Source: a bacterium
GTDB taxonomy: Bacteria > Zhuqueibacterota > Zhuqueibacteria > Residuimicrobiales > Krinioviventaceae
Direction: 5' to 3'
Assembly (NCBI GenBank): GCA_963693055.1
Contig: OY843751.1
Coordinates: 2,112,001 to 2,176,000, forward strand
Length of the DNA: 64,000 nt
The position numbers were made by a program, and so were the translations under genes. Shown one piece after another: positions 1 to 64,000 of the stretch (positions within the stretch are counted from its first letter, which is position 1; each line of letters starts with the position of its first letter). Below the pieces are notes generated by a model, which ran no database searches, was not told the origin of the DNA, and saw only the letters and a list, made by a program, of their open reading frames with translations.

Positions 1-419
1 TCCTGATCGGTTTCTACTGTATTCTTGTGCGCCAGGTATTCAGGGGCCAGATCGGATTTAATGAAATCGTATTTATAAAATGCCTTTTTTACGGGCGCGT
101 ATCCGTCTACAATGTTGCCGTCATTGCCCTGGAATTTGAAAAAAGTTAGGATGTTTTCCCGTATAACTTTTTCATCGTTAACCTGGCAGGACAATTCTAC
201 AAATGTGTTCAGGTCTCGTATCCATACTTCTGTGTACTTGTCCCCGGCACTGAATCCGGATTCAAGGATGTCAAGTGCCCGTTCATGCACCTGTACCAGA
301 GTAGAGTCGTTCAAAATTTGTTGTGCCAATTGCTGTTTTGGCGTTTTTGTACAAGAGTTCAAGTTAAATACTGCAATACTGATTGATAAAAACAATATTA
401 CCTTTTTGAGGTTGTCCAT
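1..419 (-). CDS. Lipoprotein, probable six-hairpin glycoside hydrolase (5' part; runs off window)
   Basis: Manual translation from ATG at 419: MDNLKKVILFLSISIAVFNLNSC (lipobox-like)...GFSAGDKYTEVWIRDLNTF...HKNTVETDQ. Frame open to the window edge. WIRD motif typical of (alpha/alpha)6 glycosidases. Confidence 0.6.
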   Translation of the reverse strand, partial: MDNLKKVILFLSISIAVFNLNSCTKTPKQQLAQQILNDSTLVQVHERALDILESGFSAGDKYTEVWIRDLNTFVELSCQVNDEKVIRENILTFFKFQGNDGNIVDGYAPVKKAFYKYDFIKSDLAPEYLAHKNTVETDQ

Positions 420-420
420 G

Positions 421-1998
421 TCATGCCCACCATTTTCGTGTTCGATTCGGGATGTTATCTAGTACATCTACTGCTGTATTTACATCATCTACTATCTGGT
501 AATCAAACATACCCACACAGATAAAATCTGCACCGTTTTCAAATGCAAAGCGGAATCCATCATCGGGTTGAATGGCTCCACCGGCAAGTACTTTGAAACC
601 TATGACCGGAATGTTTTTACTATTAATAAATTCCACGGTTTTATCCGGGAACAGGCAAAACATGTTGTCATGGAATTCATCATGGTTGATGGAACGTTTA
701 CCGTCAACAGAGAAAGGAATGCGTTTTTCCATAGGATGCGCGGACCAGTATCGATCATGATGCAGGGTTTTCATATAAAAATCAGGAACGAGTCCGGTCT
801 CGTCACAGGCAATCAAAGCCTGTACAGAATGTGCGCCCAGTCCTGCAGGATACCCTTGTTTGCGGATGTAGTCGATGCATTTTGCCAAAACATCAATGTT
901 ACCTTCTTTGACGCGCCAATCGCAACAGTTGCCCTGAATCTGGATCAGATCAACACCGTTGTCTATGACCTTGTCCACATGGCTGTAAATATCTTCTGCC
1001 GTTGGATGGATCTGGCTGATGGTTTTTATTTTGCCGCCCATCACGGTTTTGTATTTGTTGATCAAAGGAAATTGGCTATGGGTAATGTTCATGGTGTTGA
1101 TGCCGGCCATTTCCGCAAGTTCAAGTGTTTCAAAAACTTTTTTCTCTGTATTATAAGCTTTGAACAGGGAAGAGACATAAATTAAATCCCTGGAATGAGA
1201 CCATCCGCCAATCAGATTACCCCCCATAATGAGTCTGCTGATCTCTTGATCACCAATTTTACCCATAGGGAGTTCACCTTTCAGGTCTTTCAGTTTACTG
1301 TCACTGACCTTGATAGTTGCTCCGGTAATTGCGTTGACTTTTTCCCAGTTGTATTTTTTAATAACTCCATAAACAAAACCACCCAGAATGGGGAGTGTTA
1401 CCAGATTTTTCATCACCTCGCGACGGTCCATATTCAGATATGAGGGTTTTACAGGCTGTTTATGCTTGGGAGTCATTTGGGTTTGCAGGTTATTCAGGTT
1501 GTCTTTGAGGCTAAAATATTGTACAAATCGATCCAATCCGAAAAACAGACCTGAGGGAAATACCGCGACAATTGCCAGAGCTGCCATTTCAACGAGGTTC
1601 TTGTTTATCAAAAGATAATGCCCCTCTTGAGGGATACCAAAAGTAGTACCCACAAACGGGGGATTGGCCAAATAAAAAAGCGCCAGAAATCCTATGCCTG
1701 CTATTGCCCAAACACGTGTAAAAAGCCCCAATAGCAATCCCAACCCCACAAGCGTTAATCCCCACATGTTTATAAAATCCACAATCTGTAATACAAACGC
1801 ATTGGATGCCATCCAGTGAAATAGCCCTGCAAAGATCCAGCGAGAACTTTGAAGGTATGCGCCAGCGGACCAGTCGGGTATCAGGATTTTTGACACTCCT
1901 TCGTAAAGAAAATGCCAGCCGATAACCATACGCAATACAGCAAGTAAAGTGGATTGAATTGTTGAAAAATTGTTCCCCTTTTCGTCAATAGTGTTCAT
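421..1998 (-). CDS. DoxX-family membrane domain fused to aldo/keto-reductase-like domain
   Basis: N-term LRMVIGWHFLYEG...INKNLVE (DoxX); C-term GKIGDQEISRLIMGGN...FKVLAGGAI...GADFICVGMF (AKR-like). ATG at 1998 preferred over 2025. Confidence 0.7.
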   Translation of the reverse strand: MNTIDEKGNNFSTIQSTLLAVLRMVIGWHFLYEGVSKILIPDWSAGAYLQSSRWIFAGLFHWMASNAFVLQIVDFINMWGLTLVGLGLLLGLFTRVWAIAGIGFLALFYLANPPFVGTTFGIPQEGHYLLINKNLVEMAALAIVAVFPSGLFFGLDRFVQYFSLKDNLNNLQTQMTPKHKQPVKPSYLNMDRREVMKNLVTLPILGGFVYGVIKKYNWEKVNAITGATIKVSDSKLKDLKGELPMGKIGDQEISRLIMGGNLIGGWSHSRDLIYVSSLFKAYNTEKKVFETLELAEMAGINTMNITHSQFPLINKYKTVMGGKIKTISQIHPTAEDIYSHVDKVIDNGVDLIQIQGNCCDWRVKEGNIDVLAKCIDYIRKQGYPAGLGAHSVQALIACDETGLVPDFYMKTLHHDRYWSAHPMEKRIPFSVDGKRSINHDEFHDNMFCLFPDKTVEFINSKNIPVIGFKVLAGGAIQPDDGFRFAFENGADFICVGMFDYQIVDDVNTAVDVLDNIPNRTRKWWA

Positions 1999-2317
1999 TT
2001 TCCCTCTTTTCCCTGGTAATTTCAATCTCTTTTACGGAATATACAAAATAATGTAATAGGGGGCAATTTAAAATGTTTTTTAGCAATAATTACCAAAAAA
2101 TGACGGATTGCCAGGGTTCGGCAGCACATTTGATATCTTTGTGAATCCCCGGAATTTAGACCGATGCGTTCCAATTACCGATTTTTTACTATTGATATTG
2201 TGGATAAAAATGTTTACCTATATTGACTAATTGTTAAGATTGTGTTTATATTGGAAGGCTCCTTACTTGGGGCCTTTTAAACAAATTTTAATGCTTGAGC
2301 ATTGTGGAGTATTTATC

Positions 2318-3013
2318 ATGATTACCGGTAATCATAATATGTCAAATGTGATTTCTCAAAATCCGCGAATATTGATTGTTCTGGAAAATTTCAATATTGA
2401 TTTGGGATTTGAAGAAAAGACTGTGGACAGGGTTTGTCAAGACTATAATATTAATACACAGCTATTTTTAGCAATTGCAAACCTTAATTGTAATCACGAG
2501 CAGATAAAATTATACGATATACATATTGCCCTCCAAGATCTGGAGTATATTTTAAGTTACCTGAAAAACTCTCATGTCTATTTTCTCAATGAAAAGATCC
2601 CTGCACTTAAAAAATTGATTGATGGGAAATTGCAAATGAATCCTGATGAGCGATATACGCGTTTGATTAAGAAATTTTTTGATGATTATTCCCGTGAAGT
2701 ATTTGAGCATATGAATTATGAAGACAGAATTGTTTTCCCGTATGTAAACAAATTGTTAGCAAAGCAGAATGATTCTACCTACGCAATGAAAGAGTTTAAA
2801 AAGCATCATTCTGATATTGAAATTAAATTAACTGACCTTAAAAATCTTTTGGTCAAATATGTTCCACCCGAGTACGATTCTGTAATCAGAAGAAAAATAT
2901 TGTACATGTTGTTCGAGTTGGAACATGATATCAATATTCATGACCATATTGAAAACAATCTTTTGGTTCCTATTGTAGAAAAATTGGAATTGGATGGAGA
3001 TGCAATTGGATAA
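2318..3013 (+). CDS. Hemerythrin/RIC-like domain protein
   Basis: [33 protein letters not shown] His/Glu metal-binding motifs. Confidence 0.75.
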
Positions 3014-3617
3014 TGTGAACGGTAGCAATGTCGTTATTATTGACCCATCCGTAATCATTCGGGAAGGTTTGGATAACATATTAAAAGACATATTGGATGA
3101 TGTTAATATTATTTATCTTCATTCCGTGAAGGAATTTGGATCCATTCCCAAAGATGAAGAACTGTCACTCGTTCTTATTAATCCGGTAGCAATCCCTGAT
3201 TGTATGAATAATACAATCAATACAATCAGGGAAGGGTTTCCCAAATTAAAAGTAATCGGTATTATTTCAGGTTGTTACAGCAGATCTCATATAAGCCTGT
3301 TTGATGATATAATTTTCATTAATGACGATATTGATACGATTGCGAATATATTGAAAAACAATACATTGCCCCTGCAAAGCAAAGACCGTTTAAATAAAGC
3401 TTTGACAAAACGAGAGCTGGATGTTCTAAGGCTGCTGGTTAAAGGGTATCCTAATAAGCAAATTGCGACAGACCTTTATATCAGCGTACATACGGTTATT
3501 AGCCATCGTAAAAACATAAACCGGAAACTTGGTATTAAGTCTATTGCCGGTCTGGCAATTTATGGTGTTATCAATAATATTATTGATATAGATGAGTATT
3601 TAGACACTGCCCGCTAA
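2994..3617 (+). CDS. LuxR/NarL-family HTH transcriptional regulator
   Basis: C-terminal [39 protein letters not shown]; degenerate receiver-like N-terminus. Confidence 0.9.
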
Positions 3618-3760
3618 ATTCATACCCCAACAGTACTTTTTTATCCCCAAAATATACTAGTTTTTCCGTTTGAAAATCACATACTCTGGCGATTGATTGA
3701 GATGTCAAACAATTGTACATTTTTTGAAATAAAATTCTAATAAACAGGAGAAACAATTTT

Positions 3761-6184
3761 ATGAAAAAATTGTTATTGATTTTTTTTGTATTGGGCATAT
3801 TTCAAATTTCTTTTGCGCAAGGGAAAACGGATGCCATGCTTTTTGGGGATGTAAAATGTTCTGAAACCGGTGAACATATCCCCTTTGCCAATATAACGAT
3901 CAAAGGTACCCATATGGGGACGGCTGCGGATGCCAGCGGGCATTTTAAATTGACGAATCTGCCGTTAGGCGAACATATTCTGGTTGTGCATGCTATTGGT
4001 TACAAGTCACAGGAAAAAAAGGTGACCCTGCAAAAGGACAAAGCGGTTACTGTTTTTTTTGAGTTGGAACAGGATGTGTTGGAATTGGAACAGGTTGTGG
4101 TTACCGGAACAAGGACCAAGCATTATATCAAAGATGTGCCCGTCCGCACTGAAGTGATTACAATGAAAGAAATAGAGAACAAGAATGCATTGAATATATA
4201 TCAGGCATTGGAGGGTATGCCGGGTATCAGGGTTGAAAACCAGTGTCAATACTGTAATTTTACCATGGTCAGAATGCAGGGATTGGGTGCAGAGCATACC
4301 CAGGTGTTGATCAACGGACAGCCAATGTATTCCGGACTTGCCGGGGTTTACGGTCTTGAGCAGTTGGGAACTTCTGATGTTGAAAGGATCGAAGTTGTTA
4401 AAGGGGCTGGTTCTGCATTATACGGCAGCAGTGCTGTTGCCGGTGCTATTAATATTGTTACCAGTGAACCGTCATATCAACCTTTAATTACTGCCGGTAT
4501 GCAATTTGGGAGCTATAACACCAACAAGTATAATATATCGTCTTCGTTACGCAATGAAAGCGGCAGAATTGGACTCAATGTATATGCGGAACGTGTTACC
4601 GGAGATGCTATTGACGAAACCGGTGAAGGAACTACAAGGGAGAAAGTTGAGAATAAAGACGGTATCTCTGACCGGGTTATGACCCATATGACCAATGCTG
4701 GTTTTAGTCTTTATGTCAACGACGCATTGTTCTCAAACGATAAGCTGATTGTAAGAGGCAAGTCTGTTTCGGAAGACCGCCAGGGCGGCACCATGACAGA
4801 TGATTATTATAAAAATCCCCTTACTGACGGAACAGAAAGTATTAACACTGACCGGTATGAAGTGGAAGTAAATTATAATAAAATGCTTGAATCCGGTTCT
4901 GAAATTGATTTTACCCTGGGCGTTGTTGATCACAAAAGGAACGCAACCAATGATTCGTATTTAGGGGATTACATGGATACCCACGACGATAACGTTCCCG
5001 ATCTTCGGGATATGCGTCCGTATTTAGCTGATGAGCAATCCTATACGGCTACACTGACTTATGGTACAACCCTGGGCAGTCATAGTTTATTAACAGGCGT
5101 TCAAACTTTTTTTGATGATCTCGAAGAATCTGGTATGTATGTTATTGTTGATCCTGCGAGCAGTTATCTTGGCCAGTCGTACAAGTCGAACAGTAAAAAA
5201 TCAGCACAGGAATTTGGCGCGTTTATTCAGGATGAATGGGCCGCTACAAGCAAGCTGATCATTGTTCCCGGAGTAAGAGTGGACAATCACCATTCTTCTG
5301 AAGAATATACTGCCGACAAGCAGGTTTTTACAACAACAACTTTTCCTAAAACCGATTTTGATGAAACAAGCATAAACCCACGCCTGGCAGTTAAATATGC
5401 GCTTTCTAATGAGTTTACCCTTCGTGCGAACGCGGGTACCGGGTTCAGAGCACCCTACGGGTTTTCCGAAGACCTCCATCTTTGCAGCGGTTCCCCGCGT
5501 GTATGGAAGTCGTCTGATCTTGATCCTGAAACTTCTGTAAGCTATAACATGGCACTCGATTATTATGGAAGTAATATGCGTGTCAGTACCAACGTTTTCA
5601 GAACTGACCTGAAAGACAAGATCGGCTTTACCGATGCAGATGGGCCCGTATCTGCACTTGGTTATGATTATCAGTGGAAAAACATTGACGATGCTTTTGT
5701 GCAGGGTGTTGAATTGTCTGTAATGTCCAATGTCGCTCACAATCTTGATATGGGTATTGATTTTACCTATAACCAGGGTGAATACAATAATGCCCGTGAA
5801 GACTGGATTGGTACCTCGTACGAAAGTATCAGCAAGTATATTTCGCGTTTCCCGGAAACCACCGGTAATATCAAGGTCGATTATGATCCTGGTACATGGA
5901 GTTTTTCGTTAACTGGAAATTACCAGGGCAAAATGTATATAGATTATTACAATGAAGACATTGATCCTGAAATAGGCGATCAAACAAAGATTAAAGAAAC
6001 CGATCCCTATATGGTGTTTAACGCGCGTATTTCAAAATCAATAAATATGTGTAAGCTTTATTTGGGTGTGAATAATATATTTGATTATGTTCAGGATGAA
6101 AAACATCTTGATGATGCAGCGTTTATGTATGCCCCGGTTTATGGTACCATGTTTTATGGCGGCATCACTTTGGATATTCGCTGA
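3761..6184 (+). CDS. TonB-dependent outer-membrane receptor
   Basis: Signal peptide, CarboxypepD-reg-like N-domain, VVVTGTRT, plug motif RIEVVKGAGSALYGSSAVAGAINIVT, C-terminal barrel (GVNNIFD); RBS AGGAG. Confidence 0.95.
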   Translation: MKKLLLIFFVLGIFQISFAQGKTDAMLFGDVKCSETGEHIPFANITIKGTHMGTAADASGHFKLTNLPLGEHILVVHAIGYKSQEKKVTLQKDKAVTVFFELEQDVLELEQVVVTGTRTKHYIKDVPVRTEVITMKEIENKNALNIYQALEGMPGIRVENQCQYCNFTMVRMQGLGAEHTQVLINGQPMYSGLAGVYGLEQLGTSDVERIEVVKGAGSALYGSSAVAGAINIVTSEPSYQPLITAGMQFGSYNTNKYNISSSLRNESGRIGLNVYAERVTGDAIDETGEGTTREKVENKDGISDRVMTHMTNAGFSLYVNDALFSNDKLIVRGKSVSEDRQGGTMTDDYYKNPLTDGTESINTDRYEVEVNYNKMLESGSEIDFTLGVVDHKRNATNDSYLGDYMDTHDDNVPDLRDMRPYLADEQSYTATLTYGTTLGSHSLLTGVQTFFDDLEESGMYVIVDPASSYLGQSYKSNSKKSAQEFGAFIQDEWAATSKLIIVPGVRVDNHHSSEEYTADKQVFTTTTFPKTDFDETSINPRLAVKYALSNEFTLRANAGTGFRAPYGFSEDLHLCSGSPRVWKSSDLDPETSVSYNMALDYYGSNMRVSTNVFRTDLKDKIGFTDADGPVSALGYDYQWKNIDDAFVQGVELSVMSNVAHNLDMGIDFTYNQGEYNNAREDWIGTSYESISKYISRFPETTGNIKVDYDPGTWSFSLTGNYQGKMYIDYYNEDIDPEIGDQTKIKETDPYMVFNARISKSINMCKLYLGVNNIFDYVQDEKHLDDAAFMYAPVYGTMFYGGITLDIR

Positions 6185-6254
6185 TTTATGATTCACCATT
6201 AAAACGACCTGTTTACCCTTACCTCCATAAATAAATGAAATACAGCAGGAGAGA

Positions 6255-6290
6255 GCGGGAGAGAATGATAATGTTTTCTCCCGTTTTTTT
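6255..6290 (+). terminator. Probable intrinsic terminator
   Basis: CGGGAGA...TCTCCCG stem followed by a T-run, downstream of the TonB receptor. Confidence 0.55.
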
Positions 6291-6466
6291 ATTTTAGAAC
6301 CCTGGTGTCCGGTTTAAGAGTGTTTATATATAAAAATGAAAAACCAAAAAAATGTTGAATTTTATCATTGGGATGGCTAATCTGTGTAGCGATTACCAAT
6401 GGCAGATGAAATATTTTGAAAATCAGTGATGATAAATGCTCAAAAAATCCCAGCCTCAATTGAATA

Positions 6467-7777
6467 ATGATCCTGGAGGTGAAATTGACGTACTGCAAAA
6501 TTGTATTTGTACTATTATTGAATGTTGTGTTTTTTTCTTGTTCTCAAGACAACAAGATACAGCAAGGTTTTAGTTTTCCTGATGTAGAAGCGTTACCAGA
6601 ACAAAATATTCTCCCGGACCTATTTATTATGCATGATGGCTCACGCGTGCAATCTCTTGCAGATTGGGAAAAGCAACGCCAATATTTAAAAGCAATGCTG
6701 ATCCATTATCAATACGGCGAAATGCCTCCCAAACCCGAATTCACTGTAGTTACAGTAGACTCGAATTGTATTCTGGACGGTCAATGCGTTGAACAATTGT
6801 TAAAAATGATTATTAAACGAAATGGGAAAACTGCCGAGGTACGTTTTGGTATTCATCGGCCAAATAAACCCGGCAGGTATCCGGTGATTATCAAGAACGA
6901 CCGGTTTCGGTTTAGTCTTGATGACATTCGGGATGATATAATGCGGCAAAAGTACAGTGATAGCGATAAATATCCGGTAGAGCAATTTGTAGCAATAGAA
7001 GCTGTAAAGCGTGATTATGTGATTTGCAAATTTATAAGGGATGATGTTGCTGATGATATCTTGAATAGTCGAGAAACGGGTGTTTTTCCACTTTATCCTG
7101 AATATGAATTTGCCACCATTGCAGCCTGGTCTTGGTTTTACCTACCTATTATAGATTACCTGATTAGCCAGGACTATATTGACAGTACCAAAATAGTTGC
7201 AACCGGACATTCCCGTGGCGGAAAAACTGCGCTTGCTGCCGGCATATTTGATGAACGAATTGCCATTACGGCACCCAATTCATCCGGAACAGGAGGAACG
7301 GGTAGTTGGAAGTATTTTGATCCTGAACGTAAACCTCAAATTATAAAATCTCATATTGACAAGCATGATTACTGGTGGGTAAACAGGATTTTTGATTTTG
7401 TAGAAAATGATAGTAAACTGCCTTTTGATTCTCATTTCCACAAGGCACTAATTGCTCCACGTGCACTTTTGAATCCTCATGCCCGACAGGATTACTGGGC
7501 AAATCCTTACGGTACATACCTGACCTACCTGGCAGCTCAAAAAGTATTTGACTGGATGGGCGTTCCTGAACATAATGCTATACACTGGCGGGAAGGTGGC
7601 CATGGTCAGCTTGAAGAGGATTGGTTGGCATTGTTTGATTACTGTGATAAGCTCTTTTTCAATAAATCCACAAAACGGGTGTTTAATGCACCACATGATA
7701 TTAATTTTGAGAATAATCCGAAATATGAGCACTGGCCCTCATTGTATCCATGGGAGGCGCCTCTGGTTCAAAAGTGA
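6467..7777 (+). CDS. CE15-like (glucuronoyl esterase-type) alpha/beta hydrolase lipoprotein
   Basis: GHSRGGK nucleophile motif, AAWSW, LIAPRALL, DYWANPYG, GGH; lipobox FFSC. Confidence 0.8.
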   Translation: MILEVKLTYCKIVFVLLLNVVFFSCSQDNKIQQGFSFPDVEALPEQNILPDLFIMHDGSRVQSLADWEKQRQYLKAMLIHYQYGEMPPKPEFTVVTVDSNCILDGQCVEQLLKMIIKRNGKTAEVRFGIHRPNKPGRYPVIIKNDRFRFSLDDIRDDIMRQKYSDSDKYPVEQFVAIEAVKRDYVICKFIRDDVADDILNSRETGVFPLYPEYEFATIAAWSWFYLPIIDYLISQDYIDSTKIVATGHSRGGKTALAAGIFDERIAITAPNSSGTGGTGSWKYFDPERKPQIIKSHIDKHDYWWVNRIFDFVENDSKLPFDSHFHKALIAPRALLNPHARQDYWANPYGTYLTYLAAQKVFDWMGVPEHNAIHWREGGHGQLEEDWLALFDYCDKLFFNKSTKRVFNAPHDINFENNPKYEHWPSLYPWEAPLVQK

Positions 7778-7828
7778 TTGGGCCAATTAAAATCAAGAGG
7801 ATAAATTCCAAGTTCGTGGTGTAAGATA

Positions 7829-9136
7829 TCAATTGTTTTGTTTATATCGATTAATCATGATCGCCCGTTTTCCGGATTGAAGACGGGGAATCTGGTCTAC
7901 AAAATCCAGAATGATATTTGCATTTTGTCCAAAAATATTTTTGTATTGCGATATGAGTAGATCCTGCAGATTGAATTCCGGTTTTACCTGTAATTTTATC
8001 CGGTAGGTATCGCTGGTTTCCTGAATAATCTGATATTGTATAACCCTTTCGGTCAACTCGCGAGACTTGTCAATAGCCCCATAAATCGCACCATAGTTAA
8101 CATACGCCCCGTCAGTGTTGAACAATTTTTCCGTAATTCTGCCATGGAATGTTTTAAGAGAAGGGATGTTGGGGCCGGAATTGAAAGGAACATCCCATTC
8201 TGCACTGTCACCAATTTCATACCGTATCAGCGGCATTGCATGTGAGAACAAATCTGTTATTACAATCCGTCCCGGTTCTCCGGGGCCAACGGGTACATCC
8301 TTGTTCATATCCAATATTTCGATATGATGAGATGTGAAATTGATTGTATAGTTGTCTTGATTGGGATTTTCGTGCGCAACCACTCCCAGTTCTTCAGTTG
8401 CATATCGGTTTAATACGGTACATCCAAATACATTTTTAAATACATTTCGGGCCCTTTCTGTTAACGTTTCGCCGCTGCTGATGATCCCTTTTAAATAAAA
8501 ATCCTTTGGTGTATCACCCTGGCTTTTACACCATTCCGCAATTTCAAGAAGCGGGGTAGGGTATGATATAATAAACTCGACTTGCCGGGCTTTTAGCGTT
8601 TTACGCTGTTCTTCTTTCCATTCATCATCAACATGGGTGGGATCCATGGGAACAAGATTTTTACTGATTTGCTGCCATTTTGTGAACTGTTTGGGACGGA
8701 TTTGTGTATACCGCATCCCGATATTGTAACCGGCCCAGCGATTAAAATAGATCAGTTCTGCCATTCGTCTTGCAAATTTACCGGGTGTTACATAATAGTG
8801 AAAGGGGATGCCATAAGAGCCACTCGTGGTTCTACCCAGTAAATTATTCCTGTCATATTTTTCAGAAAACAATTCGTCATAATGGTATTTAAGATCATTC
8901 TTGGTAATAACCGGAAAATCGGCAAGGTTGCTGTATCTTCTATACTGTCTGTAATACGGAGATGTGGCAGTTGCAAATTTGAGAATGTCGTTTATACGAA
9001 TTTCATGAATGGCAGAATGGTGTGCGGGATCTTTATATGCTTGCTCAATATCAGTTAAATGTTTTTTTATTAATCCACCATTCAGAGAGTCTCTAATCCA
9101 GAATGCTTTGTTTCGTATCGTTTGTCCTAAATGCAT
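7829..9136 (-). CDS. Phenylacetate-CoA ligase/CapK-family adenylate-forming enzyme
   Basis: TTSGSYG, SSGETL, RYATEELG, MPLIRYEIGD, SGK motifs. Confidence 0.8.
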   Translation of the reverse strand: MHLGQTIRNKAFWIRDSLNGGLIKKHLTDIEQAYKDPAHHSAIHEIRINDILKFATATSPYYRQYRRYSNLADFPVITKNDLKYHYDELFSEKYDRNNLLGRTTSGSYGIPFHYYVTPGKFARRMAELIYFNRWAGYNIGMRYTQIRPKQFTKWQQISKNLVPMDPTHVDDEWKEEQRKTLKARQVEFIISYPTPLLEIAEWCKSQGDTPKDFYLKGIISSGETLTERARNVFKNVFGCTVLNRYATEELGVVAHENPNQDNYTINFTSHHIEILDMNKDVPVGPGEPGRIVITDLFSHAMPLIRYEIGDSAEWDVPFNSGPNIPSLKTFHGRITEKLFNTDGAYVNYGAIYGAIDKSRELTERVIQYQIIQETSDTYRIKLQVKPEFNLQDLLISQYKNIFGQNANIILDFVDQIPRLQSGKRAIMINRYKQNN

Positions 9137-9328
9137 CTTTACTTCTTTATAAAATTCTAATGTCCATTATTCTATATCTACATTGAATAGTATATGGTTA
9201 TTCCGTTTGTACCTCTTATTTGTTAAAATGAACGTGTTTCACTACACAGTGGTTTTTTACCATGCATTATGGAAATGTAACGAGTTGATATTGCTAAAAG
9301 GAGGTAATGATTTGCAGTATTGTTATTG

Positions 9329-10387
9329 CTAGCAAATCCTCGGTAACTGCTCACCGCTGAATAACTGTAGAATACGTCTGCTGCCATAAGCATTCAAGAG
9401 TACAACTTGTGATGCTTTTGCGTCCAAAATTTTTCCTATGGCTACGGCATTGGAGCTGACGGGAATCCTGGCAAGTATGGACAATGCTTCTTGCTGCTGT
9501 TCTTTTGGAAGAAAGATAATGAACCGTCCTTCATTAGCAACATATTTGGGGTCAAATCCCAGCAATTCACAGGCCCCTCTGACAGGCTCCGTCACTGGAA
9601 TCGATTCTTCATTGATCTCTATATTATAGCACGAGGTTTCTGCCATTTCAACGAGTGCGGCGGCCAGGCCACCCCGGGTCAGGTCGCGCATACAGTGAAT
9701 GTCAAGGCCAGCATCGATCAATGCCCTGACTGCTTGGTGCAGGGGAGCGCAGTCGCTTTGCAGGTCTGTCTCAAATTCCAGACCTTCTCTTTTTGCCATG
9801 ACGGAAATTCCATGTCTGCCAATATCGCCGCTAAGCAGAATAGCATCGCCGGGTTTGATAGATGAGGGAGAAATTGTCAATCCTTCCGGTACAAAACCAA
9901 TCCCGGTAGTGTTGATATAAATGCCGTCACATTTACCATGCTCTACCACTTTGGTGTCGCCGGTTACTATAAAGACACTGCATTTATCCGCGGCATATTT
10001 GATTGATGAAATGATTTGCCACAAAGTTTCAATGGAAAATCCTTCTTCCAGAATGAGTCCCAGGCTAATATATTTGGGAACAGCTCCGCTCATACTCAAA
10101 TCGTTGACTGTACCATAGACAGCCAATTCGCCAATATCTCCACCCGGAAAGAATAGAGGATGTATAACAAACGAGTCTGTGGTAAATGCAATACTACTTG
10201 ATTCCACAGGAATAACTGCACTGTCATGGTCACGTTCCAGCAACTCGTTTGAAAAAGCAGACCGGAACATGTCATTAATCAACTGCCGTGTCAGTCTGCC
10301 GCCACCACCATGTGCCATTACAATATGCGGGTATTTTTCAATGGGAATTGGGCATGTGCCAAAATTTGTCATAGAGTTGTTTGACAT
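9329..10387 (-). CDS. hypE: Hydrogenase maturation protein HypE
   Basis: MAHGGGG, FTTDSFV, VTGDTKVV, RDLTRGG, C-terminal LPRIC; ATG at 10387 behind GAGGA. Confidence 0.97.
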   Translation of the reverse strand: MSNNSMTNFGTCPIPIEKYPHIVMAHGGGGRLTRQLINDMFRSAFSNELLERDHDSAVIPVESSSIAFTTDSFVIHPLFFPGGDIGELAVYGTVNDLSMSGAVPKYISLGLILEEGFSIETLWQIISSIKYAADKCSVFIVTGDTKVVEHGKCDGIYINTTGIGFVPEGLTISPSSIKPGDAILLSGDIGRHGISVMAKREGLEFETDLQSDCAPLHQAVRALIDAGLDIHCMRDLTRGGLAAALVEMAETSCYNIEINEESIPVTEPVRGACELLGFDPKYVANEGRFIIFLPKEQQQEALSILARIPVSSNAVAIGKILDAKASQVVLLNAYGSRRILQLFSGEQLPRIC

Positions 10388-10401
10388 GTCGTCCTCAAGG
10401 G

Positions 10402-11499
10402 TTACGTGTTTACAACAGTATTTCGGTAATGATAATATGCCGCACAGGCACCTTCGGATGAAACCATGGTTGCTCCCAATGGATGATCCGGTGTGCATTC
10501 TGTTCCGAATGCCGGGCACTGGTCCGGTTTATGGGTTCCCTGCAATACCAATCCACTGATACATATATCCGGTTCGGTAACAGGTTCTGTATTTATTTGA
10601 AATCTGCGTTCTGCATCAAGGTGTTGGAAATCCAATTCAAGTTCGAGACCGCTGTTTTGAATTGTGCCTATACCTCTCCAGTCCCTGTCGGTTATTTTGA
10701 ATATCCGCTGCATCAATTCCCGGGCAGAGGTGTTTCCCTCGCGGCTAACGGAACGAGAATAGGGATTTTCAATTTTTGATTGTCCCCGTTCCAGTTGTTT
10801 GACGCACAGGTATATTCCCTGTAAAAGATCGACCGGCTCAAATCCGGTAACCACAATTGGGATTTTGAATTTTTTCACAATGGGTTCATATTCATGGTAT
10901 CCCATAACCGTACAAACATGTCCCGCGGCTAAAAAGCCCTGAATTGTATTATGTGGAGATGAGAGCAGTAATTCTATTGCAGGCGGCACACGGACATGAG
11001 ATACCAGAAATGATAGATTGGGTATGTTTTGCTCATATGCCTGCCATACTGCCATGGCAACAGCAGGTGCGGTGGTTTCGAATCCCACTGCAAAAAAGAT
11101 AATTTGCTTATCGGGATTTTGTTTGGCAAGTTCTAATGTATCCATGGGAGAATAAACGATCCGTATATCTGCGCCTCTGGCTTTGACAGAAATCAGGTCC
11201 TGTGTACTGCCGGGCACACGCAGCATGTCTCCAAATGAGGTAAATATGGCATCCGGTAATTGTGCCAGGGCAATGGCCTTGTCAATCATGTTCAATGGTG
11301 TAACGCATACAGGGCAGCCGGGGCCATGCAGCAGGTTGATTTTTTCTTCAAGCAATTGATCCATGCCATATTGCAGCAGGGCATGGGTTTGCCCTCCACA
11401 AATTTCCATAATGGTCCATTTACGTGTGGCTATTTGTAAAATCCTTTCAATACCGGTTTTGACAGCATGAGGATCTCTGTATTCTGAAATGAATTTCAT
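10402..11499 (-). CDS. hypD: Hydrogenase maturation protein HypD
   Basis: [38 protein letters not shown]. Confidence 0.98.
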
Positions 11500-11741
11500 G
11501 ATTCGTTCATGTCTTTTGGATTCATTTCTTTAAAAATATTCAATATTTCCCGGGCATCCTCTTCTTTAAGAATAGTAATAGCAAATCCTGCATGAACGTT
11601 CACCCAGTCTCCGGGTTTAGCTTCAGGAACATAACCCATATGTACAGACTTTACTATTCCATTAAAATCCACTTTGGCGGTTCGAGACATGGGTTCATCC
11701 CCATGAATGTCTACTATTTTACCGGGTATAGCAAGGCACAT
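11496..11741 (-). CDS. hypC: Hydrogenase chaperone HypC
   Basis: MCLAIPG, VHAGFAI. Confidence 0.97.
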
Positions 11742-11743
11742 GT

Positions 11744-14035
11744 TTACTCCTCATTTGGTTTGAGAAACTGAGACGCATAAATTTGGCCGGTACTGATACC
11801 TCCATCATTAGGAGGGATTTGACGGTTTATGTACAATTGATATCCTTTTTCTACAAGTAATAAATGAACACGATCAGTCAGGTACCGGTTCTGGAACGTA
11901 CCCCCGGATATTACGATCTGTTCTAATCCCGCAAGATCAGCAATTTTGATTATTGTTTTTGAGAGTGTAATATGAACCTTGGCTGCTATAATCTCAACCG
12001 AAATGTTTTTTCTTTTATCCTCTATGATTTCGAGAATCATGGGGCGCCAGTCCAATATATATGTATCGTCTATTTTGTTTATTTCCAGGGAATACCGTTC
12101 ATAAAAATCATCAATGGGCCATGCTTTGTATTCCAGGCAGATGGCTGCATGTCCTTCGTATTGATTTATATGTTCAAGGTCCAGCAGGGAGGCTATTGCG
12201 TCAAATAATCTTCCTGCGCTTGATGTCTTGGGGCAATTTATGTTTTTATCCAGCATGTCAAGTAAAAGGTGGTTATTTTTGTTATTCGAGTGGGCAGTGG
12301 GTAGTATTTCAAGGATTTTATTTCTGTTACCCTCAAACAAAGTGTGCAAAAGTCCGGCAAGAGTCCTGAACGGTTCTTTTATGGCCAAATCACCACCCGG
12401 TAGTGCAAATGGTAGAAAATGGGCAAAACGTTTATAACTACTCTGGCTGATTAAAATTGTTTCACCACCCCAAATGGTTTCATCATCACCAAGGCCAGTA
12501 CCGTCCCAGGCAAATCCTAACACGGGGGGATGAATATTATATTCTGCCATGCAAGAGTAAATGTGAGCAACATGATGTTGGACTTGAAGTCTGGCAATTC
12601 CGGATTTCTCTGCATATTGTGATGATAAATAGTCCGGATGTTTATCATGAATAACCAACTCGGGAGTAATTTCATACATATTGGCTAGGTCTTTAATGCT
12701 GGTAGAGAAAGCATTGTAAGCGGCTTTAGTTTCCAGATCACCAATGTGCTGGCTGGTAAAAATTGTGTTTCCTTTAGAGATACTGATAGTGTTTTTTAAA
12801 TGACCACCCACAGCAAGTATTGCATTGTAATTTGTTTGTCCGGTAATGGGTAGTGGGGCGTATCCTCTGGCGCGTCGTAGAATGGTAAGGTCAGATGCAA
12901 TGGTTTTCACAACCGAGTCATCCACATGGCGGGCAATGGGGCGATTGTGCACCAGAAATGCATCTGCAATATTTTTTAGCCTCAAGAATGCTTCGTCATT
13001 ATCAATACAAATGGGTTCTTCTGAGATATTTCCGCTTGTACATATTACCGGACTGTTCATTTCTTTCATTAATAAATGATGCAATGGAGAGTAGGGCAGC
13101 ATTGCACCGAGATAAGGATTGTCGGGAGCTACGGAAGGAGCCAGTTCTTTGTATGGGTCTTGAATTTTAAATAGCAAAACAATTGGCGACTGGGCTGAAA
13201 GTAATGCTGCTTTTTCCTTGTCAGATATTCTGCAATATGCCTGAATTGATGATAAATTGGGAAACATGACCGCGAAGGGCTTTGCTTTGCGTAGTTTTCG
13301 TTTCCGCAAACGATTGATTGTTTTTTCATTGGCCGCATCTGCCAGTAACTGGAACCCTCCCACACCTTTTACCGCAATGATTTTGCCTGCTTTAATCAGA
13401 GAAACGCAATGTTTTATTGTGTCTTCCGGGCCCGAAATAGCAATCCCCTTTTTGTTAGCAAGCTGGATTTGCGGACCACAGGTTGGACAGGCATTGGGTT
13501 GAGCATGAAATCGACGATCGTTGGGATTATCGTATTCTTCCTGGCAATCCGGACACATGGTAAAAGAGTCCATTGTTGTATTTTTACGATCATAGGGAAG
13601 TGACGTGATGATGGAATAGCGCGGACCGCAATGCGTACAGTTGATAAAGGGGTACTGATAACGTCTGTTCGATTCATCTTCAAGTTCGTCAAGGCAATCG
13701 GGACACGTTGCAAGGTCCGGTATAATCCAAGCGTTTTTTGTGTAACTATTTTCACTGAATTTGATTTCAAAATTATCAAAATCGTGTAATGGCAGCTTGT
13801 TATGTTCAATTGAATGAACCAAAATAGGGGGTGGTGCCTGGTAAAGCAGGCGAGTAAATTGATCAAGAATGGTTGGTGTAGCTTGAATGATCATATGCAC
13901 GCCCTGATCTGTATTATTAACCTGACCTTTAATATCCATTTGATGCGCTATTCGATAAACAAACGGCCTGAATCCAACTCCCTGGACAGAGCCGGTGATC
14001 TGCAATAGCCTGCATTCCAGTCTTTCTGTGTACAA
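11744..14035 (-). CDS. hypF: Carbamoyltransferase HypF
   Basis: VQGVGFRPF acylphosphatase domain, two CxxCx18CxxC zinc fingers, HHVAH, PPNDGGISTGQ. Start uncertain (TTG 14035; frame open to 14089). Confidence 0.97.
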   Translation of the reverse strand: MYTERLECRLLQITGSVQGVGFRPFVYRIAHQMDIKGQVNNTDQGVHMIIQATPTILDQFTRLLYQAPPPILVHSIEHNKLPLHDFDNFEIKFSENSYTKNAWIIPDLATCPDCLDELEDESNRRYQYPFINCTHCGPRYSIITSLPYDRKNTTMDSFTMCPDCQEEYDNPNDRRFHAQPNACPTCGPQIQLANKKGIAISGPEDTIKHCVSLIKAGKIIAVKGVGGFQLLADAANEKTINRLRKRKLRKAKPFAVMFPNLSSIQAYCRISDKEKAALLSAQSPIVLLFKIQDPYKELAPSVAPDNPYLGAMLPYSPLHHLLMKEMNSPVICTSGNISEEPICIDNDEAFLRLKNIADAFLVHNRPIARHVDDSVVKTIASDLTILRRARGYAPLPITGQTNYNAILAVGGHLKNTISISKGNTIFTSQHIGDLETKAAYNAFSTSIKDLANMYEITPELVIHDKHPDYLSSQYAEKSGIARLQVQHHVAHIYSCMAEYNIHPPVLGFAWDGTGLGDDETIWGGETILISQSSYKRFAHFLPFALPGGDLAIKEPFRTLAGLLHTLFEGNRNKILEILPTAHSNNKNNHLLLDMLDKNINCPKTSSAGRLFDAIASLLDLEHINQYEGHAAICLEYKAWPIDDFYERYSLEINKIDDTYILDWRPMILEIIEDKRKNISVEIIAAKVHITLSKTIIKIADLAGLEQIVISGGTFQNRYLTDRVHLLLVEKGYQLYINRQIPPNDGGISTGQIYASQFLKPNEE

Positions 14036-14043
14036 TGTTTTTT

Positions 14044-14712
14044 TCAATTCTTGCCTGCTGTAAACTGATTTACCTGTTGTTTTAACCAACTCACAATTTG
14101 TTCCAATCCTTCTCCGGTTTTGGCAGATGCAGTTATAAATTCCAGTTCGGGGTTAACTTGCCAGGCAAATTGCTTTGCCTTTTCAACATCAAATTCAACA
14201 TAGGGCAGGAGGTCCGTTTTATTAATAATACATAAATTAGCTTTGCTGAACATGGTGTTGTATTTTATGGGCTTGTCGTCTCCCTCTGTTGTGCTGATGA
14301 TTACTACCTTTTTATACTCTCCAAGGTCATAGCTTGCAGGACAAACAAGATTGCCAACATTTTCAATGAAAAGCAATTGTCTTGTTGTTAAATCCATTTG
14401 CTGCAAGGCATTTCTGATCAGCATGGCATCTAAATGACAGCCGCCTTTGGTTACGATTTGAATGACAGGTACACCCAGTGCATCAATTCTGTCCGCATCC
14501 CGATTGGTATGGAGATCTCCTTCTATAACCGCCGGATGTAATGCTTTCAAATCTGGTAACAATTTTTCAAGCAGTGTGGTTTTACCTGACCCTGGTGAGC
14601 TGAGCAGGTTAAACGTTGCAATGTTTAGTGATTTAAACTGGTCCCGGTTTTGTGCTGCAACCTGGTCGTTTTTTTCCAAAATATTTCTTTCTACTGTAAT
14701 TACCGCCATCAT
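14044..14712 (-). CDS. hypB: Nickel-insertion GTPase HypB
   Basis: SSPGSGKTT, GCHLDA, ENVGNLVCPA, NKTD. Confidence 0.97.
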   Translation of the reverse strand: MMAVITVERNILEKNDQVAAQNRDQFKSLNIATFNLLSSPGSGKTTLLEKLLPDLKALHPAVIEGDLHTNRDADRIDALGVPVIQIVTKGGCHLDAMLIRNALQQMDLTTRQLLFIENVGNLVCPASYDLGEYKKVVIISTTEGDDKPIKYNTMFSKANLCIINKTDLLPYVEFDVEKAKQFAWQVNPELEFITASAKTGEGLEQIVSWLKQQVNQFTAGKN

Positions 14713-15050
14713 ACCACCTCTATACTTAAAATGTGTAATTCATTTCCATGTGTTACCTGAATCTCATATGATTGACAATGGGGACAGCTAAAAACAAATT
14801 CTTCCAAAGTGAACGATTTGTTGCATTGAAGACAAGTACCCTGTATGGGGATGATATTAATTACGAGTTTGGAATTTTCTAACGGAGAGTTTTGAATTAT
14901 TCCTTCATAAGCGGATTGCAACAGTTCCGGAACAACTGCTGACATTTGGCCAATTTGCAAATGTACTATAGTAAGCTGCTTACCCGGATGGTCGCTCATA
15001 ATCTTGCTGACGATATCAAGAATTGCGTATGCCATACTTGTTTCGTGCAT
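14709..15050 (-). CDS. hypA: Nickel metallochaperone HypA
   Basis: MHE N-terminus, CLQC and CPHC. Confidence 0.96.
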   Translation of the reverse strand: MHETSMAYAILDIVSKIMSDHPGKQLTIVHLQIGQMSAVVPELLQSAYEGIIQNSPLENSKLVINIIPIQGTCLQCNKSFTLEEFVFSCPHCQSYEIQVTHGNELHILSIEVV

Positions 15051-15212
15051 AGTCGTATCTCTGGGCTTTTTGCGAGTAAAGAATAACGGCAGCAGGAATA
15101 TCCATTAACCGAAGAGGAGTAAGAGAGAATGTGAGTCGCAGCAACGCTGCCTATCTAAAGAAATCGAATCAAAATCAAATAGTCAACAAAAAAATGAAAA
15201 AATACCAGTTAA

Positions 15213-15764
15213 TCAGTTGGATTTTTTAACTTTTTGTATCATTCTCATGAGGAAAATTACGGTGCCGATTAAAAACAAAATGGCACCTGTACCTGTTGCT
15301 AGATAATCGGTGTATGATGGCCCCGTTCGAATGAGTGATATTTCAGGATTTTCAGGATTATGGTGAATAGTGATTTCTTTGCCGGGGTGATAGAGTTTAA
15401 CCAATTTTTCTGCAGCGTCTAATCGGTTCATTCTTCCGCCAAATCCGGGAACATGCAAATCCGTCATACCGCTGTATTTTTCACCATTAATATAATAATG
15501 GTAATGTAGCAATGGGCGAAAAGCACGGTCACCAACAACCTGGGAACTGTCAATTTGTCCTGTTGTAATTGGCCATGACCGTTTTGAAAATGCTTTTTCC
15601 AGAGCAGGGCAATATGCGTAAAATAAACTCCCACCAACCAGAATCAGAATCACTGCAATAATGAAAATATTACGATGAATGGCGGGACGTTGTTCGGGTT
15701 TGGCTAAAATAGCAATTATCAGTGATAAAAAAAATAATATGGTCAAAACATTTATCGATTGCAT
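15213..15764 (-). CDS. DUF3592-like membrane protein
   Basis: TM helices flanking SWPITTGQIDSS...YHYYING...HHNPENPEIS. Confidence 0.65.
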   Translation of the reverse strand: MQSINVLTILFFLSLIIAILAKPEQRPAIHRNIFIIAVILILVGGSLFYAYCPALEKAFSKRSWPITTGQIDSSQVVGDRAFRPLLHYHYYINGEKYSGMTDLHVPGFGGRMNRLDAAEKLVKLYHPGKEITIHHNPENPEISLIRTGPSYTDYLATGTGAILFLIGTVIFLMRMIQKVKKSN

Positions 15765-15952
15765 AAACAGTCCATAAAAATAAGAAATATTCAGACTTTA
15801 TATAGGGTTATCATTGTAGAAAAATTAGTCATTTCTAATTCAACATTATCGAACAACGCATTATTTCTTGAAAAATTTTGGATTTTGGTTGCTTTTATGC
15901 TTTGTACGAAATATATTAAAACAGGGGTATAATAAAATACAATGGTTTACGA

Positions 15953-16825
15953 ATGATAAGAACGATTGCGGATTATATAAAACTTACTAAACCCAGGATC
16001 ATGATTCTGATTATATTATCCGGTTTCACTGCATTAGTAATGGAAAAAAGCATGCTGGCAGAACCCGGGCGCATCATTCTGGCTTTATTTGCATTATATT
16101 TAACGGGTGGGGCAGCAAATGCTCTGAATAATTATTTTGAAAGAGAGATCGATGCGAAAATGGAGCGTACTCGCCAAAAACGCCCATTACCGCAAAAACG
16201 AATTGATGAAAACAAGGCATTGGTCTTTGCTATTGTTATTGGTTTAACCGGTGTTTTAATATTAGGGTTCTTTTTCAATTGGTTAAGTGCTGGGTTGTCT
16301 CTTACTACTATATTGTTTTACAGTCTTTTTTATACACTAATTTTAAAACCGGGTACACCCCAGAATATTGTGATTGGCGGGGCCGCCGGAGCAATGGCAC
16401 CGGTAGGTATGTGGGCTGCAGCCAGCGGTAGTTTAGAGATAACACCCTGGACCCTGTTTTTGATTATCTTTTTCTGGAGCCCGCCTCACTTTTGGGCTTT
16501 GGCAGTTAATTATAAAGATGACTATAAAAAAGCCGGTTATCCCATGCTTCCGGTTGTAAAAGGCGACACTGTAGCGTTGAAGCAAATTTTTATATTTACT
16601 ATTATTCTTTTTTTTACGAGTTTAACTCCTTATCTTTTTAAAGCAAATTTATTGTATCTGGTTGCTGCTTTGTTGCTGGGTGCAATTTTTATTTATCGAT
16701 CGTACGTTGCTATGAAAAAACAGGAAACGCGAAAGGTATGGGCGGTATTTGGTTATTCAATAATATACCTTTTTGCTTTGTTTATTGCTATTATTGTAGA
16801 TAGTATATTTCCTTTCCATATATAA
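15953..16825 (+). CDS. ctaB: Protoheme IX farnesyltransferase (heme O synthase)
   Basis: LTKPRI, EREIDAKMERTRQKRPLP, WSPPHFWALA, DY..AGYPMLP. Confidence 0.97.
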   Translation: MIRTIADYIKLTKPRIMILIILSGFTALVMEKSMLAEPGRIILALFALYLTGGAANALNNYFEREIDAKMERTRQKRPLPQKRIDENKALVFAIVIGLTGVLILGFFFNWLSAGLSLTTILFYSLFYTLILKPGTPQNIVIGGAAGAMAPVGMWAAASGSLEITPWTLFLIIFFWSPPHFWALAVNYKDDYKKAGYPMLPVVKGDTVALKQIFIFTIILFFTSLTPYLFKANLLYLVAALLLGAIFIYRSYVAMKKQETRKVWAVFGYSIIYLFALFIAIIVDSIFPFHI

Positions 16826-16862
16826 TTACACGTTTGGTATAACTAACTGAAGGACTGGACTA

Positions 16863-17510
16863 TTGGCACAGATTTTTCCTCAGTGGACGAACAAAACCCC
16901 GGTTATCATAATCATGTTGGCCTTTGTTTCGTTGGTTGCTATCGTTGGATTCTTTTGGTACTTTGGATCTCCCAAGTATACAGATGTTGGCTATCGTCCT
17001 AAACAGCCGGTTGATTACAGCCACAAGCTGCATGCGGGTGATTTGGGTATCGATTGTCGCTATTGTCATTGGGCGGTTGAAGAATCCCGTTTTTCAAATA
17101 TACCCTCTACTCAAACTTGTATGAATTGTCATCAGCTCATATTGCCCGAAAGCGAAAAACTATTACCGGTTCGGGAAAGCTTTGGTACAGACACTGCCAT
17201 TGAATGGGTGCGGGTCCATATGCTGCCAGACTATGCATATTTTGACCACAGTGCTCATGTTAATGCCGGTGTTGCATGTCAGTCTTGCCATGGTAATGTG
17301 GCGCAAATGGATGTCGTTACCCAGGTTGAACCCTTGAGTATGGGATGGTGTTTGGATTGTCATCGTAATCCTGCGCCGAGTATAAGACCGCTGGATCAGG
17401 TAACAAACATGAACTGGACCCCATCCGAAAATCAGCTCGAGCTGGCACACCAGTTTATTAAAGAACACAACATTAATCCGCCCGTAGATTGTTCAGGATG
17501 TCATCGGTAA
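16863..17510 (+). CDS. actA: Alternative complex III pentaheme cytochrome c ActA
   Basis: Five CxxCH motifs (CRYCH, CMNCH, CQSCH, CLDCH, CSGCH) and an N-terminal TM helix. Confidence 0.93.
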   Translation: MAQIFPQWTNKTPVIIIMLAFVSLVAIVGFFWYFGSPKYTDVGYRPKQPVDYSHKLHAGDLGIDCRYCHWAVEESRFSNIPSTQTCMNCHQLILPESEKLLPVRESFGTDTAIEWVRVHMLPDYAYFDHSAHVNAGVACQSCHGNVAQMDVVTQVEPLSMGWCLDCHRNPAPSIRPLDQVTNMNWTPSENQLELAHQFIKEHNINPPVDCSGCHR

Positions 17511-17515
17511 AAATT

Positions 17516-20494
17516 ATGGATAATAAAAACAATACGTATTGGAAAAGTTTGGAACAACTGGATAATAGTCCAGAGTATCAAAGGTTTTTGGAAAACGAAT
17601 TTCCGGAACAAGCTGCTGAAATGAATGATCCGGTATCGAGAAGGACCTTTTTGAATTTGATGGGTGCTTCTGCTGCCTTTGCAGGTCTAGCTGCATGCAG
17701 TAAACCAGTTGAAAAGATTGTACCCTATGTTAAACCTCCGGAAGAGGTCATTCCCGGTGTTGCAGAGTATTTTGCTACAACAATGCCCATGGGAACCTCT
17801 CCGTTGGGTTTGCTTGTTAAATCCACTGATGGAAGACCCATCAAGATCGAGGGGAATCCTTTACATCCTGCAAGCAAGGGTGGCACTCATGTATTTGCTC
17901 AGGCTGAATTGCTAAACATGTATGATCCTGATCGCTCCAAAGATGTTATGAATTCAGGTAAAAAAAGTACCTGGGGTGATTTCATCAACGCATGGCGAGA
18001 ACTGTACCCGTCTTTTGTTGCGAATGGTGGTAAAGGATTAGCATTAATCAGTACTTCGTCAGCTTCTCCATCCATTGCACGATTGGCAGAAACATTTAAA
18101 AAGAAATTTCCTCAAGCTCTGTGGTTTGTTTATGATTCGGCAGGAGATGATTGTCGGATTGCTGAAAGCAAAGCTCTTTTCGGTAAATCTACAATGCCGG
18201 TCTATAATCTGGAAAAAGCGGATGTCATATTATCTCTCGATTCAGACTTGTTGATGCTTGAACCCAATAACGCCCGGCATGCAAGGGATTTTGCTTCAAG
18301 GCGCAATCTGGTGTTAGCTGATGATAATTTGAACCGGTTGTATGTTGTAGAAGGTGATCATTCGGTAACCGGTGCAAATGCTGATCACCGACTGCAGGTT
18401 AAGACATCGCAGATTGGTGCTTTTGCTGTAGCACTGGCAAAAGTGTTAAAGTCATTAGGATCAAACATTAATATAAGTTTGCCAGAAATAGATGAACATG
18501 CATTTGACAGTGAATGGATTAATGCAGTTGCCAAAGATCTTTTACATCACAAGGGTGCAAGTTTGGTTACGGCAGGAAAATCTCAGCCTGCAAATGTTCA
18601 TTCCCTTGTTTATGCGATCAATGATGCTTTGAGAAATATTGGCAACACCCTTGAATTTTATCCTCTGACAGACCAGCTGGTATCTAAAGCCAGTGAACTG
18701 GCTGATTTTTCCAAAGCTTGTAAATCGAAACAAATAGATACTGTTGTAATGTTTGGCGGGAATCCGGTTTATAACGCTCCGGTAGATACTGACTTTGAAA
18801 ATTGTATCAAATCCGTTAAACATTCAATTCATGTGTCATTATATAATGATGAAACATCACAAACATGCGAGTGGCACATACCTGAAGCGCATTTTCTGGA
18901 ATCGTGGGGAGATGCGGTAACTTTTGATGGATATCGTTCAATTGTGCAGCCACTCATTCTGCCCTTGTACAATGGGCATAGTGAGTTAGAAGTATTAAAT
19001 TTTGTTGTCAATGGTTTGGACGAAAAGGGTTACGATATTGTGCGTAAAACCTGGAGTGATATCCTTCCCGGTTCACAATTTGAAATGCAGTGGGATAAAG
19101 TTTTGCATGATGGAGTTTACGACAAGAAATCTGACACCGTCTCTGTTTCTATCAATACAAACAACTTGCAAAAAGGTTTAAAAGAGCTAGTCTCAAACAA
19201 ATCCGGTTTAAACAATGATTTGCAATTGTTGTTACAGGTTTCTCCAACAATTTATGATGGCCGTTATGCAAACAATGGGTGGATGCAGGAGCTTCCGCAC
19301 CCCATGATTAAAATTACGTGGGACAATCCACTGCAAATTTCACCGGCCCTGGCCAAAAAAATGAAATTAAAAAATGGAGATGTTGTCAATCTCTCCGTGC
19401 ATGATAAATCTGTCGAACTGCCAGTCTGGATTGTTCCCGGGCTTGAAACAAATACTCTGGTGGTAACATTAGGGTATGGACGTAAAGCCACGGGTAGAGT
19501 ATCTAAAGGTGTAGGAGTAGATGTGAATCCGCTCCGAACATTGGCAGGGTTTAATTTAGCTCAAGATATCAAGCTGGAAAAGACAGGTAAATCTCAATCA
19601 CTTGCAAATACCCAGGACCATGGCAGTATGGAGGGTAGACCACTGGTAAGAGAAGCAAATCTTGAAGAATATAAAGCCAATCCTGAATTTGCAACTGATA
19701 TGGTTGAACACCCCCCCCTGAAAAATTTGTGGAAAGACCACAAATATGATACGGGATACCAGTGGGGAATGATTATTGATTTGAACAAATGTACCGGTTG
19801 TAACACCTGTGTTATAGCCTGTCAAAGTGAAAACAATATACCTATTGTTGGTAAAAAACAAGTGGGTAATGGTCGTGAAATGCACTGGATAAGACTGGAC
19901 CGTTATTTTAACGGAGATCCTGAGAATCCCAAAGTTGTTAATCAGCCGGTAACCTGTCATCATTGTAAAAATGCACCTTGTGAACAGGTTTGCCCGGTTG
20001 CTGCAACCGTGCATGATAAAGAAGGTTTAAATTTAATGACCTATAACCGCTGTGTAGGGACCCGTTATTGCTCAAATAACTGCCCCTACAAAGTCAGACG
20101 ATTTAATTTCTTCAACTATCACAAAAAAATGGAAGATCAGGACAAGCTTATGCAAAATCCGGATGTAACCGTACGTTCTCGCGGTGTGATGGAAAAATGC
20201 ACTTTCTGTCTGCAGCGAATCAATGCTGCAAAACATACTGCCAAGAAGGAGGGACGTACCCTTGCTCCCAATGAAGTCAAAACTGCATGCCAACAAGCTT
20301 GTCCTGCTGACGCCATTTCTTTTGGTAATATACTGGATCCCGAAAGTAAAGTGTCTAAATTGCGGGATAATCCACGTGCGTATGCTATGCTGGGTGAGTT
20401 GAACAACAGACCCCGTTTAATGTATCTGGCAAAAGTGAGAAATCCGAATCCTGAATTGATTAAAAGTGAACCAAACGATAAACATCATGGATAA
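17516..20494 (+). CDS. actB: Alternative complex III subunit ActB (molybdopterin-oxidoreductase-like + Fe-S domains)
   Basis: YWKSLEQL...EFP, Tat motif SRRTFL, LAAC, C-terminal Fe-S motifs (CTGCNTCVIAC, CHHCKNAPCEQVCP, CVGTRYCSNNCP, EKCTFC). Confidence 0.95.
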   Translation: MDNKNNTYWKSLEQLDNSPEYQRFLENEFPEQAAEMNDPVSRRTFLNLMGASAAFAGLAACSKPVEKIVPYVKPPEEVIPGVAEYFATTMPMGTSPLGLLVKSTDGRPIKIEGNPLHPASKGGTHVFAQAELLNMYDPDRSKDVMNSGKKSTWGDFINAWRELYPSFVANGGKGLALISTSSASPSIARLAETFKKKFPQALWFVYDSAGDDCRIAESKALFGKSTMPVYNLEKADVILSLDSDLLMLEPNNARHARDFASRRNLVLADDNLNRLYVVEGDHSVTGANADHRLQVKTSQIGAFAVALAKVLKSLGSNINISLPEIDEHAFDSEWINAVAKDLLHHKGASLVTAGKSQPANVHSLVYAINDALRNIGNTLEFYPLTDQLVSKASELADFSKACKSKQIDTVVMFGGNPVYNAPVDTDFENCIKSVKHSIHVSLYNDETSQTCEWHIPEAHFLESWGDAVTFDGYRSIVQPLILPLYNGHSELEVLNFVVNGLDEKGYDIVRKTWSDILPGSQFEMQWDKVLHDGVYDKKSDTVSVSINTNNLQKGLKELVSNKSGLNNDLQLLLQVSPTIYDGRYANNGWMQELPHPMIKITWDNPLQISPALAKKMKLKNGDVVNLSVHDKSVELPVWIVPGLETNTLVVTLGYGRKATGRVSKGVGVDVNPLRTLAGFNLAQDIKLEKTGKSQSLANTQDHGSMEGRPLVREANLEEYKANPEFATDMVEHPPLKNLWKDHKYDTGYQWGMIIDLNKCTGCNTCVIACQSENNIPIVGKKQVGNGREMHWIRLDRYFNGDPENPKVVNQPVTCHHCKNAPCEQVCPVAATVHDKEGLNLMTYNRCVGTRYCSNNCPYKVRRFNFFNYHKKMEDQDKLMQNPDVTVRSRGVMEKCTFCLQRINAAKHTAKKEGRTLAPNEVKTACQQACPADAISFGNILDPESKVSKLRDNPRAYAMLGELNNRPRLMYLAKVRNPNPELIKSEPNDKHHG

Positions 20495-20512
20495 ATTTAA
20501 GGATACGATTAA

Positions 20513-21895
20513 GTGAGCGAAATCGTTGAAAACCAAGCTGTTAAAAGCGAACCATTAATTTTAAACAATCCTACATTTTCCAGTATTACAAATGATGTAA
20601 GCGGACTTGTAGAATCAAAAGCCCCCATGCCCTGGTACCTGCTGCTGGCAATGTCAGGCTCCTTAGCCTTGATGATGTTTGGCATGATAGGTTACCTTTT
20701 TGTTGAAGGTATTGGTATCTGGGGAGTTAATATTCCTGTTGGTTGGGGATGGGCTATTATTAATTTTGTCTTCTGGGTAGGTATTGGACATGCAGGAACA
20801 TTGATCTCTGCAATTTTGTTTCTACTCAGGCAAAAATGGCGTACATCTATAAACCGTTTTGCCGAAGGTATGACAATTTTTGCTGTCATTTGTGCTTTGA
20901 TCTTTCCAGGTATCCATGTGGGACGTATCTGGGTGGTTTACTGGCTTTTTCCCATTCCGAACCAGATGTCAATGTGGCCCAATTTCCGCAGCCCCTTGTT
21001 GTGGGATGTGTTTGCGGTTTTTACCTACTTTTTGGTATCGCTAATGTTCTGGTACATGGGCCTCATACCTGATCTTGCAACGCTGCGTGACAGAGCTACA
21101 TCCAAAATTAAGCGAGCATTGTATGGTTTTTTTGCATTGGGCTGGCGTGGCGCAAACCGTCAATGGAAACATTACGAGATGGCATATCTGCTTTTAGCAG
21201 GGCTTTCCACTCCGCTTGTTCTTTCCGTGCATAGTGTTGTGAGTACCGACTTTGCAACCAGTCAGTTACCCGGATGGCATACAACTATATTCCCACCGTA
21301 TTTTGTTGCGGGTGCTGTGTTTTCTGGTTTTGCTATGGTAACAACGTTGAGTATCATTGTACGCAAGGTTTACAAGATAGAACATATTATTACGGTAAAC
21401 CATCTCGAAAAAATGGCCAAAGTAATGATGGCTACCGGTATGATGGTGGGTTTTGCATATCTTACAGAGTTTTTTATTGCGTGGTATAGCGGCAATGGGT
21501 ATGAATTATTCACATTCATCAATCGTGCTTTGGGTCCTTATGCCTGGGGTTACTGGACCATGATATCCTGTAATGTTCTGGTTCCTCAATTTTTTTGGTT
21601 TAAAAAGTTGAGAAGGAGCGTTCCAGTTCTTTTGGTTGCTACAATTTTTATAAATATTGGTATGTGGTTTGAAAGATTTGTGATTGTGGTTTCTTCATTG
21701 TCGCAAGATTTTCTGCCATCCAGTTGGGATTATTATAAACCTTCTATTTTTGATATCGGTACCTTTGTGGGCTCGTTTGGTTTATTTTTTACGTTGTTTT
21801 TACTGTTTATCAAGTTTTTACCCATAATTGCAATGTCTGAAGTTAAAGGTGTGCTGCCGCAGGCTGATCCACACCATAAACAACATCATGATTAA
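20513..21895 (+). CDS. actC: Alternative complex III NrfD-like subunit ActC
   Basis: [46 protein letters not shown]. Confidence 0.96.
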
Positions 21896-21914
21896 TAATA
21901 AAGGTTTGACTGAA

Positions 21915-22454
21915 ATGTCGGAACAATCTAAACCTGCTCTGCTTTTAGCTGAATTTAAAGATCCTGCCGAATTACTGCACGCTGCAGAAAAAGTCAGAGA
22001 GGCAGGCTATACTCAATTTGATTGTCATTCACCATTTCCAATCCATGGTATGGATGCAGCGATGGGATTAAAACGTTCTCCATTGGGATGGATTGTAGGC
22101 ATAATGGCACTAACAGGAGCCGGTTTGGGAATGCTGCTGCAATGGTGGACGAGTACTGAAGCGTATCCTTTAGTAATTTCCGGTAAACCCTTTTTCAGTT
22201 ATCAAGCGTTTATACCGGTTACTTTTGGCCTGGCTGTCCTTTTTGGTGCGGTTACCGCGTTGTTGGGTATGCTGTTTTTAAACAGGTTGCCCAAACCGTA
22301 TCATCCGTTATTTTACTCGGAAAATTTTCAGCGTGTTACAGATGATGCATTTTTCATCAGTATAGAGTGTAATGATCCCCGGTTCAGTGAAGCAGAAACC
22401 GGATCCTTTTTAAAAAGTATTGGCGGTACATCTATAGAAATACTGCCGGAATAA
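21915..22454 (+). CDS. actD: Alternative complex III subunit ActD (DUF3341)
   Basis: HSPFPIHGMD, YPLVISGKP, position in act cluster; start uncertain. Confidence 0.9.
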   Translation: MSEQSKPALLLAEFKDPAELLHAAEKVREAGYTQFDCHSPFPIHGMDAAMGLKRSPLGWIVGIMALTGAGLGMLLQWWTSTEAYPLVISGKPFFSYQAFIPVTFGLAVLFGAVTALLGMLFLNRLPKPYHPLFYSENFQRVTDDAFFISIECNDPRFSEAETGSFLKSIGGTSIEILPE

Positions 22455-22479
22455 CAGACCCTCATACTACGAGTGACTT

Positions 22480-23094
22480 ATGTATAAAAAGAATCATACT
22501 CTAATTTATATTGTACTTTTTACAACAGTTATTGTGTTAGGTGGTTGTCAGGGGCGCCCGAAACAAAAACCGCCCGTGCACCCCATTCTGGATATGGATT
22601 TTCAACCCAAATATGAATACCAGGAAAAAAGTCGGTTTTTTGATGACGGTATATCCATGCGCCAACCTATCCCCGGAACTGTTGCACGCGGCAAGTTGCA
22701 TGATGATATTGCCTACAATACAGGTAAAAACCAGGATGGTTCATTGGTTGAAAAAAGCCCGGTACCAGTCACCTTTACCGGACTTGAACGTGGAAGAGAG
22801 AGGTTTGATATTTATTGTTCACCCTGTCATAGCAAGATTGGTGATGGTAAGGGTATTCTGGTAAATCGTGGTTATATACCACCTCCATCTTTTCATACAG
22901 ATGTAATCAGAAACTATGCTGATGGTCATATCTTTGATGTTATAAGTCATGGTATCCGCAATATGCCCTCTTATGGGCATCAGGTGCCTGTAAAAGACCG
23001 GTGGCTGATAGTAAATTATATACGCGCTTTGCAGCGCAGTCAAAATGCAAACATTGATGATGTGCCCGTAGAAATGCGAGACAAGATTAAATAA
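22480..23094 (+). CDS. actE: Alternative complex III monoheme lipoprotein ActE
   Basis: Lipobox LGGC, DMDFQPK, CSPCH, MPSYG. Confidence 0.9.
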   Translation: MYKKNHTLIYIVLFTTVIVLGGCQGRPKQKPPVHPILDMDFQPKYEYQEKSRFFDDGISMRQPIPGTVARGKLHDDIAYNTGKNQDGSLVEKSPVPVTFTGLERGRERFDIYCSPCHSKIGDGKGILVNRGYIPPPSFHTDVIRNYADGHIFDVISHGIRNMPSYGHQVPVKDRWLIVNYIRALQRSQNANIDDVPVEMRDKIK

Positions 23095-23114
23095 AAAAAA
23101 CAGGATTTCAATCT

Positions 23115-24299
23115 ATGGAATTCAAACAACAGAGTTTTACGCTGAACGGTACCGGATTAGCCGAAAGATTAGCGTTTATAATTGGCGGGATTAGTATTGC
23201 ATTGTCTGCAGTAGCCTTTTGGGTTGATCCCGGTCAGTTTTACTTTTCATGGCTGGTTGCCTTTGTCTTTTGGACCAGTATTGCACTGGGTGGATTGTTT
23301 TTTACATTGATTCATCATTTGACCGGCGCTACTTGGAGTGTGGTTGTTCGTCGATTTTTTGAAGTTTTAATGACCAATATGCCTTTTTTACTTCTTATGG
23401 CAATACCTGTATTCCTGGGTATGCACGAGTTGTATCACTGGAGCCACGCTGATGCTGTCTCGCATGATCATTTGCTGCAACACAAAGCAGCATTTTTGAA
23501 TGTTCCTTTTTTTATCATCAGGACTTTGATTTATTTTGCAGTATGGATTGTTTTGACCACCCTGTTATACAGAATTTCGTTAAAGCAGGATGATGGTGCT
23601 TCATCTTTGATAATCAAAAAATTAAATAAAGTAAGTGCTCCTGGTGTTATTCTGTTTGCTTTTACAACGGCTTTTGCTGCTTTTGACTGGTTGATGAGTC
23701 TTGACCCGCATTGGTATTCAACAATCTTTGGTGTTTATTATTTTGCAGGTAGCGTAATGGCTGTTATGGCAGTACTCATCCTCATTGTTATGTATTTTAG
23801 AAAAAATGGTATTTTAACTGATGTTATTACACCTGAACATGATCATGACTTTGGCAAACTCTTGTTTACCTATATGGTGTTTTGGGCGTATATGGCTTTT
23901 TCTCAATATTTTTTAATCTGGTATGCCAATATACCTGAAGAAACTGTTTGGTTCATTCACAGATGGGAAGGATCATGGAAGCTAGCCAGTCAACTTTTAG
24001 TGTTGGGGCATTTTGTTGTACCCTTTTTAATATTAATGATCCGTGCTTCTAAACGAAGCAATTTGATACTTTCATTCATGGCTATCTGGTTATTGTTTAT
24101 GCACTGGCTTGATATGTATTGGTTAGCTGTACCTACATTGCATCCCCATGGTATGCAACTATCGTGGATCGATCTGGCAACCATGTTGGGAATTGGTGGT
24201 CTTTATATGGGATTGTTCTTTTATCGCTTGCGCAAGCATGCCATTTTGCCCATTGGAGATCCTAAATTAAATGATTCAATACATATGGTAAATCAATAG
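23115..24299 (+). CDS. actF: Alternative complex III membrane subunit ActF
   Basis: DWLMSLDPHWYSTIFG, QYFLIWYANIPEETVW. Confidence 0.92.
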   Translation: MEFKQQSFTLNGTGLAERLAFIIGGISIALSAVAFWVDPGQFYFSWLVAFVFWTSIALGGLFFTLIHHLTGATWSVVVRRFFEVLMTNMPFLLLMAIPVFLGMHELYHWSHADAVSHDHLLQHKAAFLNVPFFIIRTLIYFAVWIVLTTLLYRISLKQDDGASSLIIKKLNKVSAPGVILFAFTTAFAAFDWLMSLDPHWYSTIFGVYYFAGSVMAVMAVLILIVMYFRKNGILTDVITPEHDHDFGKLLFTYMVFWAYMAFSQYFLIWYANIPEETVWFIHRWEGSWKLASQLLVLGHFVVPFLILMIRASKRSNLILSFMAIWLLFMHWLDMYWLAVPTLHPHGMQLSWIDLATMLGIGGLYMGLFFYRLRKHAILPIGDPKLNDSIHMVNQ

Positions 24300-24311
24300 G
24301 AGCGCAAGGTA

Positions 24312-24650
24312 ATGTCTGAGCAGGAAAAAAACGGCATGACAGCTGAATATGAAACCTCTGATGTGAATATTAGGAATGTCTTTGTAACCGCCTTTGTTAT
24401 ACTGGTTGTTGTTGTTGTTGTTATTGTCGTGATGAATGAAATGTTCATATCATCAAAGGAAGAGCAGATTTATCAGTCGGTGTTGAGCATAGAATCACCG
24501 GAATTACGAGATCTGCACGCCCGGGAAGCCAGTACATTAAATTCGTACAAAATTCTGGATGCTGAAAAGGGTATCTATCAGATTCCCATTGAGCGTGCCA
24601 TGAAGTTAGAGGCTGAAGAGGCGTTTCAAAAGCAAATCAAAGATGGATAA
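24312..24650 (+). CDS. Small membrane protein of act/cox clusters (ActG-like)
   Basis: YETSDV, single TM helix, IPIERAM; position between actF and sco. Confidence 0.6.
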   Translation: MSEQEKNGMTAEYETSDVNIRNVFVTAFVILVVVVVVIVVMNEMFISSKEEQIYQSVLSIESPELRDLHAREASTLNSYKILDAEKGIYQIPIERAMKLEAEEAFQKQIKDG

Positions 24651-25465
24651 TGTGTAATAGATTTAAAGTTGTTTTTCTGTTTTCCTTATTGTTGTCAACC
24701 ATGATATTCGGACAGGTTGCTAATTACTCTCCCCCTGAACTGCAAAAAATTAATATAACCGAACATTCCGGCGAACAAATTCCTCTGGACCTTGAATTTA
24801 CTAATGATCTTGGTGATACCGTCAAATTGGCAAACTATTTCAACCAAGGCAAACCTGTTATTCTCATTTTGGCTTATTACAATTGCCCCATGTTGTGCAG
24901 TTTAGTTCTGAATGGGACTTCAGAAGTTGCTAAAGCTGTATCTTTGAATCCGGGGGAGGATTATACAATTTTAACTATAAGTATAGATCCATCAGAAACC
25001 TATCAGCTCGCAGCAGCAAAGAAAAAGAATTATGTTGCTTCACTTGGTGATAAGGCCAATGCAGATGGATGGATCTTTTTCGCCAGCCGTGAAGATCAGG
25101 TGAAAACATTGGCAGATGCTTTGGGCTTTGACTATTATTATGATAAAGAAAAAGAACAATATGCGCATCCGGCTGTTTTACATATTTTGACTGATAAAGG
25201 TATCATTTCAAGATACCTTTATGGTATTGAATTCAAACCCAATGACTATAAAATAAGTCTTTTAGAAGCATCACAGGGAAAAATTGGAAATTCTTTGGAC
25301 AAAATTTTGTTATACTGTTTTCATTATGATCCCGAATCAAAGGGATATGTGGTAATGGCCAGTAATGTGATGCGGCTCGGAGGCGTTGCAACGGTTATCA
25401 TATTGGGGCTGTTTTTAGGTCTGCTTTGGACCAACAAGCGATTGGGAAAAGAAAAAAATATATAG
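24650..25465 (+). CDS. SCO family copper chaperone
   Basis: CPMLC, YAHPA, LLYCFHYDP. Confidence 0.9.
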   Translation: MCNRFKVVFLFSLLLSTMIFGQVANYSPPELQKINITEHSGEQIPLDLEFTNDLGDTVKLANYFNQGKPVILILAYYNCPMLCSLVLNGTSEVAKAVSLNPGEDYTILTISIDPSETYQLAAAKKKNYVASLGDKANADGWIFFASREDQVKTLADALGFDYYYDKEKEQYAHPAVLHILTDKGIISRYLYGIEFKPNDYKISLLEASQGKIGNSLDKILLYCFHYDPESKGYVVMASNVMRLGGVATVIILGLFLGLLWTNKRLGKEKNI

Positions 25466-25478
25466 GTGTTGATAAAAA

Positions 25479-26435
25479 ATGGAAAATGATACAACCGGAA
25501 CGTTATTTTTACCTCCACAAAGTTCTACGATTTCGGGCGATGTAGATGCTTTGTTTAATTTTGTGTTGTATGCTTCAATTGTATTTTTTTTACTTGTTGT
25601 TTTATTGTCCTTGTTCTTTGTGCTGCGATATAGACGTCGCGGACAACTAACATTGTCTACCGGTCCATCTCATAACACAAAGCTTGAAATTGTTTGGACT
25701 TTAATACCGCTTGTATTAGTTTTTATTGTTTTTTTCTGGGGATTTAAAACCTTTTTGAAAATGCACATTGTACCTCAAGATGCTATTGATATCAAAGTCA
25801 CTGCGCAAAAATGGTTCTGGACTTTTGATTATACCAAAGCGGGTGTAAATAGTTTGAACGAGCTAGTGGTTCCCGTAGATCAACCGGTCCAGTTGACCAT
25901 GTCGTCTACCGATGTGATTCACAGTTTTTATGTGCCCGGTTTCCGCGTTAAAATGGATGTACTGCCAAACCGATATTCGGTAACCTGGTTCCAGGCAAAC
26001 CATACCGGAGAGTTTGACTTGTTCTGTGCTGAATATTGTGGAACCTCGCATTCGGATATGATCGGCAAGGTAAGGGTTTTAAATGAACGTGAATATAATG
26101 AATGGCTCGAGCAGCAATCGATGGGTGGCGATGATATGCCCTTGCCAGAATTGGGAGCTAAGCTGTTTTCATCCAAAGCATGTATAACCTGTCATACTGT
26201 TGATGGAATCCCCAAGGTTGGTCCGAGCTTTAAAGGACGATTTGGAAGCAAACAGCCTATGGATGATGGCCAGCAAGTACTGATTGACGAAAATTTTGTT
26301 CGTGAATCAATATTGAGTCCTATGGCACATGTTGCACAAGGATTTCAACCGGTTATGCCATCTTATCAGGGATTATTAAAAGAGCGTGAAATTGACGCGC
26401 TAATAGAGTATATGAAATCATTGCAGGAAGAGTAG
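25479..26435 (+). CDS. coxB: Cytochrome c oxidase subunit II with fused cytochrome c (caa3 type)
   Basis: DVIHSF, CuA motif CAEYCGTSHSDM, C-terminal CITCH. Confidence 0.96.
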   Translation: MENDTTGTLFLPPQSSTISGDVDALFNFVLYASIVFFLLVVLLSLFFVLRYRRRGQLTLSTGPSHNTKLEIVWTLIPLVLVFIVFFWGFKTFLKMHIVPQDAIDIKVTAQKWFWTFDYTKAGVNSLNELVVPVDQPVQLTMSSTDVIHSFYVPGFRVKMDVLPNRYSVTWFQANHTGEFDLFCAEYCGTSHSDMIGKVRVLNEREYNEWLEQQSMGGDDMPLPELGAKLFSSKACITCHTVDGIPKVGPSFKGRFGSKQPMDDGQQVLIDENFVRESILSPMAHVAQGFQPVMPSYQGLLKEREIDALIEYMKSLQEE

Positions 26436-26438
26436 AGA

Positions 26439-28040
26439 ATGAGTGAAACATATGAAAGTTATTTAACTTATCCCAAAGGGATCAAGTCGTGGCTCTATAC
26501 ACTGGATCATAAACGAATTGGGTTAATGTATCTGTTTGCTGTCATGTTTTTCTTTTTTATAGGCGGAGTATTTGCAATTCTCATCCGTCTTGAATTGCTT
26601 ACCCCTGCTGAAACCATTGTTGATGCAGATACATATAACCAGTTTTTTACTTTGCACGGCGCTATAATGATTTTTCTTTTCATTATACCGGCAATTCCCG
26701 CTGCACTGGGAAATTTTGTATTGCCCTTGATGCTTGGCGCCAAAGATGTCGCCTTTCCTAAATTGAATCTTGCGTCATTTTATGTATATGTATTCGGTTC
26801 TCTGTTTGCAATTTATTCTATAATTACCGGAGCAGTTGATACGGGATGGACTTTTTACACACCCTACTCTACGGAATCCACAACATCCGTGATCTCGATG
26901 ACATTGGGTGTCTTTATTCTTGGATTCTCTTCAATATTTACCGGTATCAACTTTATTGTTACCGTACATAAATTACGTGCCCCGGGTATGACCTGGTTTA
27001 ATCAACCTTTGTTTATATGGGGACTGTATGCAACAGCTATTATTCAGGTTTTGGCCACCCCTGTATTAGCCATTACTTTGGTATTGCTGATCCTTGAACG
27101 GACATTGGGAATTGGTATTTTTGATCCGGCAATGGGTGGTGACCCGGTATTGTATCAGCATTTTTTCTGGTTCTACTCACATCCGGCAGTATATATTATG
27201 ATTTTGCCCGGTATGGGAATTATCAGTGAGACCATAACCGTCTTTTCACGTAAAAAGATTTTTGGCTATAAAGCCATTGCTTTTTCCAGTCTGGCAATTG
27301 CATTTGTCAGTTTTCTGGTATGGGGACATCATATGTTCACCAGCGGTCAGTCAGAGATTGCCGCAATGATCTTTTCTTTTCTCACTTTTCTTGTGGGAAT
27401 TCCTTCAGGTATTAAAACTTTTAACTGGTTGGCAACCATGTATAAAGGACAGATTTCTCTCGAAGCACCCATGATCTATACCCTGAGCTTTCTGTTTCTG
27501 TTCACAATTGGCGGTTTAACAGGGATCTTTTTAGGTGCGCTTGCTTTGGATGTGCATCTGCATGACACCTATTTTGTGGTTGCTCACTTTCACTATGTTA
27601 TGGTAGGGGGTACAGTAATGGCTTTCCTTGCCGGTCTGCATTATTGGTGGCCCAAAATCTGGGGAAGAATGTACAATGAACGATTGGCACAAATTTCTGC
27701 GTTTCTGGTTTTTATCGGTTTCAATGTAACCTTTTTTACACAGTTTATTCTGGGCACTCGGGGAATGCCGCGCCGATATTACAATTACCTCGATCAATAC
27801 CAGCCATTACATGCATTCTCCTCATTTGGTTCGTGGATTATGGCCGCTGGATTTTTGCTAATGGGATATTACATGATCCATTCATTATTCAAAGGAAAAA
27901 AGGCGGGGAAAAATCCATGGGGTGCTTTAACTCTAGAATGGACAACACCTTCACCGCCGCCTCATCACAATTTTGATGAAATTCCCAAAATTGAACACGG
28001 CCCGTATGATTATGATAAAATTCTTGTAGAAAGGGATTAG
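26439..28040 (+). CDS. coxA: Cytochrome c oxidase subunit I, A2 type
   Basis: [16 protein letters not shown] (YS motif of A2), [23 protein letters not shown]. Confidence 0.98.
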
Positions 28041-28044
28041 CAAT

Positions 28045-28695
28045 ATGAGTGATCATACAGCTAACAGCCCCAATTTTCTTGCGCATCATTTTAGTACAGT
28101 TGAACAGCAAAGAGATTCTGCCAAACTGGGGATGTGGATATTCCTTTTAACAGAGATTTTGCTATTTGGTGGTTTGTTTTGTGCCTATTCTGTGTACAGG
28201 GCCTGGCACCCGGATATGTTTTATAACGCGCACAAGTTTTTAAATGTACAATTGGGAACTTTGAATACAGTTGTGCTCATTACAAGTTCATTAACCATGG
28301 CGCTATCTATTCGTTTTATTCAGGTTAATGATAAAAAGAAAGCCATTTTGTTTTTGATTTCAACTTTGGTTTTTGCAAGTGTATTTCTGATTGTCAAGTA
28401 TTTCGAATACAGTCATAAATTTCATTTGGGACAGCTTCCAGGTAAATATTATACTTTTACCGGAGTAGAAGGTAGCAATCCTCATATATTTTTCAGTATC
28501 TATTTTGTCATGACTGGTTTACATGGTATACATATCATAGCGGGTATTATTGTGCTGGTGTGGGTATTGGTAAAAATGATCAATAATAACTTTTCGGCAG
28601 AATACTATACACCTGTTGAAATGGCAGGCCTTTACTGGCATTTGGTTGATCTGGTATGGATTTATCTGTTTCCGTTATTATATTTAATTGGGTAA
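28045..28695 (+). CDS. coxC: Cytochrome c oxidase subunit III
   Basis: GMWIFLLTEILLF, TGLHGIH, YWHLVDLVW. Confidence 0.95.
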   Translation: MSDHTANSPNFLAHHFSTVEQQRDSAKLGMWIFLLTEILLFGGLFCAYSVYRAWHPDMFYNAHKFLNVQLGTLNTVVLITSSLTMALSIRFIQVNDKKKAILFLISTLVFASVFLIVKYFEYSHKFHLGQLPGKYYTFTGVEGSNPHIFFSIYFVMTGLHGIHIIAGIIVLVWVLVKMINNNFSAEYYTPVEMAGLYWHLVDLVWIYLFPLLYLIG

Positions 28696-28700
28696 AGCAT

Positions 28701-29081
28701 ATGAGTGAAAAACATAAAGAACATATTCTGCCTATAAAAGTATATCTTGGTGTGGCAGCAGCATTAATGGTTCTTACGGTTATTACAGTTGCGGTTTCAT
28801 TTGTTGATCTTGGCGGGTGGAACGCGGTTGTGGCTGTGGGAATAGCAACCTTTAAAGCTCTTTTGGTAGCTTTTTTCTTTATGCATTTGTTATACGATAA
28901 AAAAATCAATTTATTTGTTTTTTCAATATCACTGATAATGGTGGGTGTCTTTATAACGCTAACAATGTTTGATACACTTCGCCGGGCAGATTTGTATGAT
29001 ATTACCGATGGTCCTATCAACAAGAATGCCAAGATGTATGAAAATATGCCGGTCGATTCAACAGCGGGAGAACACCATTAA
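28701..29081 (+). CDS. coxD: Cytochrome c oxidase subunit IV
   Basis: LTVITV...IATFKALLVAFFFMHLLYD. Confidence 0.9.
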   Translation: MSEKHKEHILPIKVYLGVAAALMVLTVITVAVSFVDLGGWNAVVAVGIATFKALLVAFFFMHLLYDKKINLFVFSISLIMVGVFITLTMFDTLRRADLYDITDGPINKNAKMYENMPVDSTAGEHH

Positions 29082-29107
29082 TAACGCATAAAATAGAGGG
29101 AGGTCAC

Positions 29108-30046
29108 GTGCGTGCGTTTAAAAGATTTTCATTAATATCCATCTTTTTCACCTATCTGGTTATCTTTATTGGTGGTTTAGTTCGTGTTTCTGGCGCAGGG
29201 CTAGGATGTCCTGATTGGCCCAAATGTTTTGGGAACTGGATTCCTCCTCTGCACATTAGTCAGGTTCCACCAGAGTTTAATCCTTTAACATTCAATATCA
29301 CATTGGCCTGGATTGAATATATCAATCGTTTGGTTGGTATGACTGTTGGTCTGTTGATTGCAATAACGGCTGTTTTGGCAATTATCCATTTTCGGAAAAA
29401 TAAAAGCATTCTTTACCCATCCATCGCAGCTGCGTTATTGGTTGCATATCAGGGGTGGCAGGGAAGCCAGGTGGTTGCATCCGAGTTGGCGCCCATGATC
29501 GTTACGGTTCATATGGTTGTTGCTTTTATTATAATCAGCTTGTTGATCTATGTTTACATGCAAGCGCACTTTATCTGCAATCCGGATGAGGTCAAACGAG
29601 CAAAATATCTCAATGGCATACACTGGGGGGTAGCATTGGTTTGGTTGATTTCAATTGTACAGGTGCTTTTGGGTACCCAGGTACGAGGTGCACTGGAACA
29701 GGCAAAAGAACAGTTTCCGCTTGATAAAGCAACAGAGTGGCTGGCGCAAATTGGTGGCATTGATGATTTGCATATGACGTTGGGAGGAATGGTTGCTTTT
29801 GGTGCCTGGATTTTGGGTTTTGCAATTTTAAAGTTCTCAAAAAATGCCCCCTTGCTGGTTAAACAAACTGCCTGGGCAATGATTGTTATTTTATTATTTC
29901 AGATTGTTTTGGGACTAGCCCTGGTAATGGCGGGTTTGCCTTCTCTGTTGCAATTGTTCCATTTGTGGTTAGCAAGTTTGTTGATTGGAGCACTATTGAT
30001 TTTATATACGACTATACGAAAAGGGGAGGGACAATTGAATGGATAA
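29108..30046 (+). CDS. ctaA: Heme A synthase (COX15/CtaA)
   Basis: GLGCPDWPKC, WIEYINRL, conserved His residues; GTG start behind GGAGG. Confidence 0.9.
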   Translation: MRAFKRFSLISIFFTYLVIFIGGLVRVSGAGLGCPDWPKCFGNWIPPLHISQVPPEFNPLTFNITLAWIEYINRLVGMTVGLLIAITAVLAIIHFRKNKSILYPSIAAALLVAYQGWQGSQVVASELAPMIVTVHMVVAFIIISLLIYVYMQAHFICNPDEVKRAKYLNGIHWGVALVWLISIVQVLLGTQVRGALEQAKEQFPLDKATEWLAQIGGIDDLHMTLGGMVAFGAWILGFAILKFSKNAPLLVKQTAWAMIVILLFQIVLGLALVMAGLPSLLQLFHLWLASLLIGALLILYTTIRKGEGQLNG

Positions 30047-30641
30047 TAGCAGCACACCCAAAGTGTTAATTTATGGCTTAATTTTACTCATGTTACTCGT
30101 CTTTATTGCTGCCTTTGCAATTGATAAAGCTAATAAATCAAGAGAAGAATTACCTGTACTTGGCAAGGTCACGGATTTTGGTTTTAAAACCAGTATGGGT
30201 GATTCTTTACATTCTTCACAGATTGCTGGACGTTTGTATTTATTGGATTTTATTTTTACCAATTGTAAAAATGCGTGTCCTGTCATGTCTTCCAAAATGG
30301 CCGAGTTGTACAAGTATTACGAACACACAGATAAAGTTGGTTTTATCTCTATAACTGTAGACCCGCATCGAGATACTCCCCAGGTTTTGCAGGATTATGG
30401 AAAATCACACGGAGTAACTGACGACAGGTGGACGTTTTTGCGAGGTCCCATTGATGAGGTTATACGGGTTTCTGAAAAAGTATTTATGCTTCCTGCCGAC
30501 AATCTACCCATGGGCCACAGTACAAAATTTGTATTGATAGATGAAAATGGTAATATTCGCGCGTATTATGATGCAATGACAGAAGGAATCTTGCCACTTG
30601 TTAAAACCCAGGTGAATGCACTGGGGAGGAAGCTGCCATGA
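30039..30641 (+). CDS. Second SCO family protein
   Basis: FTNCKNACP, SITVDPHRD, HSTKFVLID. Confidence 0.9.
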   Translation: MDNSSTPKVLIYGLILLMLLVFIAAFAIDKANKSREELPVLGKVTDFGFKTSMGDSLHSSQIAGRLYLLDFIFTNCKNACPVMSSKMAELYKYYEHTDKVGFISITVDPHRDTPQVLQDYGKSHGVTDDRWTFLRGPIDEVIRVSEKVFMLPADNLPMGHSTKFVLIDENGNIRAYYDAMTEGILPLVKTQVNALGRKLP

Positions 30642-31051
30642 CAATCAAGGATCTGCCAACACTTAATGCTTTGTTGAATTCGATTAGTGCAGTTTTTTTG
30701 TTATTTGGTTTTATAAATATTAAAAAAGGTCGTGCCGATGTACATAAAAAGTTTATGGTAGCGGCTTTGGTTACATCTGCTCTGTTTTTGACCTCTTATT
30801 TGATTTATCATGCACAGGTGGGTTCTAATCCTTATCCGCATTACGACTGGACACGTACTCTTTATTTTATTATTCTGGTGCCACATATTCTATTGGCTGC
30901 CATTATGACGCCATTCATTCTGTTTCTGGTGTTTTTTGCCTTTCGCCAAAAATTTGAAAAACATAAAAAACTGGCCAGGTGGATCTGGCCAGTTTGGATG
31001 TATGTATCTGTTAGTGGAGTGGTTGTTTATTTTATGTTATATGTTCTCTGA
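30638..31051 (+). CDS. DUF420 (CtaM-like) oxidase-assembly membrane protein
   Basis: LPTLNALLN, HKKFM, HKKLARW, YVSVSGVVVY. Confidence 0.85.
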   Translation: MTIKDLPTLNALLNSISAVFLLFGFINIKKGRADVHKKFMVAALVTSALFLTSYLIYHAQVGSNPYPHYDWTRTLYFIILVPHILLAAIMTPFILFLVFFAFRQKFEKHKKLARWIWPVWMYVSVSGVVVYFMLYVL

Positions 31052-31128
31052 TCTGCAAGGCATTTGTTTTAGGATTATTAAGGTTTTAAAATTTGTTGTT
31101 GTGTTTAGATAACAGCAAGGTGAATTCC

Positions 31129-32148
31129 ATGAAAATCAATGTAATTCGAAAAAATGATCATGTGTGGTTAGATATTGATGACCTGTATCCTCAAAAACCT
31201 CATCAGCCCAATACTGTTTTTAAAGCTTTTGCAATTACTTTAAAAACTCTGGGATCAACTCTTGATTACAGTACGCTGATGGCTGTTTCCGGAGCTGCAT
31301 TCCGATTTCAATTACATCCACAATGGTGCCCCAGTTCTCCTCATCCTGATTGTGGTTTCAACTGTACTCAAACTGTGTTAAAACAATTAGGACTTGAAGA
31401 GACAATACAGAATTTTAATTTAGAAAAAGCACAGAAAAACGATCTTGAGCAGGTTGTTTTCAAAAATATTGACGCGGGTAAACCGGTTGTTGCCAGCAGC
31501 TTTGAAGCTGGGTTGATTGTTGGGTATATTCAAAATCAAAATGATACAGCAGTTTTATTACGCGAACCTTATAGCAGCAAGGGAGGAGACGCTGATATAG
31601 TATCAACCCGCTTGCTTATGAAAATCCCTGGTTTATTAACTGTTTTTGATAAAATACCCCAATATAATCAGGATGAATTGTTTATTTCAACCTTGAAGCG
31701 GGCTGTTGAAATTGCTTATCATGAAAAAATTGACGAGTATTTTTGCGGCTTTGAAGCATTTGATAACTGGATCTCTGATCTGTTGAATGATAAAAAGATT
31801 AATGAATTAGTAAATGAATATGGTATTGCAGACTTGTGTAATGCGAATGCACATATTTATCATTCTCTGGTCGACGCACGTAAAAGTGCGGCAGAATATT
31901 TTAAAGATTTTTTAAATGATACCGGAACTAATAAACAGATCCATATCATGAATGCAGTTGCTTTATATGAAGAGATTGTCAAAATTTTGCGGAATGCTTT
32001 TCCCCATGTATTGTTGAAATGGCAAATAAAACAAGGCCAGGAATGGCGGCCAGTAATGCGCAAAGAACAAGCTGAAACACTGCAAACTGTTGTAGAGTTG
32101 GAGCATAAAGCCTTGTATGAAATTGAGCAAATAATTAAATATGTTTGA
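31129..32148 (+). CDS. Hypothetical protein (possibly BtrH/papain-like N-terminus)
   Basis: Long ORF; LMAVSGAAFRF...WCPSS, IDAGKPVV. Confidence 0.5.
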   Translation: MKINVIRKNDHVWLDIDDLYPQKPHQPNTVFKAFAITLKTLGSTLDYSTLMAVSGAAFRFQLHPQWCPSSPHPDCGFNCTQTVLKQLGLEETIQNFNLEKAQKNDLEQVVFKNIDAGKPVVASSFEAGLIVGYIQNQNDTAVLLREPYSSKGGDADIVSTRLLMKIPGLLTVFDKIPQYNQDELFISTLKRAVEIAYHEKIDEYFCGFEAFDNWISDLLNDKKINELVNEYGIADLCNANAHIYHSLVDARKSAAEYFKDFLNDTGTNKQIHIMNAVALYEEIVKILRNAFPHVLLKWQIKQGQEWRPVMRKEQAETLQTVVELEHKALYEIEQIIKYV

Positions 32149-32168
32149 GTATTAATGGTTGGTAAATT

Positions 32169-32570
32169 ATGCAATCACCCGTATTAGAGTCTATTTTTGA
32201 GCGGTGTAAATATGATGCACCTGTAGATCCCGATAAACGGGATATTTGTTTTGACGGTATATTATGTTTGCTGTTGAGTGAGGGGTTAACATCTCTGTTT
32301 GCTCAGTTGAAAAAGTGGCAGGGGAAAAATAAAGGATTGATACAATCCGGTAGAAAAGAGATTGAAAATGGATTAATGCAATATGCCTTGCTTAAAAACC
32401 TTGAAGTTGAAAAATCAAAAAGAATAGCAAACCTTATTTCTCGCTACATTACCGTCGAAAATTTGGATTCAATTATTTTAGAAATTGAACAAATGAATCC
32501 ATTATCCTGCAAAGAAAAGTATAATGTAGAGCAGGACTGTAAAAACGAACCAGGGGAGAATGTTTATTAA
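32169..32570 (+). CDS. Hypothetical protein
   Basis: 133-aa ORF co-oriented with the upstream gene. Confidence 0.45.
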   Translation: MQSPVLESIFERCKYDAPVDPDKRDICFDGILCLLLSEGLTSLFAQLKKWQGKNKGLIQSGRKEIENGLMQYALLKNLEVEKSKRIANLISRYITVENLDSIILEIEQMNPLSCKEKYNVEQDCKNEPGENVY

Positions 32571-33721
32571 TGCTTTTTCTTGCGTTTGATTCGCCAATAA
32601 AGGAATGCTATAATCAATCCTAAGCCAGCTATTCTTTGCAACCAGGTAAAAGTCCAGTTTATTTGAAATGTATTTTTAAAATCAGGTGATGAATCATATC
32701 GATATACAGGATTGAGATACATCCGTGTTTTACCGTTCAATATCTCTGTTCTTATATAGGTGTCATCAGGTTTTAATAGATAACTTGCCTGCTTTATGTT
32801 TTCTGTTACTTGTTTTTCTATACCATTTTGTCCAATAAAACGAATTGCATCTGCAGTATCTGTACAGGTGATTTTCAAAGTGTCGCCGTTAATGGATACA
32901 GCCGAAAGAAAATTCTTGTTTTCTGCGTTACGTCCCACTACGCCATACATATGCCCGGATTTTAATGCTGATAATATCTCTTTATTGCTTTTGTCCGGTG
33001 CGTTAATCATAGTCCAAATAACCCCGGTTTGGTTAGGATCGCTGATCTTGTGTGAATCATCATCGCCAATGAGCCACGCACGTTTTCCGGCAGACAAGGC
33101 GGCATCCCACACATTACTTGAATTTCGATAATGGTTCAATACCTCAAGGGCATCGTAATTGGATAATATTCGTGCATTTTCAGGAGTTATGCTGTTTCTC
33201 AAGCGTGGATGCGCAAGTAATAAAAAAGGTGTCTGCGGACGTAGTATATTGATCATGTTTTGCATATTGCTATGGCTTTGCCACAAAAGATAATCACGCC
33301 ATTCAACTTTTTCAGCACCAATCATTACATGGTGTCGCTTATATGCATTGTAACCATGCTCATAAACAGGAAGAACGTTTGTGTTAATGTTTTTAAAACG
33401 ATTGATTTTTTGATAATCTGAAATGGTTATAATATCATAACCTAATTCTTTGTATTTATTATATATGGCGTCTGTAGCATCTTTACCGTCAGTTGTGCCG
33501 GCCCAAACATTTGACTGGACCTGAAAATTGGCTTTATACCAGTTTGGTGCCAGTGATTTGTACGGATTAAACCAGTTGGGGCCGCTAAAGGGAGTAGGTT
33601 CTTGAAAATTATAGACCGGGCACCATAGGTACAAAATTCCATTAAATATTAAAACTAAAAGTAATATCCAACCAATTGGCAGAAAGATATATTTCAATAA
33701 TCGTAATAAAAATCTCATCAT
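32567..33721 (-). CDS. Membrane-anchored PHP-domain (metallo-phosphoesterase-like) protein
   Basis: KANFQVQS, ISDYQ, YEHG, AHP, LEVLN, DDSH motifs; TM helices at both ends. Confidence 0.7.
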   Translation of the reverse strand: MMRFLLRLLKYIFLPIGWILLLVLIFNGILYLWCPVYNFQEPTPFSGPNWFNPYKSLAPNWYKANFQVQSNVWAGTTDGKDATDAIYNKYKELGYDIITISDYQKINRFKNINTNVLPVYEHGYNAYKRHHVMIGAEKVEWRDYLLWQSHSNMQNMINILRPQTPFLLLAHPRLRNSITPENARILSNYDALEVLNHYRNSSNVWDAALSAGKRAWLIGDDDSHKISDPNQTGVIWTMINAPDKSNKEILSALKSGHMYGVVGRNAENKNFLSAVSINGDTLKITCTDTADAIRFIGQNGIEKQVTENIKQASYLLKPDDTYIRTEILNGKTRMYLNPVYRYDSSPDFKNTFQINWTFTWLQRIAGLGLIIAFLYWRIKRKKKH

Positions 33722-34106
33722 GTCCTCAATTGTGTAGTAGAAGTTACAAATAATTAACCAGCATGAAAAGGATATTATTTCTTATTTATTGCTGTTTTCA
33801 TGAATTTGAACGATTTTGTGTTAATGGATTGAATGAATTTTACAACTTGAATTTAACTGTTAAAAAAAATCGTACTTTCGGCATATCTCTATTAATCCTA
33901 TTAAAACACTCAACTTTTTTCAAAATTTGATAACATATTTATTTCTTCTTTTAAGTATTGGATTTACATTGAAAAAATATTATTTTAGTCATGAAAAGAA
34001 ATAATGCAATCGAAAAAAATTTTTTTAATGAACTTTATGTTCATTAAATAACATATTTATTATCAATTCATATAAAACTGGTAAATTTTAATTAAAAAGA
34101 AATGAT

Positions 34107-35210
34107 ATGATTATAGTCCAAAGCTGTGGTTCCAGTTCCTGGGGTGGTCTAGAGATGCAGACCCTTAAAATTGCTCGATTAATGCGTGATCGTGGGCATC
34201 AATCCTTTATCTTTTGCACAGAGAATTCAACGCTTGAAAAAGAAGCCCAAATTGCGGGAATACAAACAGTACCTGTGTTTCGAAAAAGCAGGCCTGTACA
34301 CCACTTGGTCAGGTTGATCCGTTTTTTACGTAAAACAAAACCAGATGTAATACATACCCACTTGTCTCATGATTTATGGCTATTGGTACCGGCAATACAT
34401 ATAGCCGGAAGTAAAGCCCGATTGTTTTTAACCAAACGAATGGCAAGCGGAGTTAAAAAGACTGATCCGTTACACCGTTATTTGTATAACCGTACAAGCA
34501 AGATTTTTGCAATTTCCAATTATATCCGTACCAGTGTGTTGAATACGTGCCCGGTTTCTGAAGACGATGTTCAGTTAATGCACAACGCAATTAATCCTGA
34601 TCATTATAGTCCTGAAAAATATGACAAAATACTCATACGCAAAGAATTAGGCATTGCTGCTGATGAAATGGTCATAGGTATCATTGGGAGGATGAGTCCG
34701 GGAAAAGGGCATGAAGAGTTTTTTCATGCAGCCAGTCAGATCAAACAGATCTATCCGTTGCCCATTTGTTTTATGATTGTGGGCGAAGCAAGTTTTGGTG
34801 AAGATGATTATGGTAATCGCATTAAAAAACTTGCTGAACAATTATTTCAGCAAAACGAGTTGTTGTTTACAGGATTTCGTAAAGACATTCCAAATATGTT
34901 GTCTGCCATGGATATTTTGGCGTTTCCATCACATGAGGAATCTTTCGGCAATGTATTGCTTGAGGCAATGGCTATGAATTTGCCAGTGGTTGCCTGTAAT
35001 AGCGGTGGTGTTGGCGATATTGTGGTTCCCAATGAAACCGGTCTGCTTGTTCCACCCCGGGATGCAGATGCACTGGCAACAGCGTTGTTGAAATTGGTGC
35101 TAAATTCTCAGAAACGATCCGTTTTCGGAAAAGCCGGTCGACAACGTGTTGAGCAGTTTTTTACAGATGAAAAATTTGCAGATTCATTGGAAGCCAGTTA
35201 TAAATTTTAA
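34107..35210 (+). CDS. Glycosyltransferase family 4
   Basis: WGGLE, GRMSPGKG, ESFGNVLLEAMA. Confidence 0.93.
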   Translation: MIIVQSCGSSSWGGLEMQTLKIARLMRDRGHQSFIFCTENSTLEKEAQIAGIQTVPVFRKSRPVHHLVRLIRFLRKTKPDVIHTHLSHDLWLLVPAIHIAGSKARLFLTKRMASGVKKTDPLHRYLYNRTSKIFAISNYIRTSVLNTCPVSEDDVQLMHNAINPDHYSPEKYDKILIRKELGIAADEMVIGIIGRMSPGKGHEEFFHAASQIKQIYPLPICFMIVGEASFGEDDYGNRIKKLAEQLFQQNELLFTGFRKDIPNMLSAMDILAFPSHEESFGNVLLEAMAMNLPVVACNSGGVGDIVVPNETGLLVPPRDADALATALLKLVLNSQKRSVFGKAGRQRVEQFFTDEKFADSLEASYKF

Positions 35211-35301
35211 GTTGATATAAAGATCTATTATTTTTTTCAATTAAGGATTGATTTTAAAGCATAAAGTCTTATATTGACAAAAAACATACCTTGAGGAGTT
35301 C

Positions 35302-36615
35302 ATGAAAATCAAAAATTTAATTTTCTTGCTAGTTATTTCTTTGTTTTCCCAGACTTTTGCTCAGGAGAAAAACCCGGAAAATGATGGGAATACTGAATAT
35401 CCTGAAAAGCGTAAAGGGCGTGAAACCTGGGAGTATATAGTCAATATACCTGGTTATATCTGCCTTTTGCCGGTTTGGGCGCTCGATGCTGCTTTGGTGC
35501 CAGTAAGTTATGCTATTACCGAAACCAAAGTTATTGAAAAAACTGTTGATTTTTTAACATCGGATGATGGCAAACGTGGCGTTTTCCCTACTTATGAAGC
35601 AAGAACTGGCGCAGGTTTGAATTTTTATCAAAAAGGTCTCATCCAGGAAGGTACGGATTTGCAAATTACAGCAACTGTGTGGGCAAGTGCTCGTCAGTCT
35701 TTTCAATTGTATTTTAATGATTTAAAATTGATTGGACCTGTCAATACTTCACTGTCTGCAATGTTTTTTAAATATACTGATGAACCTTTTTTTGGTATTG
35801 GAAACAATCTTGATTATGATTTTGAATCACATTTTTTGTTAAAACAATATCAGGCAAATATTGAATTTGGAATTGATCTGGGTAAAAATAATGCCATTAC
35901 CTTTCACAGCGGTTGGGAGCATAACCAGGTTTCTGAGGAAGATAATGATAATTATGAAAAAGGAGAAGACGATTATTTGTTTTCTACTGTTTATTCCAGG
36001 TTTAGTAATAGTTATGTGCCTGTAACTGATGTTTTTGACAAGACCAGATTAGTTCATGGAGAATTGAAATTTAAACATGATTCCCGAAATGTTGTAGGAA
36101 ATCCATCAAGTGGTTGGGAACTTTATTTGAATGGTGGATTGTATAAACAAACAGATGGCAGCCAATACGGTTTTTATCGGGGAACCGCTGATGTGACAAA
36201 ATATATTCATTTATTCTATAATCGTGTTCTGGCTTTTCGTGCTGCTGGTCAAATTACAACATCTTATGATGGTGGAGAAATCCCGTTTTATTATCTTGCG
36301 GAACTGGGTCAGCGCACAACTATTCGTGGTTACGAGAGAGGGCGTTTTCGTGAAAAAGATAAATTATTGGGCTCTGTAGAGTATCGCTTCCCTATATTAA
36401 AACGATTCCGTCCCGAACGTGAAGCTGGTAGTTTGGATATGGTGTTATTTGTAGATTCTGGAAAGGTAGCACCAGATATTAAAGATAATATTACTGATAA
36501 CTATCACACTACCTGGGGATTTGGACTTAGATTTTATAACTCAAAATCTCTAATGATGCAGTTTTATACAGGTTTTAGTGACGATGGTGTTAGACTTTAT
36601 TATGTTTTAAACTAA
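35302..36615 (+). CDS. Omp85/BamA-TamA-family outer-membrane barrel protein
   Basis: Signal peptide; IRGYERGRF (VRGY-like loop 6 motif), FVDSG, WGFGLRF. Confidence 0.8.
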   Translation: MKIKNLIFLLVISLFSQTFAQEKNPENDGNTEYPEKRKGRETWEYIVNIPGYICLLPVWALDAALVPVSYAITETKVIEKTVDFLTSDDGKRGVFPTYEARTGAGLNFYQKGLIQEGTDLQITATVWASARQSFQLYFNDLKLIGPVNTSLSAMFFKYTDEPFFGIGNNLDYDFESHFLLKQYQANIEFGIDLGKNNAITFHSGWEHNQVSEEDNDNYEKGEDDYLFSTVYSRFSNSYVPVTDVFDKTRLVHGELKFKHDSRNVVGNPSSGWELYLNGGLYKQTDGSQYGFYRGTADVTKYIHLFYNRVLAFRAAGQITTSYDGGEIPFYYLAELGQRTTIRGYERGRFREKDKLLGSVEYRFPILKRFRPEREAGSLDMVLFVDSGKVAPDIKDNITDNYHTTWGFGLRFYNSKSLMMQFYTGFSDDGVRLYYVLN

Positions 36616-36625
36616 AGGGTTGTTT

Positions 36626-38299
36626 ATGAAATCAACTTTTCTAAATAGATTTTACATACTGGCAGTGTTATTAACAAGTACTTTTGTTTATGCAGAGTAT
36701 ATCCCACCCGAACCTTTGCCGGCAGATACGTTGCCCATACCGAGGCCAGAAGAGGTTAAAATTGATTATCTGCATGATGGATATAGTCAAACTTTTACAA
36801 TGGCATTTGAGAAATTGTTTGATATTGCAGGACATATAAAAAGCTTGACTGATAATCCAAAACAGGCTATGAACTTGAATGCATTTGATGGTGTTGACAA
36901 TTCAACCTGGTTTACTAATCGAAATGTTGAAAATAAAATGTCAATCGACTCATTTGCCAAAGGTCCTGACACTGAATATGGTCCGGATACAACAGGTACA
37001 TGGCTTATCATCCGAGCAAAAGCAGAAGGTATCACACCCGGATTTACAATAAAAGACAAAAGAGGTGGGACCTATGTGATTAAATTTGATCCACCCGGAT
37101 ATTCAGAATTAGCTACCGGTGCTGAAGTTGTTGTTACAAAATTGTTCTATGGCATGGGATACAATGTGCCTGAAAATTATATTACCATTTTTGATCCATC
37201 TATGTTGGTATTGGGTGATGATGTAACATTAGTGGATGAAAAAGGCCGCAAACGTAAAATGAACGAAAATGATGTAAAAGAAATTTTAACCCGAATTGAA
37301 TTTCTTCCAAATGGTAAAATTAGAGCTCTTGCCAGCAAATATGTAGAAGGAAGACCGGTAGGTGGATTTCGTTATGAAAAAACACGAAAAGATGACCCTA
37401 ACGATATTATTCCACATGAACATCGCAGAGAATTACGCGGTTTAGAGGTGCCTTGTTCATGGTTAAAGCATTTTGATACTAAAGCAGGAAATAATCTGGA
37501 TACATATGTAGGAGAAAAGGGTAAAGGACATTTAAAACATTTTTTGATCGATTTTGGTTCTACTTTGGGAAGCGCCGCTTTTGCTCCTCAGGACCCCTAT
37601 AAAGGCCATGAACTGGATCTTGATTTTCAAGTCATGGCTGCCAATGTAATAACGTTAGGCTTGGTTGTTAAAAATTGGGAGAAATTAGACCCACCATTTA
37701 ATCCTGCAATCGGATTGTTTGATGCCTGGGATTTTGATCCGTCTGATACACGTCCCAATTTCCCAAATCCGGCATTCGCAAACATGACCAATTGTGATGG
37801 TTATTGGGGAGCCAAGCTGGTAATGTCTATAACGGATGATCAGTTAAAGGCTGCGATTGAAACGGGTAAATATACTGATCCTGATGTTAAAGAATATATA
37901 TTCAAGATTTTAAAAGAACGTCGTGATAAATCAGGAATTTATTGGTACAATCAGGTATGTCCACTTGATTTTTTTGAAATCGATGAACAAATAAACAAAG
38001 CAGTATTGTCATTTACAGATATGGGTGTAAGGGACGGTTTGTGGGATGCAAAAGATTGCCAATACTCTTTTTCAATTAAATATGGTGATCGAACACTGGT
38101 AAAAGATAAGATTGTAGATACACCAAACGTGCCTATCTATGAGTATTTTTTAAATGTTGATGTAGCAAATGGGAACAGACAAGTAGAAATAGAGTTGCGA
38201 AATAAAAATCTTGATTCTAGTTTTAATAAATATGTTAGAGTTTATCTTGAACCAGAAGGGGATAGCTTTAAGCTGCTGGGGATAGAGAGAAAAGATTGA
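36626..38299 (+). CDS. Exported protein with atypical kinase-like motifs
   Basis: Signal peptide; VIKFD, AEVV, HFDTKAGN, LIDFG. Confidence 0.6.
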   Translation: MKSTFLNRFYILAVLLTSTFVYAEYIPPEPLPADTLPIPRPEEVKIDYLHDGYSQTFTMAFEKLFDIAGHIKSLTDNPKQAMNLNAFDGVDNSTWFTNRNVENKMSIDSFAKGPDTEYGPDTTGTWLIIRAKAEGITPGFTIKDKRGGTYVIKFDPPGYSELATGAEVVVTKLFYGMGYNVPENYITIFDPSMLVLGDDVTLVDEKGRKRKMNENDVKEILTRIEFLPNGKIRALASKYVEGRPVGGFRYEKTRKDDPNDIIPHEHRRELRGLEVPCSWLKHFDTKAGNNLDTYVGEKGKGHLKHFLIDFGSTLGSAAFAPQDPYKGHELDLDFQVMAANVITLGLVVKNWEKLDPPFNPAIGLFDAWDFDPSDTRPNFPNPAFANMTNCDGYWGAKLVMSITDDQLKAAIETGKYTDPDVKEYIFKILKERRDKSGIYWYNQVCPLDFFEIDEQINKAVLSFTDMGVRDGLWDAKDCQYSFSIKYGDRTLVKDKIVDTPNVPIYEYFLNVDVANGNRQVEIELRNKNLDSSFNKYVRVYLEPEGDSFKLLGIERKD

Positions 38300-38303
38300 A
38301 AAT

Positions 38304-38336
38304 AAAAAAAAGGGAGACATTGTCTCCCTTTTTTTT
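38304..38336. terminator. Bidirectional intrinsic terminator
   Basis: A8-GGGAGACA-T-TGTCTCCC-T8 between convergent genes. Confidence 0.9.
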
Positions 38337-38345
38337 AGATTCCCT

Positions 38346-39293
38346 TTACTTGCCAAAAGCATAATCTTTTTTATTGATTTTGAGCTTTTTCATTTTGTAT
38401 CTGAGGTTCGGTTCAGATAATTCAAGCACTTTGGCTGCTTTGCTTTGGTTACCGGCAAATTTACGCAGTGCTTTTTGGATCAGTTCTTTTTCCAATTGAT
38501 CCACTGCAGAATGCAAGTCCTGGATCTTTATCCGGCTAAAGTACAGGTTTTCAACTTCAAAAGGTAAAGAGTCTGTTAACAATTCACCTTCTGGTGAAGT
38601 TAATAACATAGTTCGGATTATGTTTTCCAGTTCTTTTACATTTCCTTGCCATTCGTGCTTCATCAGATGATTAAAAACTTCAAAATCCACTGTTGGAATG
38701 GGTTTTGATAATTCTTCACACTGTTTTTTCAAATAGTGCTCAAACAACAGGGGGATATCCTGTCGTCTGTCACGAAGTGGTGGAATTTTCAAAGATACAG
38801 CAGTCAATGCTAAAAATAATTCGGCACTGAATTTACTGTTTTTGAGATCATTGATCAAATTAGGATGAGTTGTTGTAACGATTCTAATATCAGTGGCAAC
38901 AGATTCGTTTTCCAACTCTAGTGTACCTTTGTTTGCCAATAACAACAGTTTGGCTTGAGTTTCCTCATTCAGGTATTCAAGATTTTCAATGATCAATGTT
39001 CCCAACAGTGGAGAATCCGGTTTTTTTCGCAATGCTAAAAACGGTTCAATCACTTCTTCTTCATAGTGATTGTTCAGATTATTCGCATTGCTGAAAAGCA
39101 GCGGTTTCTCTTTTCTGTGACTGCTTTCAAACAAGATTTTTGTAGCCAATAATTTCTCGGTACCAGCTTCACCATATACGGTTACATTTTCATCGCTTTT
39201 GGCGATGGATGGCAGGTAACTACGCAGATGGTTCATTTCCGGTGAGTGCCCGATCAATTCAAGTTGACTCAACGTGTCCCAAGGTGTCTTCAT
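38346..39293 (-). CDS. Degenerate sigma54-activator-like AAA+ / Fis-HTH regulator
   Basis: LIGHSPEM, IPPLRDRRQDIPLL, WQGNVKELEN, GNQSKAAKVL; Walker motifs degenerate and GAFTGA absent. Confidence 0.85.
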   Translation of the reverse strand: MKTPWDTLSQLELIGHSPEMNHLRSYLPSIAKSDENVTVYGEAGTEKLLATKILFESSHRKEKPLLFSNANNLNNHYEEEVIEPFLALRKKPDSPLLGTLIIENLEYLNEETQAKLLLLANKGTLELENESVATDIRIVTTTHPNLINDLKNSKFSAELFLALTAVSLKIPPLRDRRQDIPLLFEHYLKKQCEELSKPIPTVDFEVFNHLMKHEWQGNVKELENIIRTMLLTSPEGELLTDSLPFEVENLYFSRIKIQDLHSAVDQLEKELIQKALRKFAGNQSKAAKVLELSEPNLRYKMKKLKINKKDYAFGK

Positions 39294-39824
39294 TTTTCTC
39301 CTTCCTTCCTTCAAGTAAGAAATAATGAATTAGTGAGTTATTTATGTTATAGTAATAGCACTCTATGGAGATAAAATTTTCTATTTTTCATGATAAACTA
39401 CCTATGATCCATATATTTAATAAATTTTACTTACTTAAAAAACAATTAAAAAAATATCGAAATTTCATAAATTTTAAAATTTATTGAAATTATTTTCAAG
39501 TATTTTTATTTGGGCTTTATATTGCAGATGATAACTAAAATTTTCATTAGCAACGTTAAATTCGAACAAAAGTAAATAAATACAAGAAAAAAATCAACAG
39601 GTATTTAGTATTTTTTCGCATTTGCGCCAAAAAAAACTATCAAAAATGCCAAAAATGAATATATAATTTTTTACATTTAAATACAAATAAAGAATTTAAA
39701 AAATTGTAAAAATATTATAATAATTTTGATATTTCTTTTTTCCTTGATCTATAATGCTCCCCAAATTTAGGACAGTGAAATAAGGTGTGGAATTATTACC
39801 TTATTATCCAATAAAGGAGGAGCC

Positions 39825-40109
39825 ATGCAAGCAAAACGGAAACGATACAGTGCAAAGTTCAAATCAAAAGTTGCATTGGAGGCACTCAAAGAACAAAAAA
39901 CAATGAGTGAACTGTCCAGCCAATATGGCGTTCACGTCAATCAGATTAGTCTTTGGAAAAAACAGTTATTGATTGAGGCTGAGAACGTTTTTTCCAACAA
40001 AAGAGATCGCAAGGAAAAAGAACAAGAAAACCTGGAAGCAGAACTGTATAAACAAATAGGTCAACTCAAAGTAGAGCTGGACTGGTTAAAAAAAAAGTGT
40101 CTTAACTGA
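39825..40109 (+). CDS. IS3 OrfA (HTH)
   Basis: KRKRYSAKFKSKVALEA...WKKQ...IGQLKVELDWLKKK; RBS AGGAGG. Confidence 0.92.
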   Translation: MQAKRKRYSAKFKSKVALEALKEQKTMSELSSQYGVHVNQISLWKKQLLIEAENVFSNKRDRKEKEQENLEAELYKQIGQLKVELDWLKKKCLN

Positions 40110-40941
40110 ACACCATCAAAAACGTGCGCTGATTGATCCGTCATATAAACACATCGTTATTGGACGACAATGTGAGCTTTTAGGGATCAGTCGGTCCGGT
40201 TATTATTATCAGCCACAACCGGAAAGTGCGCTCAATCTCGAACTGATGCGCCTTATGGATGTTCAGTTTATGAAAACACCATTCTACGGTGCCAGGCGCA
40301 TGCATCAGTATATTCTTGGCCGTGGATATAAGGTTAACGTGAAAAGAATCAGACGGTTATATCGCTTAATGGGGCTTGAGGCAATCTACCCAAAGCCCCG
40401 GTTCAAAAACGATGGTGCTGTTCATAAAATATACCCGTATCTGCTGAAAGATTATAAAGTTACGGCACCTAATCAAGTCTGGAGTACAGATATAACCTAT
40501 ATACCGATGCCGAGCGGTTTTTTGTATTTAGTTGCGGTGATCGACTGGTTTAGCCGATATGTTCTGGCCTGGCGAATCTCGAACAGTTTGGATGCCGTTT
40601 TTTGCATTGAGGCACTAACATGCGCTCTCGAGAAGCATGGTGATCCGACAATTTTTAACACCGATCAAGGCGTCCAGTTTACATGCAAAGATTTTCTTGC
40701 TGTTCTTGACACTCAAAAAATCCAGATAAGCATGGATGGCCGGGGTCGGGCATTTGACAACATTTTTATCGAGCGGTTGTGGCGTTGCGTCAAGTACGAA
40801 TATGTTTATATTAATGCGCCTGAAACAGGACTCGACCTTTATTCGGGTTTGGAATGGTACTTTGATTTTTTTAACAACGAAAGGCGTCATCAGGGTTTGG
40901 AATACCAAACACCTGCACAAATTTATTTAAAAATGACTTGA
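40090..40941 (+). CDS. IS3 OrfB DDE transposase (probably expressed as an OrfAB fusion)
   Basis: Frame open from the A9 run; RQCELLGISRS, WSTDITY, NTDQG, IERLWRCVKYE. Confidence 0.92.
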   Translation, partial: KKSVLTEHHQKRALIDPSYKHIVIGRQCELLGISRSGYYYQPQPESALNLELMRLMDVQFMKTPFYGARRMHQYILGRGYKVNVKRIRRLYRLMGLEAIYPKPRFKNDGAVHKIYPYLLKDYKVTAPNQVWSTDITYIPMPSGFLYLVAVIDWFSRYVLAWRISNSLDAVFCIEALTCALEKHGDPTIFNTDQGVQFTCKDFLAVLDTQKIQISMDGRGRAFDNIFIERLWRCVKYEYVYINAPETGLDLYSGLEWYFDFFNNERRHQGLEYQTPAQIYLKMT

Positions 40942-40963
40942 ACGTGGAAAATTAATTAGCTAT

Positions 40964-41012
40964 TTTGGTGATAACTCCAGTCTCCCTACGGGCTCCTGAA
41001 GTTATCACCAAA
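40964..41012. repeat. Hairpin motif, copy 1 (inside IS3 right end)
   Basis: 13-bp stem TTTGGTGATAACT/AGTTATCACCAAA around CCAGTCTCCCTACGGGCTCCTGA. Confidence 0.85.
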
Positions 41013-41131
41013 GATGTTCCACACCTTAAATAATACCTAAAACTGTCTAAACAATGGGGAGCGCCCCAATCAAAGATAATAATTTAAGTATTATTCAAGT
41101 ATAAATTTCAAAATAATAAAAGAGGCATGAT

Positions 41132-41941
41132 TTGAACGCATTAGAATTTAAAAATAAATTTAAAACCGGCCGAGTCTATGGTACAGCTATCACTTCAATG
41201 GCACCTATGTGGCCTGTAATTATTGAGAAAGCAAAACTTGATTTTGTATTCCTGGATACAGAACATATTATTGTAGATAAACAACCCTTGTCTGCAATGT
41301 GTAATGTTTATAAATCTATGGGAATTCTGCCTATTGTAAGAATTCCTTCACCGTTACCTGATCTTGCAACCAATGTTTTAGATGGTGGTGCCATGGGACT
41401 TTTGGCACCCTATGTGGAAACTGTCGACCAGGTTAAAAATCTTGTAGGTGCTGTTAAATACAGGCCATTAAAAGGTGAAAAATTGAAACAGATATTAGAT
41501 GATCCCGCATCTATTGATAGCAAATTGAAAGAATATGTTGATGATCGCTGCAAATATAATTTGTTATTTATTAATATTGAAAGTAAACCAGCTTTAGACA
41601 ATCTGCCTGAATTACTTGATGTACCTGGTTTGGACGGAGTAATTATTGGCCCTCATGATTTATCTTGCAGTCTAGATGTCCCTGAGGAATATACAAACCC
41701 TGTTTTTGAAAACGCAGTTTCACAAATTATTCGGGAATGTAAAAAACGTGATTTGGGAATTGGTATGCACTTGTCTGAAGGACCCGAATACCAAATGAAA
41801 TGGGGCAAAGAAGGTTTGAATATTATTCTACACAGTTCCGATGCTGCGTTGTTTTTAAAAATGCTGAATCATGATATGAGTAAAATTAAATCTACATTGA
41901 ATGATAAAGTTGAAAATAATGATAATCAAATAATAATTTAA
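41132..41941 (+). CDS. HpcH/HpaI aldolase family protein
   Basis: DFVFLDTEH, VLDGGAMG, IES, IGPHDLS. Confidence 0.88.
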   Translation: MNALEFKNKFKTGRVYGTAITSMAPMWPVIIEKAKLDFVFLDTEHIIVDKQPLSAMCNVYKSMGILPIVRIPSPLPDLATNVLDGGAMGLLAPYVETVDQVKNLVGAVKYRPLKGEKLKQILDDPASIDSKLKEYVDDRCKYNLLFINIESKPALDNLPELLDVPGLDGVIIGPHDLSCSLDVPEEYTNPVFENAVSQIIRECKKRDLGIGMHLSEGPEYQMKWGKEGLNIILHSSDAALFLKMLNHDMSKIKSTLNDKVENNDNQIII

Positions 41942-41951
41942 TGGATTGGAT

Positions 41952-44072
41952 ATGAAAAAGATTATACTGCTACTCCTCATTACTACTTCTTTTATCTTTG
42001 CTAATGTTAAAAGTACAGATACTTTTTTACAAGAATCGAGTGAGATTTATACAGGAAAAACATTTCCTGCTACGATAGTTAATCAAATTGTTCTAAAAAA
42101 TAATGGTAATCCCATTGCTATTACGTCTAGTGGAAATTTTGTGTTTGATGGAAAAGACTGGGGTACCTGTAAAGATAAGGTTGATCTTGAAGTAGATAAA
42201 GATATCAATTTTCCTAAAGAAAATGGAAAAATTTTGTCAAATGTGGAATATAATAAACAAATGTTTGTGGGAACAGAAAAAGGATTATTTGTTTTTGAAA
42301 ATAATAACTGGACTAAAGTATACCCTTCTGATGAAAAGTTTAGTTGGAGTTTAACTCAAGTAACCGTTTTGGGAGTAGATTCTCACAATAGACTCTGGTT
42401 TGGTTCAAATCAGGGGGCAGGGGTTCTTGAAAATGGTACCTGGTCACTTTTTACCGGTTCAGAAGGTTTACCGGTAAAGCAGTTTACGTGTATTACTGCC
42501 GATAAACGAGGGAATATCTGGTTTGGAACTGAAAGAGGTGTTGTTCGTTCGGATGGTAAAGCATTCAGATACCGATTCAGCAGACGCTGGCTTCCTGATG
42601 ATCATGTGAATGATTTAGTTATTGATAAAAAGGGTGCAGCGTGGATTGCTACCAATAATGGCGTTTGCAAGATTTATTTTGATGAAATGAATTATGAGCA
42701 AAAAGCTGATTATTTTACTAATCAGGTTGAATCTCGTCACAACAGGGATGGCTTTATTTGTCAGAACAAATTGTTTGAGCAATATCAAAAAGAACCATAC
42801 AGACTGGATATTTCTGACAATGACGGAACATATACCGCAAAGTACGGCGCCGCACAGGTATTTCGTTATGCGGTTACAGGAGACAAACGGGCACGTGAAT
42901 TGGCGTTGCGTAGTTTTATGGCCTGTAAATGGCTGACTGAAATTACACATGAGGCAGGTTTCCCAGCCCGTGTAATTATTCCAGTGGATTGGCCTGATCC
43001 GGTAAATGATATTTATAATGATGCTTACAATAAAAGACGGTTAGAACGTGATCCCTTTTGGAAACAGATTTTGCCTCGATTTGTGAAAAGTAAGGACGGC
43101 AAATATCTGTGGAAATGTGATACCAGCTCAGACGAGCTTGCAGGACATTATTTCTTTTATGCATTGTTTTATGATCTTGCGGCAGAAACAGAGCATGAAA
43201 AAGAGATGGTTAGAAAAGTCGTTAAAGATGTAACAGATCACCTTGTGCGAAATGGGTTTTTATTACGCGATCATGATGGCAAGCCAACACGTTGGGCAGA
43301 CTTTTCTCCGGAATTTGTAAACTCGGAAAGAGGATGGGACCAACGCGGTTTAAATTCAATGATGATGTTGTCGTTTTTAAATGTGGCTCATCATGTGACC
43401 GGAGACCCAAAATATAAAGATACAGCCAAAATGTTGATGGACGAACATAATTATCATATTAACGCTATGCAGGCCAAAATGTTTTTCCCTCCCGAGGATG
43501 TGGTTCCCTGGGACAATAATTTGTGTCTGACTAGTATGTATGGTTTGATAAAGTATGAAGAGGATCCAGAATTATTATTAATGTATCGTGAAAGTCTGGA
43601 AAATGCCTGGTTGCATATTAGTAAACAAAAGAATGCATTATGGAATGTACTTTATGCGGCAATGACTGATCATTTTAAAAAGACAGTTGAAACTGGAATT
43701 TATGAAACAGGAAAGGTTTTTCCTGAATCAGGTCCCTTTGCTTCTTTCACTGCCAGACAATATAGTAATGCAGATTGCCGCTATGATGATATTATTGAAT
43801 CTTTGACATTATTGCCATTGGATTTGATTGGATATGATATGGACAATACGCATCGCCTGGATGTCGTTTTTGATCCTACTCCCGGTCAAGCTCCGGATAT
43901 GGGTTGGCATTATGATGGCTATGCTTTACCCGTTGATGAACGTGGTCATGTACGTCAGGATCGTGATGGCTTTGCTTTACATGCTTTTGAAGGTGGGGGA
44001 TACCAGGAGCAGGAAGGCACTTTTTATCTGTTGCCGTATTATATGGCTAGATATTATGGATTGATTGAATAG
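41952..44072 (+). CDS. Secreted beta-propeller + six-hairpin-like hydrolase
   Basis: Signal peptide, D..G..WFGT propeller repeats, C-terminal SDNDG, DTSSDE, YLLPYYM. Confidence 0.6.
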   Translation: MKKIILLLLITTSFIFANVKSTDTFLQESSEIYTGKTFPATIVNQIVLKNNGNPIAITSSGNFVFDGKDWGTCKDKVDLEVDKDINFPKENGKILSNVEYNKQMFVGTEKGLFVFENNNWTKVYPSDEKFSWSLTQVTVLGVDSHNRLWFGSNQGAGVLENGTWSLFTGSEGLPVKQFTCITADKRGNIWFGTERGVVRSDGKAFRYRFSRRWLPDDHVNDLVIDKKGAAWIATNNGVCKIYFDEMNYEQKADYFTNQVESRHNRDGFICQNKLFEQYQKEPYRLDISDNDGTYTAKYGAAQVFRYAVTGDKRARELALRSFMACKWLTEITHEAGFPARVIIPVDWPDPVNDIYNDAYNKRRLERDPFWKQILPRFVKSKDGKYLWKCDTSSDELAGHYFFYALFYDLAAETEHEKEMVRKVVKDVTDHLVRNGFLLRDHDGKPTRWADFSPEFVNSERGWDQRGLNSMMMLSFLNVAHHVTGDPKYKDTAKMLMDEHNYHINAMQAKMFFPPEDVVPWDNNLCLTSMYGLIKYEEDPELLLMYRESLENAWLHISKQKNALWNVLYAAMTDHFKKTVETGIYETGKVFPESGPFASFTARQYSNADCRYDDIIESLTLLPLDLIGYDMDNTHRLDVVFDPTPGQAPDMGWHYDGYALPVDERGHVRQDRDGFALHAFEGGGYQEQEGTFYLLPYYMARYYGLIE

Positions 44073-44087
44073 GTTGCTGGAGTATTT

Positions 44088-45446
44088 ATGTTGAAAAATA
44101 TATTCAAAGTTTCAATCAGGATTGTATTGGCTTTGCTTTTAATAATTGTACTTTTTCTATCCGCATGCCTTCGAAGAATTGATTATCGACCATATCAGGA
44201 AAGTAAATATTATGAGGCAACAATCCGGCAGCTTGATAATATAGTTAAGGACTATCCTGATTCCAAACCAGATACATTATTCATGGGAGCAGCGAAAGCA
44301 GGTATAACACCACCGATTGGTTTGCCTTTGGCTGGTTTTGGAAACCGCAAAGGAAAGCCCTCAACCGGAGTACATGATAGTTTGTTTGTTCGCGTTATAG
44401 CCTTAAAGAGTGGTGCACAGCAAGCCTTTATTGTTGGTTATAATGCACTTTTACTTCATCCCCCGGTAGCAAGGATGTTTGAAAAAAAAGCGAAACAGAT
44501 GCTGGATGTTGAACCTGAATCGTTTTTTTATACAGCTACACATTCACACTCGGGCCCGGGTGGATGGGGCAGTGGCTTTGTTGAGGAACAATTTTCAGGT
44601 CCGTTCGATTCTACTATTGTTCATATACTCATTGATAGCACTTTGGCTGCAGTTTCCCGTGCAAAGTTGGAATTACAGCCATCAACCTTTACAGTACAGA
44701 CGGTACATGCACCCGAATTTATACGAAATCGTTTGGTTGGCGATGAAGGACAAGTAGATGATGATTTGATATTTGCAGCATTCACGTCAGATACCGGGCA
44801 GAATGCTGTATGTGCAACTTATTCTGCGCATGCTACCGTTTTACCGGGGAGCAACATGCATTTTAGCGGGGATTATCCCGGATACATGGAACGCAAAGTT
44901 GAATCCGAATGGGATGCAACATGTTTATTTGCCGCGGCAGGTTTGGGAAGTCATAGTAACAAGGGCAAGGGAGAAAAGTTTGATAAAGCAGCCTATATTG
45001 GTGAAGGACTTGCGGACAGCTTGTTGAATAATTTACCGTTGAAATTTAATTCAAAACAAACAGTGTTAAAAGTGTTACGTATACCGGTAACCAAACCCCG
45101 CTTGCAAATTAAAATCAATAATGATATTTGCCTGGCCCCCTGGTTTGCTAAACAATTATTTAAACCGTACGATGCGTATTTACAATTCATTGTATTGAAT
45201 GATTTCATTATGATAGGCAGTCCGGGAGAATTTAGTGGGGAATTGGCCCTTGAAGTCAAACACTATGCTGCTCAATATGGGAAAATTGCAACCGTAACCA
45301 GTTTCAATGGTTGTTATATGGGTTATGTTACACCTTCAAAATATTACCATCTAGATAAATACGAAACTAAATTGATGAGTTGGTATGGTCCCTGGTCTGG
45401 AGATTATCTTGCTGATCTGATGAAGCAGATGATTGATCGATTGTAA
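44088..45446 (+). CDS. Neutral/alkaline ceramidase-like metallohydrolase
   Basis: GITPP...GVHDSL, ATHSHSGP, AHAT, SGDYPG, PGE. Confidence 0.75.
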   Translation: MLKNIFKVSIRIVLALLLIIVLFLSACLRRIDYRPYQESKYYEATIRQLDNIVKDYPDSKPDTLFMGAAKAGITPPIGLPLAGFGNRKGKPSTGVHDSLFVRVIALKSGAQQAFIVGYNALLLHPPVARMFEKKAKQMLDVEPESFFYTATHSHSGPGGWGSGFVEEQFSGPFDSTIVHILIDSTLAAVSRAKLELQPSTFTVQTVHAPEFIRNRLVGDEGQVDDDLIFAAFTSDTGQNAVCATYSAHATVLPGSNMHFSGDYPGYMERKVESEWDATCLFAAAGLGSHSNKGKGEKFDKAAYIGEGLADSLLNNLPLKFNSKQTVLKVLRIPVTKPRLQIKINNDICLAPWFAKQLFKPYDAYLQFIVLNDFIMIGSPGEFSGELALEVKHYAAQYGKIATVTSFNGCYMGYVTPSKYYHLDKYETKLMSWYGPWSGDYLADLMKQMIDRL

Positions 45447-45487
45447 AAAAAAAAATGGAGAAAAATGCAACTCGATGAAATAAGTAT

Positions 45488-45515
45488 TTGCATTTAAAAA
45501 ATAAAATGTTATATT
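45488..45515 (+). promoter_or_regulatory. Probable sigma70 promoter of the tRNA
   Basis: TTGCAT, then TGn-TATATT extended -10, ending 15 nt upstream of the tRNA. Confidence 0.55.
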
Positions 45516-45530
45516 TATCACTGCTTACCA

Positions 45531-45603
45531 GGGCCCATAGCTCAACGGTTAGAGCAACGGACTCATAATCCGCAGGTTCGGGGTTCAAATCCCTGTGGGC
45601 CCA
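45531..45603 (+). tRNA. tRNA with CAT anticodon, most likely tRNA-Ile2 (lysidine); CCA not encoded
   Basis: Acceptor GGGCCCA/TGGGCCC, D arm GCTC/GAGC, anticodon loop CTCATAA, T loop TTCAAAT. G1-C72 pair excludes initiator; C4/C5 acceptor resembles Ile2. Confidence 0.92.
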
Positions 45604-45608
45604 CTTTT

Positions 45609-45644
45609 AAAGCCTCTAATACGATATGTGTTAGAGGCTTTTTT
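45609..45644 (+). terminator. Intrinsic terminator after the tRNA
   Basis: AAAGCCTCTAA...TTAGAGGCTTT + T-run. Confidence 0.85.
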
Positions 45645-45746
45645 ATTATTTTTATTAAAGTTACGAACAAACCTTTAAAATCAATAACTATTAGTTATTT
45701 CAGTTTTCCTTTTCAATTTCCTATCATTTCCTTCTATTTCACTTTC

Positions 45747-45769
45747 AAACTGACACAAAAACTGACACA
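45747..45769 (+). repeat. Tandem 11-bp direct repeat (possible integrase arm-type sites)
   Basis: AAACTGACACA at 45747-57 and 45759-69. Confidence 0.55.
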
Positions 45770-45810
45770 CAAAAAAAGGGAAAAAGAGTGTATTTAAGCA
45801 CTCATTAATC

Positions 45811-46020
45811 TTAGTTATTATGCCCTTTATTTTTAATCCATGTTTCCAAATTTTTTCGAGGGATGACTTGCAATATTCTCATTGGATCACTATTATTCCA
45901 TTGAACCATGATTCTGTTATTTCTGTCAAATTTTATTCGATAATATCCAGTAAGCATTTCTAGTTGAACTGCTTTCTTTTTCTCATCTTTTATCTCTTTT
46001 TTCAATTTTGTATTTTCCAT
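45811..46020 (-). CDS. Small hypothetical protein
   Basis: MENTK...IPRKNLETWIK; start codon abuts the IS4 end. Confidence 0.35.
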   Translation of the reverse strand: MENTKLKKEIKDEKKKAVQLEMLTGYYRIKFDRNNRIMVQWNNSDPMRILQVIPRKNLETWIKNKGHNN

Positions 46021-47291
46021 CATTAGTATCCGGTTTAAGTTTTAAACAAGCAAAATTGCCTGGTGTTCTTTCGAAATAATTTGGGATAAAACATTTCCAT
46101 AATAAATTTACGTTCAAGCAGGTTAACCTCAAGCAGTCTGAAAATCTGCTGAATGGATTGTTTTAATTTTTGAGAGTACTTTAAATAACTATCCATCAGG
46201 TAGGCAATCATAGCAATCCAAATTTGAGTTAACACCGCGTTTTTTGAAGTACCAATGAATCTCTTGATTTTTAAATTTTGTTTGATGGTTTTAAAGAACA
46301 GTTCAATTTCCCAACGTGCTTTATAAATTGCAGCAATGGTTTTTGAATCAAGATCATTCGTAAGGAACGTGAGTTCTTTGGCGGTTTCCGGATCCTGATA
46401 AAATATTTTCCGGATCGGAAACGGATATTTTTTATGACTTTGGTAGCCGGTAAATTCTATGATACTATCCGTCAAAACACCATTTTTCGGGTCAGGCACA
46501 TTATAACTCAAGCTGCGAAAGGCGGCATTTTCCTTCATTCTGGTTACAAATCGTATCTTATTGTTTTTAAAACGGTTATAAAGTTCCAGATCATGATACC
46601 CTTTGTCAAAAGTAAGATAACTGCCTTCTGGAATGTTCATTAGCCTGGCAGCAGTCACATCATGCATTTTCCCGTCAGAGATATTCATAAAGACGGGTAA
46701 TGAACCGTCGGCCTGCATGAGTGTATGCATTCGAACTGCCCCTTTTGTTGAACGGAAACGGGCCCATGGAAATAACTTGAGGCATAGATCAATTGTGCTC
46801 GAGTCCATGATATAGAGTTTGGAACCCAAATCAAGCTTATATTGGGGCGCTAAATTTTGTACTTGTTTAAGAAAGATATAAAATAGTTCTTCATAAATTT
46901 CAAAAGGTCGTTTATTGTTAGCGTCTGCCAATGTGGAACGTTTCATAGGTTTGCTGCCGAGATGATAGAACTTGTTTATTTGAGAATTTGAACTGAAAAC
47001 GATATCGCGCAGTGAATGACGGCTACCGAGCTGACCGAATAAAATATGCACAAACTGATCCCAACATGTCAATGTACGGGATCGATAATCGCCATTGTGT
47101 TTTTTACAACTTTTTCAAATTCAAAGATAAGCATTACATTATGTTTAACATTTGTCGAAAAATTGTTTTATTATATGCCATGCCCGATAACCTTTTGTTT
47201 TGTTAGATTTTGTGTGCAAACAAATATAACAATTATTTTGGTTTTTCGGGCTATTTTTGTTTATATGTATTCTTTTAACCGGACACTAATG
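46021..47291 (-). mobile_element. IS4-family insertion sequence (inactive)
   Basis: 15-bp TIRs CATTAGTATCCGGTT (46021) and rc CATTAGTGTCCGGTT (47277-91); DUF4372 + DDE transposase. Confidence 0.9.
46035..47181 (-). pseudogene. IS4 transposase, frameshifted near the N-terminus
   Basis: MAYNKTIFRQML start at 47181 is out of frame with LTCWDQF...DSSTIDLC...FDKGY...YKARWEIELFFK. Confidence 0.85.
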
Positions 47292-47338
47292 ATATTAAAT
47301 ATAAATTTAATAAATATATAAATACCATATCTACATCT

Positions 47339-48229
47339 ATGCTATTAAGCTCAAAGGTAATTCAAAGATTGGAAAAATTTTCACGGCTTGATTCTAAAGG
47401 GCGTTTGTATTTTGTAATCAATGGAAAAGCATATACTGCAAAGCAAACAGCTGATCGTTTTATTTTTAATACAAAATCCCACGGTGGGAATTCAAGAAAC
47501 GTTCGTTATGAGAGATTGCCAAATGGGGAATACTGGAAAGCAGAGATAAATCCGATTGATGATTGTGTTTATTTTAACTTTTCGTGGGATAACGTTTTTG
47601 CCTTAACCGAACGTGAATTGCTTAATTGTAAAAGATTCATGGCAATAGTGCAGACATGCAATGTTGGGATGTCGAGATTTGCATTTATGACTAGAAAAAA
47701 GATTGTACTTCTTTTCCGGGAATTCGGTGTGAAATATGTTTTGACAAAATTGAGATATATAATTCAACTTGATTTATCGCTTTTTATCAGGAATCCTTTT
47801 AGGTATTTATGGGCTGCATTGGTAAATGATCGAGAGACAGGTTGGGAAAATTCAATTGCTGTCAAGGATGAACGTAGAGACAATGATGGTATTAGGCGAA
47901 CTGATGGTTCTTATTCGAAATTTGAAATACCGCTTATAAGTCCAGTATTAAGAAAAATGTCTAAACTTATTTCTAATAACACAAGCTCTGTTGAAGCAAG
48001 AGATGAGAAATGGTATTATTGGCTTCTCGGCTTATGTTTAACTGATCAATTGCATGAAGAAATTCACACCGAAGGATATTTTTGTGAGCATGAAAAAAAT
48101 ATGTATCCATTTAGAAACCTTTGGGATGATTTTTATAAGGAGTGGGAAGAAGGTTGGAAGCTGAAGGATCGGGAAACAATAAACGCATACAGTCCGGGTA
48201 TCCTTGCATTGACCACGGAAGGTTATTAA
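47339..48229 (+). CDS. Hypothetical protein (possible mobile-element replication-related protein)
   Basis: 296-aa ORF; IRNPFRYLWAALVND resembles a helical motif seen in Rep C-termini (weak). Confidence 0.5.
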   Translation: MLLSSKVIQRLEKFSRLDSKGRLYFVINGKAYTAKQTADRFIFNTKSHGGNSRNVRYERLPNGEYWKAEINPIDDCVYFNFSWDNVFALTERELLNCKRFMAIVQTCNVGMSRFAFMTRKKIVLLFREFGVKYVLTKLRYIIQLDLSLFIRNPFRYLWAALVNDRETGWENSIAVKDERRDNDGIRRTDGSYSKFEIPLISPVLRKMSKLISNNTSSVEARDEKWYYWLLGLCLTDQLHEEIHTEGYFCEHEKNMYPFRNLWDDFYKEWEEGWKLKDRETINAYSPGILALTTEGY

Positions 48230-48244
48230 TACATAGGAGAAAAT

Positions 48245-48613
48245 ATGGATTTAACACTAAAACAACCCATGCTAAACAACACAACGTTTGCTGAAATATT
48301 ACATTGGTCAACCAAAAACCAATTGATTGAAAAGAACCAATGGGCAGATTCGAAAGACTGGCAACCGGTTCTTGAACAGGTCCTGAAAGAAAAGAATACA
48401 AGCATTAAAAAGTTGTTTAGTAGGAAATTCAGGATTGTGAATTTTATAGAATTCACTGAATCTGCATTTGATACTGCAAAATTATTGATTGGAGAATCTG
48501 CAACATTTGAAGAACATAAAAATATTGTCCTTTCCATCTTGTTGCATTATAATGATCAATATGATTTGTTTGAAAAATTGGATAAAATCAGTACCGGGAA
48601 AATGAAAAATTGA
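48245..48613 (+). CDS. Hypothetical protein
   Basis: RBS AGGAG, 122-aa ORF. Confidence 0.55.
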   Translation: MDLTLKQPMLNNTTFAEILHWSTKNQLIEKNQWADSKDWQPVLEQVLKEKNTSIKKLFSRKFRIVNFIEFTESAFDTAKLLIGESATFEEHKNIVLSILLHYNDQYDLFEKLDKISTGKMKN

Positions 48614-48905
48614 TCGTTTGGAATTAGATTAAAAGTTGTTAAATTATATAAAAATAATTGCTTGTCATATGTATTACTCATGTTGATCATGATGTCATGC
48701 TTTATAATCCCTGAGCAAATAAATAAAACAGGGATAATTTACAATTTACATTTCTGAATCCTTTCATTAGCAATTCGTTAAATTCCTTGCTTTTATCCCC
48801 GAAAATTTTTATATCAGTACATGTTTTGTTTGGGGCCCTTTGGGGTTAATTTTTTTATTGATATAATATCTTGTAACACATACACACCAATCTCCGGAGA
48901 CGCGA

Positions 48906-50459
48906 ATGGCAAAGGCCAATAACAACAATAATAAATCTGAATCCATTGAAAAACAGTTGTGGAAAGCTGCGGACAAGCTCCGTAAAAATATAGATGCGGC
49001 TGAATACAAGCATATTGTGTTGGGATTGATTTTCCTGCGATACATATCTGATGCGTTTGAAAAATTATACGATATCCTGAAAAAGGGTGAGGGCGAGTAT
49101 GAGGGAGCAGACCCAGAGGACAAGGACGAGTACAAGGCAGAGAATGTCTTTTTCGTGCCCGAGATTGCGCGCTGGTCTTATTTACAATCCAAGGCCAAGC
49201 TGCCGGATATCGGCAAGACTGTTGACGATGCCATGGATGCCATTGAAAAAGACAATCCCTCGTTGCGGGATGTGCTGCCCAAGGTCTTTGCCAGGGGCAA
49301 TCTGGACCCCACCAATCTTGGCGGCCTGATCGATCTCATCAGCAATGTGGCCCTCAAAGAAGCCAAACAGCGCAGTGCCGATGTGTTTGGTCATGTGTTT
49401 GAATATTTTCTCGGCGAGTTTGCCCTGGCAGAGGGTAAAAAGGGGGGACAATTTTACACGCCCCGCAGTGTTGTCGAGTTGCTGGTTGAAATGCTTGAAC
49501 CGTACAAGGGCCGTGTCTTTGATCCCTGTTGCGGTTCCGGTGGCATGTTTGTCCAGTCTGAAAAATTTGTGCAGGACCACCAGGGATTGTTGAACGATAT
49601 CTCTATTTACGGACAGGAAAGCAACCAGACCACATGGCGGCTGGCCAAAATGAACCTGGCCATTCGCGGTATTGACAGTTCTCAGGTAAAATGGAACAAT
49701 GAAGGTTCGTTTTTGAATGACGCCCACAAGGACCTGAAAGCCGATTTTGTTATTGCCAATCCGCCATTTAATGACAGCGACTGGAGCGGCGATCTGCTCC
49801 GTAATGACGGCCGCTGGAAGCTCGGTACACCGCCAGCCGGTAATGCCAACTATGCCTGGATACAGCACTTTTTGTATCACCTCAGCCCGAGCGGACAAGC
49901 CGGGTTCGTTCTGGCAAAAGGATCACTGACTACCAAGACCTCCGGTGAAGGCGATATCCGTAAAGCATTGATCGAAGCGCGCTTGGTGGATTGTATTGTC
50001 AACCTGCCTGCCAAGCTGTTTCTGAACACCCAGATACCGGCCAGCTTGTGGTTCCTAAGCCGCAATAAAGCCAATGGAAATTATAGAAATCGAGTGGATG
50101 AAATTCTGTTTATCGATGCCCGCAATCTGGGCCACCTGATCAACCGCAGGACCCGCGAGTTTTCTGATGAGGATATTGCAGCCATCGCAAACACCTATCA
50201 CAACTGGCGTAATCCTGAAGGGGATTATGAGGATGTAAAAGGCTTTTGCAATTCTGCCCCTATTGACCGGGTACGGGAACTGGATTATGTACTCACACCC
50301 GGACGCTATGTGGGACTACCGGAAGAAGAGGATAATTTTGATTTTACCGAGCGCTTTACCCAACTCAAAACCGAGTTTGAAGAACAGCTAAAGGAAGAAG
50401 CCAGGTTGAATGAGTTGATCATTGAGAATTTGAACAAGATCGAGTTGAATAAAGAGTGA
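48906..50459 (+). CDS. hsdM: Type I R-M methyltransferase
   Basis: [28 protein letters not shown]. Confidence 0.97.
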
Positions 50460-50474
50460 CTTTTTATCGGATTC

Positions 50475-50700
50475 AATCCCGTCGAATTCGACGGGATTAG
50501 ATTGATTTCAGGATTCAAGTTTTTTATGGTCACAATTTGTGACCTTATATATTATATCAATCAAAGTATAATATAGAATCTCTTATTATACTTTACCGTC
50601 TTAAAGTATAATAAGAAAATCCTTATTTTACTTTAAGGGCTAAAAGTAAAATAAAGAAATTTATATTTAACTTAATAGGCTAAAGTTAGATAAAAGAATA
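50475..50700. repeat. Cluster of palindromes between hsdM and hsdS
   Basis: AATCCCGTCGAATTCGACGGGATT; GGTCACAATTTGTGACC; about 3.5 tandem ~39-bp units AAAGTATAATA-N11-TATTATACTTT. Confidence 0.85.
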
Positions 50701-50782
50701 GGAAAAAGGTTAATCTTTAAGATTATTTTAATAATGTTCATACAATAAATTTTGTTCAATATTTTTAAGGATTGTTACAAGC

Positions 50783-51964
50783 ATGGGTAAATACCTATTG
50801 TCGGACATTGCAACTATAGTAGATTGTGAGCACAAGACTGCACCAATTGTTGAAAATAGTGATTATTACTCTATTAGGACTACAAATATAAAGAATGGAA
50901 AGATTGATTTCGATAGTTCTAATAGAGTTTCATATGAAACTTATTTAAAATGGACAAATCGAGCTGTTCCAGAAGCTGAAGATATTATAATTGCAAGAGA
51001 AGCACCTGTAGGAGAAGTAGGGTGGATAAAAAATGGATATAAGATTTGTTTGGGGCAAAGAACTGTATTAATAAAAGTTACTGATGATAAAGTAAATAAG
51101 AAATATCTATTATACTTTTTAGCAAATCCATCAACAAAACATGAACTACAAGTCCGATCAACAGGTAGTGTTGTTTCTCATTTAAATGTTAAAGATATAA
51201 AAAATTTTGAAATAAATTTTCCTTCTCTCCCCGAACAAAAAGCCATTGCCTCTGTGCTTTCCAGTCTTGATGACAAGATTGACCTGCTGCACCGCCAGAA
51301 CAAAACCCTCGAAGCCCTGGCCGAAACGCTCTTCCGGCAGTGGTTTCTGGAAGAAGCGCAGGAGGATTGGGAGGAGGTTAAATTAGGGGATTATATTGTT
51401 ACTAACAAAACATCTATTACAAAAGATACTTTATTGAAAAAAATTAGATATTTAGATACTGGTTCTTTAATTGAAGGAAAAATTGAAAAGTTTCAAAAGT
51501 TAGATTTGGTTGATGCACCAAGTCGTGCTCGTAGAATTGTAAGACATAATGATATATTAATTTCAACTGTCCGTCCAAATCAAAAACATTATGGAATTCT
51601 TAAACATCCAGATACGGATATTATTGCCTCAACTGGATTTTGTGTTATTACATGTAAACAAATAGATCCTCATTTTGTTTATTTATTATTAACAACAGAT
51701 GATATGACAGAATATTTGCACTCGATTGCTGAAGGTTCAACATCAACTTATCCATCTTTGAAGCCTTCCGATATTGAAAATTTAAAATTTTTATTACCAC
51801 CAATGAAGAAATTAAAGTTCTTTTCAGAGTTTGCTGACAATACTTGGAAAAAAATTGATTACATCCATGAACAAATTCGTACACTTGAAAAACTTAGAGA
51901 CACTTTGTTGCCAAAAATAATGAGTGGTGAAATAAGAATTAGTATGGAGAAAAATAATGCCTGA
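50783..51964 (+). CDS. hsdS: Type I R-M specificity subunit
   Basis: Two TRDs separated by LPEQKAIASVLSSLDDKI...; C-term LRDTLLPKIMSGEI. Confidence 0.96.
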   Translation: MGKYLLSDIATIVDCEHKTAPIVENSDYYSIRTTNIKNGKIDFDSSNRVSYETYLKWTNRAVPEAEDIIIAREAPVGEVGWIKNGYKICLGQRTVLIKVTDDKVNKKYLLYFLANPSTKHELQVRSTGSVVSHLNVKDIKNFEINFPSLPEQKAIASVLSSLDDKIDLLHRQNKTLEALAETLFRQWFLEEAQEDWEEVKLGDYIVTNKTSITKDTLLKKIRYLDTGSLIEGKIEKFQKLDLVDAPSRARRIVRHNDILISTVRPNQKHYGILKHPDTDIIASTGFCVITCKQIDPHFVYLLLTTDDMTEYLHSIAEGSTSTYPSLKPSDIENLKFLLPPMKKLKFFSEFADNTWKKIDYIHEQIRTLEKLRDTLLPKIMSGEIRISMEKNNA

Positions 51965-53095
51965 TGGGGCTATTATGCGATAAAAGGGTTTGAATTCCAA
52001 ATAGATAAAACAGTTTTGGAATTATTATCAGCAGAAGATACTAATCCCGTATTCCTTGAACGAATTCAGGATATCGATACAAATAGTTATGTGATTCAAG
52101 TTAAATATAAAGAGACACAGGATTACACACCCTTCAAGATAAAAGAACCTGTAATTCAATTGTTAAATGAATATCAAAAATATCCCCAAAAAATCTATTA
52201 TTTATACTGTTATTTCAATGATCAAGGGGAAGAATCCAGAAAGCTCAATGAAGCTGGACTTGATAAAATATTGGGAAACAAAAAAGAAGATTTTCAAAGC
52301 TCGTTAAAAAAAGCATTTGTTAATAATTTTTTACTCGTTTTTTCAAAATCATTTCAGGAACAGTTTGATCAAGTTATTAAAGTGATTAAAGATGTGTTTC
52401 ATTGTTCTTCTTTTGAAGAAGCTTTGATTTACTATTCGAGTATTACAAATCATTTACGTAAACTTGTTACAAACTATACAGAACCCAATTTAAGAAAATG
52501 CACGAAATCTGAAATAGAAGAATTAATTTTATCAAATCGGAAAATTGTTTTTGATTCAGCTTATCGCTTTTATATGGGGAGGCAAAATTATTTTGCTATG
52601 ATCAGAAAACGACATTTTTCTTTTCGTAATATAGATAACTGGGAACGTTTTTTCCTGATTGATTTAACTGGAAAGGAAAGTGTTTCGGCTCTAAAGTCTG
52701 TAATCATTTCTATAAAAGAAAAGTTTTATATACAATTAAAGAGGGATATAAAATCAGGTGCACCATATATTTATTTGATTAATATTTCTGATCAACATCT
52801 TAAACAATTGAAAGCAGAGTTAATCAATGAAGGATATACTTTTAGGGATGGATATGATTTCAAAGATTCAGCTTTTCGTTTGAAAAGTATGATAGTAAAA
52901 TCAACACTTGAAAATGAAATATCATTGAAATTTATTAATAATGAAAAAGAATTATTAGATTTACTCGATTATAGATTTGATTGTACAAAAATTATTTATC
53001 AATTCTTTTTTTCCTTTCCTATGGATTATCAATTTGATATTGAAACAGTAAGTATAAATATTAAAGATATTACTGAAATTCCACAAATTTTATAA
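51957..53095 (+). pseudogene. DUF4297/Cap4-like PD-(D/E)xK nuclease, frameshifted in the first codons
   Basis: ATG 51957 plus one extra G in GGGG (51966-69) gives MPDGGYYAIKGFEFQIDKTVLELL...ERIQDID...IQVKY, in frame with ORF 52016-53095. Confidence 0.7.
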
Positions 53096-53105
53096 AAGGA
53101 GTAAC

Positions 53106-54866
53106 ATGATGGCCGACGAGAAAAATTTAATAAATGCAGAAGTTGTCGCAGTTTACCCTAATAAAGTTAAAATTTCAATTGATGATTTGAACAAGTTTAT
53201 AAAAATTGATGATCAAGTTGAAAAGTTAAAAGTTGGATCATATTTGGAAATTGCAGATGACGAAAATCATAAGCTAATTGCAATTATTGAGAGTTATTCC
53301 ATAGTTATAGATGAAAATAAGGAAAATAAACGATCTTATATTATTGAAGCAAATCCGCTTGGTATTATTGAAAATAAAAAGTTTTCACGTGGGGGTGATT
53401 CATTAACAATTCCGCCTACAAAAGTACAGCCAGCAAAGCAGGATGATATAGATGCAATTTTTAATTCGCAGATTACCGATAAAGAAAGATTTTGTTTCTC
53501 AAAATTAGCTCAAAATGAAAAGATAGAAACGCCTGTAAATGGCAATAGATTTTTTAATAAGCATTTTGCAATTGTTGGTTCAACTGGATCAGGGAAATCT
53601 CATACCGTTGCAAAAGTTCTTCAGGAAGCCATAAATAAGAAGAAAGATCAATTTGATGATTTGAATAATTCACATATTATATTATTTGATATTCATGGTG
53701 AATATAAAAGGGCTTTTCCTAAATGTAATTACTTGCAGGCTGAAAATTTAACTTTGCCATATTGGATGTTAAATGAATCAGAACTTGAAGAATTATTCCT
53801 AGATACTGGAGATAGAAATAATTATAACCAATCCTCTATTTTAAGACGAACAATCATTGAAAACAAGAAAAAACATAATCAAGGTGATAAAATTCATTTT
53901 GGAACACCGGTTAAATTTGATGTTGATGAAGTCTATAATTGTTTATACAATTTTCAACATGAGACAGTAGATGCTAATAGTAATTTATGTGTAAAAAAGG
54001 TGGAAGAAGATATCCTTTGTGATAATATCGAAGATAAATATAAAAAGTTCTTTCCAGAAAGAATAGATTTTAAAGTTCCAGTAAGGTCACAAATTAAAAA
54101 TGGTATTTTCGCTGATGGAACATTAGATAAATTTATTGATAGGTTTGAGAATAAAATTTATAATAAAAGATTAGATTTCTTATTTGGACAAGATTCTCGA
54201 GATGCTTCATTTGAAGATACCATGAAACAATTTGTTGGTTATAAAATTGATGAATCAAAAGAAGATAATAATATTACCATAATTGATTTAGGTGGTGTAC
54301 CATTTGAAGTATTAAGTATTACGGTTTCATTAATAACTCGGATACTTTTTGAATTTGGTTTTTATTTTAAAAAATATCTTGAAAATAATGATAATGATTG
54401 TGAAACTCCTTTATTATTAATTTATGAAGAAGCACATAATTATGTTCCTAAAAGTGAATTAGCAAAATATCGTGCCTCAAAAAATGCCATTGAGAGGATT
54501 GCAAAAGAAGGTCGAAAATATGGTGTAACACTTGGAATTGTGAGTCAAAGACCTTCAGAAATTTCAGAGACCATTTTTTCACAGTGTAATACTTTTATTG
54601 CCATGCGACTAACAAATCCAGATGATCAAAATTATGTAAAAAGATTACTCCCAGATTCAATGGGTAACATTACTGAAGCTTTACCATCATTGAAAACAGG
54701 GGAAGCATTATTAATTGGTGAGTCTATAGAAATGCCGTGTATTGTTAAAATTGACAAGTGTGATAAATATAAACCATCTTCCAATGACATTGATTATATT
54801 GAAATATGGCAAGAACAATGGAAAAATGTTGATTTTGCAAAAATTGTTGAAGAATGGAAAAAATAA
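53106..54866 (+). CDS. HerA/FtsK-like ATPase (DUF87), defence-associated
   Basis: GSTGSGKS, FDIHGEY, LIYEEAH, ERIAKEGRKYG, SQRPSE; RBS AGGAG. Confidence 0.92.
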   Translation: MMADEKNLINAEVVAVYPNKVKISIDDLNKFIKIDDQVEKLKVGSYLEIADDENHKLIAIIESYSIVIDENKENKRSYIIEANPLGIIENKKFSRGGDSLTIPPTKVQPAKQDDIDAIFNSQITDKERFCFSKLAQNEKIETPVNGNRFFNKHFAIVGSTGSGKSHTVAKVLQEAINKKKDQFDDLNNSHIILFDIHGEYKRAFPKCNYLQAENLTLPYWMLNESELEELFLDTGDRNNYNQSSILRRTIIENKKKHNQGDKIHFGTPVKFDVDEVYNCLYNFQHETVDANSNLCVKKVEEDILCDNIEDKYKKFFPERIDFKVPVRSQIKNGIFADGTLDKFIDRFENKIYNKRLDFLFGQDSRDASFEDTMKQFVGYKIDESKEDNNITIIDLGGVPFEVLSITVSLITRILFEFGFYFKKYLENNDNDCETPLLLIYEEAHNYVPKSELAKYRASKNAIERIAKEGRKYGVTLGIVSQRPSEISETIFSQCNTFIAMRLTNPDDQNYVKRLLPDSMGNITEALPSLKTGEALLIGESIEMPCIVKIDKCDKYKPSSNDIDYIEIWQEQWKNVDFAKIVEEWKK

Positions 54867-54881
54867 TTTCATGACAAAAAA

Positions 54882-55280
54882 ACCGAATCCCAAATCGACC
54901 AATTCGCCATCGAGCATCTGAAGCACCAGGTGGAAAATCTTGTAATCAATATTATAAAGGTTTAGCATGGATGATTTAACAAATGACCAGTCTCGTTTTT
55001 TATTTTATACAAATCAAGATGGAACAATTAATATAGATGTTGTTATACAGAATGAATCCGTTTGGCTTACTCAACAAACCATAGCTACATTGTTCGGAGT
55101 TGGAAGACCAGCTATTACAAAATATTTGAAAAATATAATTGATTCGGGTGAACTGCAACAGGATTCAGTATGTTCCATTTTGGAACCTACTGAAATTTGT
55201 GATAATAATGATCGATTGACCGAGCAAAAAGATGAAACATAAAATCACCGAATCCCAAATCGAACAATTCGCCATCGAGC
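54882..55280 (+). repeat. 34-bp direct repeat of the hsdR 5' end
   Basis: ACCGAATCCCAAATCGA(C/A)CAATTCGCCATCGAGC at 54882-54915 and 55247-55280. Confidence 0.9.
54967..55242 (+). pseudogene. Truncated RhuM-like DNA-binding protein
   Basis: ESVWLTQQTIATLFGVGRPAITKYLKNI..SGEL..DSVCSILE, then diverges. Confidence 0.75.
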
Positions 55281-58200
55281 TGCTGGAAAAACAGGGCTTT
55301 GAATATATCTATGCGCCTGATATTGCCCCGGACAGTGACGCACCGGAACGACAATCCTTTGAAGAGGTGCTGCTGCTGGACCGTCTGCGCAATGCTGTCA
55401 ACCGCATCAATCCATTCATTCCCTCAGATGTTAGGGAAGACGCCATCAAACAGATCCAGCGTCTGGTTTCACCTGAACTCATTGCCAATAATGAAACCTT
55501 TCACCGTATGCTTACAGAAGGCATAAAGGTCACGTATCAAAAAGACCTGCCTGCGTCCGCAGGACAGGCAGGGGGGCGCGAACAACGCGGTGACCTGGTC
55601 TGGCTCATTGATTTCCACAATCCGGATAACAATGATTTTGTGGTGGCCAACCAGTTTACCGTTATCGAGAACAATGTCAATAAACGTCCTGATGTGATCT
55701 TGTTTGTTAACGGCATTCCCCTGGTGGTGATCGAGCTCAAGAACGCGGCTGATGAAAACGCCAATGTCAAATCGGCATTTAAACAGATGCAAACCTACAA
55801 GCAGGAAATTCCCAGCTTGTTTACCTATAACGGATTCATGATCATCTCTGACGGTTTGGAGGCCAGGGCCGGTACCATCTCGGCCGGATTCGCCCGCTTT
55901 ATGGCCTGGAAAACATCGGACGGCAAGGTAGAGGCTTCGCCGCTCATCGGCCAGTTGGAAACCCTCATCAAAGGCATGCTGCAAAAAGAGACCCTGCTCG
56001 ACCTGGTCCGTCATTTCATCGTGTTTGAAAAATCCAAAAAAGAGGACCGCAAAACCGGTGTCATCACCATCGAGACTTTGAAAAAGCTGGCAGCCTATCA
56101 TCAATACTATGCGGTGAACCGGGCAGTGGAATCCACGTTGAGAGCATCGGCATATCTTGAACCAAATACTGATAGTAACAAGGTTAAGGAATCTCCGGCT
56201 TCTTATGGCGTGCCCGGTGTGGATGCTCAACCTGTAGGAGACCGCAAGGGAGGCGTGGTCTGGCATACTCAGGGCAGCGGCAAGTCCTTGTCCATGGTAT
56301 TCTATACCGGCAAAGTTGTGCTGGCTATGGAGAATCCCACCGTGGTTGTTATCACGGACAGAAACGACCTGGATGATCAATTATACGATACCTTTGCCGC
56401 CTCCAAGCAGCTCCTCAGGCAGGAGCCGGTGCAGGCGAAAACGAGGGACCATTTAAAAGACCTGCTCACAGTTGCATCCGGTGGCGTGGTCTTTACCACC
56501 ATCCAGAAATTTTCTCCTAATGAAGGCAATGTATACGAGACCTTGTCCCACCGTGGGAATATTGTGGTCATTGCGGATGAAGCGCACCGCACCCAGTATG
56601 GCTTTCATGCCAAGACCATTGATGCCAAAGACGAGAGCGGCAAGGTGGTTGGTAAAAAGATCGTTTATGGGTTTGCCAAGTATATGCGTGATGCTTTGCC
56701 CAACGCAACCTATCTGGGATTCACCGGTACTCCCATTGAAAGCACGGATGTGAATACCCCTGCGGTTTTCGGCAACTATATCGATGTGTATGACATCCTG
56801 CAGGCGGTTGAGGACAAGGCAACCGTTCCTATTTACTATGAGAGCCGACTCGCTAAAATCAACCTGAGTGAAGAAGGCAAAAAGCTGATAGATGAGCTGG
56901 ATAAAGAACTGAAAGAGGATGACCTCACCGACAGTCAGCAGGCCAAAGCCAAATGGACACAGCTTGAAGCGCTCATTGGCAGCCATGATCGCATTAAACG
57001 GGTTGCTCAGGATGTTGTTGCCCATATTGAAGAACGCCAAAAAGTGTTTGCGGGCAAGGCCATGATCGTTGCAATGTCCCGCAGGATTGCTGCGGAACTG
57101 TACAAAGAGATTATAGCAATCAGACCCGAGTGGCATGATGATGATTTGAAAAAAGGAATGATCAAGGTGGTCATGACTTCCTCATCTGCTGACGGTCCCG
57201 AGATCGCCAGACACTATACATCCAAAGAACAGAGACGTTATTTGTCAGACCGTATGAAAGATGTCGATGATGAACTGAAACTGGTGATCGTCCGGGATAT
57301 GTGGCTCACCGGATTTGATGTGCCCTGTATGCATACCCTGTACATCGACAAACCCATGAAGGGCCACAACCTGATGCAGGCCATTGCACGGGTGAACCGC
57401 GTTTATCATGATAAAAAAGGCGGTCTCATAGTGGATTACCTTGGCATTGCATCAGACCTCAAAAAAGCATTGTCCTTTTACTCGGACAGCGGTGGCAAGG
57501 GTGATCCAGTTATTGCGCAGGAAGAAGCCGTACAGATAATGTTGGAAAAGCTGGAAATCGTTACCCAAATGTATCATGGATTTGCCTATGAAGATTATTT
57601 TGAAGCAGATACCGGCAAAAAGCTCTCCATGATCCTTGCTTCAGAAAACCACATCTTGGGCCTGGAGGATGGCAGGAAGCGATACATCAATGAAGTCACT
57701 GGGTTGTCCCAAGCTTTTTCTATTGCTGTGCCTCATGAACAGGCAATGGATGTTAAGGATGAGGTATCTTTTTTTCAGGCAGTCAAAGCCAGGCTGGTGA
57801 AATATGAAAGTACCGGCAACGGCAAAACCGATGAAGAAGTAGAGACCGTCATCCGGCAGGTAATCGACCAGGCGCTGGTGAGCGAACAGGTCATTGATGT
57901 GTTTGATGCTGCCGGAATCAAGAAACCGGACATCTCGATCCTGTCGGAAGAGTTTCTGCTCGAAGTCAAAAATATGAAACACAAGAACATTGCCATTGAA
58001 GTACTGAAAAAACTGCTCAATGACGAAATCAAATCCCGTATGAAAACGAACCTGGTCCAGAGCAAATCGCTCATGGAAATGCTGGAAAGCTCGATCCAGA
58101 AATATCATAACAAGATCCTGACTGCTGCAGAGTTTATGGAGCATCTCATCGAGTTGGGCAAGCATATCCAAAATGCCGACAAAGAGCCGGAAGAAATGGG

Positions 58201-58486
58201 ACTCTCTGAATTTGAATACGCTTTTTACACTGCAATCGCCAATAACGACAGTGCGCGTGAACTGATGCAAAAGGACAAGCTCCGCGAGCTGGCAGTGGTT
58301 CTGTTTGAAAAAGTAAAAGCCAACGCCTCCATCGACTGGACCATCAAAGAGAGTGTAAAATCCAGGCTCAAGGTTATTGTCAAGCGCACGCTCCGGCAGT
58401 ACGGTTATCCACCGGACATGCAAAAACTCGCCACCGAAACCGTACTCAAACAAGCCGAGATGATAGCGGAGGAGTTGGTGGGGTAA
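55232..58486 (+). CDS. hsdR: Type I restriction endonuclease subunit R
   Basis: RPDVILFVNGIPLVVIELK, WHTQGSGKS, DEAHR, FTGTP, TGFDVP, QAIARVNR. Confidence 0.97.
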   Translation: MKHKITESQIEQFAIELLEKQGFEYIYAPDIAPDSDAPERQSFEEVLLLDRLRNAVNRINPFIPSDVREDAIKQIQRLVSPELIANNETFHRMLTEGIKVTYQKDLPASAGQAGGREQRGDLVWLIDFHNPDNNDFVVANQFTVIENNVNKRPDVILFVNGIPLVVIELKNAADENANVKSAFKQMQTYKQEIPSLFTYNGFMIISDGLEARAGTISAGFARFMAWKTSDGKVEASPLIGQLETLIKGMLQKETLLDLVRHFIVFEKSKKEDRKTGVITIETLKKLAAYHQYYAVNRAVESTLRASAYLEPNTDSNKVKESPASYGVPGVDAQPVGDRKGGVVWHTQGSGKSLSMVFYTGKVVLAMENPTVVVITDRNDLDDQLYDTFAASKQLLRQEPVQAKTRDHLKDLLTVASGGVVFTTIQKFSPNEGNVYETLSHRGNIVVIADEAHRTQYGFHAKTIDAKDESGKVVGKKIVYGFAKYMRDALPNATYLGFTGTPIESTDVNTPAVFGNYIDVYDILQAVEDKATVPIYYESRLAKINLSEEGKKLIDELDKELKEDDLTDSQQAKAKWTQLEALIGSHDRIKRVAQDVVAHIEERQKVFAGKAMIVAMSRRIAAELYKEIIAIRPEWHDDDLKKGMIKVVMTSSSADGPEIARHYTSKEQRRYLSDRMKDVDDELKLVIVRDMWLTGFDVPCMHTLYIDKPMKGHNLMQAIARVNRVYHDKKGGLIVDYLGIASDLKKALSFYSDSGGKGDPVIAQEEAVQIMLEKLEIVTQMYHGFAYEDYFEADTGKKLSMILASENHILGLEDGRKRYINEVTGLSQAFSIAVPHEQAMDVKDEVSFFQAVKARLVKYESTGNGKTDEEVETVIRQVIDQALVSEQVIDVFDAAGIKKPDISILSEEFLLEVKNMKHKNIAIEVLKKLLNDEIKSRMKTNLVQSKSLMEMLESSIQKYHNKILTAAEFMEHLIELGKHIQNADKEPEEMGLSEFEYAFYTAIANNDSARELMQKDKLRELAVVLFEKVKANASIDWTIKESVKSRLKVIVKRTLRQYGYPPDMQKLATETVLKQAEMIAEELVG
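55546..55572. repeat. 27-bp palindromic in-frame insertion in hsdR
   Basis: CCTGCCTG-CGTCCGCAGGA-CAGGCAGG encoding LPASAGQAG. Confidence 0.75.
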
Positions 58487-58573
58487 TAATCAGAAAATGA
58501 ATTTATATCAATATAATATAGAATAGAGTATTAAAGAAAGGTGTCATAAATATAAATGAAAATGGAGGTATAA

Positions 58574-59722
58574 ATGATTTCGAAAATTTTTAAAAAAGTT
58601 TTTAAATTTATTTTTCCTGATGATGCTCCTACTGAAAAAATTCCATTACTTTATTATCATATCTTTAAATTATATAGATTTTTTAAAAGTATAATTATTG
58701 TATCATTGATTCCGAAATCAATAGAGATTATTGTTTCTTATTTATCCCCTGCTTGGTCGTGCAATTTGGATAAAAAAGATACCGATAAGATTCTAAACAA
58801 ATCATTTTATATTGTGAGTTTTTTAGTTTTTATCTTGACACTTGTTGTTCAAGGTCTTTGGTCTTTTGGGGAAGGCACATTTAGAGGATCAAATAATGAT
58901 ATATTTTATTTTTGGGATGACAAATTAAATATTTTAAATTATTTTTTTATTGTTCCATTATATATGGCATTGGGTATCCGTTTGGTTTCATTAACAATAG
59001 ACGGGTTTGGTTTTATTACGAATTTTTTTAATAGAGATGAATTATCAGATAAAAAAATGACTAAACCAAAAGGCTCAATTATATATTTATTTTTTTTTAT
59101 AATTGTACTCTCTATCGCAATAACTATTAATTACATGCATGAAATATTAGACACATCATTATATTTACAACATTTTTGGTGTATCACAAAAATATCATCA
59201 TCAGGAGAAAGAATATTTTCGGGTTTGGGGATTTACTATACTTTATTAACCTATAATCTACTCTTAGTAAGCTTGTTTGTTGTAATATCTTATCTCTCAA
59301 TATTTTTAATTACAATAAATTATGGCAGTAAAATTAAAAATGAAAAAATATTAGACACGATTTCTTTATCTGAATTTAAGGGAAGATTGTCTTATTTTGT
59401 TAATATCAATTTAGTAGCAAAAGCAATTGCAGCAATTTATATGTTGAATGCATTAACTTGGAAATATCAATCAACATTAGCAAATAAAGATACTTTAAAT
59501 TTACAGTTGTTTGTAATAGCGTTAGCTTTTTTAGGATTATTTGTTATTTCAATCCCTCGATACTATATTGAACTTGAAATATATAGTTATCAGGTTTCAA
59601 AAGTAGGAGAGCCCAATAATGTAGTTTATAATGATTTACGACCACGTAATGTTAAGATTATTACTAATGTATTAGATTGGACAATAATTGCAATTTTCAC
59701 TAAAGTATTCTTTTCAATATGA
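58574..59722 (+). CDS. AT-rich multi-pass membrane protein
   Basis: Several hydrophobic helices; RBS GGAGG. Confidence 0.65.
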   Translation: MISKIFKKVFKFIFPDDAPTEKIPLLYYHIFKLYRFFKSIIIVSLIPKSIEIIVSYLSPAWSCNLDKKDTDKILNKSFYIVSFLVFILTLVVQGLWSFGEGTFRGSNNDIFYFWDDKLNILNYFFIVPLYMALGIRLVSLTIDGFGFITNFFNRDELSDKKMTKPKGSIIYLFFFIIVLSIAITINYMHEILDTSLYLQHFWCITKISSSGERIFSGLGIYYTLLTYNLLLVSLFVVISYLSIFLITINYGSKIKNEKILDTISLSEFKGRLSYFVNINLVAKAIAAIYMLNALTWKYQSTLANKDTLNLQLFVIALAFLGLFVISIPRYYIELEIYSYQVSKVGEPNNVVYNDLRPRNVKIITNVLDWTIIAIFTKVFFSI

Positions 59723-60588
59723 TTAAAAAAACAAATTATAAATTATTCATTATTTTCCTATTATTCATTTCTTGTTCTCATTCGATTAAACAATTAACAA
59801 AACCCACTTTATCAGAGTTGCAAACTCCTGGTAGAGTTTTGTTAGTTGTAGCACATCAGGATGATGAAGTTTTTATTGCTTCCAGATTAAAATCCCATAT
59901 TGATCTGGGTGATACTTTGATGATTGTTTGGACTGCAATTTCAACTCAAAAAAATTTAGAATATGCTAATAGAAGAATTGATGAATCATTGTTAGGAGCA
60001 AAAACATTTTTAGACTTGTCAGATTCATCTTTAATATTCTTAAAATATGAGGATGGAAAAACATTTGAAAATATTGATGAAATATATGTTAAGATAAAAA
60101 GTGTAATAGAAAAATTTCATCCAAATATAATATATGTACCAGCTTATGAACTTGGTCATGTTGATCATGATGTTGCACACATAAGTACGGTTTTAGCACA
60201 TAATAAATTAAACTACAATTCTAAAATCTATGAATTCCCAATGTATAGTGCATATCATCTTTCAAGAATTTTTCCATTTAAAATGAGAAATTCCCCTCCT
60301 GATTATCATACAAGGTATAGAATTTTACTGGACTCAGAAAAAAAGTTTGTATTGGATTATTGGAATGTGTTCGATAGTCAACATTTTCCATTAGACTGGT
60401 ATATAAGATTTATTAGTAGTAGGAATAAAACTTTTGGAGTAGAGTATATTCGTAAAGTACCTGATTATGATTATTCAAAAAAACCTCCCGAATATGATAA
60501 TATTGCTTATGAAAGATTTTTGAATAATGTTAAATATCAAGATTTTTCAATACAGGTTGAAAAGTTGTTGAGTATTATTGGAAATTAG
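59719..60588 (+). CDS. PIG-L/LmbE-family deacetylase lipoprotein
   Basis: VAHQDDE and GHVDHD motifs; lipobox FISC. Confidence 0.85.
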   Translation: MIKKTNYKLFIIFLLFISCSHSIKQLTKPTLSELQTPGRVLLVVAHQDDEVFIASRLKSHIDLGDTLMIVWTAISTQKNLEYANRRIDESLLGAKTFLDLSDSSLIFLKYEDGKTFENIDEIYVKIKSVIEKFHPNIIYVPAYELGHVDHDVAHISTVLAHNKLNYNSKIYEFPMYSAYHLSRIFPFKMRNSPPDYHTRYRILLDSEKKFVLDYWNVFDSQHFPLDWYIRFISSRNKTFGVEYIRKVPDYDYSKKPPEYDNIAYERFLNNVKYQDFSIQVEKLLSIIGN

Positions 60589-60605
60589 TTTAAAGGTGAT
60601 AAACA

Positions 60606-62033
60606 ATGAAACTCAAAATTATTTGTTTTACTTACTGTCTATTTATCTCAATTAATAGTACAAGTTTTTCACAAGATTATTATGCAAATGGTCAGATTTT
60701 TAATGAATTGGATATCGCTCTTGATAGTTTATACATAAACAATGGTTACACTGGGATTTCTACTGCATTTTTATTACCTGATGGTCGTATTTGGACACGA
60801 GCAATAGGATATTCAAATATATCAACTTTAGAGAATCTTGATACATTGATGCTTCTCAGTGGTGCGAGTATTACAAAGACTTTTACTTCTTCTTTAATAC
60901 TCGAGTTATTAAATGAAAATTTTTTGAATTTAAGCGATTCTTTATATCAATGGTTACCTAGTTATAAAAATATTGATACTACTATTACAATTAAACAATT
61001 ATTAAATCATACAAGCGGAATATATGACTATTCTGAAAATGTACTTGGAAAAATATCAATTTTTTTAGATCCAGAAAAAATTTGGAAGCCAGAAGAAATA
61101 TTAGGATTCGTTGAAGAACCGTATTTTGATCCAGGTACTGATTGGAAATACTCTAATACTAATTATATATTATTAGGTATGATAGCAGAAAAAATAATTG
61201 ATAACTCGACAGTGTCAAATGAATTAAGACAAAGATTCTTTAATAAATATAATTTAAATCATACATTTTTTGAAATTAAAGAGGAAATACCGGATTCATT
61301 AAAAATTGCACATGGTTATATCGATGTTAATAATGATGGGATAAAGGATGATATTGAATTCTTTTCAAGAAATGCTATTTATAGTGCGGCTTGGGCAGCT
61401 GGTGCAATAGTTTCTACTCCAAAAGATTTAGTTAATTGGGCCAATTATTTATTTAATGGCAATGTGATAAATCAAAATTTACTAGATAAAATGATTGATT
61501 TTGAACCTGTTGATTTGCCTGAATCTTCACACATTATTGGTTATGGACTTGGGCTAATGCAATACAACATAAATAATTACGAATTTTGGGGGCACAGTGG
61601 AAATATACCTGGTTTTACTAGTGAATTGGTATATTCACCCGAGTTGGAAATTATTTTATGTGTATTGATTAATGAAAATGATGCAAATATAAATTATATA
61701 ACAAAGACTCTTGTTTCTACATTTACTAGTTTCAATACATCAATAAATAGATACGAAAGTAAAAATATTTCTAATTTTGAAATGTTAAATACCTATCCAA
61801 ATCCATTCAATCCTTTAACACATATTGTTTTTAAAAATTCAATCATGTCAAATGTAGCAATATCTATTTATAATCTAAAGGGACAACTTGTAGAAATTGT
61901 TTATGATCAGCAAACACCAGTAGGAACTCACAACGTGTTGTGGAATGCAAGCGAACAACCATCGGGTACCTATTTTATTAAGATGATTGCAGGTGAATTT
62001 CAGCAAATCCAAAAATGTATATTGATAAAATAA
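60606..62033 (+). CDS. Serine hydrolase (class C beta-lactamase/D,D-peptidase fold) with T9SS-type/FlgD-like C-terminal domain
   Basis: SITK (SxxK), LLNHTSG, YSN, GHSG; C-terminal YPNPFNP...IYNLKGQ...SGTYFI. Confidence 0.88.
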   Translation: MKLKIICFTYCLFISINSTSFSQDYYANGQIFNELDIALDSLYINNGYTGISTAFLLPDGRIWTRAIGYSNISTLENLDTLMLLSGASITKTFTSSLILELLNENFLNLSDSLYQWLPSYKNIDTTITIKQLLNHTSGIYDYSENVLGKISIFLDPEKIWKPEEILGFVEEPYFDPGTDWKYSNTNYILLGMIAEKIIDNSTVSNELRQRFFNKYNLNHTFFEIKEEIPDSLKIAHGYIDVNNDGIKDDIEFFSRNAIYSAAWAAGAIVSTPKDLVNWANYLFNGNVINQNLLDKMIDFEPVDLPESSHIIGYGLGLMQYNINNYEFWGHSGNIPGFTSELVYSPELEIILCVLINENDANINYITKTLVSTFTSFNTSINRYESKNISNFEMLNTYPNPFNPLTHIVFKNSIMSNVAISIYNLKGQLVEIVYDQQTPVGTHNVLWNASEQPSGTYFIKMIAGEFQQIQKCILIK

Positions 62034-62053
62034 GGAAAATTTTCCGGTAGGTT

Positions 62054-62082
62054 TTGGAAAAAAGGCGGTTATTTCATATAGT
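62054..62082 (+). promoter_or_regulatory. Candidate internal promoter of the element
   Basis: TTGGAA-N17-TATAGT. Confidence 0.45.
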
Positions 62083-62138
62083 ATTTAAAGGAAGTAACCG
62101 GAAGTCAAACAAGGATTTCAAAACTTACCGGAGGACAA

Positions 62139-62939
62139 ATGTACAATACTCGTAGTAGTTTGTATGACAGGATATTAGAAAAAACACCCGAGCAAGTATT
62201 CATCAATTCTTTACGAAAGGAATTTGAATTATCACCGGCAGAAAGTAAAGGGATATTGGATCTGGCAAAACAGTGTTTATTTGGCGAGGTTCCCCAGACA
62301 GTTGGTAAAATAAAATATATCTGCGCATCCACAAATGCAAAACATGGCAAGCCCCTGGGTGAGCAGGAATTGAAAGAAGTAGAGTTAACACTGGATGCTG
62401 GTGTAGAAGATTTAAATGTATTAAAGGAAAGCGGTCCCAAAGCATTACGGCAGCTAAAGGTATTGCGATTGACTGAAGAAGCCTGGGGCCAGGAAGGTTC
62501 TTTGACACAAGAGGATTTGGCCTGGATCCTCCAGGTTACGAGTCGCACTGTACGCCAGGATATAAAGGCATTGCAGGCAGACGGCAATTTTGTTCACACA
62601 CGCGGAACAGACCATGACATCGGTCGGAACTTGTCACACAAAAGCCGCATTATTGAACTGTATTTGCAGGGTGACACATACGATGCAATTATTCGTAAAA
62701 GTCGTCATAGTGCATTTTCAATAAAGCGATATGTGTGCAGCTTTGGCAGGCTATTACTTTTATTGAATCATGGTATGCAAGATATCAAGGAGATCAGTCG
62801 GTTATTAGGCCAAAGTGAGCGTTTGACCCGTGAATATCTGGATATTTTTGAGCATCATAAACAGGGTGACAAATGGCCGTCGATCTATGTAGAGTTATTG
62901 GACCAATTAAAGGTGTTATACCCCTCGAAAAAAAAATAA
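62139..62939 (+). CDS. DUF1670-like protein A
   Basis: LTEEAWGQEGSLTQEDLAWIL...TRGTDHDIG..SHK..I..LY..G...HS..SIKRY; RBS GGAGG. Confidence 0.8.
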   Translation: MYNTRSSLYDRILEKTPEQVFINSLRKEFELSPAESKGILDLAKQCLFGEVPQTVGKIKYICASTNAKHGKPLGEQELKEVELTLDAGVEDLNVLKESGPKALRQLKVLRLTEEAWGQEGSLTQEDLAWILQVTSRTVRQDIKALQADGNFVHTRGTDHDIGRNLSHKSRIIELYLQGDTYDAIIRKSRHSAFSIKRYVCSFGRLLLLLNHGMQDIKEISRLLGQSERLTREYLDIFEHHKQGDKWPSIYVELLDQLKVLYPSKKK

Positions 62940-62955
62940 ACCAAGGAGGGGAACG

Positions 62956-63771
62956 ATGAAGACTAAGCCTTTAAATCGTTATGAATCAATAGCTAAGCGT
63001 AGCTTTCAAAATGCTATTATTCGCTTACTGGAAGAAAATTATAAAATGTTAGGAAGCCATAAAGTCATCCGAATAATCGCAGAAGATATTGTCGCATTGC
63101 AAAATGAATTTTATCCGGAGCTGGAAAAGAAAAGTTTTGGTCAGATTATCTGGCGAACGACCAAAGCGACAAATCGAAAACCAAGCTATGGCACAAAAGC
63201 GGAAGATTATGAAGTTCAGACAGTTGTACTGCCATTGGTTACAGATGAAGACATTGACAATCGAATCAAGAGTCATTATTCTTATCGAGACAAAGATGGC
63301 AGAGCTGATTATGAGAAGCAGGTTGATCGGGATATTAAGGTAATGGCGCGGTTGTGCAAGAGTGCGGCGGAACAGGGTGGTTGGTTGACAGGCGCAGAAC
63401 TCAGTGTACTGTTAAATCGTTCATTAAACGCTATTGGTCGGTATATGACAATTTACCATGAAACACATGATGATATATTACCGACCAAAGGAATGATGCT
63501 GGATCAGGGCAGTAAGCCGACACATAAAGCCGCAATTATAGATTTATACGAGCAGGGCTATCCCGAACCGGATATCGCCCGGATCACAAATCACACAATT
63601 GAATCGACGAGTCGTTATCTCAAGACTTACAAGAACGTAAAGTTATTATTGGAAAAAGGTTTTAATTTAATGGAAATGGTAAGGATAACCGGATTAGGAA
63701 AAAAGACAATAACACAATATCGTGATCTGGTTTATCTTTATCATTCAGATTTAAAACAAAAGAAAACTTGA
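62956..63771 (+). CDS. DUF1670-like protein B (paralog of A)
   Basis: AAEQGGWLTGAELSVLL...PTKG..DQG..THK..I..LY..G...HT..STSRY; RBS AGGAGG. Confidence 0.8.
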   Translation: MKTKPLNRYESIAKRSFQNAIIRLLEENYKMLGSHKVIRIIAEDIVALQNEFYPELEKKSFGQIIWRTTKATNRKPSYGTKAEDYEVQTVVLPLVTDEDIDNRIKSHYSYRDKDGRADYEKQVDRDIKVMARLCKSAAEQGGWLTGAELSVLLNRSLNAIGRYMTIYHETHDDILPTKGMMLDQGSKPTHKAAIIDLYEQGYPEPDIARITNHTIESTSRYLKTYKNVKLLLEKGFNLMEMVRITGLGKKTITQYRDLVYLYHSDLKQKKT

Positions 63772-63808
63772 AAATTTGAAAAGGAATTTATAGGTTAGGT
63801 TGTCACAA

Positions 63809-63857
63809 TTTTTAGCTAACTCCAGTCGCCCTACGGGCTCCTTCCGTTAGCTAAAAA
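63809..63857. repeat. Hairpin motif, copy 2 (inside DUF1670 element right end)
   Basis: Stem TTTTTAGCTAAC/GTTAGCTAAAAA around TCCAGTCGCCCTACGGGCTCCTTCC. Confidence 0.85.
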
Positions 63858-63965
63858 AATGATTCAATCTTCTAATCTTAAAAAACAACCTACCGGAAAT
63901 ATTTCCTAAACGTAAATAGTGTTGTAACAATTAACAACTTTTAAAAAGGATAACGCTTTCATATA

Positions 63966-64000
63966 AATCAATAACTTCCCACCGTGGAAAGTTATTGATT
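63966..64000. terminator. Hairpin, possibly the displaced terminator of the serine hydrolase gene
   Basis: AATCAATAACTT...AAGTTATTGATT at the window edge. Confidence 0.5.

Follow-up and report, generated by a model that had tools for sequence, protein, structure and literature searches.

The window analyzed here, a stretch of 64,000 nucleotides of bacterial DNA, contains two unrelated mobile elements that carry nearly the same short motif close to their right ends, raising the question of what this motif is and what it might do for its carriers. The first-pass annotation read it as a structure-selected module common to unrelated element families, and both covariation and occurrence across families support this reading, as described below. 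The elements and their hairpins are located as follows.

39750 to 41071, plus strand: IS3-family insertion sequence, limits set by the 1322 bp that it shares, at 99.9%, with the other copy in the genome
39756 to 39776, plus strand: IS3 left inverted repeat (approximate, from sequence)
39825 to 40109, plus strand: IS3 orfA (HTH_Tnp_1)
40246 to 40941, plus strand: IS3 orfB (rve integrase core), counted from the first ATG; open frame of 283 aa
40964 to 41012, minus strand: hairpin module, IS3 copy, with a 13-bp outer stem, G·A mismatches and a C-GTA-G triloop
41042 to 41062, minus strand: IS3 right inverted repeat (approximate, from sequence)
60606 to 62033, plus strand: target gene of the DUF1670 copy, a beta-lactamase-fold protein with a C-terminal Por_Secre_tail domain
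62028 to 63918, plus strand: DUF1670 mobile element with two genes, present 7 times in the genome
62033 to 62053, plus strand: DUF1670 element left inverted repeat
62139 to 62939, plus strand: DUF1670 ORF1, 266 aa
62956 to 63771, plus strand: DUF1670 ORF2, 271 aa
63809 to 63857, minus strand: hairpin module, DUF1670 copy, with a 12-bp outer stem and a C-GTA-G triloop at 63832 to 63834
63887 to 63907, minus strand: DUF1670 element right inverted repeat

Hairpin copies in the window and the genome

Two 26-mers, at 40972 to 40997 and 63817 to 63842, are identical at 25 of 26 positions and share one orientation, as first reported; only the window's IS3 copy has the T found at 40983, the second IS3 copy having a G. 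Both hairpins lie between the last stop codon (40941 and 63771) and the right inverted repeat, with the stem end approximately 50 to 60 nt from the element tip, in agreement with the initial placement at about 50 nt. Their enclosing stems differ in sequence and yet pair, over longer stretches than originally described (13 bp and 12 bp). A search of the 6.5-Mb genome with the 26-mer gave 9 matches at up to 2 mismatches, against a chance expectation of 1.7e-6, and none beyond these at up to 6 mismatches. All nine lie within elements, two in IS3 copies and seven in DUF1670 copies, which ties the motif to element ends and sets it apart from a scattered REP.

The seven DUF1670 copies have different flanks, confirming the suspicion that this locus is mobile. 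In every case the insertion falls on the final codon and stop of its target gene, these genes having similar C-terminal tails, and in the window the stop codon of the target gene abuts the left repeat. A structure model of ORF2 (pLDDT 80, pTM 0.51) matched no fold in the PDB at E≤0.001; by eye, the ORF2 C terminus resembles tyrosine recombinases, a likeness on which we make no claim. A literature search for DUF1670 found no papers. The contigs of the sequencing runs did not contain an end-to-end joint of the element, and no RNA run with it was listed; these outcomes have no bearing on circles or expression.

Structure and folding strand of the module

The module measures approximately 50 nt, and the window hairpins have folding z-scores of -5.3 to -7.7. 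From the outside in, the DUF1670 copy consists of its 12-bp stem, a GGA/GGA 3x3 loop, a 2-bp helix, a GA/GA 2x2 loop, a 4-bp stem and the triloop; in the IS3 copy, with its triloop at 40987 to 40989 of the minus strand, ordinary pairs take the place of the GGA/GGA loop. An alignment of 79 distinct instances had 96% of its cells paired, with changes on both sides in 17 of 19 pairs and a covariation of 0.80, compared with 0.18 when shuffled and at most 0.18 when slid. The C-G pair closing the triloop was invariant (79/79).

The inner part had at first been drawn as a cUACGg mini-hairpin on the plus strand, and neither the register nor the strand withstood the analysis. The triloop register leaves 98% of cells paired versus 65% for the cUACGg tetraloop, one column over, whose closing pair is broken in 16 of the 79 instances. 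As an isolated stem mismatch, G·T occurs 27 times on the purine-rich strand (the minus strand in the window) and twice on the other, among 70 dereplicated instances chosen on Watson-Crick pairs only. We take 27 to 2 as the fair count because row filtering in a second alignment, A2, accepted G·T as a pair, which biases its count of 38 versus 2. The folding strand is the purine-rich strand, not the cUACGg strand. The module resembles intrinsic terminators and UNCG hairpins in its GC-rich stem after a stop codon and in the CUACGG of the plus strand. A UNCG tetraloop hairpin was nevertheless rejected, since its register fails covariation and the opposite strand folds, and so was an intrinsic terminator (a stem followed by a U tract), also raised at first, as a terminator scan did not call the hairpins.

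The 27-nt core hardly varies from one phylum or element family to another; the outer stem is free to change. A conserved core sequence would also suit a palindrome recognized in double-stranded form by a dimeric protein. However, here the palindromic arms are the unconserved part, the conserved core lacks palindromic symmetry, and a 27:2 strand bias in mismatches would be meaningless in duplex DNA; we consider such a site exceedingly improbable, although Weinberg 2007 offers it as an alternative for the motif that the module matches (see below).

Among the 28 loops parsed in model-found copies, 26 are C-GNA-G, one is a 4-nt loop and one is ACA, a tally that leans to G-A since the training instances of the model had GTA and GGA loops. 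As stated in PMC13037366, GNA is the one kind of triloop that gives DNA minihairpins, and the RNA counterparts are far less stable. The C-GNA-G triloop, together with the tandem G·A mismatches, is likely a signature of single-stranded DNA, the form in which the hairpin likely folds; that it is DNA instead of RNA is what we infer from these features.

Polarity and place in the element

In 68 of 71 annotated instances, the purine strand runs inward from whichever terminus is closest. Two loci of this tally are doubtful (L185, with a poor stem, and L008, with a neighboring Y1 gene), and 54 of the 125 dereplicated instances had no annotated gene, many because flank was lacking. Inward polarity was also seen in 17 of 17 instances of a second set that partly overlaps the first, and related elements are not independent observations in these counts. 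In two elements (L074 and L301) the core faces the opposite way with respect to the end. Among 52 loci chosen by protein similarity alone, eight have an inward cGNAg hairpin, two of these being the window's own copies, and none has an outward one. Since the inward polarity is the same at 5′ and 3′ element ends, orientation follows the terminus, not the mRNA. The module lies 50 to 130 nt inside one end. Copies at right ends lie antisense to the transposase, and in one IS3 subgroup the hairpin falls within the first codons of orfA, where it is kept in frame with covarying stems.

This arrangement could also reflect a role as RNA, in transcripts coming in from outside at the near end, such as an attenuator, a processing site or a protein-binding site shielding the element from read-in, in which case left-end copies would be part of the transposase mRNA. 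Such a role predicts end-relative polarity equally well, and the hairpin in the first orfA codons of the IS3 subgroup is consistent with it. The fold is compatible with RNA, where G·U wobbles and tandem G·A loops occur as well, and RNA was also the first proposal of Weinberg 2007 as outlined there. We nonetheless find an RNA role unlikely, given that the terminator scan did not call the hairpins, that the loop consensus C-GNA-G is neither GNRA nor UNCG, and that the transposase is antisense to the copies at right ends.

Spread across element families and lineages

The module occurs in IS3, IS21, IS481-like, IS256, RIT and DUF1670 elements, with one IS110 case, and the same core, inside freely covarying stems, was found in about ten phyla and at either element end. 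In four genomes with 52 copies, 41 adjoin rve genes and 7 are in DUF1670 elements (48/52). PF01609 (IS4/IS5-type) transposases, used as a control in the four genomes, had a copy within approximately 1.5 kb in 0 of the 147 matches listed, out of 234 (84 unlisted, and 3 excluded as coming from a motif-less genome). In two genomes with 48 to 58 matches, the single locus sampled in each adjoins a transposase. The Bacillota and Bacteroidota samples each gave 1 of 121, and no IS-borne copy was found at the one E. coli locus inspected out of 29. The motif is thus rare or not seen in these samples although Bacillota, Bacteroidota and E. coli have PriA, which counts against the priming role proposed below. 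Several of these genome and phylum tallies are lower bounds from a scored part of the candidates; the phylum sample around genome G612 comprised only 8 genomes and says nothing on Pseudomonadota, and the sampling as a whole was of bacteria other than Actinomycetota and Cyanobacteria, without Archaea.

The module is optional and not required by its carriers. Within this genome the motif is missing from other IS3-, IS256- and DUF1670-like families, and only 9 of 58 loci of relatives gave a model match at E<1e-5. One relative with 81% protein identity (L417) has the hairpin deleted, and others (L447, L450 and L419 to L421) have perfect palindromes or unrelated hairpins at the corresponding place, which suggests that any strong hairpin may suffice. 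As an analogue, an IS256-like family with 9 copies in this genome bears a plain c(GTA)g hairpin, inward, 49 nt inside its left end.

Patchy presence among close relatives, at either end, is what a selfish REP-like hitch-hiker, moved by another enzyme and tolerated near element ends, might show. The core is GGGC in alphaproteobacterial IS21 and IS3 elements and GCCC in betaproteobacterial ones, so that the variant seems, with biased queries, to track host lineage more than element family, which also fits. However, the occurrence of 9/9 genomic copies and of 48/52 copies in four genomes within or beside elements, the in-frame retention within orfA and the covarying stems argue against a hitch-hiker, which would leave the polarity rule without a reason; we regard it as very improbable. 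The same two counts speak against a REP-type dispersed repeat. REP/RAYT-type repeats and the Acido-Lenti-1 motif (RF01687) are likewise short hairpins tied to mobile DNA, but the module is present once per element, inside it, and is not dispersed. The only nearby Y1 gene, at L008, lies beyond what by eye looks like an IstB remnant.

Relation to the alpha-transposase motif

The first-pass annotation had left room for a match to a described Rfam family. Rfam gave nothing above a gathering threshold, and an exact-sequence literature search for the motif found none; yet, judged by its letters and pairing, the module matches a published motif without a function, the orphan alpha-transposase motif of Weinberg 2007 (PMC1950547). 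That paper, the only one in the literature searched to contain the motif's name, describes 102 copies, from alphaproteobacteria only, with weak sequence conservation and 39 of 99 non-cis to the gene, gives no function, and proposes RNA first and, alternatively, a double-stranded DNA site for a dimeric protein. With the consensus letters read off the published diagram, two positions being assumed unlabelled, four loci match the pattern exactly, including an Agrobacterium IS21 end. The window's DUF1670 copy agrees at 26 of 31 letters, the 5 differences falling in 3 base pairs that still pair.

As far as the motif is described there, the two share the strand, the GUA loop and a covarying stem of 10 to 15 bp, and both are usually close to a transposase, in either orientation to the gene. 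In contrast, the copies found here span about ten phyla and six element families, including non-DDE ones, and show a swapped inner stem, an end-relative polarity and features read as single-stranded DNA. Copies outside alphaproteobacteria therefore extend the range of the alpha-transposase motif and do not exclude membership in it; what is new here is the breadth, the polarity rule and the single-stranded-DNA reading.

A possible role in priming on the displaced strand

Copy-out elements circularize one strand as a figure-eight, and the double-stranded circle needs host replication. According to PMC7780238, copy-out/paste-in is used in many IS families, and host replication turns the figure-eight into the circle. 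Literature searches, which did not extend to most subscription journals, gave no paper in which a cis signal is named for this step. We tentatively propose, at somewhat less than even confidence, that the module is an optional hairpin which acts as single-stranded DNA, on the inward strand, as a priming or primosome-loading signal during copy-out of the circle. If the far end is the donor, the hairpin strand would be displaced first by synthesis from the flank beside the hairpin. The displaced strand would then fold, and the folded hairpin might load a host factor, a PriA-type primosome or a primase, as the ColE1 assembly site does; the identity of this factor is a guess by analogy. The polarity relative to the end is fixed. 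To our knowledge, RIT and DUF1670 elements are not known as copy-out elements.

A scan of ColE1 for tandem-GA, cGNAg hairpins gave a single one, with the apex GA-GC-GTA-GC-GA, at position 1336. This apex presumably lies some 140 nt beyond the origin, on the strand with the sense of the primer. PMC3167613 describes a ColE1 assembly site that loads the primosome after strand displacement by Pol I, and, according to PMC3167613, PMC5778457 and PMC13037366, the ColE1 n′-pas/ssiA, phiX174 pas, RSF1010 ssiA and G4 origin hairpins act once single-stranded. C-GNA-G DNA minihairpins are described in PMC13037366 as unusually stable and present at single-strand initiation sites. The module resembles PriA primosome assembly sites in being a hairpin, and its apex matches the tandem-GA and C-GTA-G apex of ColE1. 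Unlike them, it has a long regular outer stem, the likeness being confined to the apex, and it belongs to insertion sequences where they belong to replicons; the role suggested here is by analogy. It shares with single-strand initiation sites a stable hairpin, one defined strand and a minihairpin apex, a judgment that draws only on covariation and the strand bias.

The evidence on structure and polarity would fit equally well, in full, a DNA hairpin that is single-stranded or cruciform and has a non-priming role, such as SSB exclusion, nuclease resistance, a polymerase or helicase pause, or donor-end bias. Relatives with plain or unrelated hairpins at the corresponding place agree with such a role, as does the nuclease resistance of minihairpins noted in PMC13037366. 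A generic barrier, however, needs no 27-nt core that is near constant across phyla within a free outer stem, and we think this alternative rather unlikely.

The priming proposal can be extended to a portable single-strand origin, common to unrelated transposons of the DDE, DEDD, tyrosine-recombinase and enzyme-less-looking DUF1670 types, that would bring the host primosome onto the displaced strand, thereby supplying the missing replication step of copy-out. We hold this wider version to be doubtful, if conceivable; were it true, it would mark RIT and DUF1670 elements as replicative and circle-forming and make the donor end predictable. The module also offers a handle on these two groups, whose mechanisms are unclear. 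With a 50-nt module of fixed polarity in named elements (ISRj2 and rhizobial IS21), the priming reading is testable, and if it holds, the orphan motif of 2007 gains a function.

Matches were also found in wider scans. A metagenome scan with a pattern one base too long gave 78 matches, 16 of them with an outer stem of at least 7 bp, and scans with that pattern do not count as negatives for this variant. A viral scan with the pattern at its proper length gave 28 matches, 19 with a paired inner stem. In E. coli, the core occurs twice, amid similar hairpins, in a region of prophage DNA that has iteron-like repeats.

A shared hairpin inside the ends of unrelated mobile elements

Re-reading of the window confirmed the observation of the first-pass annotation that one structured motif occurs in both its IS3 and its DUF1670 element. 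Two 26-mers, at 40972-40997 and 63817-63842, share their orientation, each placed after the last stop codon and ahead of the right inverted repeat. The full hairpins, with the purine-rich strand on the minus strand, are as follows:

40964-41012, minus strand, full hairpin of the IS3 copy
63809-63857, minus strand, full hairpin of the DUF1670 copy

A genome-wide search with the 26-mer returned nine matches with at most 2 mismatches, against a chance expectation of 1.7e-6, and no further match up to 6 mismatches; a covariance-model search of the genome recovered the identical nine. Two belong to an IS3-family element, itself present twice, and seven to a 1.9-kb, two-gene DUF1670 element, whose seven copies have different flanks and establish that this locus is mobile, as had been suggested. 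With all nine copies residing in IS3 or DUF1670 elements, we consider it very unlikely that the motif is simply a selfish repeat. The motif had no match in Rfam, the only Rfam match in the window being a tRNA gene (45531-45603), yet it does match a motif published in 2007.

The DUF1670 element occupies 62028-63918 of the window and six other places in the genome. All seven insertions fall on the terminal lysine codon and stop codon of a target gene, the frame still being closed by a stop, and the targets have similar, secretion-type C-terminal tails (Por_Secre_tail in the window). About 140 positions distinguish the window copy from the other six. The second ORF had no fold match in the PDB, and a literature search found no paper naming the DUF1670 family. 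A second, distantly related DUF1670-like two-gene element (contig C1, 56372-58240; 6 copies, about 31% protein identity) is without the hairpin, and two of its copies directly adjoin copies of the first.

Distribution and relation to a published motif

An exact-core scan, in which the core is fixed by the search pattern, found the motif in at least 116 stretches of GTDB genomes, with an outer stem that varies in sequence between elements while retaining its pairing. Among the matches listed (80 record titles) were Acidobacteriota, Planctomycetota, deltaproteobacteria, KSB1, Nitrospirota, Bacteroidota, Bacillota, Chloroflexota, Latescibacterota and others; plasmid searches added beta- and alphaproteobacteria. 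Prevalence was uneven between genome samples, each count including the sample's centre genome: 22/167 in the window's phylum, 38/101 in an acidobacterial class, 9/101 in a Desulfobacterales-centred phylum sample, and 1/121 in each of the Bacillota and Bacteroidota samples.

The published counterpart is the "alpha-transposases" motif of a 2007 CMfinder survey, whose description presents a single, highly covarying hairpin near transposases, assigns it no function and proposes an RNA or a dsDNA site (PMC1950547). Against the letters of its consensus diagram, alphaproteobacterial copies are exact matches and the DUF1670 copy of the window agrees at 26 of 31, with compensated pairs accounting for the remainder. 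Literature searches found no second paper under that name and, by exact sequence and by concept, nothing further beyond one general paper. The motif is a published orphan whose range is now considerably broader and to which a polarity rule and a testable role can be added.

Fold and folding strand

Across 79 distinct instances, the hairpin comprises a 13-bp outer stem, a 3x3 loop (GNA/GGA), a 2-bp helix, a 2x2 loop (GA/GA), a 4-bp stem and a GTA loop, with 96% of cells paired and both-sided changes in 17 of 19 pairs. Pairing and covariation exceeded all 500 shuffles and every slid control. The inner stem alternates between GCCC/GGGC and GGGC/GCCC, among other variants, in the triloop register; the cUACGg reading of the first-pass annotation, which was right about DUF1670 mobility, is not upheld, as that register is just 65% paired.

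Isolated mismatches in the stem took the form of G·T in 27 cases on the purine strand and in 2 on the opposite one, indicating that the purine strand is the one that folds. A duplex binding site would be a very unlikely role. The unpaired positions of the purine strand probably form sheared G·A pairs, as in known DNA structures. Among 64 triloops, GNA is described as the sole class to form DNA minihairpins, the RNA versions being much weaker (PMC13037366), which makes DNA a likelier reading than RNA.

Orientation and host elements

Read 5' to 3', the purine strand points inward from the closest end of the element in 68 of 71 annotated instances, as it does in 17/17 of a second, partly overlapping set. 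In two real exceptions (loci L074 and L301), the core faces the opposite way with respect to the element end and the outer stem is retained, as if the core had been flipped inside its own stem. The L074 stem resembles that of IS3 relatives with normal orientation. Among 52 loci picked solely by protein similarity, an inward cGNAg hairpin lay behind the gene in 8 and an outward one in none. Since polarity tracks the element end regardless of how the transposase mRNA runs, the motif does not qualify as an ordinary mRNA element; an RNA element in read-in transcripts is rather unlikely.

By Pfam and record annotation, carriers include IS3 (several subgroups, among them ISRj2), IS21, IS481-like, IS256, three-integrase RIT and DUF1670 elements, and one IS110 case. 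Within one family, the motif may lie at the 3' end or the 5' end, and one IS3 subgroup has it in frame among the opening codons of orfA. Model matches in four genomes numbered 52, of which 41 adjoin rve genes, 7 lie in DUF1670 elements and 4 elsewhere; none of the 147 listed IS4/IS5-type (PF01609) matches there had the motif within about 1.5 kb. Another genome (G337, contig C7, 146462-146986) has two copies that face opposite ways, separated by 474 bp and flanked by divergently oriented DUF1670 genes. In Moorella, the motif is at the 5' end of an element encoding a 524-aa, apparently fused DUF1670 protein.

Candidate role during transposition

Copy-out elements are described as joining one strand into a circle and needing host replication to finish (PMC7780238). 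Building on the observed structure, folding strand and polarity, we propose the later steps as follows. If the far end is assumed to be the donor, synthesis would start in the flank adjoining the hairpin; the purine strand would then be displaced first, and the hairpin would fold on it. Priming or primosome loading during copy-out is our leading, still tentative, candidate role; another role in single-stranded DNA, to which the same folding strand would be suited, is possible but less expected.

The proposed priming resembles ColE1, where strand displacement by Pol I is described as exposing an assembly site for PriA (PMC3167613). A scan of ColE1 found only one tandem-GA, cGNAg hairpin, with an apex identical to that of the motif. 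By what we take to be the positions of origin and assembly site, neither of which is annotated in the record, this hairpin is located about 140 nt beyond the origin. An intergenic region of an E. coli prophage (NZ_CP026723.1, locus L310, 2050-2900) combines iteron-like direct repeats, two motif cores without the outer stem and several GNA-triloop hairpins on both strands; a 20-nt match from it is common to 29 E. coli genomes.

Optional presence and substitutes

The hairpin is optional for its host elements. Other IS3-, IS256- and DUF1670-like families of the same genome are without it, and in one relative (L417) it is cleanly deleted. Two others (L447 and L450) have perfect palindromes instead, apparently derived from the motif, and some have unrelated hairpins. 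A DUF1670 and an IS3 element (loci L422 and L445) share a different C-GTA-G hairpin, placed and oriented alike in both, which may be another portable module.

The genome has 16 perfect cGNAg hairpins of at least 8 bp, of which 9 belong to an IS256-like family, assigned by eye (C1, 4351994-4353427; 9 copies), with a perfect 11-bp, inward-facing hairpin with a C-GTA-G cap 49 nt inside the left end. An rve-type element (C1, 1328628-1329601; 2 copies) carries, 30 nt inward from its left end, a 17-bp hairpin whose apex resembles the CCC-GTA-GGG of the motif with an insertion.

Follow-up and report, generated by a model that had tools for sequence, protein, structure and literature searches.

Serine-recombinase elements, among them IS607 and the large serine integrases, cross over at a 2-bp core that normally must match. 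Tn7, acting through TnsD at attTn7, recognizes the conserved 3′ end of a host coding sequence, and its insertion leaves the encoded protein unharmed. Parts of PMC11187229 describe IS1111 as having subterminal repeats of 11-13 bp, extensions of 7 and 3 bp, a circle and a specific target, and part of PMC11208160 describes a 2-nt core for IS621. The SE elements, according to sections of PMC10214605, carry tyrosine recombinases with an RHRY motif, and a 6-bp footprint is carried over. Here we analyze an element found in a 64,000-nt stretch of bacterial DNA (the window), with a pair of DUF1670 genes in its interior. Our literature searches, which covered main texts and only a minority of subscription papers, found no paper naming DUF1670 or PF07900 and no description of the topic. 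We conclude that the element is real and appears to be of an undescribed type; its boundaries and target, as first drawn, are corrected below, and the DUF1670 pair is likely to have the enzymatic role.

Ends and gene content of the element

A first reading made from the letters alone (the sequence-only reading) had placed an IS-like element at 62034..63906, between 20-bp terminal inverted repeats with two mismatches. The repeats are as it described them, and a comparable pair (20 bp, at most two mismatches) was found in only 1 of 300 Markov controls of the region. They are not the ends, however; the true element spans 62030-63913, 1884 bp, between the two 2-nt cores (Table 1), and the repeats are subterminal, with 4 nt outside the left one and 7 nt outside the right one. 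All seven copies in this genome have ATAA before the left repeat and a fixed 7 nt after the right repeat, followed by the core dinucleotide, which in every copy is the same as that preceding the left ATAA. For the junctions we surveyed 105 loci from other genomes and metagenomes, collapsing duplicates by junction sequence and leaving loci without an end uncounted. Among 75 right ends the 4 nt past the right dinucleotide were of eight kinds, varying as host stops do. Some of the metagenome contigs are possibly chimeras across copies, as L078, L079 and L081 have common flanks.

These junctions change the meaning of the TAA that lies outside both repeats, which had been taken for a duplicated target. 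The left TAA is indeed the stop of the upstream hydrolase, but within an ATAA that the element supplies, and the right TAA only begins the 7-nt extension that is fixed in 7/7 copies. The repeated unit is instead the 2-nt core, and the target is the last codon of T9SS-type tail genes. The proposal that host ORFs are left intact was correct, the last codon and stop being rebuilt by the element. A hairpin had been placed about 56 nt after the stop; it is present, but lies about 46 nt beyond the TAG at 63917-19, which is the original stop of the host gene.

Table 1. Coordinates of the element, its host gene and its junctions within the window
Feature	Position	Strand	Basis or remark
Host target gene, serine hydrolase with T9SS-type sorting tail	60606..62033	+	PF00144 and Por_Secre_tail PF18962; last base and stop now element-supplied
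Left 2-nt core AA, bases 1-2 of host last codon	62028..62029	+	Junction comparison
Left 4-nt extension ATAA, third base of last codon and stop	62030..62033	+	ATAA in 82/86 left ends of the surveyed loci; G085 empty site
Left subterminal inverted repeat; first 12 bp (62034-62045) a perfect palindrome	62034..62053	+	
Putative sigma-70-like promoter match, 9/12, between conserved boxes	62054..62082	+	Consensus scan only
Internal conserved CGGAA box, inverted relative to left-repeat box; putative, likely operator	62094..62103	+	Invariant columns in 15 left ends
orfA, DUF1670 type A, 266 aa	62139..62939	+	Pfam, translation
orfB, DUF1670 type B, 271 aa	62956..63771	+	Pfam, translation
Hairpin in right non-coding end	63809..63857	none	Missing in several relatives
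Right subterminal inverted repeat; last 12 bp (63895-63906) a perfect palindrome	63887..63906	+	
Right 7-nt extension	63907..63913	+	Fixed within each element lineage
Right 2-nt core AA	63914..63915	+	
Displaced host remainder, last-codon third base and original TAG stop	63916..63919	+	Variable between copies like host stops
Host hairpin 3′ of displaced stop (context)	63966..64000	none	

The interior holds two paralogous ORFs, as had been read, and both belong to DUF1670 (PF07900), with E values of 1.5e-46 and 2e-47 and scores of 159 and 162 bits against a cut-off of 25; their products are 29% identical over 135 aa. The absence of a recognizable transposase was borne out, as no transposase or recombinase family of Pfam matched either ORF, and all other matches were to HTH families. 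The CGGAA boxes that flank the promoter-like match in the left end of this family (F1) suggest autoregulation. The hairpin in the right non-coding end is likely to be dispensable, given its absence from several relatives. No Rfam match was found inside four elements, and two matches fell on a flanking host hairpin. A guide in the left end was considered and rejected: the AT-rich, potentially target-pairing stretch there is, by eye, unchanged in L083, an element with a CG core.

Copies in this genome and in relatives

The genome (G000, one contig, 6.5 Mb) contains seven full copies of the element at seven sites. The copy in the window differs from the other six at 136-140 positions, whereas those six sister copies are 0-5 nt apart and three of them are identical. 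A second DUF1670-pair family, F2, is present in six copies with about 32% protein identity to F1, the family of the window copy, and together the F1 and F2 copies account for all 26 PF07900 matches in G000. For the sister copy at 987155 an empty site was found in G085, a genome of the same genus, in which the orthologous gene lacks the element and has a single core; no empty site was found for the window copy, whose host gene has no orthologue in G085. Of the predictions made for a mobile element, therefore, the further copies and an empty site were both found, the latter for a sister only. Between the window copy and a sister, synonymous and other codon changes stand at 29:10 in the A gene and 46:16 in the B gene, which shows purifying selection on the DUF1670 pair. 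In the window copy a poly-A run of orfA is longer by one A, and the reading frame stops 9 aa short of the 275 aa found in the six sisters; this early stop may be genuine or may reflect an assembly error. A complete tandem junction of two ends was seen neither in the loci nor in the genome, where there were only partial look-alikes, and the end-to-end joint was not seen in contigs of four runs from two samples, although assembled contigs drop rare forms and cannot show absence. With seven copies, an empty site and conserved ends in relatives, we conclude that this is a real, mobile, multi-copy insertion element whose only genes are the DUF1670 pair; its mobility and gene content are as the sequence-only reading had proposed.

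That reading had also expected conserved inverted repeats at other DUF1670-pair loci, and we found one layout in twenty loci from about seven families (family labels were assigned in the present analysis): core, 4 nt, 12-bp near-palindrome, genes, near-palindrome, 7 nt and core, the right extension being 8 nt in most F2. This end layout is common to families only about 20-40% alike in protein, while the palindromes differ from family to family and the direction of the genes relative to the 4/7 asymmetry flips between families. The non-coding ends are short and variable when looked at for an IS110-type guide-RNA region, and in L008 and L044 no more than a few dozen bases are left of the right one. 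Most families target tail ends; F3 (L044, L047, L050, L157) lies in short REP-like hairpins. PF07900 was present in 33 of 167 genomes of the same phylum, in 12 of 401 and 14 of 86 genomes of two other phyla, and in the Methanosarcina acetivorans control; members occur in both bacteria and archaea. A DUF1670 profile search gave 3125 clusters (defined at 50% identity) at E ≤0.001, 532 of them at E ≤1e-30. No DUF1670 match was found in plasmids, phages or IMG/VR, and a search of the ESM Atlas returned DUF1670 clusters and, with those removed, nothing at 0.9.

Target sites

The element inserts after base 2 of the host's last codon and supplies the third base and the stop. The 4-nt extension rebuilds both, and therefore host protein and target survive together. 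In G000, 12 of 13 insertions of the two families lie at tail-gene ends: 7/7 F1 and 4/6 F2 copies adjoin the end of a T9SS-type tail gene, a fifth F2 copy sits directly behind an F1 copy at a tail-gene site, and the remaining F2 copy is off-target. The background in this genome is 237 tail ends among 9777 ORFs of at least 100 aa, and 34,668 plain Lys-stop-like hexamers. Elsewhere, 52 of 53 unique long flanks gave an in-frame match to the tail profile at the junction, and the single flank without a match still has the same final motif at its end; the control gave matches at 32 of 1000 random ORF ends. The 53 flanks were drawn from 101 loci, of which 16 without a left end and 31 with less than 150 nt of flank were left out.

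A 28-nt target matrix made from the targets outside G000 contains 21 bits and mirrors the codon pattern of the tail, with T at −14, −11, −8 and −5. The 7 nt before the core vary widely among the targets of one element. At 14 bits the matrix found 275 sites in G000, 149 of them tail ends, a result that is partly circular, as the matrix was built from tail-gene targets. Read-out of the DNA by protein can be enough to explain most of the target choice, and selection against other sites is likely to be an additional filter. Among unique right flanks, 7 of 67 have an F2-type end following the F1 right end; we ascribe this stacking to the fact that apparently only the upstream side is read, and the upstream side survives insertion.

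The 2-nt core

The core was identical on both sides in all 69 unique F1 junction pairs from the 105 loci (64 AA, 4 CG and 1 AG). It is also inherited with the element lineage: L083 and L084 represent the same element at two sites, with CG at both; a further right end of L043, also a CG element, occurs in that genome and again has CG; and the multi-member AA clusters are all AA. The last codons of the 237 tail-gene ends in G000 begin with AA in 162 cases and CG in 34, and from this usage the chance of the observed inheritance is about 0.02 for the two CG repeats and about 0.01 for the 12 AA insertions at 11 sites, figures for which related insertions were counted as independent and which draw on two CG lineages. 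As the core follows element lineage, strand exchange at a shared core is favored over a filled-in duplication, and matching and inheritance together suggest such an exchange. A lineage-specific preference of the proteins would give the same pattern as homology, and these figures cannot separate the two. In the other families the cores were equal in 15 of 21 loci and unequal in 6, four of them at the first base only, and we conclude that matching between the sides is not absolute. Several of the loci with unequal cores are decayed elements.

The DUF1670 proteins

In 141 related proteins no transposase or recombinase Pfam family was found among the best 25 of 32 families matched; a weak match to the resolvase HTH (PF02796) occurred, and the catalytic resolvase domain was absent by Pfam. 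A tree placed first and second genes in separate groups across families, with support of 0.78 for B and a weak 0.32 for A. AlphaFold2 gave confident models (mean pLDDT 88), which predict a small N-terminal alpha/beta part and three HTH units, and the three internal units match one another with profile probabilities of 72-95%. Although the mean column identity of the 141 proteins is 24%, His167, His190 and Lys/Arg168 are invariant in 141/141 proteins of types A and B together; Tyr198 (140/141, never Phe), Arg110 (140/141), Arg155 (132/141) and Asp160 (129/141) are nearly so. The two invariant histidines are 23 residues apart, and only one Asp is conserved near the invariant residues. Tyr198 of A corresponds to Tyr221 in B.

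Fusions numbered 23 among the best 150 hits; 19 have two units and 4 have about four. In 20 fusions the first unit is without His167, His190 and Tyr198 together, and the second unit keeps all three (20/20). Such joint loss is the pattern that a catalytic site within an oligomer would leave; it is no proof of catalysis, because the next repeat has a tyrosine, Tyr233 (134/141), at the corresponding point of its HTH, and Tyr198 could instead be structural. A search for longer fusions gave one 945-aa protein consisting entirely of DUF1670 among 7994 candidates, which is weak evidence.

Structure searches used whole models and were filled by HTH matches, with residues 1-95 barely covered, so that they are no evidence of a new fold. 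The best VIA-align matches to model A were winged-helix regulators over residues 99-162 (Z 6.4, rmsd 1.8, 56 aligned). Topoisomerase VI A followed at Z 5.7 (rmsd 2.5, 61 residues), level with ordinary winged helices; across 48,161 chains no match reached Z ≥8 and the best 50 contained no recombinase catalytic domain. Foldseek at E ≤0.001 found no match for model A in PDB or BFVD nor for model B in PDB. By sequence, the only PDB match at E <0.001 was a designed HTH repeat, and hhalign against 32 tyrosine recombinases gave nothing significant (probability ≤1.6%).

Discussion

We favor the view that the DUF1670 pair is the element's own site-specific recombinase, to which we assign a probability of about 0.55. 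An A-B heterodimer would bind each 12-bp palindromic end, and joining of the ends would give a circle with the palindromes 13 nt apart (7 nt, the 2-nt core and 4 nt). On one side of the target the proteins would then recognize a loosely defined DNA motif, corresponding to the coding pattern of the tail's last seven codons, and strands would be swapped at the 2-nt core, which would normally have to match between element and target. The chemistry would most likely be a covalent phosphotyrosine at Tyr198 (Tyr221 in B), aided by Arg110, His167, Lys/Arg168 and His190; taken by itself, this step falls a little short of an even chance. Fixed extensions on both sides and the lack of swapped patches are compatible with exchange by a 2-nt stagger as well as with exchange of one strand followed by resolution through replication. 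That the pair is the enzyme is made likely by the conservation of its residues, by purifying selection and by the absence of an IS110 helper from the genome. An IS110 helper acting in trans was considered and rejected: PF02371 is absent from G000, G085 and G524. It was found in G126 and G168, two of the five genomes checked.

Other accounts of the same observations differ in what they ask of the proteins. If the pair acted as a transposase-like enzyme, a 2-nt staggered cut would be filled in to leave a true 2-bp duplication, and Asp160, His167 and His190 might bind a metal; equal dinucleotides in 69/69 pairs would fit this as well, and Asp160 is conserved in 129/141 and both histidines in 141/141. 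We consider it unlikely, as the dinucleotide tracks element lineage and the 6/21 loci of other families with unequal sides (in L036, for instance, the element side has the AA customary for its family, whereas the gene side has CA) cannot have arisen by duplication unless they mutated later, which is possible for some that are decayed. Alternatively, DUF1670 might only bind and bend the ends and target, leaving a host or trans enzyme such as XerCD, a topoisomerase or another IS to cut and join. Matches of the domain to HTH types throughout and of the models to winged-helix regulators agree with such a role, and the genome offers seven tyrosine-recombinase matches and other multi-copy repeats with long ORFs that are probably IS. 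This too seems improbable to us: invariant His, His, Tyr and Arg would be unusual in plain adaptors, degenerate units lose His, His and Tyr jointly, bacteria and archaea both have the family although their host enzymes differ, neither G000 nor G085 has PF02371, and the ends are unlike dif sites when compared by eye with the consensus.

The remaining two accounts would place the element within known groups. DUF1670 could be a much reduced tyrosine-recombinase catalytic domain, making the element a variant of Tn554, SE or RIT-like elements. The helices around His167, His190 and Tyr198 have the order and nearly the spacing of the Arg/His...His...Tyr end, with which one alignment agrees, and parts of PMC10214605 describe SE elements as carrying bases beside one end into the next site. 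That alignment, however, is not significant (probability 0.2%, E 0.32), the spacing from His to Tyr is 8 instead of 9, a His stands in place of the second Arg, the unit in question is one of the three internal HTH repeats (72-95%), and PF00589 matched neither ORF and is not among the best 25 of 32 families in relatives; we regard this origin as very doubtful. RNA-guided targeting, as by the bridge or seek RNAs of IS110/IS1111 with DUF1670 as an unrelated protein partner, draws on the parallels of the end layout with IS1111 (PMC11187229, in part) and of the core with IS621 (PMC11208160, in part), on a right end that folds well (z −4.6), and on the one family in REP-like hairpins. Base-paired guides would not be expected to tolerate 7 nt so variable next to the core among one element's targets, the right non-coding end is tiny in L008 and L044, and its hairpin is missing in several relatives, all of which make an RNA guide highly improbable.

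If the DUF1670 pair is the recombinase, a new DNA-moving chemistry would be housed in two proteins of 270 aa, and a function would be given to a family of at least 532 clusters (50% identity, E ≤1e-30) that transposase-based annotation has missed. The targeting is itself unusual, since reading the protein-coding pattern of hundreds of gene ends and rebuilding the last codon makes many harmless insertion points available in each genome. With its 12-bp ends, its 2-nt core and targets that differ by family, so small a recombinase is open to direct testing in E. coli and could serve for precise insertion.

Among described systems, DDE insertion sequences are unlike this element in having a DDE domain, which Pfam, NCBIfam and PHROGs did not find here; instead of truly terminal repeats flanked by a target duplication, it has repeats that are subterminal by 4 and 7 nt, and its 2-nt repeat follows the lineage. 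The HUH elements IS200/IS605 and IS91 differ as well: the invariant histidines here are 23 residues apart, and no Y1 or Y2 transposase matched by Pfam. With serine-recombinase elements it shares a matching 2-bp core (69/69 in F1, 15/21 in other families), but it has no resolvase catalytic Pfam domain, its core is off-center (7 and 4), and the target is apparently read from one side. Like Tn7 it uses the 3′ coding end of a host gene and leaves the protein unharmed, whereas it has a family of some 237 gene ends in a genome to choose from, crosses over within the last codon and lacks TnsA/B/C/D. With SE, GInt, RIT and Tn554, as far as these are described in part of PMC10214605, it has in common an operon of several paralogous recombination genes, inverted repeats that are imperfect, a specific target and an apparent transfer of bases beside one end to the next site. 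Unlike those elements, with their RHRY domain and 6-bp footprint (PMC10214605, in part), neither Pfam nor profile comparison reveals such a domain in it, and no more than 2 nt are shared; a 6-bp donor footprint is not seen, the 7 nt beside the right repeat being fixed per lineage and only 2 nt tracking the target. The likeness to IS1111 and IS621 is broader, and comprises subterminal repeats of about 12 bp, asymmetric extensions that are close but not identical (7/3 there, 7/4 plus core here), a core of 2 nt at either junction, insertion into a specific target always in the same orientation, and REP targets in one family (PMC11187229 and PMC11208160, each in part). It is set apart from them by two genes, by the apparent absence of a long non-coding region common to all members, by targets that vary base by base as codons do, and by the lack of a DEDD/IS110 Pfam domain in its ORFs and in the families listed for relatives, PF02371 being absent genome-wide. 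The element thus works most like IS1111 and IS621 yet is without their DEDD enzyme, and on the features compared it is a member of none of these groups. We think it reasonably probable that DDE, HUH, serine/tyrosine recombinases and DEDD are joined in DUF1670 by a fifth type of enzyme for moving DNA, a heterodimeric site-specific recombinase that consists almost entirely of HTH units and has a His-His-Tyr active site of its own.

Insertion sites of the DUF1670-pair elements

Genes ending in a T9SS-type sorting tail (tail genes), the usual insertion targets, number 237 across the whole genome, and copies of F1, the DUF1670-pair family of the window element, and of F2, a second such family, can occupy them together. 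At L023 (genome positions 1345500-1351200) an F1 and an F2 copy are neighbours, placed where two tail genes converge and end around a hairpin common to both; at L024 (506800-512600) F1 and F2 copies are stacked at a single site. Only one F2 copy (L020, at about 6088450) was found at a site other than a tail gene, and despite the score of this site with the 28-nt target matrix, −16 bits, the 2-nt junction sequences (cores) were equal, AA, on both sides. F3, a further DUF1670-pair family (L044, L047, L050, L051, and L157), was inserted at short REP-like hairpins with the core CT (reverse AG), and had almost no non-coding DNA 3' of its second gene.

Element ends and DUF1670 proteins

Two solo F1 ends were observed in the genome (C1 1730449 (+) and 333441 (+)), each at a tail gene. 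One is a left end from which the remainder of the element is gone; the other is a right end, the element and the final portion of the tail having been lost by an adjacent deletion. At L098 (1845-1900) the right junction is present as a 30-nt tandem repeat, which resembles a miniature, end-only remnant. The right-end hairpin of the window copy (63809-63857) has a 26-nt identical match elsewhere in the genome, at about 2227120, adjoining a tyrosine-recombinase fragment, and may be a passenger repeat.

Single polypeptides containing two or about four DUF1670 units include P0121-P0124 and P0271 (930-952 aa) and P0125, P0126, P0133, and 16 others (502-572 aa); in many of these multi-unit polypeptides the first unit is degenerate.

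Genomic background

The R-subunit-like ORF upstream of the window element is followed by a low-GC block.

Features upstream of the window element
Feature	Window position	Remark
Type I restriction R-subunit-like ORF	55232-58486	assigned by eye
Unassigned 382-aa membrane-like ORF	within 55232-62033	in 27%-GC block
PIG-L deacetylase	within 55232-62033	in 27%-GC block
Target serine hydrolase	within 55232-62033	in 27%-GC block

Genome-wide, long ORFs are also found in several repeat families of other kinds, which have 3-18 copies and are probably IS elements.

Follow-up and report, generated by a model that had tools for sequence, protein, structure and literature searches.

By their chemistry, insertion sequences fall into DDE, DEDD, HUH, serine and tyrosine groups (PMC11208160, in part). 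The tyrosine recombinase family is defined by an RKHRH pentad plus Tyr (PMC8138268, in part), and the recombinases of Tn554 and the SE elements carry RHRY (PMC10214605 and PMC8138268, both in part). Tn554 and SE elements moreover carry along a 6-bp footprint from the donor flank (PMC10214605, in part). IS110/IS1111 elements are described with subterminal inverted repeats, a 2-bp core and strict targets including palindromes (PMC11208160 and PMC11187229, both in part), and for IS110 a core dinucleotide and circles are reported (PMC11208160, in part).

The locus described here lies in a window of 64,000 nucleotides (the whole stretch of DNA that was analysed) and carries two neighbouring genes, A and B, for DUF1670 proteins (PF07900). 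With IS110/IS1111 the DUF1670 elements share subterminal inverted repeats, a 2-bp joint and strict targets including a palindrome; with Tn554 TnpA/TnpB, RIT and SE they share the occurrence of several paralogs together, site specificity and possibly a donor-flank footprint; and with Int, XerD and Cre a helix pair of HTH type in which an invariant His is followed by an invariant Tyr, accompanied by Arg, His and Lys. The 2-bp joint differs from the 6-bp footprint of Tn554/SE (PMC10214605, in part), and the proteins of about 270 aa are smaller than those of RIT, for which 315–410 aa are given. As judged from the sequences, the motifs of the element family match none of the described classes of transposases, and the chemistry used by DUF1670 elements, whichever kind it is, is therefore probably undescribed. 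A search of the freely accessible literature found no publication naming DUF1670, PF07900 or IPR012872.

The preliminary description of this DNA had compared a motif of both proteins with box II of the Int/Xer tyrosine recombinases. That label mostly fails, yet it points at the right residues. We tentatively favour, with slightly less than even confidence, a reading of DUF1670 A/B as a tyrosine recombinase/transposase that derives from HTHs and stands outside the Int family.

The element and its insertion site

The host gene, the limits of the element and its ends are located in the window as follows.

60606..62033, + strand: host gene, encoding a protein of the beta-lactamase family that ends in a secretion tail (PF00144, E 3.5e-39; PF18962 Por_Secre_tail, E 8.3e-12)
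62028..62029, + strand: left AA of the shared dinucleotide, on the host side; crossover confined to AA in 13/13 copies
62030..63915, + strand: element of 1,886 bp, right AA included; 7 copies in the genome
62034..62053, + strand: left subterminal inverted repeat of 20 bp, set 4 bases inward from the joint; 18/20 match the right repeat
62054..62082, + strand: sigma-70-like promoter match upstream of A (9/12; consensus match only)
63887..63906, + strand: right subterminal inverted repeat, set 7 bases inward from the joint; perfectly palindromic in its last 12 bp
63914..63915, + strand: right AA of the shared dinucleotide
63916..63919, + strand: displaced host bases, the Lys third base and the original TAG stop; the empty-site frame reads ...C-I-L-I-K-stop

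The insertion target in the host gene consists of the last codon (Lys) and the stop, and the element provides the third base of this Lys codon and a new TAA. Besides the 7 copies of the 1,886-bp element, among which the window copy shows 177–181 differences from the other six, the genome carries 6 identical copies (6/6) of a second family, a 1,852-bp DUF1670 pair about 30% alike in protein. A 12-bp palindrome is found at each element end, 4 bases inside the left joint, where it forms the perfectly palindromic first 12 bp of the left inverted repeat, and 7–8 bases inside the right one. Rebuilding of the empty sites yielded in 11/13 cases a Lys-stop ending a secretion-tail-like peptide; of the other two sites, one falls within the right end of a further copy and the other between genes.

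A and B are the sole conserved reading frames over the seven elements compared, and a Pfam search of other frames in the window gave no match in 4/4. A hidden antisense gene was considered and rejected, being neither conserved over the seven elements nor matched in Pfam. Synonymous and replacement codons against another copy stand at 29:11 for A and 46:16 for B, and both genes are under purifying selection. The element is recently active. In this genome the end motifs are confined to the 13 elements and to remnant ends, and no other transposase was spotted beside them. Joined ends (circles) were found neither in the genome nor in assembled run contigs, which drop rare forms, nor in one metagenome scan; one candidate circle joint turned out to be another copy with a similar host tail.

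The DUF1670 family was detected in 28/151 genomes of a sample of the own phylum, in 17/301 of a class sample centred on Ignavibacteria and, as a control, in Methanosarcina acetivorans; a search at E 0.001 retrieves 3,166 clusters formed at 50% identity. A and B form distinct clades and appear in fixed order, first A and then B, in 20/20 gene pairs, and natural A-B fusions exist (P0126, P0127 and P0138). This fixed order, the fusions and residues conserved in complementary fashion, R155 in A and K168 in B (see below), suggest a partnership of A and B. The DUF1670 pair makes up everything that this site-specific insertion sequence encodes, and is likely its own recombinase. As the layout does not change between lineages and no helper with these ends was seen in this genome, the element is very probably autonomous.

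Two paralogs with three predicted HTH units each

The genes and the segments discussed in the following sections are:

62139..62939, + strand: DUF1670 protein A, 266 aa, PF07900
62601..62732, + strand: candidate catalytic set of A, R155-G156-x3-D160-x-G162-x4-H167-K168...H190...Y198, in the wing of the winged HTH and in HTH2
62956..63771, + strand: DUF1670 protein B, 271 aa, predicted architecture as in A, PF07900
63415..63465, + strand: recognition helix of the winged HTH of B, residues about 154–170; the equivalent helix varies with target choice in a related family
63487..63618, + strand: candidate catalytic set of B, K178...D183...H190-K191...H213...Y221

Both proteins clearly belong to PF07900, with scores of 159 (A) and 162 bits (B) against a curated cut-off of 25 (E about 1e-46), and are paralogs of each other (29% over 135 aa, E 7e-12). 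In the window A has 266 aa, against 275 aa in the copy compared, and its stop comes 9 codons earlier; six copies carry an A of 275 aa. A -1 frameshift fusing A and B was discarded, as the frames do not fit; B is +1 relative to A by coordinates.

Each position of the motif quoted in the preliminary description is indeed present in both paralogs, comprising R155-G156, H167-K168, H190 and R197-Y198 in A and K178-G179, H190-K191, H213 and R220-Y221 in B. The pattern is family-wide in PF07900 domains, and because A and B are paralogs and both belong to PF07900, their likeness in the motif is not due to chance. The motif is not C-terminal as had been stated, since 68 (A) and 50 (B) residues come after it and contain a third HTH with its own Tyr (Y233 in A, Y255 in B). 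In the terminal RY the Tyr is conserved whereas the Arg is not (71/105 A and 77/93 B domains).

AlphaFold models were obtained with pLDDT 89.8 and pTM 0.74 for A and pLDDT 85.4 and pTM 0.70 for B. They are mainly helical, with one beta-hairpin and wing strands, and the A model runs from N-terminal helices over the beta-hairpin to a winged HTH (about 98–162), HTH2 (165–210) and HTH3. Three HTH units per protein are thus predicted, with the motif in the middle one: in the model R155 sits on the wing of the winged HTH, H167 opens helix 1 of HTH2, H190 lies in the turn and Y198 in helix 3. The caveat of the preliminary description that these helices could be HTHs is right as far as the fold is concerned, every fold match listed being a DNA-binding HTH; the best of the top 50 matches listed reach Z 6.0–6.8 over 50–77 residues. 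Foldseek gave no match at E 0.001 against the PDB and viral structures, and neither the VIA wide search of 48,161 chains nor a second look at 999 chains reached a Z of at least 8 for A or B. Tyrosine recombinases are not among the best 50 fold-search matches listed; a family outside this list might still match. When sequences of solved structures were searched with profiles of the family and of cropped segments, only HTH or chance matches came up, and Pfam, NCBIfam and PHROGs revealed no known catalytic domain in 27 members. In the Atlas the whole protein retrieves DUF1670 clusters only, while the motif alone scores at most 0.79 and gives, as a lead, HTH-type clusters. The three helices in residues 8–46 of A are barely covered by the fold searches and have no Pfam match.

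Conservation of the candidate residues

The alignment comprised the best 150 cluster representatives and the fetched loci (220 domains), of which the 215 with at least 180 aa were kept: 105 of the A clade, 93 of the B clade and 17 of a degenerate clade consisting of N-terminal domains of fusions. With representatives chosen as best scorers, a choice favouring conservation, H167 is kept in 105/105 A and 92/93 B domains (197/198), H190 (A numbering) in 104/105 and 91/93 (195/198) and Y198 in 104/105 and 91/93 (195/198, with Phe in 0), and the three occur jointly in 193/198 domains. D160 is found in 97/105 A and 90/93 B domains, R155 in 105/105 A and 61/93 B domains (14 Lys in B), and K168 in 75/105 and 90/93, respectively. 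The full pattern recurs in 153/154 motif-bearing frames (80 independently fetched loci) and in 116/119 close A homologues. The Tyr and His residues that the preliminary description had singled out are thus near-invariant across PF07900 (195–197 of the 198 domains). At the position of H190, ordinary HTHs of this genome have Ile, Val, Met or Cys.

HTH3 carries its Tyr in the same register less strictly, in 183/198 domains, with Phe and His allowed (Fisher p 0.006 against the Tyr of HTH2, the sequences being kin and not independent), a difference that speaks for the reading that we favour. Against this reading, a Tyr in such a place is ordinary for an HTH: besides HTH3, one unrelated HTH of the own genome shows S-x2-RY in register, with Ile where DUF1670 has H190.

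The degenerate domains have lost H167 (0/17), H190 (0/16), K168 (0/17), D160 (1/17), R155 (1/17) and Y198 (2/17) and keep R110 (17/17), Q118 (16/17), P153 (16/17) and G156 (15/17). This joint loss resembles a catalytically dead partner domain and is suggestive of an active-site-like pattern. The degenerate domains form one clade whose HTH2 has diverged throughout (I171 in 0/17), and their loss may possibly be one of DNA binding. Covariation over 198 domains detects the HTH contacts I171-S188, L174-K187 and K168-R197 with weak inter-domain signals, and supports a packing of helix 1 beside the turn (I171-S188) and helix 3 (K168-R197).

The exclusively HTH-type structural matches (best Z 6.0–6.8) and the lack of a known catalytic domain in the 27 members searched would also be expected if A and B only bound DNA, at the ends and at the target like TnsD, while a host enzyme or another transposase cut in trans. 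Such a division of labour nevertheless appears improbable. The same two-gene layout recurs in two lineages (28/151 and 17/301 genomes), the family extends to Methanosarcina acetivorans, no helper with the same ends was seen in this genome, and binding alone would hardly account for two invariant His, one of which occupies an HTH position that is normally hydrophobic.

The 2-bp joint

Both junctions share exactly AA in 13/13 copies of the own genome; the base before AA differs between the host and the element end, and the bases after it differ in the informative copies. TAA, which had been proposed as a crossover core rather than a target duplication, is neither, since it is internal to the element at both ends. 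Of the 80 elements related to the second family, 69 were complete, and in the other 11 an end or flank was missing. With invariant element ends, 66/69 read AA/AA (64 by script and 2 read from the script output), and the remaining three are L046 with AG/AG, L042 with AA/TG and L106 with AA and a single A on the right.

Searches for left joints other than AA covered 120 metagenome stretches and 13 of 14 genome matches and yielded 32 rows with Arg-stop tails, the majority of them remnants or truncated. Matching junctions were AG/AG (L046 and L170), CG/CG (L126, also readable as one base short) and TG/TG (L124, a miniature element), while L145 (CG/TG), L042 (AA/TG), L011 (CA/AA), L281 (AT/AA, a miniature element) and L106 (AA/single A) differ between their sides. 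Apart from several Arg-stop junctions with an unreadable far end, duplication and footprint can be compared in 9 cases, 4 matching and 5 non-matching. The left dinucleotide is that of the host, and on the right it is often repeated. It is thus unlikely that the element carries a fixed core; either a 2-bp target duplication or a 2-bp footprint from the previous site is possible.

A target duplication would suit a transposase acting by metal- or histidine-assisted hydrolysis and strand transfer, with a 2-bp staggered cut, in which D160, H167 and H190 bind the metal and the Tyr grips a phosphate. The 2-bp repeats at the four non-AA junctions, which repeat the host dinucleotide (in L046 even next to its sister L045 with AA/AA), fit such a duplication equally well; D160, H167 and H190 are as conserved as the Tyr, and the latter stands in a normal HTH register. 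We nevertheless consider hydrolysis rather unlikely, as the five junctions differing between the sides are what a carried footprint would give, the models contain no RNase H-type sheet, and the ends are subterminal and asymmetric (4 versus 7–8 bases).

Relationship to the Int/Xer recombinases

The preliminary description had proposed that DUF1670 is a highly divergent Int/Xer tyrosine recombinase with HTH2 as box II. In part the likeness to box II is real. The register in DUF1670 is His-11-Gly-12-His-8-Tyr (H167, G178, H190, Y198), and that of six tyrosine recombinases of the own genome is Arg-11-Gly-12-His followed by Tyr at 9 (5/6) or 10 (1), so that H167 is in register with the second Arg of Int and the H-11-G-12-H spacing and the conserved Tyr and His agree. 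One integrase of the own genome even reads V-E-R-Y at the nucleophile. The interval between His and Tyr, on the other hand, is 8 instead of 9 in 197/198 DUF1670 domains, and the H-x-x-R of box II is absent, position 164 being Gly, Thr, Ser or Ala, 165 hydrophobic and 170 variable (Arg in 14/105 A domains), with no His three residues before a basic one. R155 and R110 precede H167 by 12 and about 57 residues, compared with 83–113 for the box I Arg in 5/5 full-length recombinases. The caveat originally attached to the proposal, that neither a box I Arg nor an HxxR is evident, is thereby confirmed on both counts. Ahead of H167 the models predict HTH helices and short wing strands only and no Lys-bearing three-stranded sheet. 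The three-HTH architecture likewise sets the DUF1670 proteins apart from Int, XerD and Cre, and Pfam gave no match to a core-binding domain.

With hhalign the six recombinases of the own genome were matched at a probability of at most 1% and with scores inside those of shuffled controls. In a Pfam search of 30 cropped segments, HTH families matched 12–14/30 at E 1e-3 to 4e-6, and Phage_integrase (PF00589) 2/30 at E 0.19. After masking of the four candidate positions, an HTH2 profile retrieves LuxR/sigma-4-type HTHs and 0/7 recombinases of this genome. Profile methods are weak at such range, a profile of the six recombinases reaching Cre only at E 0.13, so that a remote kinship is conceivable, and the carriage of a donor-flank footprint by the tyrosine recombinase users Tn554 and SE (PMC10214605, in part) speaks for the proposal. 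With the deviating motif spacings, the missing sheet, the hhalign result and a joint of 2 bp instead of 6 bp, a place for DUF1670 as a divergent Int/Xer member is not supported and seems quite improbable to us. The candidate pocket probably shares no ancestry with the catalytic domain of Int/Xer, or is too distant from it for a kinship to be detected.

The faint likeness to PF00589 is best read, from the profiles, as shared HTH geometry. Grishin is said to have described in 2000 that the active site of Int is itself built on HTH modules; a likeness without common descent would be explained by such an origin.

Comparison with other recombinases and transposases

Serine recombinases, including those of IS607, also cross over at 2 bp. 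HTH2 resembles the resolvase HTH_7 (6/30 segments; 2r0q matched in its DNA-binding part with Z 5.3), but unlike in serine recombinases the resolvase catalytic domain is absent, the matches being to the HTH only. There is no Ser invariant in both clades; the best candidate is S226 (100/105 and 61/93), and S166 alternates with Thr.

The DDE elements of the IS630/Tc1-mariner type have a 2-bp repeat at their junctions. DUF1670 members gave weak, HTH-only matches to transposase models of IS630 (5/27) and IS21 (4/27), yet they differ from IS630/Tc1-mariner by the lack of an RNase H-type sheet in the models, by subterminal repeats and by a long specific target. Unlike the HUH enzymes (IS200/IS605, IS91), they have no His-hydrophobic-His, the invariant His being 23–24 residues apart. 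The DEDD RuvC (PF01548) and Ser (PF02371) domains of IS110-type enzymes are not among the Pfam matches of A, B or the 27 members.

Topoisomerase VI A and Spo11 use a Tyr nucleophile on an HTH and cut with a 2-nt stagger. The winged HTH of the models matches the corresponding domain in 1d3y with Z 5.9 (rmsd 2.4, 61 residues aligned) and Z 5.7 (rmsd 2.2, 62 aligned). A kinship was rejected, as the winged helix is generic and tied in score with ordinary regulators, the Toprim domain is absent, and the invariant Tyr of DUF1670 is located in HTH2, outside the matched range.

Target choice

In one Poribacteria genome the elements are inserted in a palindrome and not in a secretion tail (8/8 loci and 2 more). 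In these elements and in L100 the recognition helix of B starts with V-R-D-P-V-V-S-E-Y as opposed to V-C-D-A-V-V-x-x-Y; B has one further change in the wing, and A has two differences at well-conserved columns. At positions -13 to -8, YCGAGT is present in 9/9 sites occupied by elements whose B helix is altered, compared with 0/64 of the other sites, of which 48 have RATGNT. The target switch represents one evolutionary event. Because it tracks the changes in the recognition helix of B, the target is probably read by B.

As to RNA-guided targeting in the manner of IS110/IS1111, with a bridge or seek RNA and the proteins as an RNA-bound recombinase, the subterminal repeats, the 2-bp joint, the site specificity and the palindromic target recall IS1111, and the Poribacteria elements contain a promoter-like site ahead of a structured-looking 130-nt tail. 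The DUF1670 elements differ in having two genes and a target that tracks a protein helix, and a guide-like RNA was not found: the non-coding end varies from 43 to 292 nt and is not alignable between families, the longest matches between element and target are 7–9 nt and lie mostly in coding DNA (7/7 elements), and there is no Rfam match of note. We hold guidance by RNA to be highly improbable.

Proposed mechanism and significance

For the HTH-derived tyrosine recombinase that we tentatively favour, the following scenario may be envisaged. Dimers would bind the 12-bp palindromes inside each end, and the winged-HTH helix of B would read target positions of about -13 to -8. The ends would be brought together and strands exchanged at the 2-bp joint via a covalent tyrosine-DNA link, for which Tyr198 (A) and Tyr221 (B) are predicted to cut the DNA in an HTH-derived pocket of Arg155, Asp160, His167, Lys168 and His190. 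The first bases of the element would then rebuild the Lys codon and the stop, and the host gene would therefore remain unharmed.

If so, the DUF1670 pair might represent a new class of recombinases, a proposal to which we lend somewhat less than half our confidence: a heteromer built nearly entirely of HTHs, with a Tyr/His/His/Arg site independent of Int/Xer, a 2-bp joint, a target changeable by few substitutions in the B helix, and a codon-precise insertion that spares the gene. The DUF1670 family is widespread and recently active, and a small system of two proteins that restores the very codon into which it inserts could serve as a compact tool for genome editing.

Nested copies and single ends of DUF1670 elements

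Nested arrays of DUF1670 elements arise when one element takes the right end of a second as its insertion site, an event that restores the target. In this genome, the element at G000:C1:509734-511585 is situated within the right end of another DUF1670 element, and the same arrangement is found at the relatives' loci L019 and L181; in each insertion of this kind the target is recreated. Besides complete copies, the genome contains lone remnant ends at the following positions:

G000:C1:1730449, lone remnant end
G000:C1:3844073, lone remnant end
G000:C1:5684747, lone remnant end
G000:C1:5975650, lone remnant end
G000:C1:333440, lone remnant end

Four of these five are located at the stops of secretion-tail genes. 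The remnant single ends are older insertions whose body has since been lost.

Variation among copies and relatives

The window copy diverges by ca. 10% from the other six copies. Its gene A terminates at a stop codon (62937-62939) where the compared copy encodes Gln267, with the loss of nine residues and of the overlap with the start of B.

Several DUF1670 proteins of the alignment (P0122-P0125, P0152 and similar ones) comprise, as called, 500-950 residues and are putative fusions of a degenerate domain to the N-terminus of an intact one; some carry four units. Miniature elements with both ends but without genes are present at L124 and L281 (end-to-end distances of about 80 and 380 bp). A further family (L018, L021, L024) has a different end palindrome and a B protein lacking the Arg in the wing of the winged HTH, and seems to insert into small hairpins.

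Upstream in the window, 52016-58486 may constitute a defence locus; its genes are named by inspection of their translations:

53106-54866, presumably a HerA-like ATPase gene, adjacent to another gene of the locus
55232-58486, following gene, which we take to encode a type I restriction subunit R-like protein

Non-coding right end

The right non-coding end of the window element contains a GC-rich stem-loop (63816-63853) without a match in Rfam, which also occurs in an unrelated contig piece. The corresponding end of the Poribacteria elements (L071-L121) carries a strong, outward-facing sigma-70-like site ca. 130 nt from the terminus, a feature not common to other families. If such an element adopted a circle form, this site would drive A and B.
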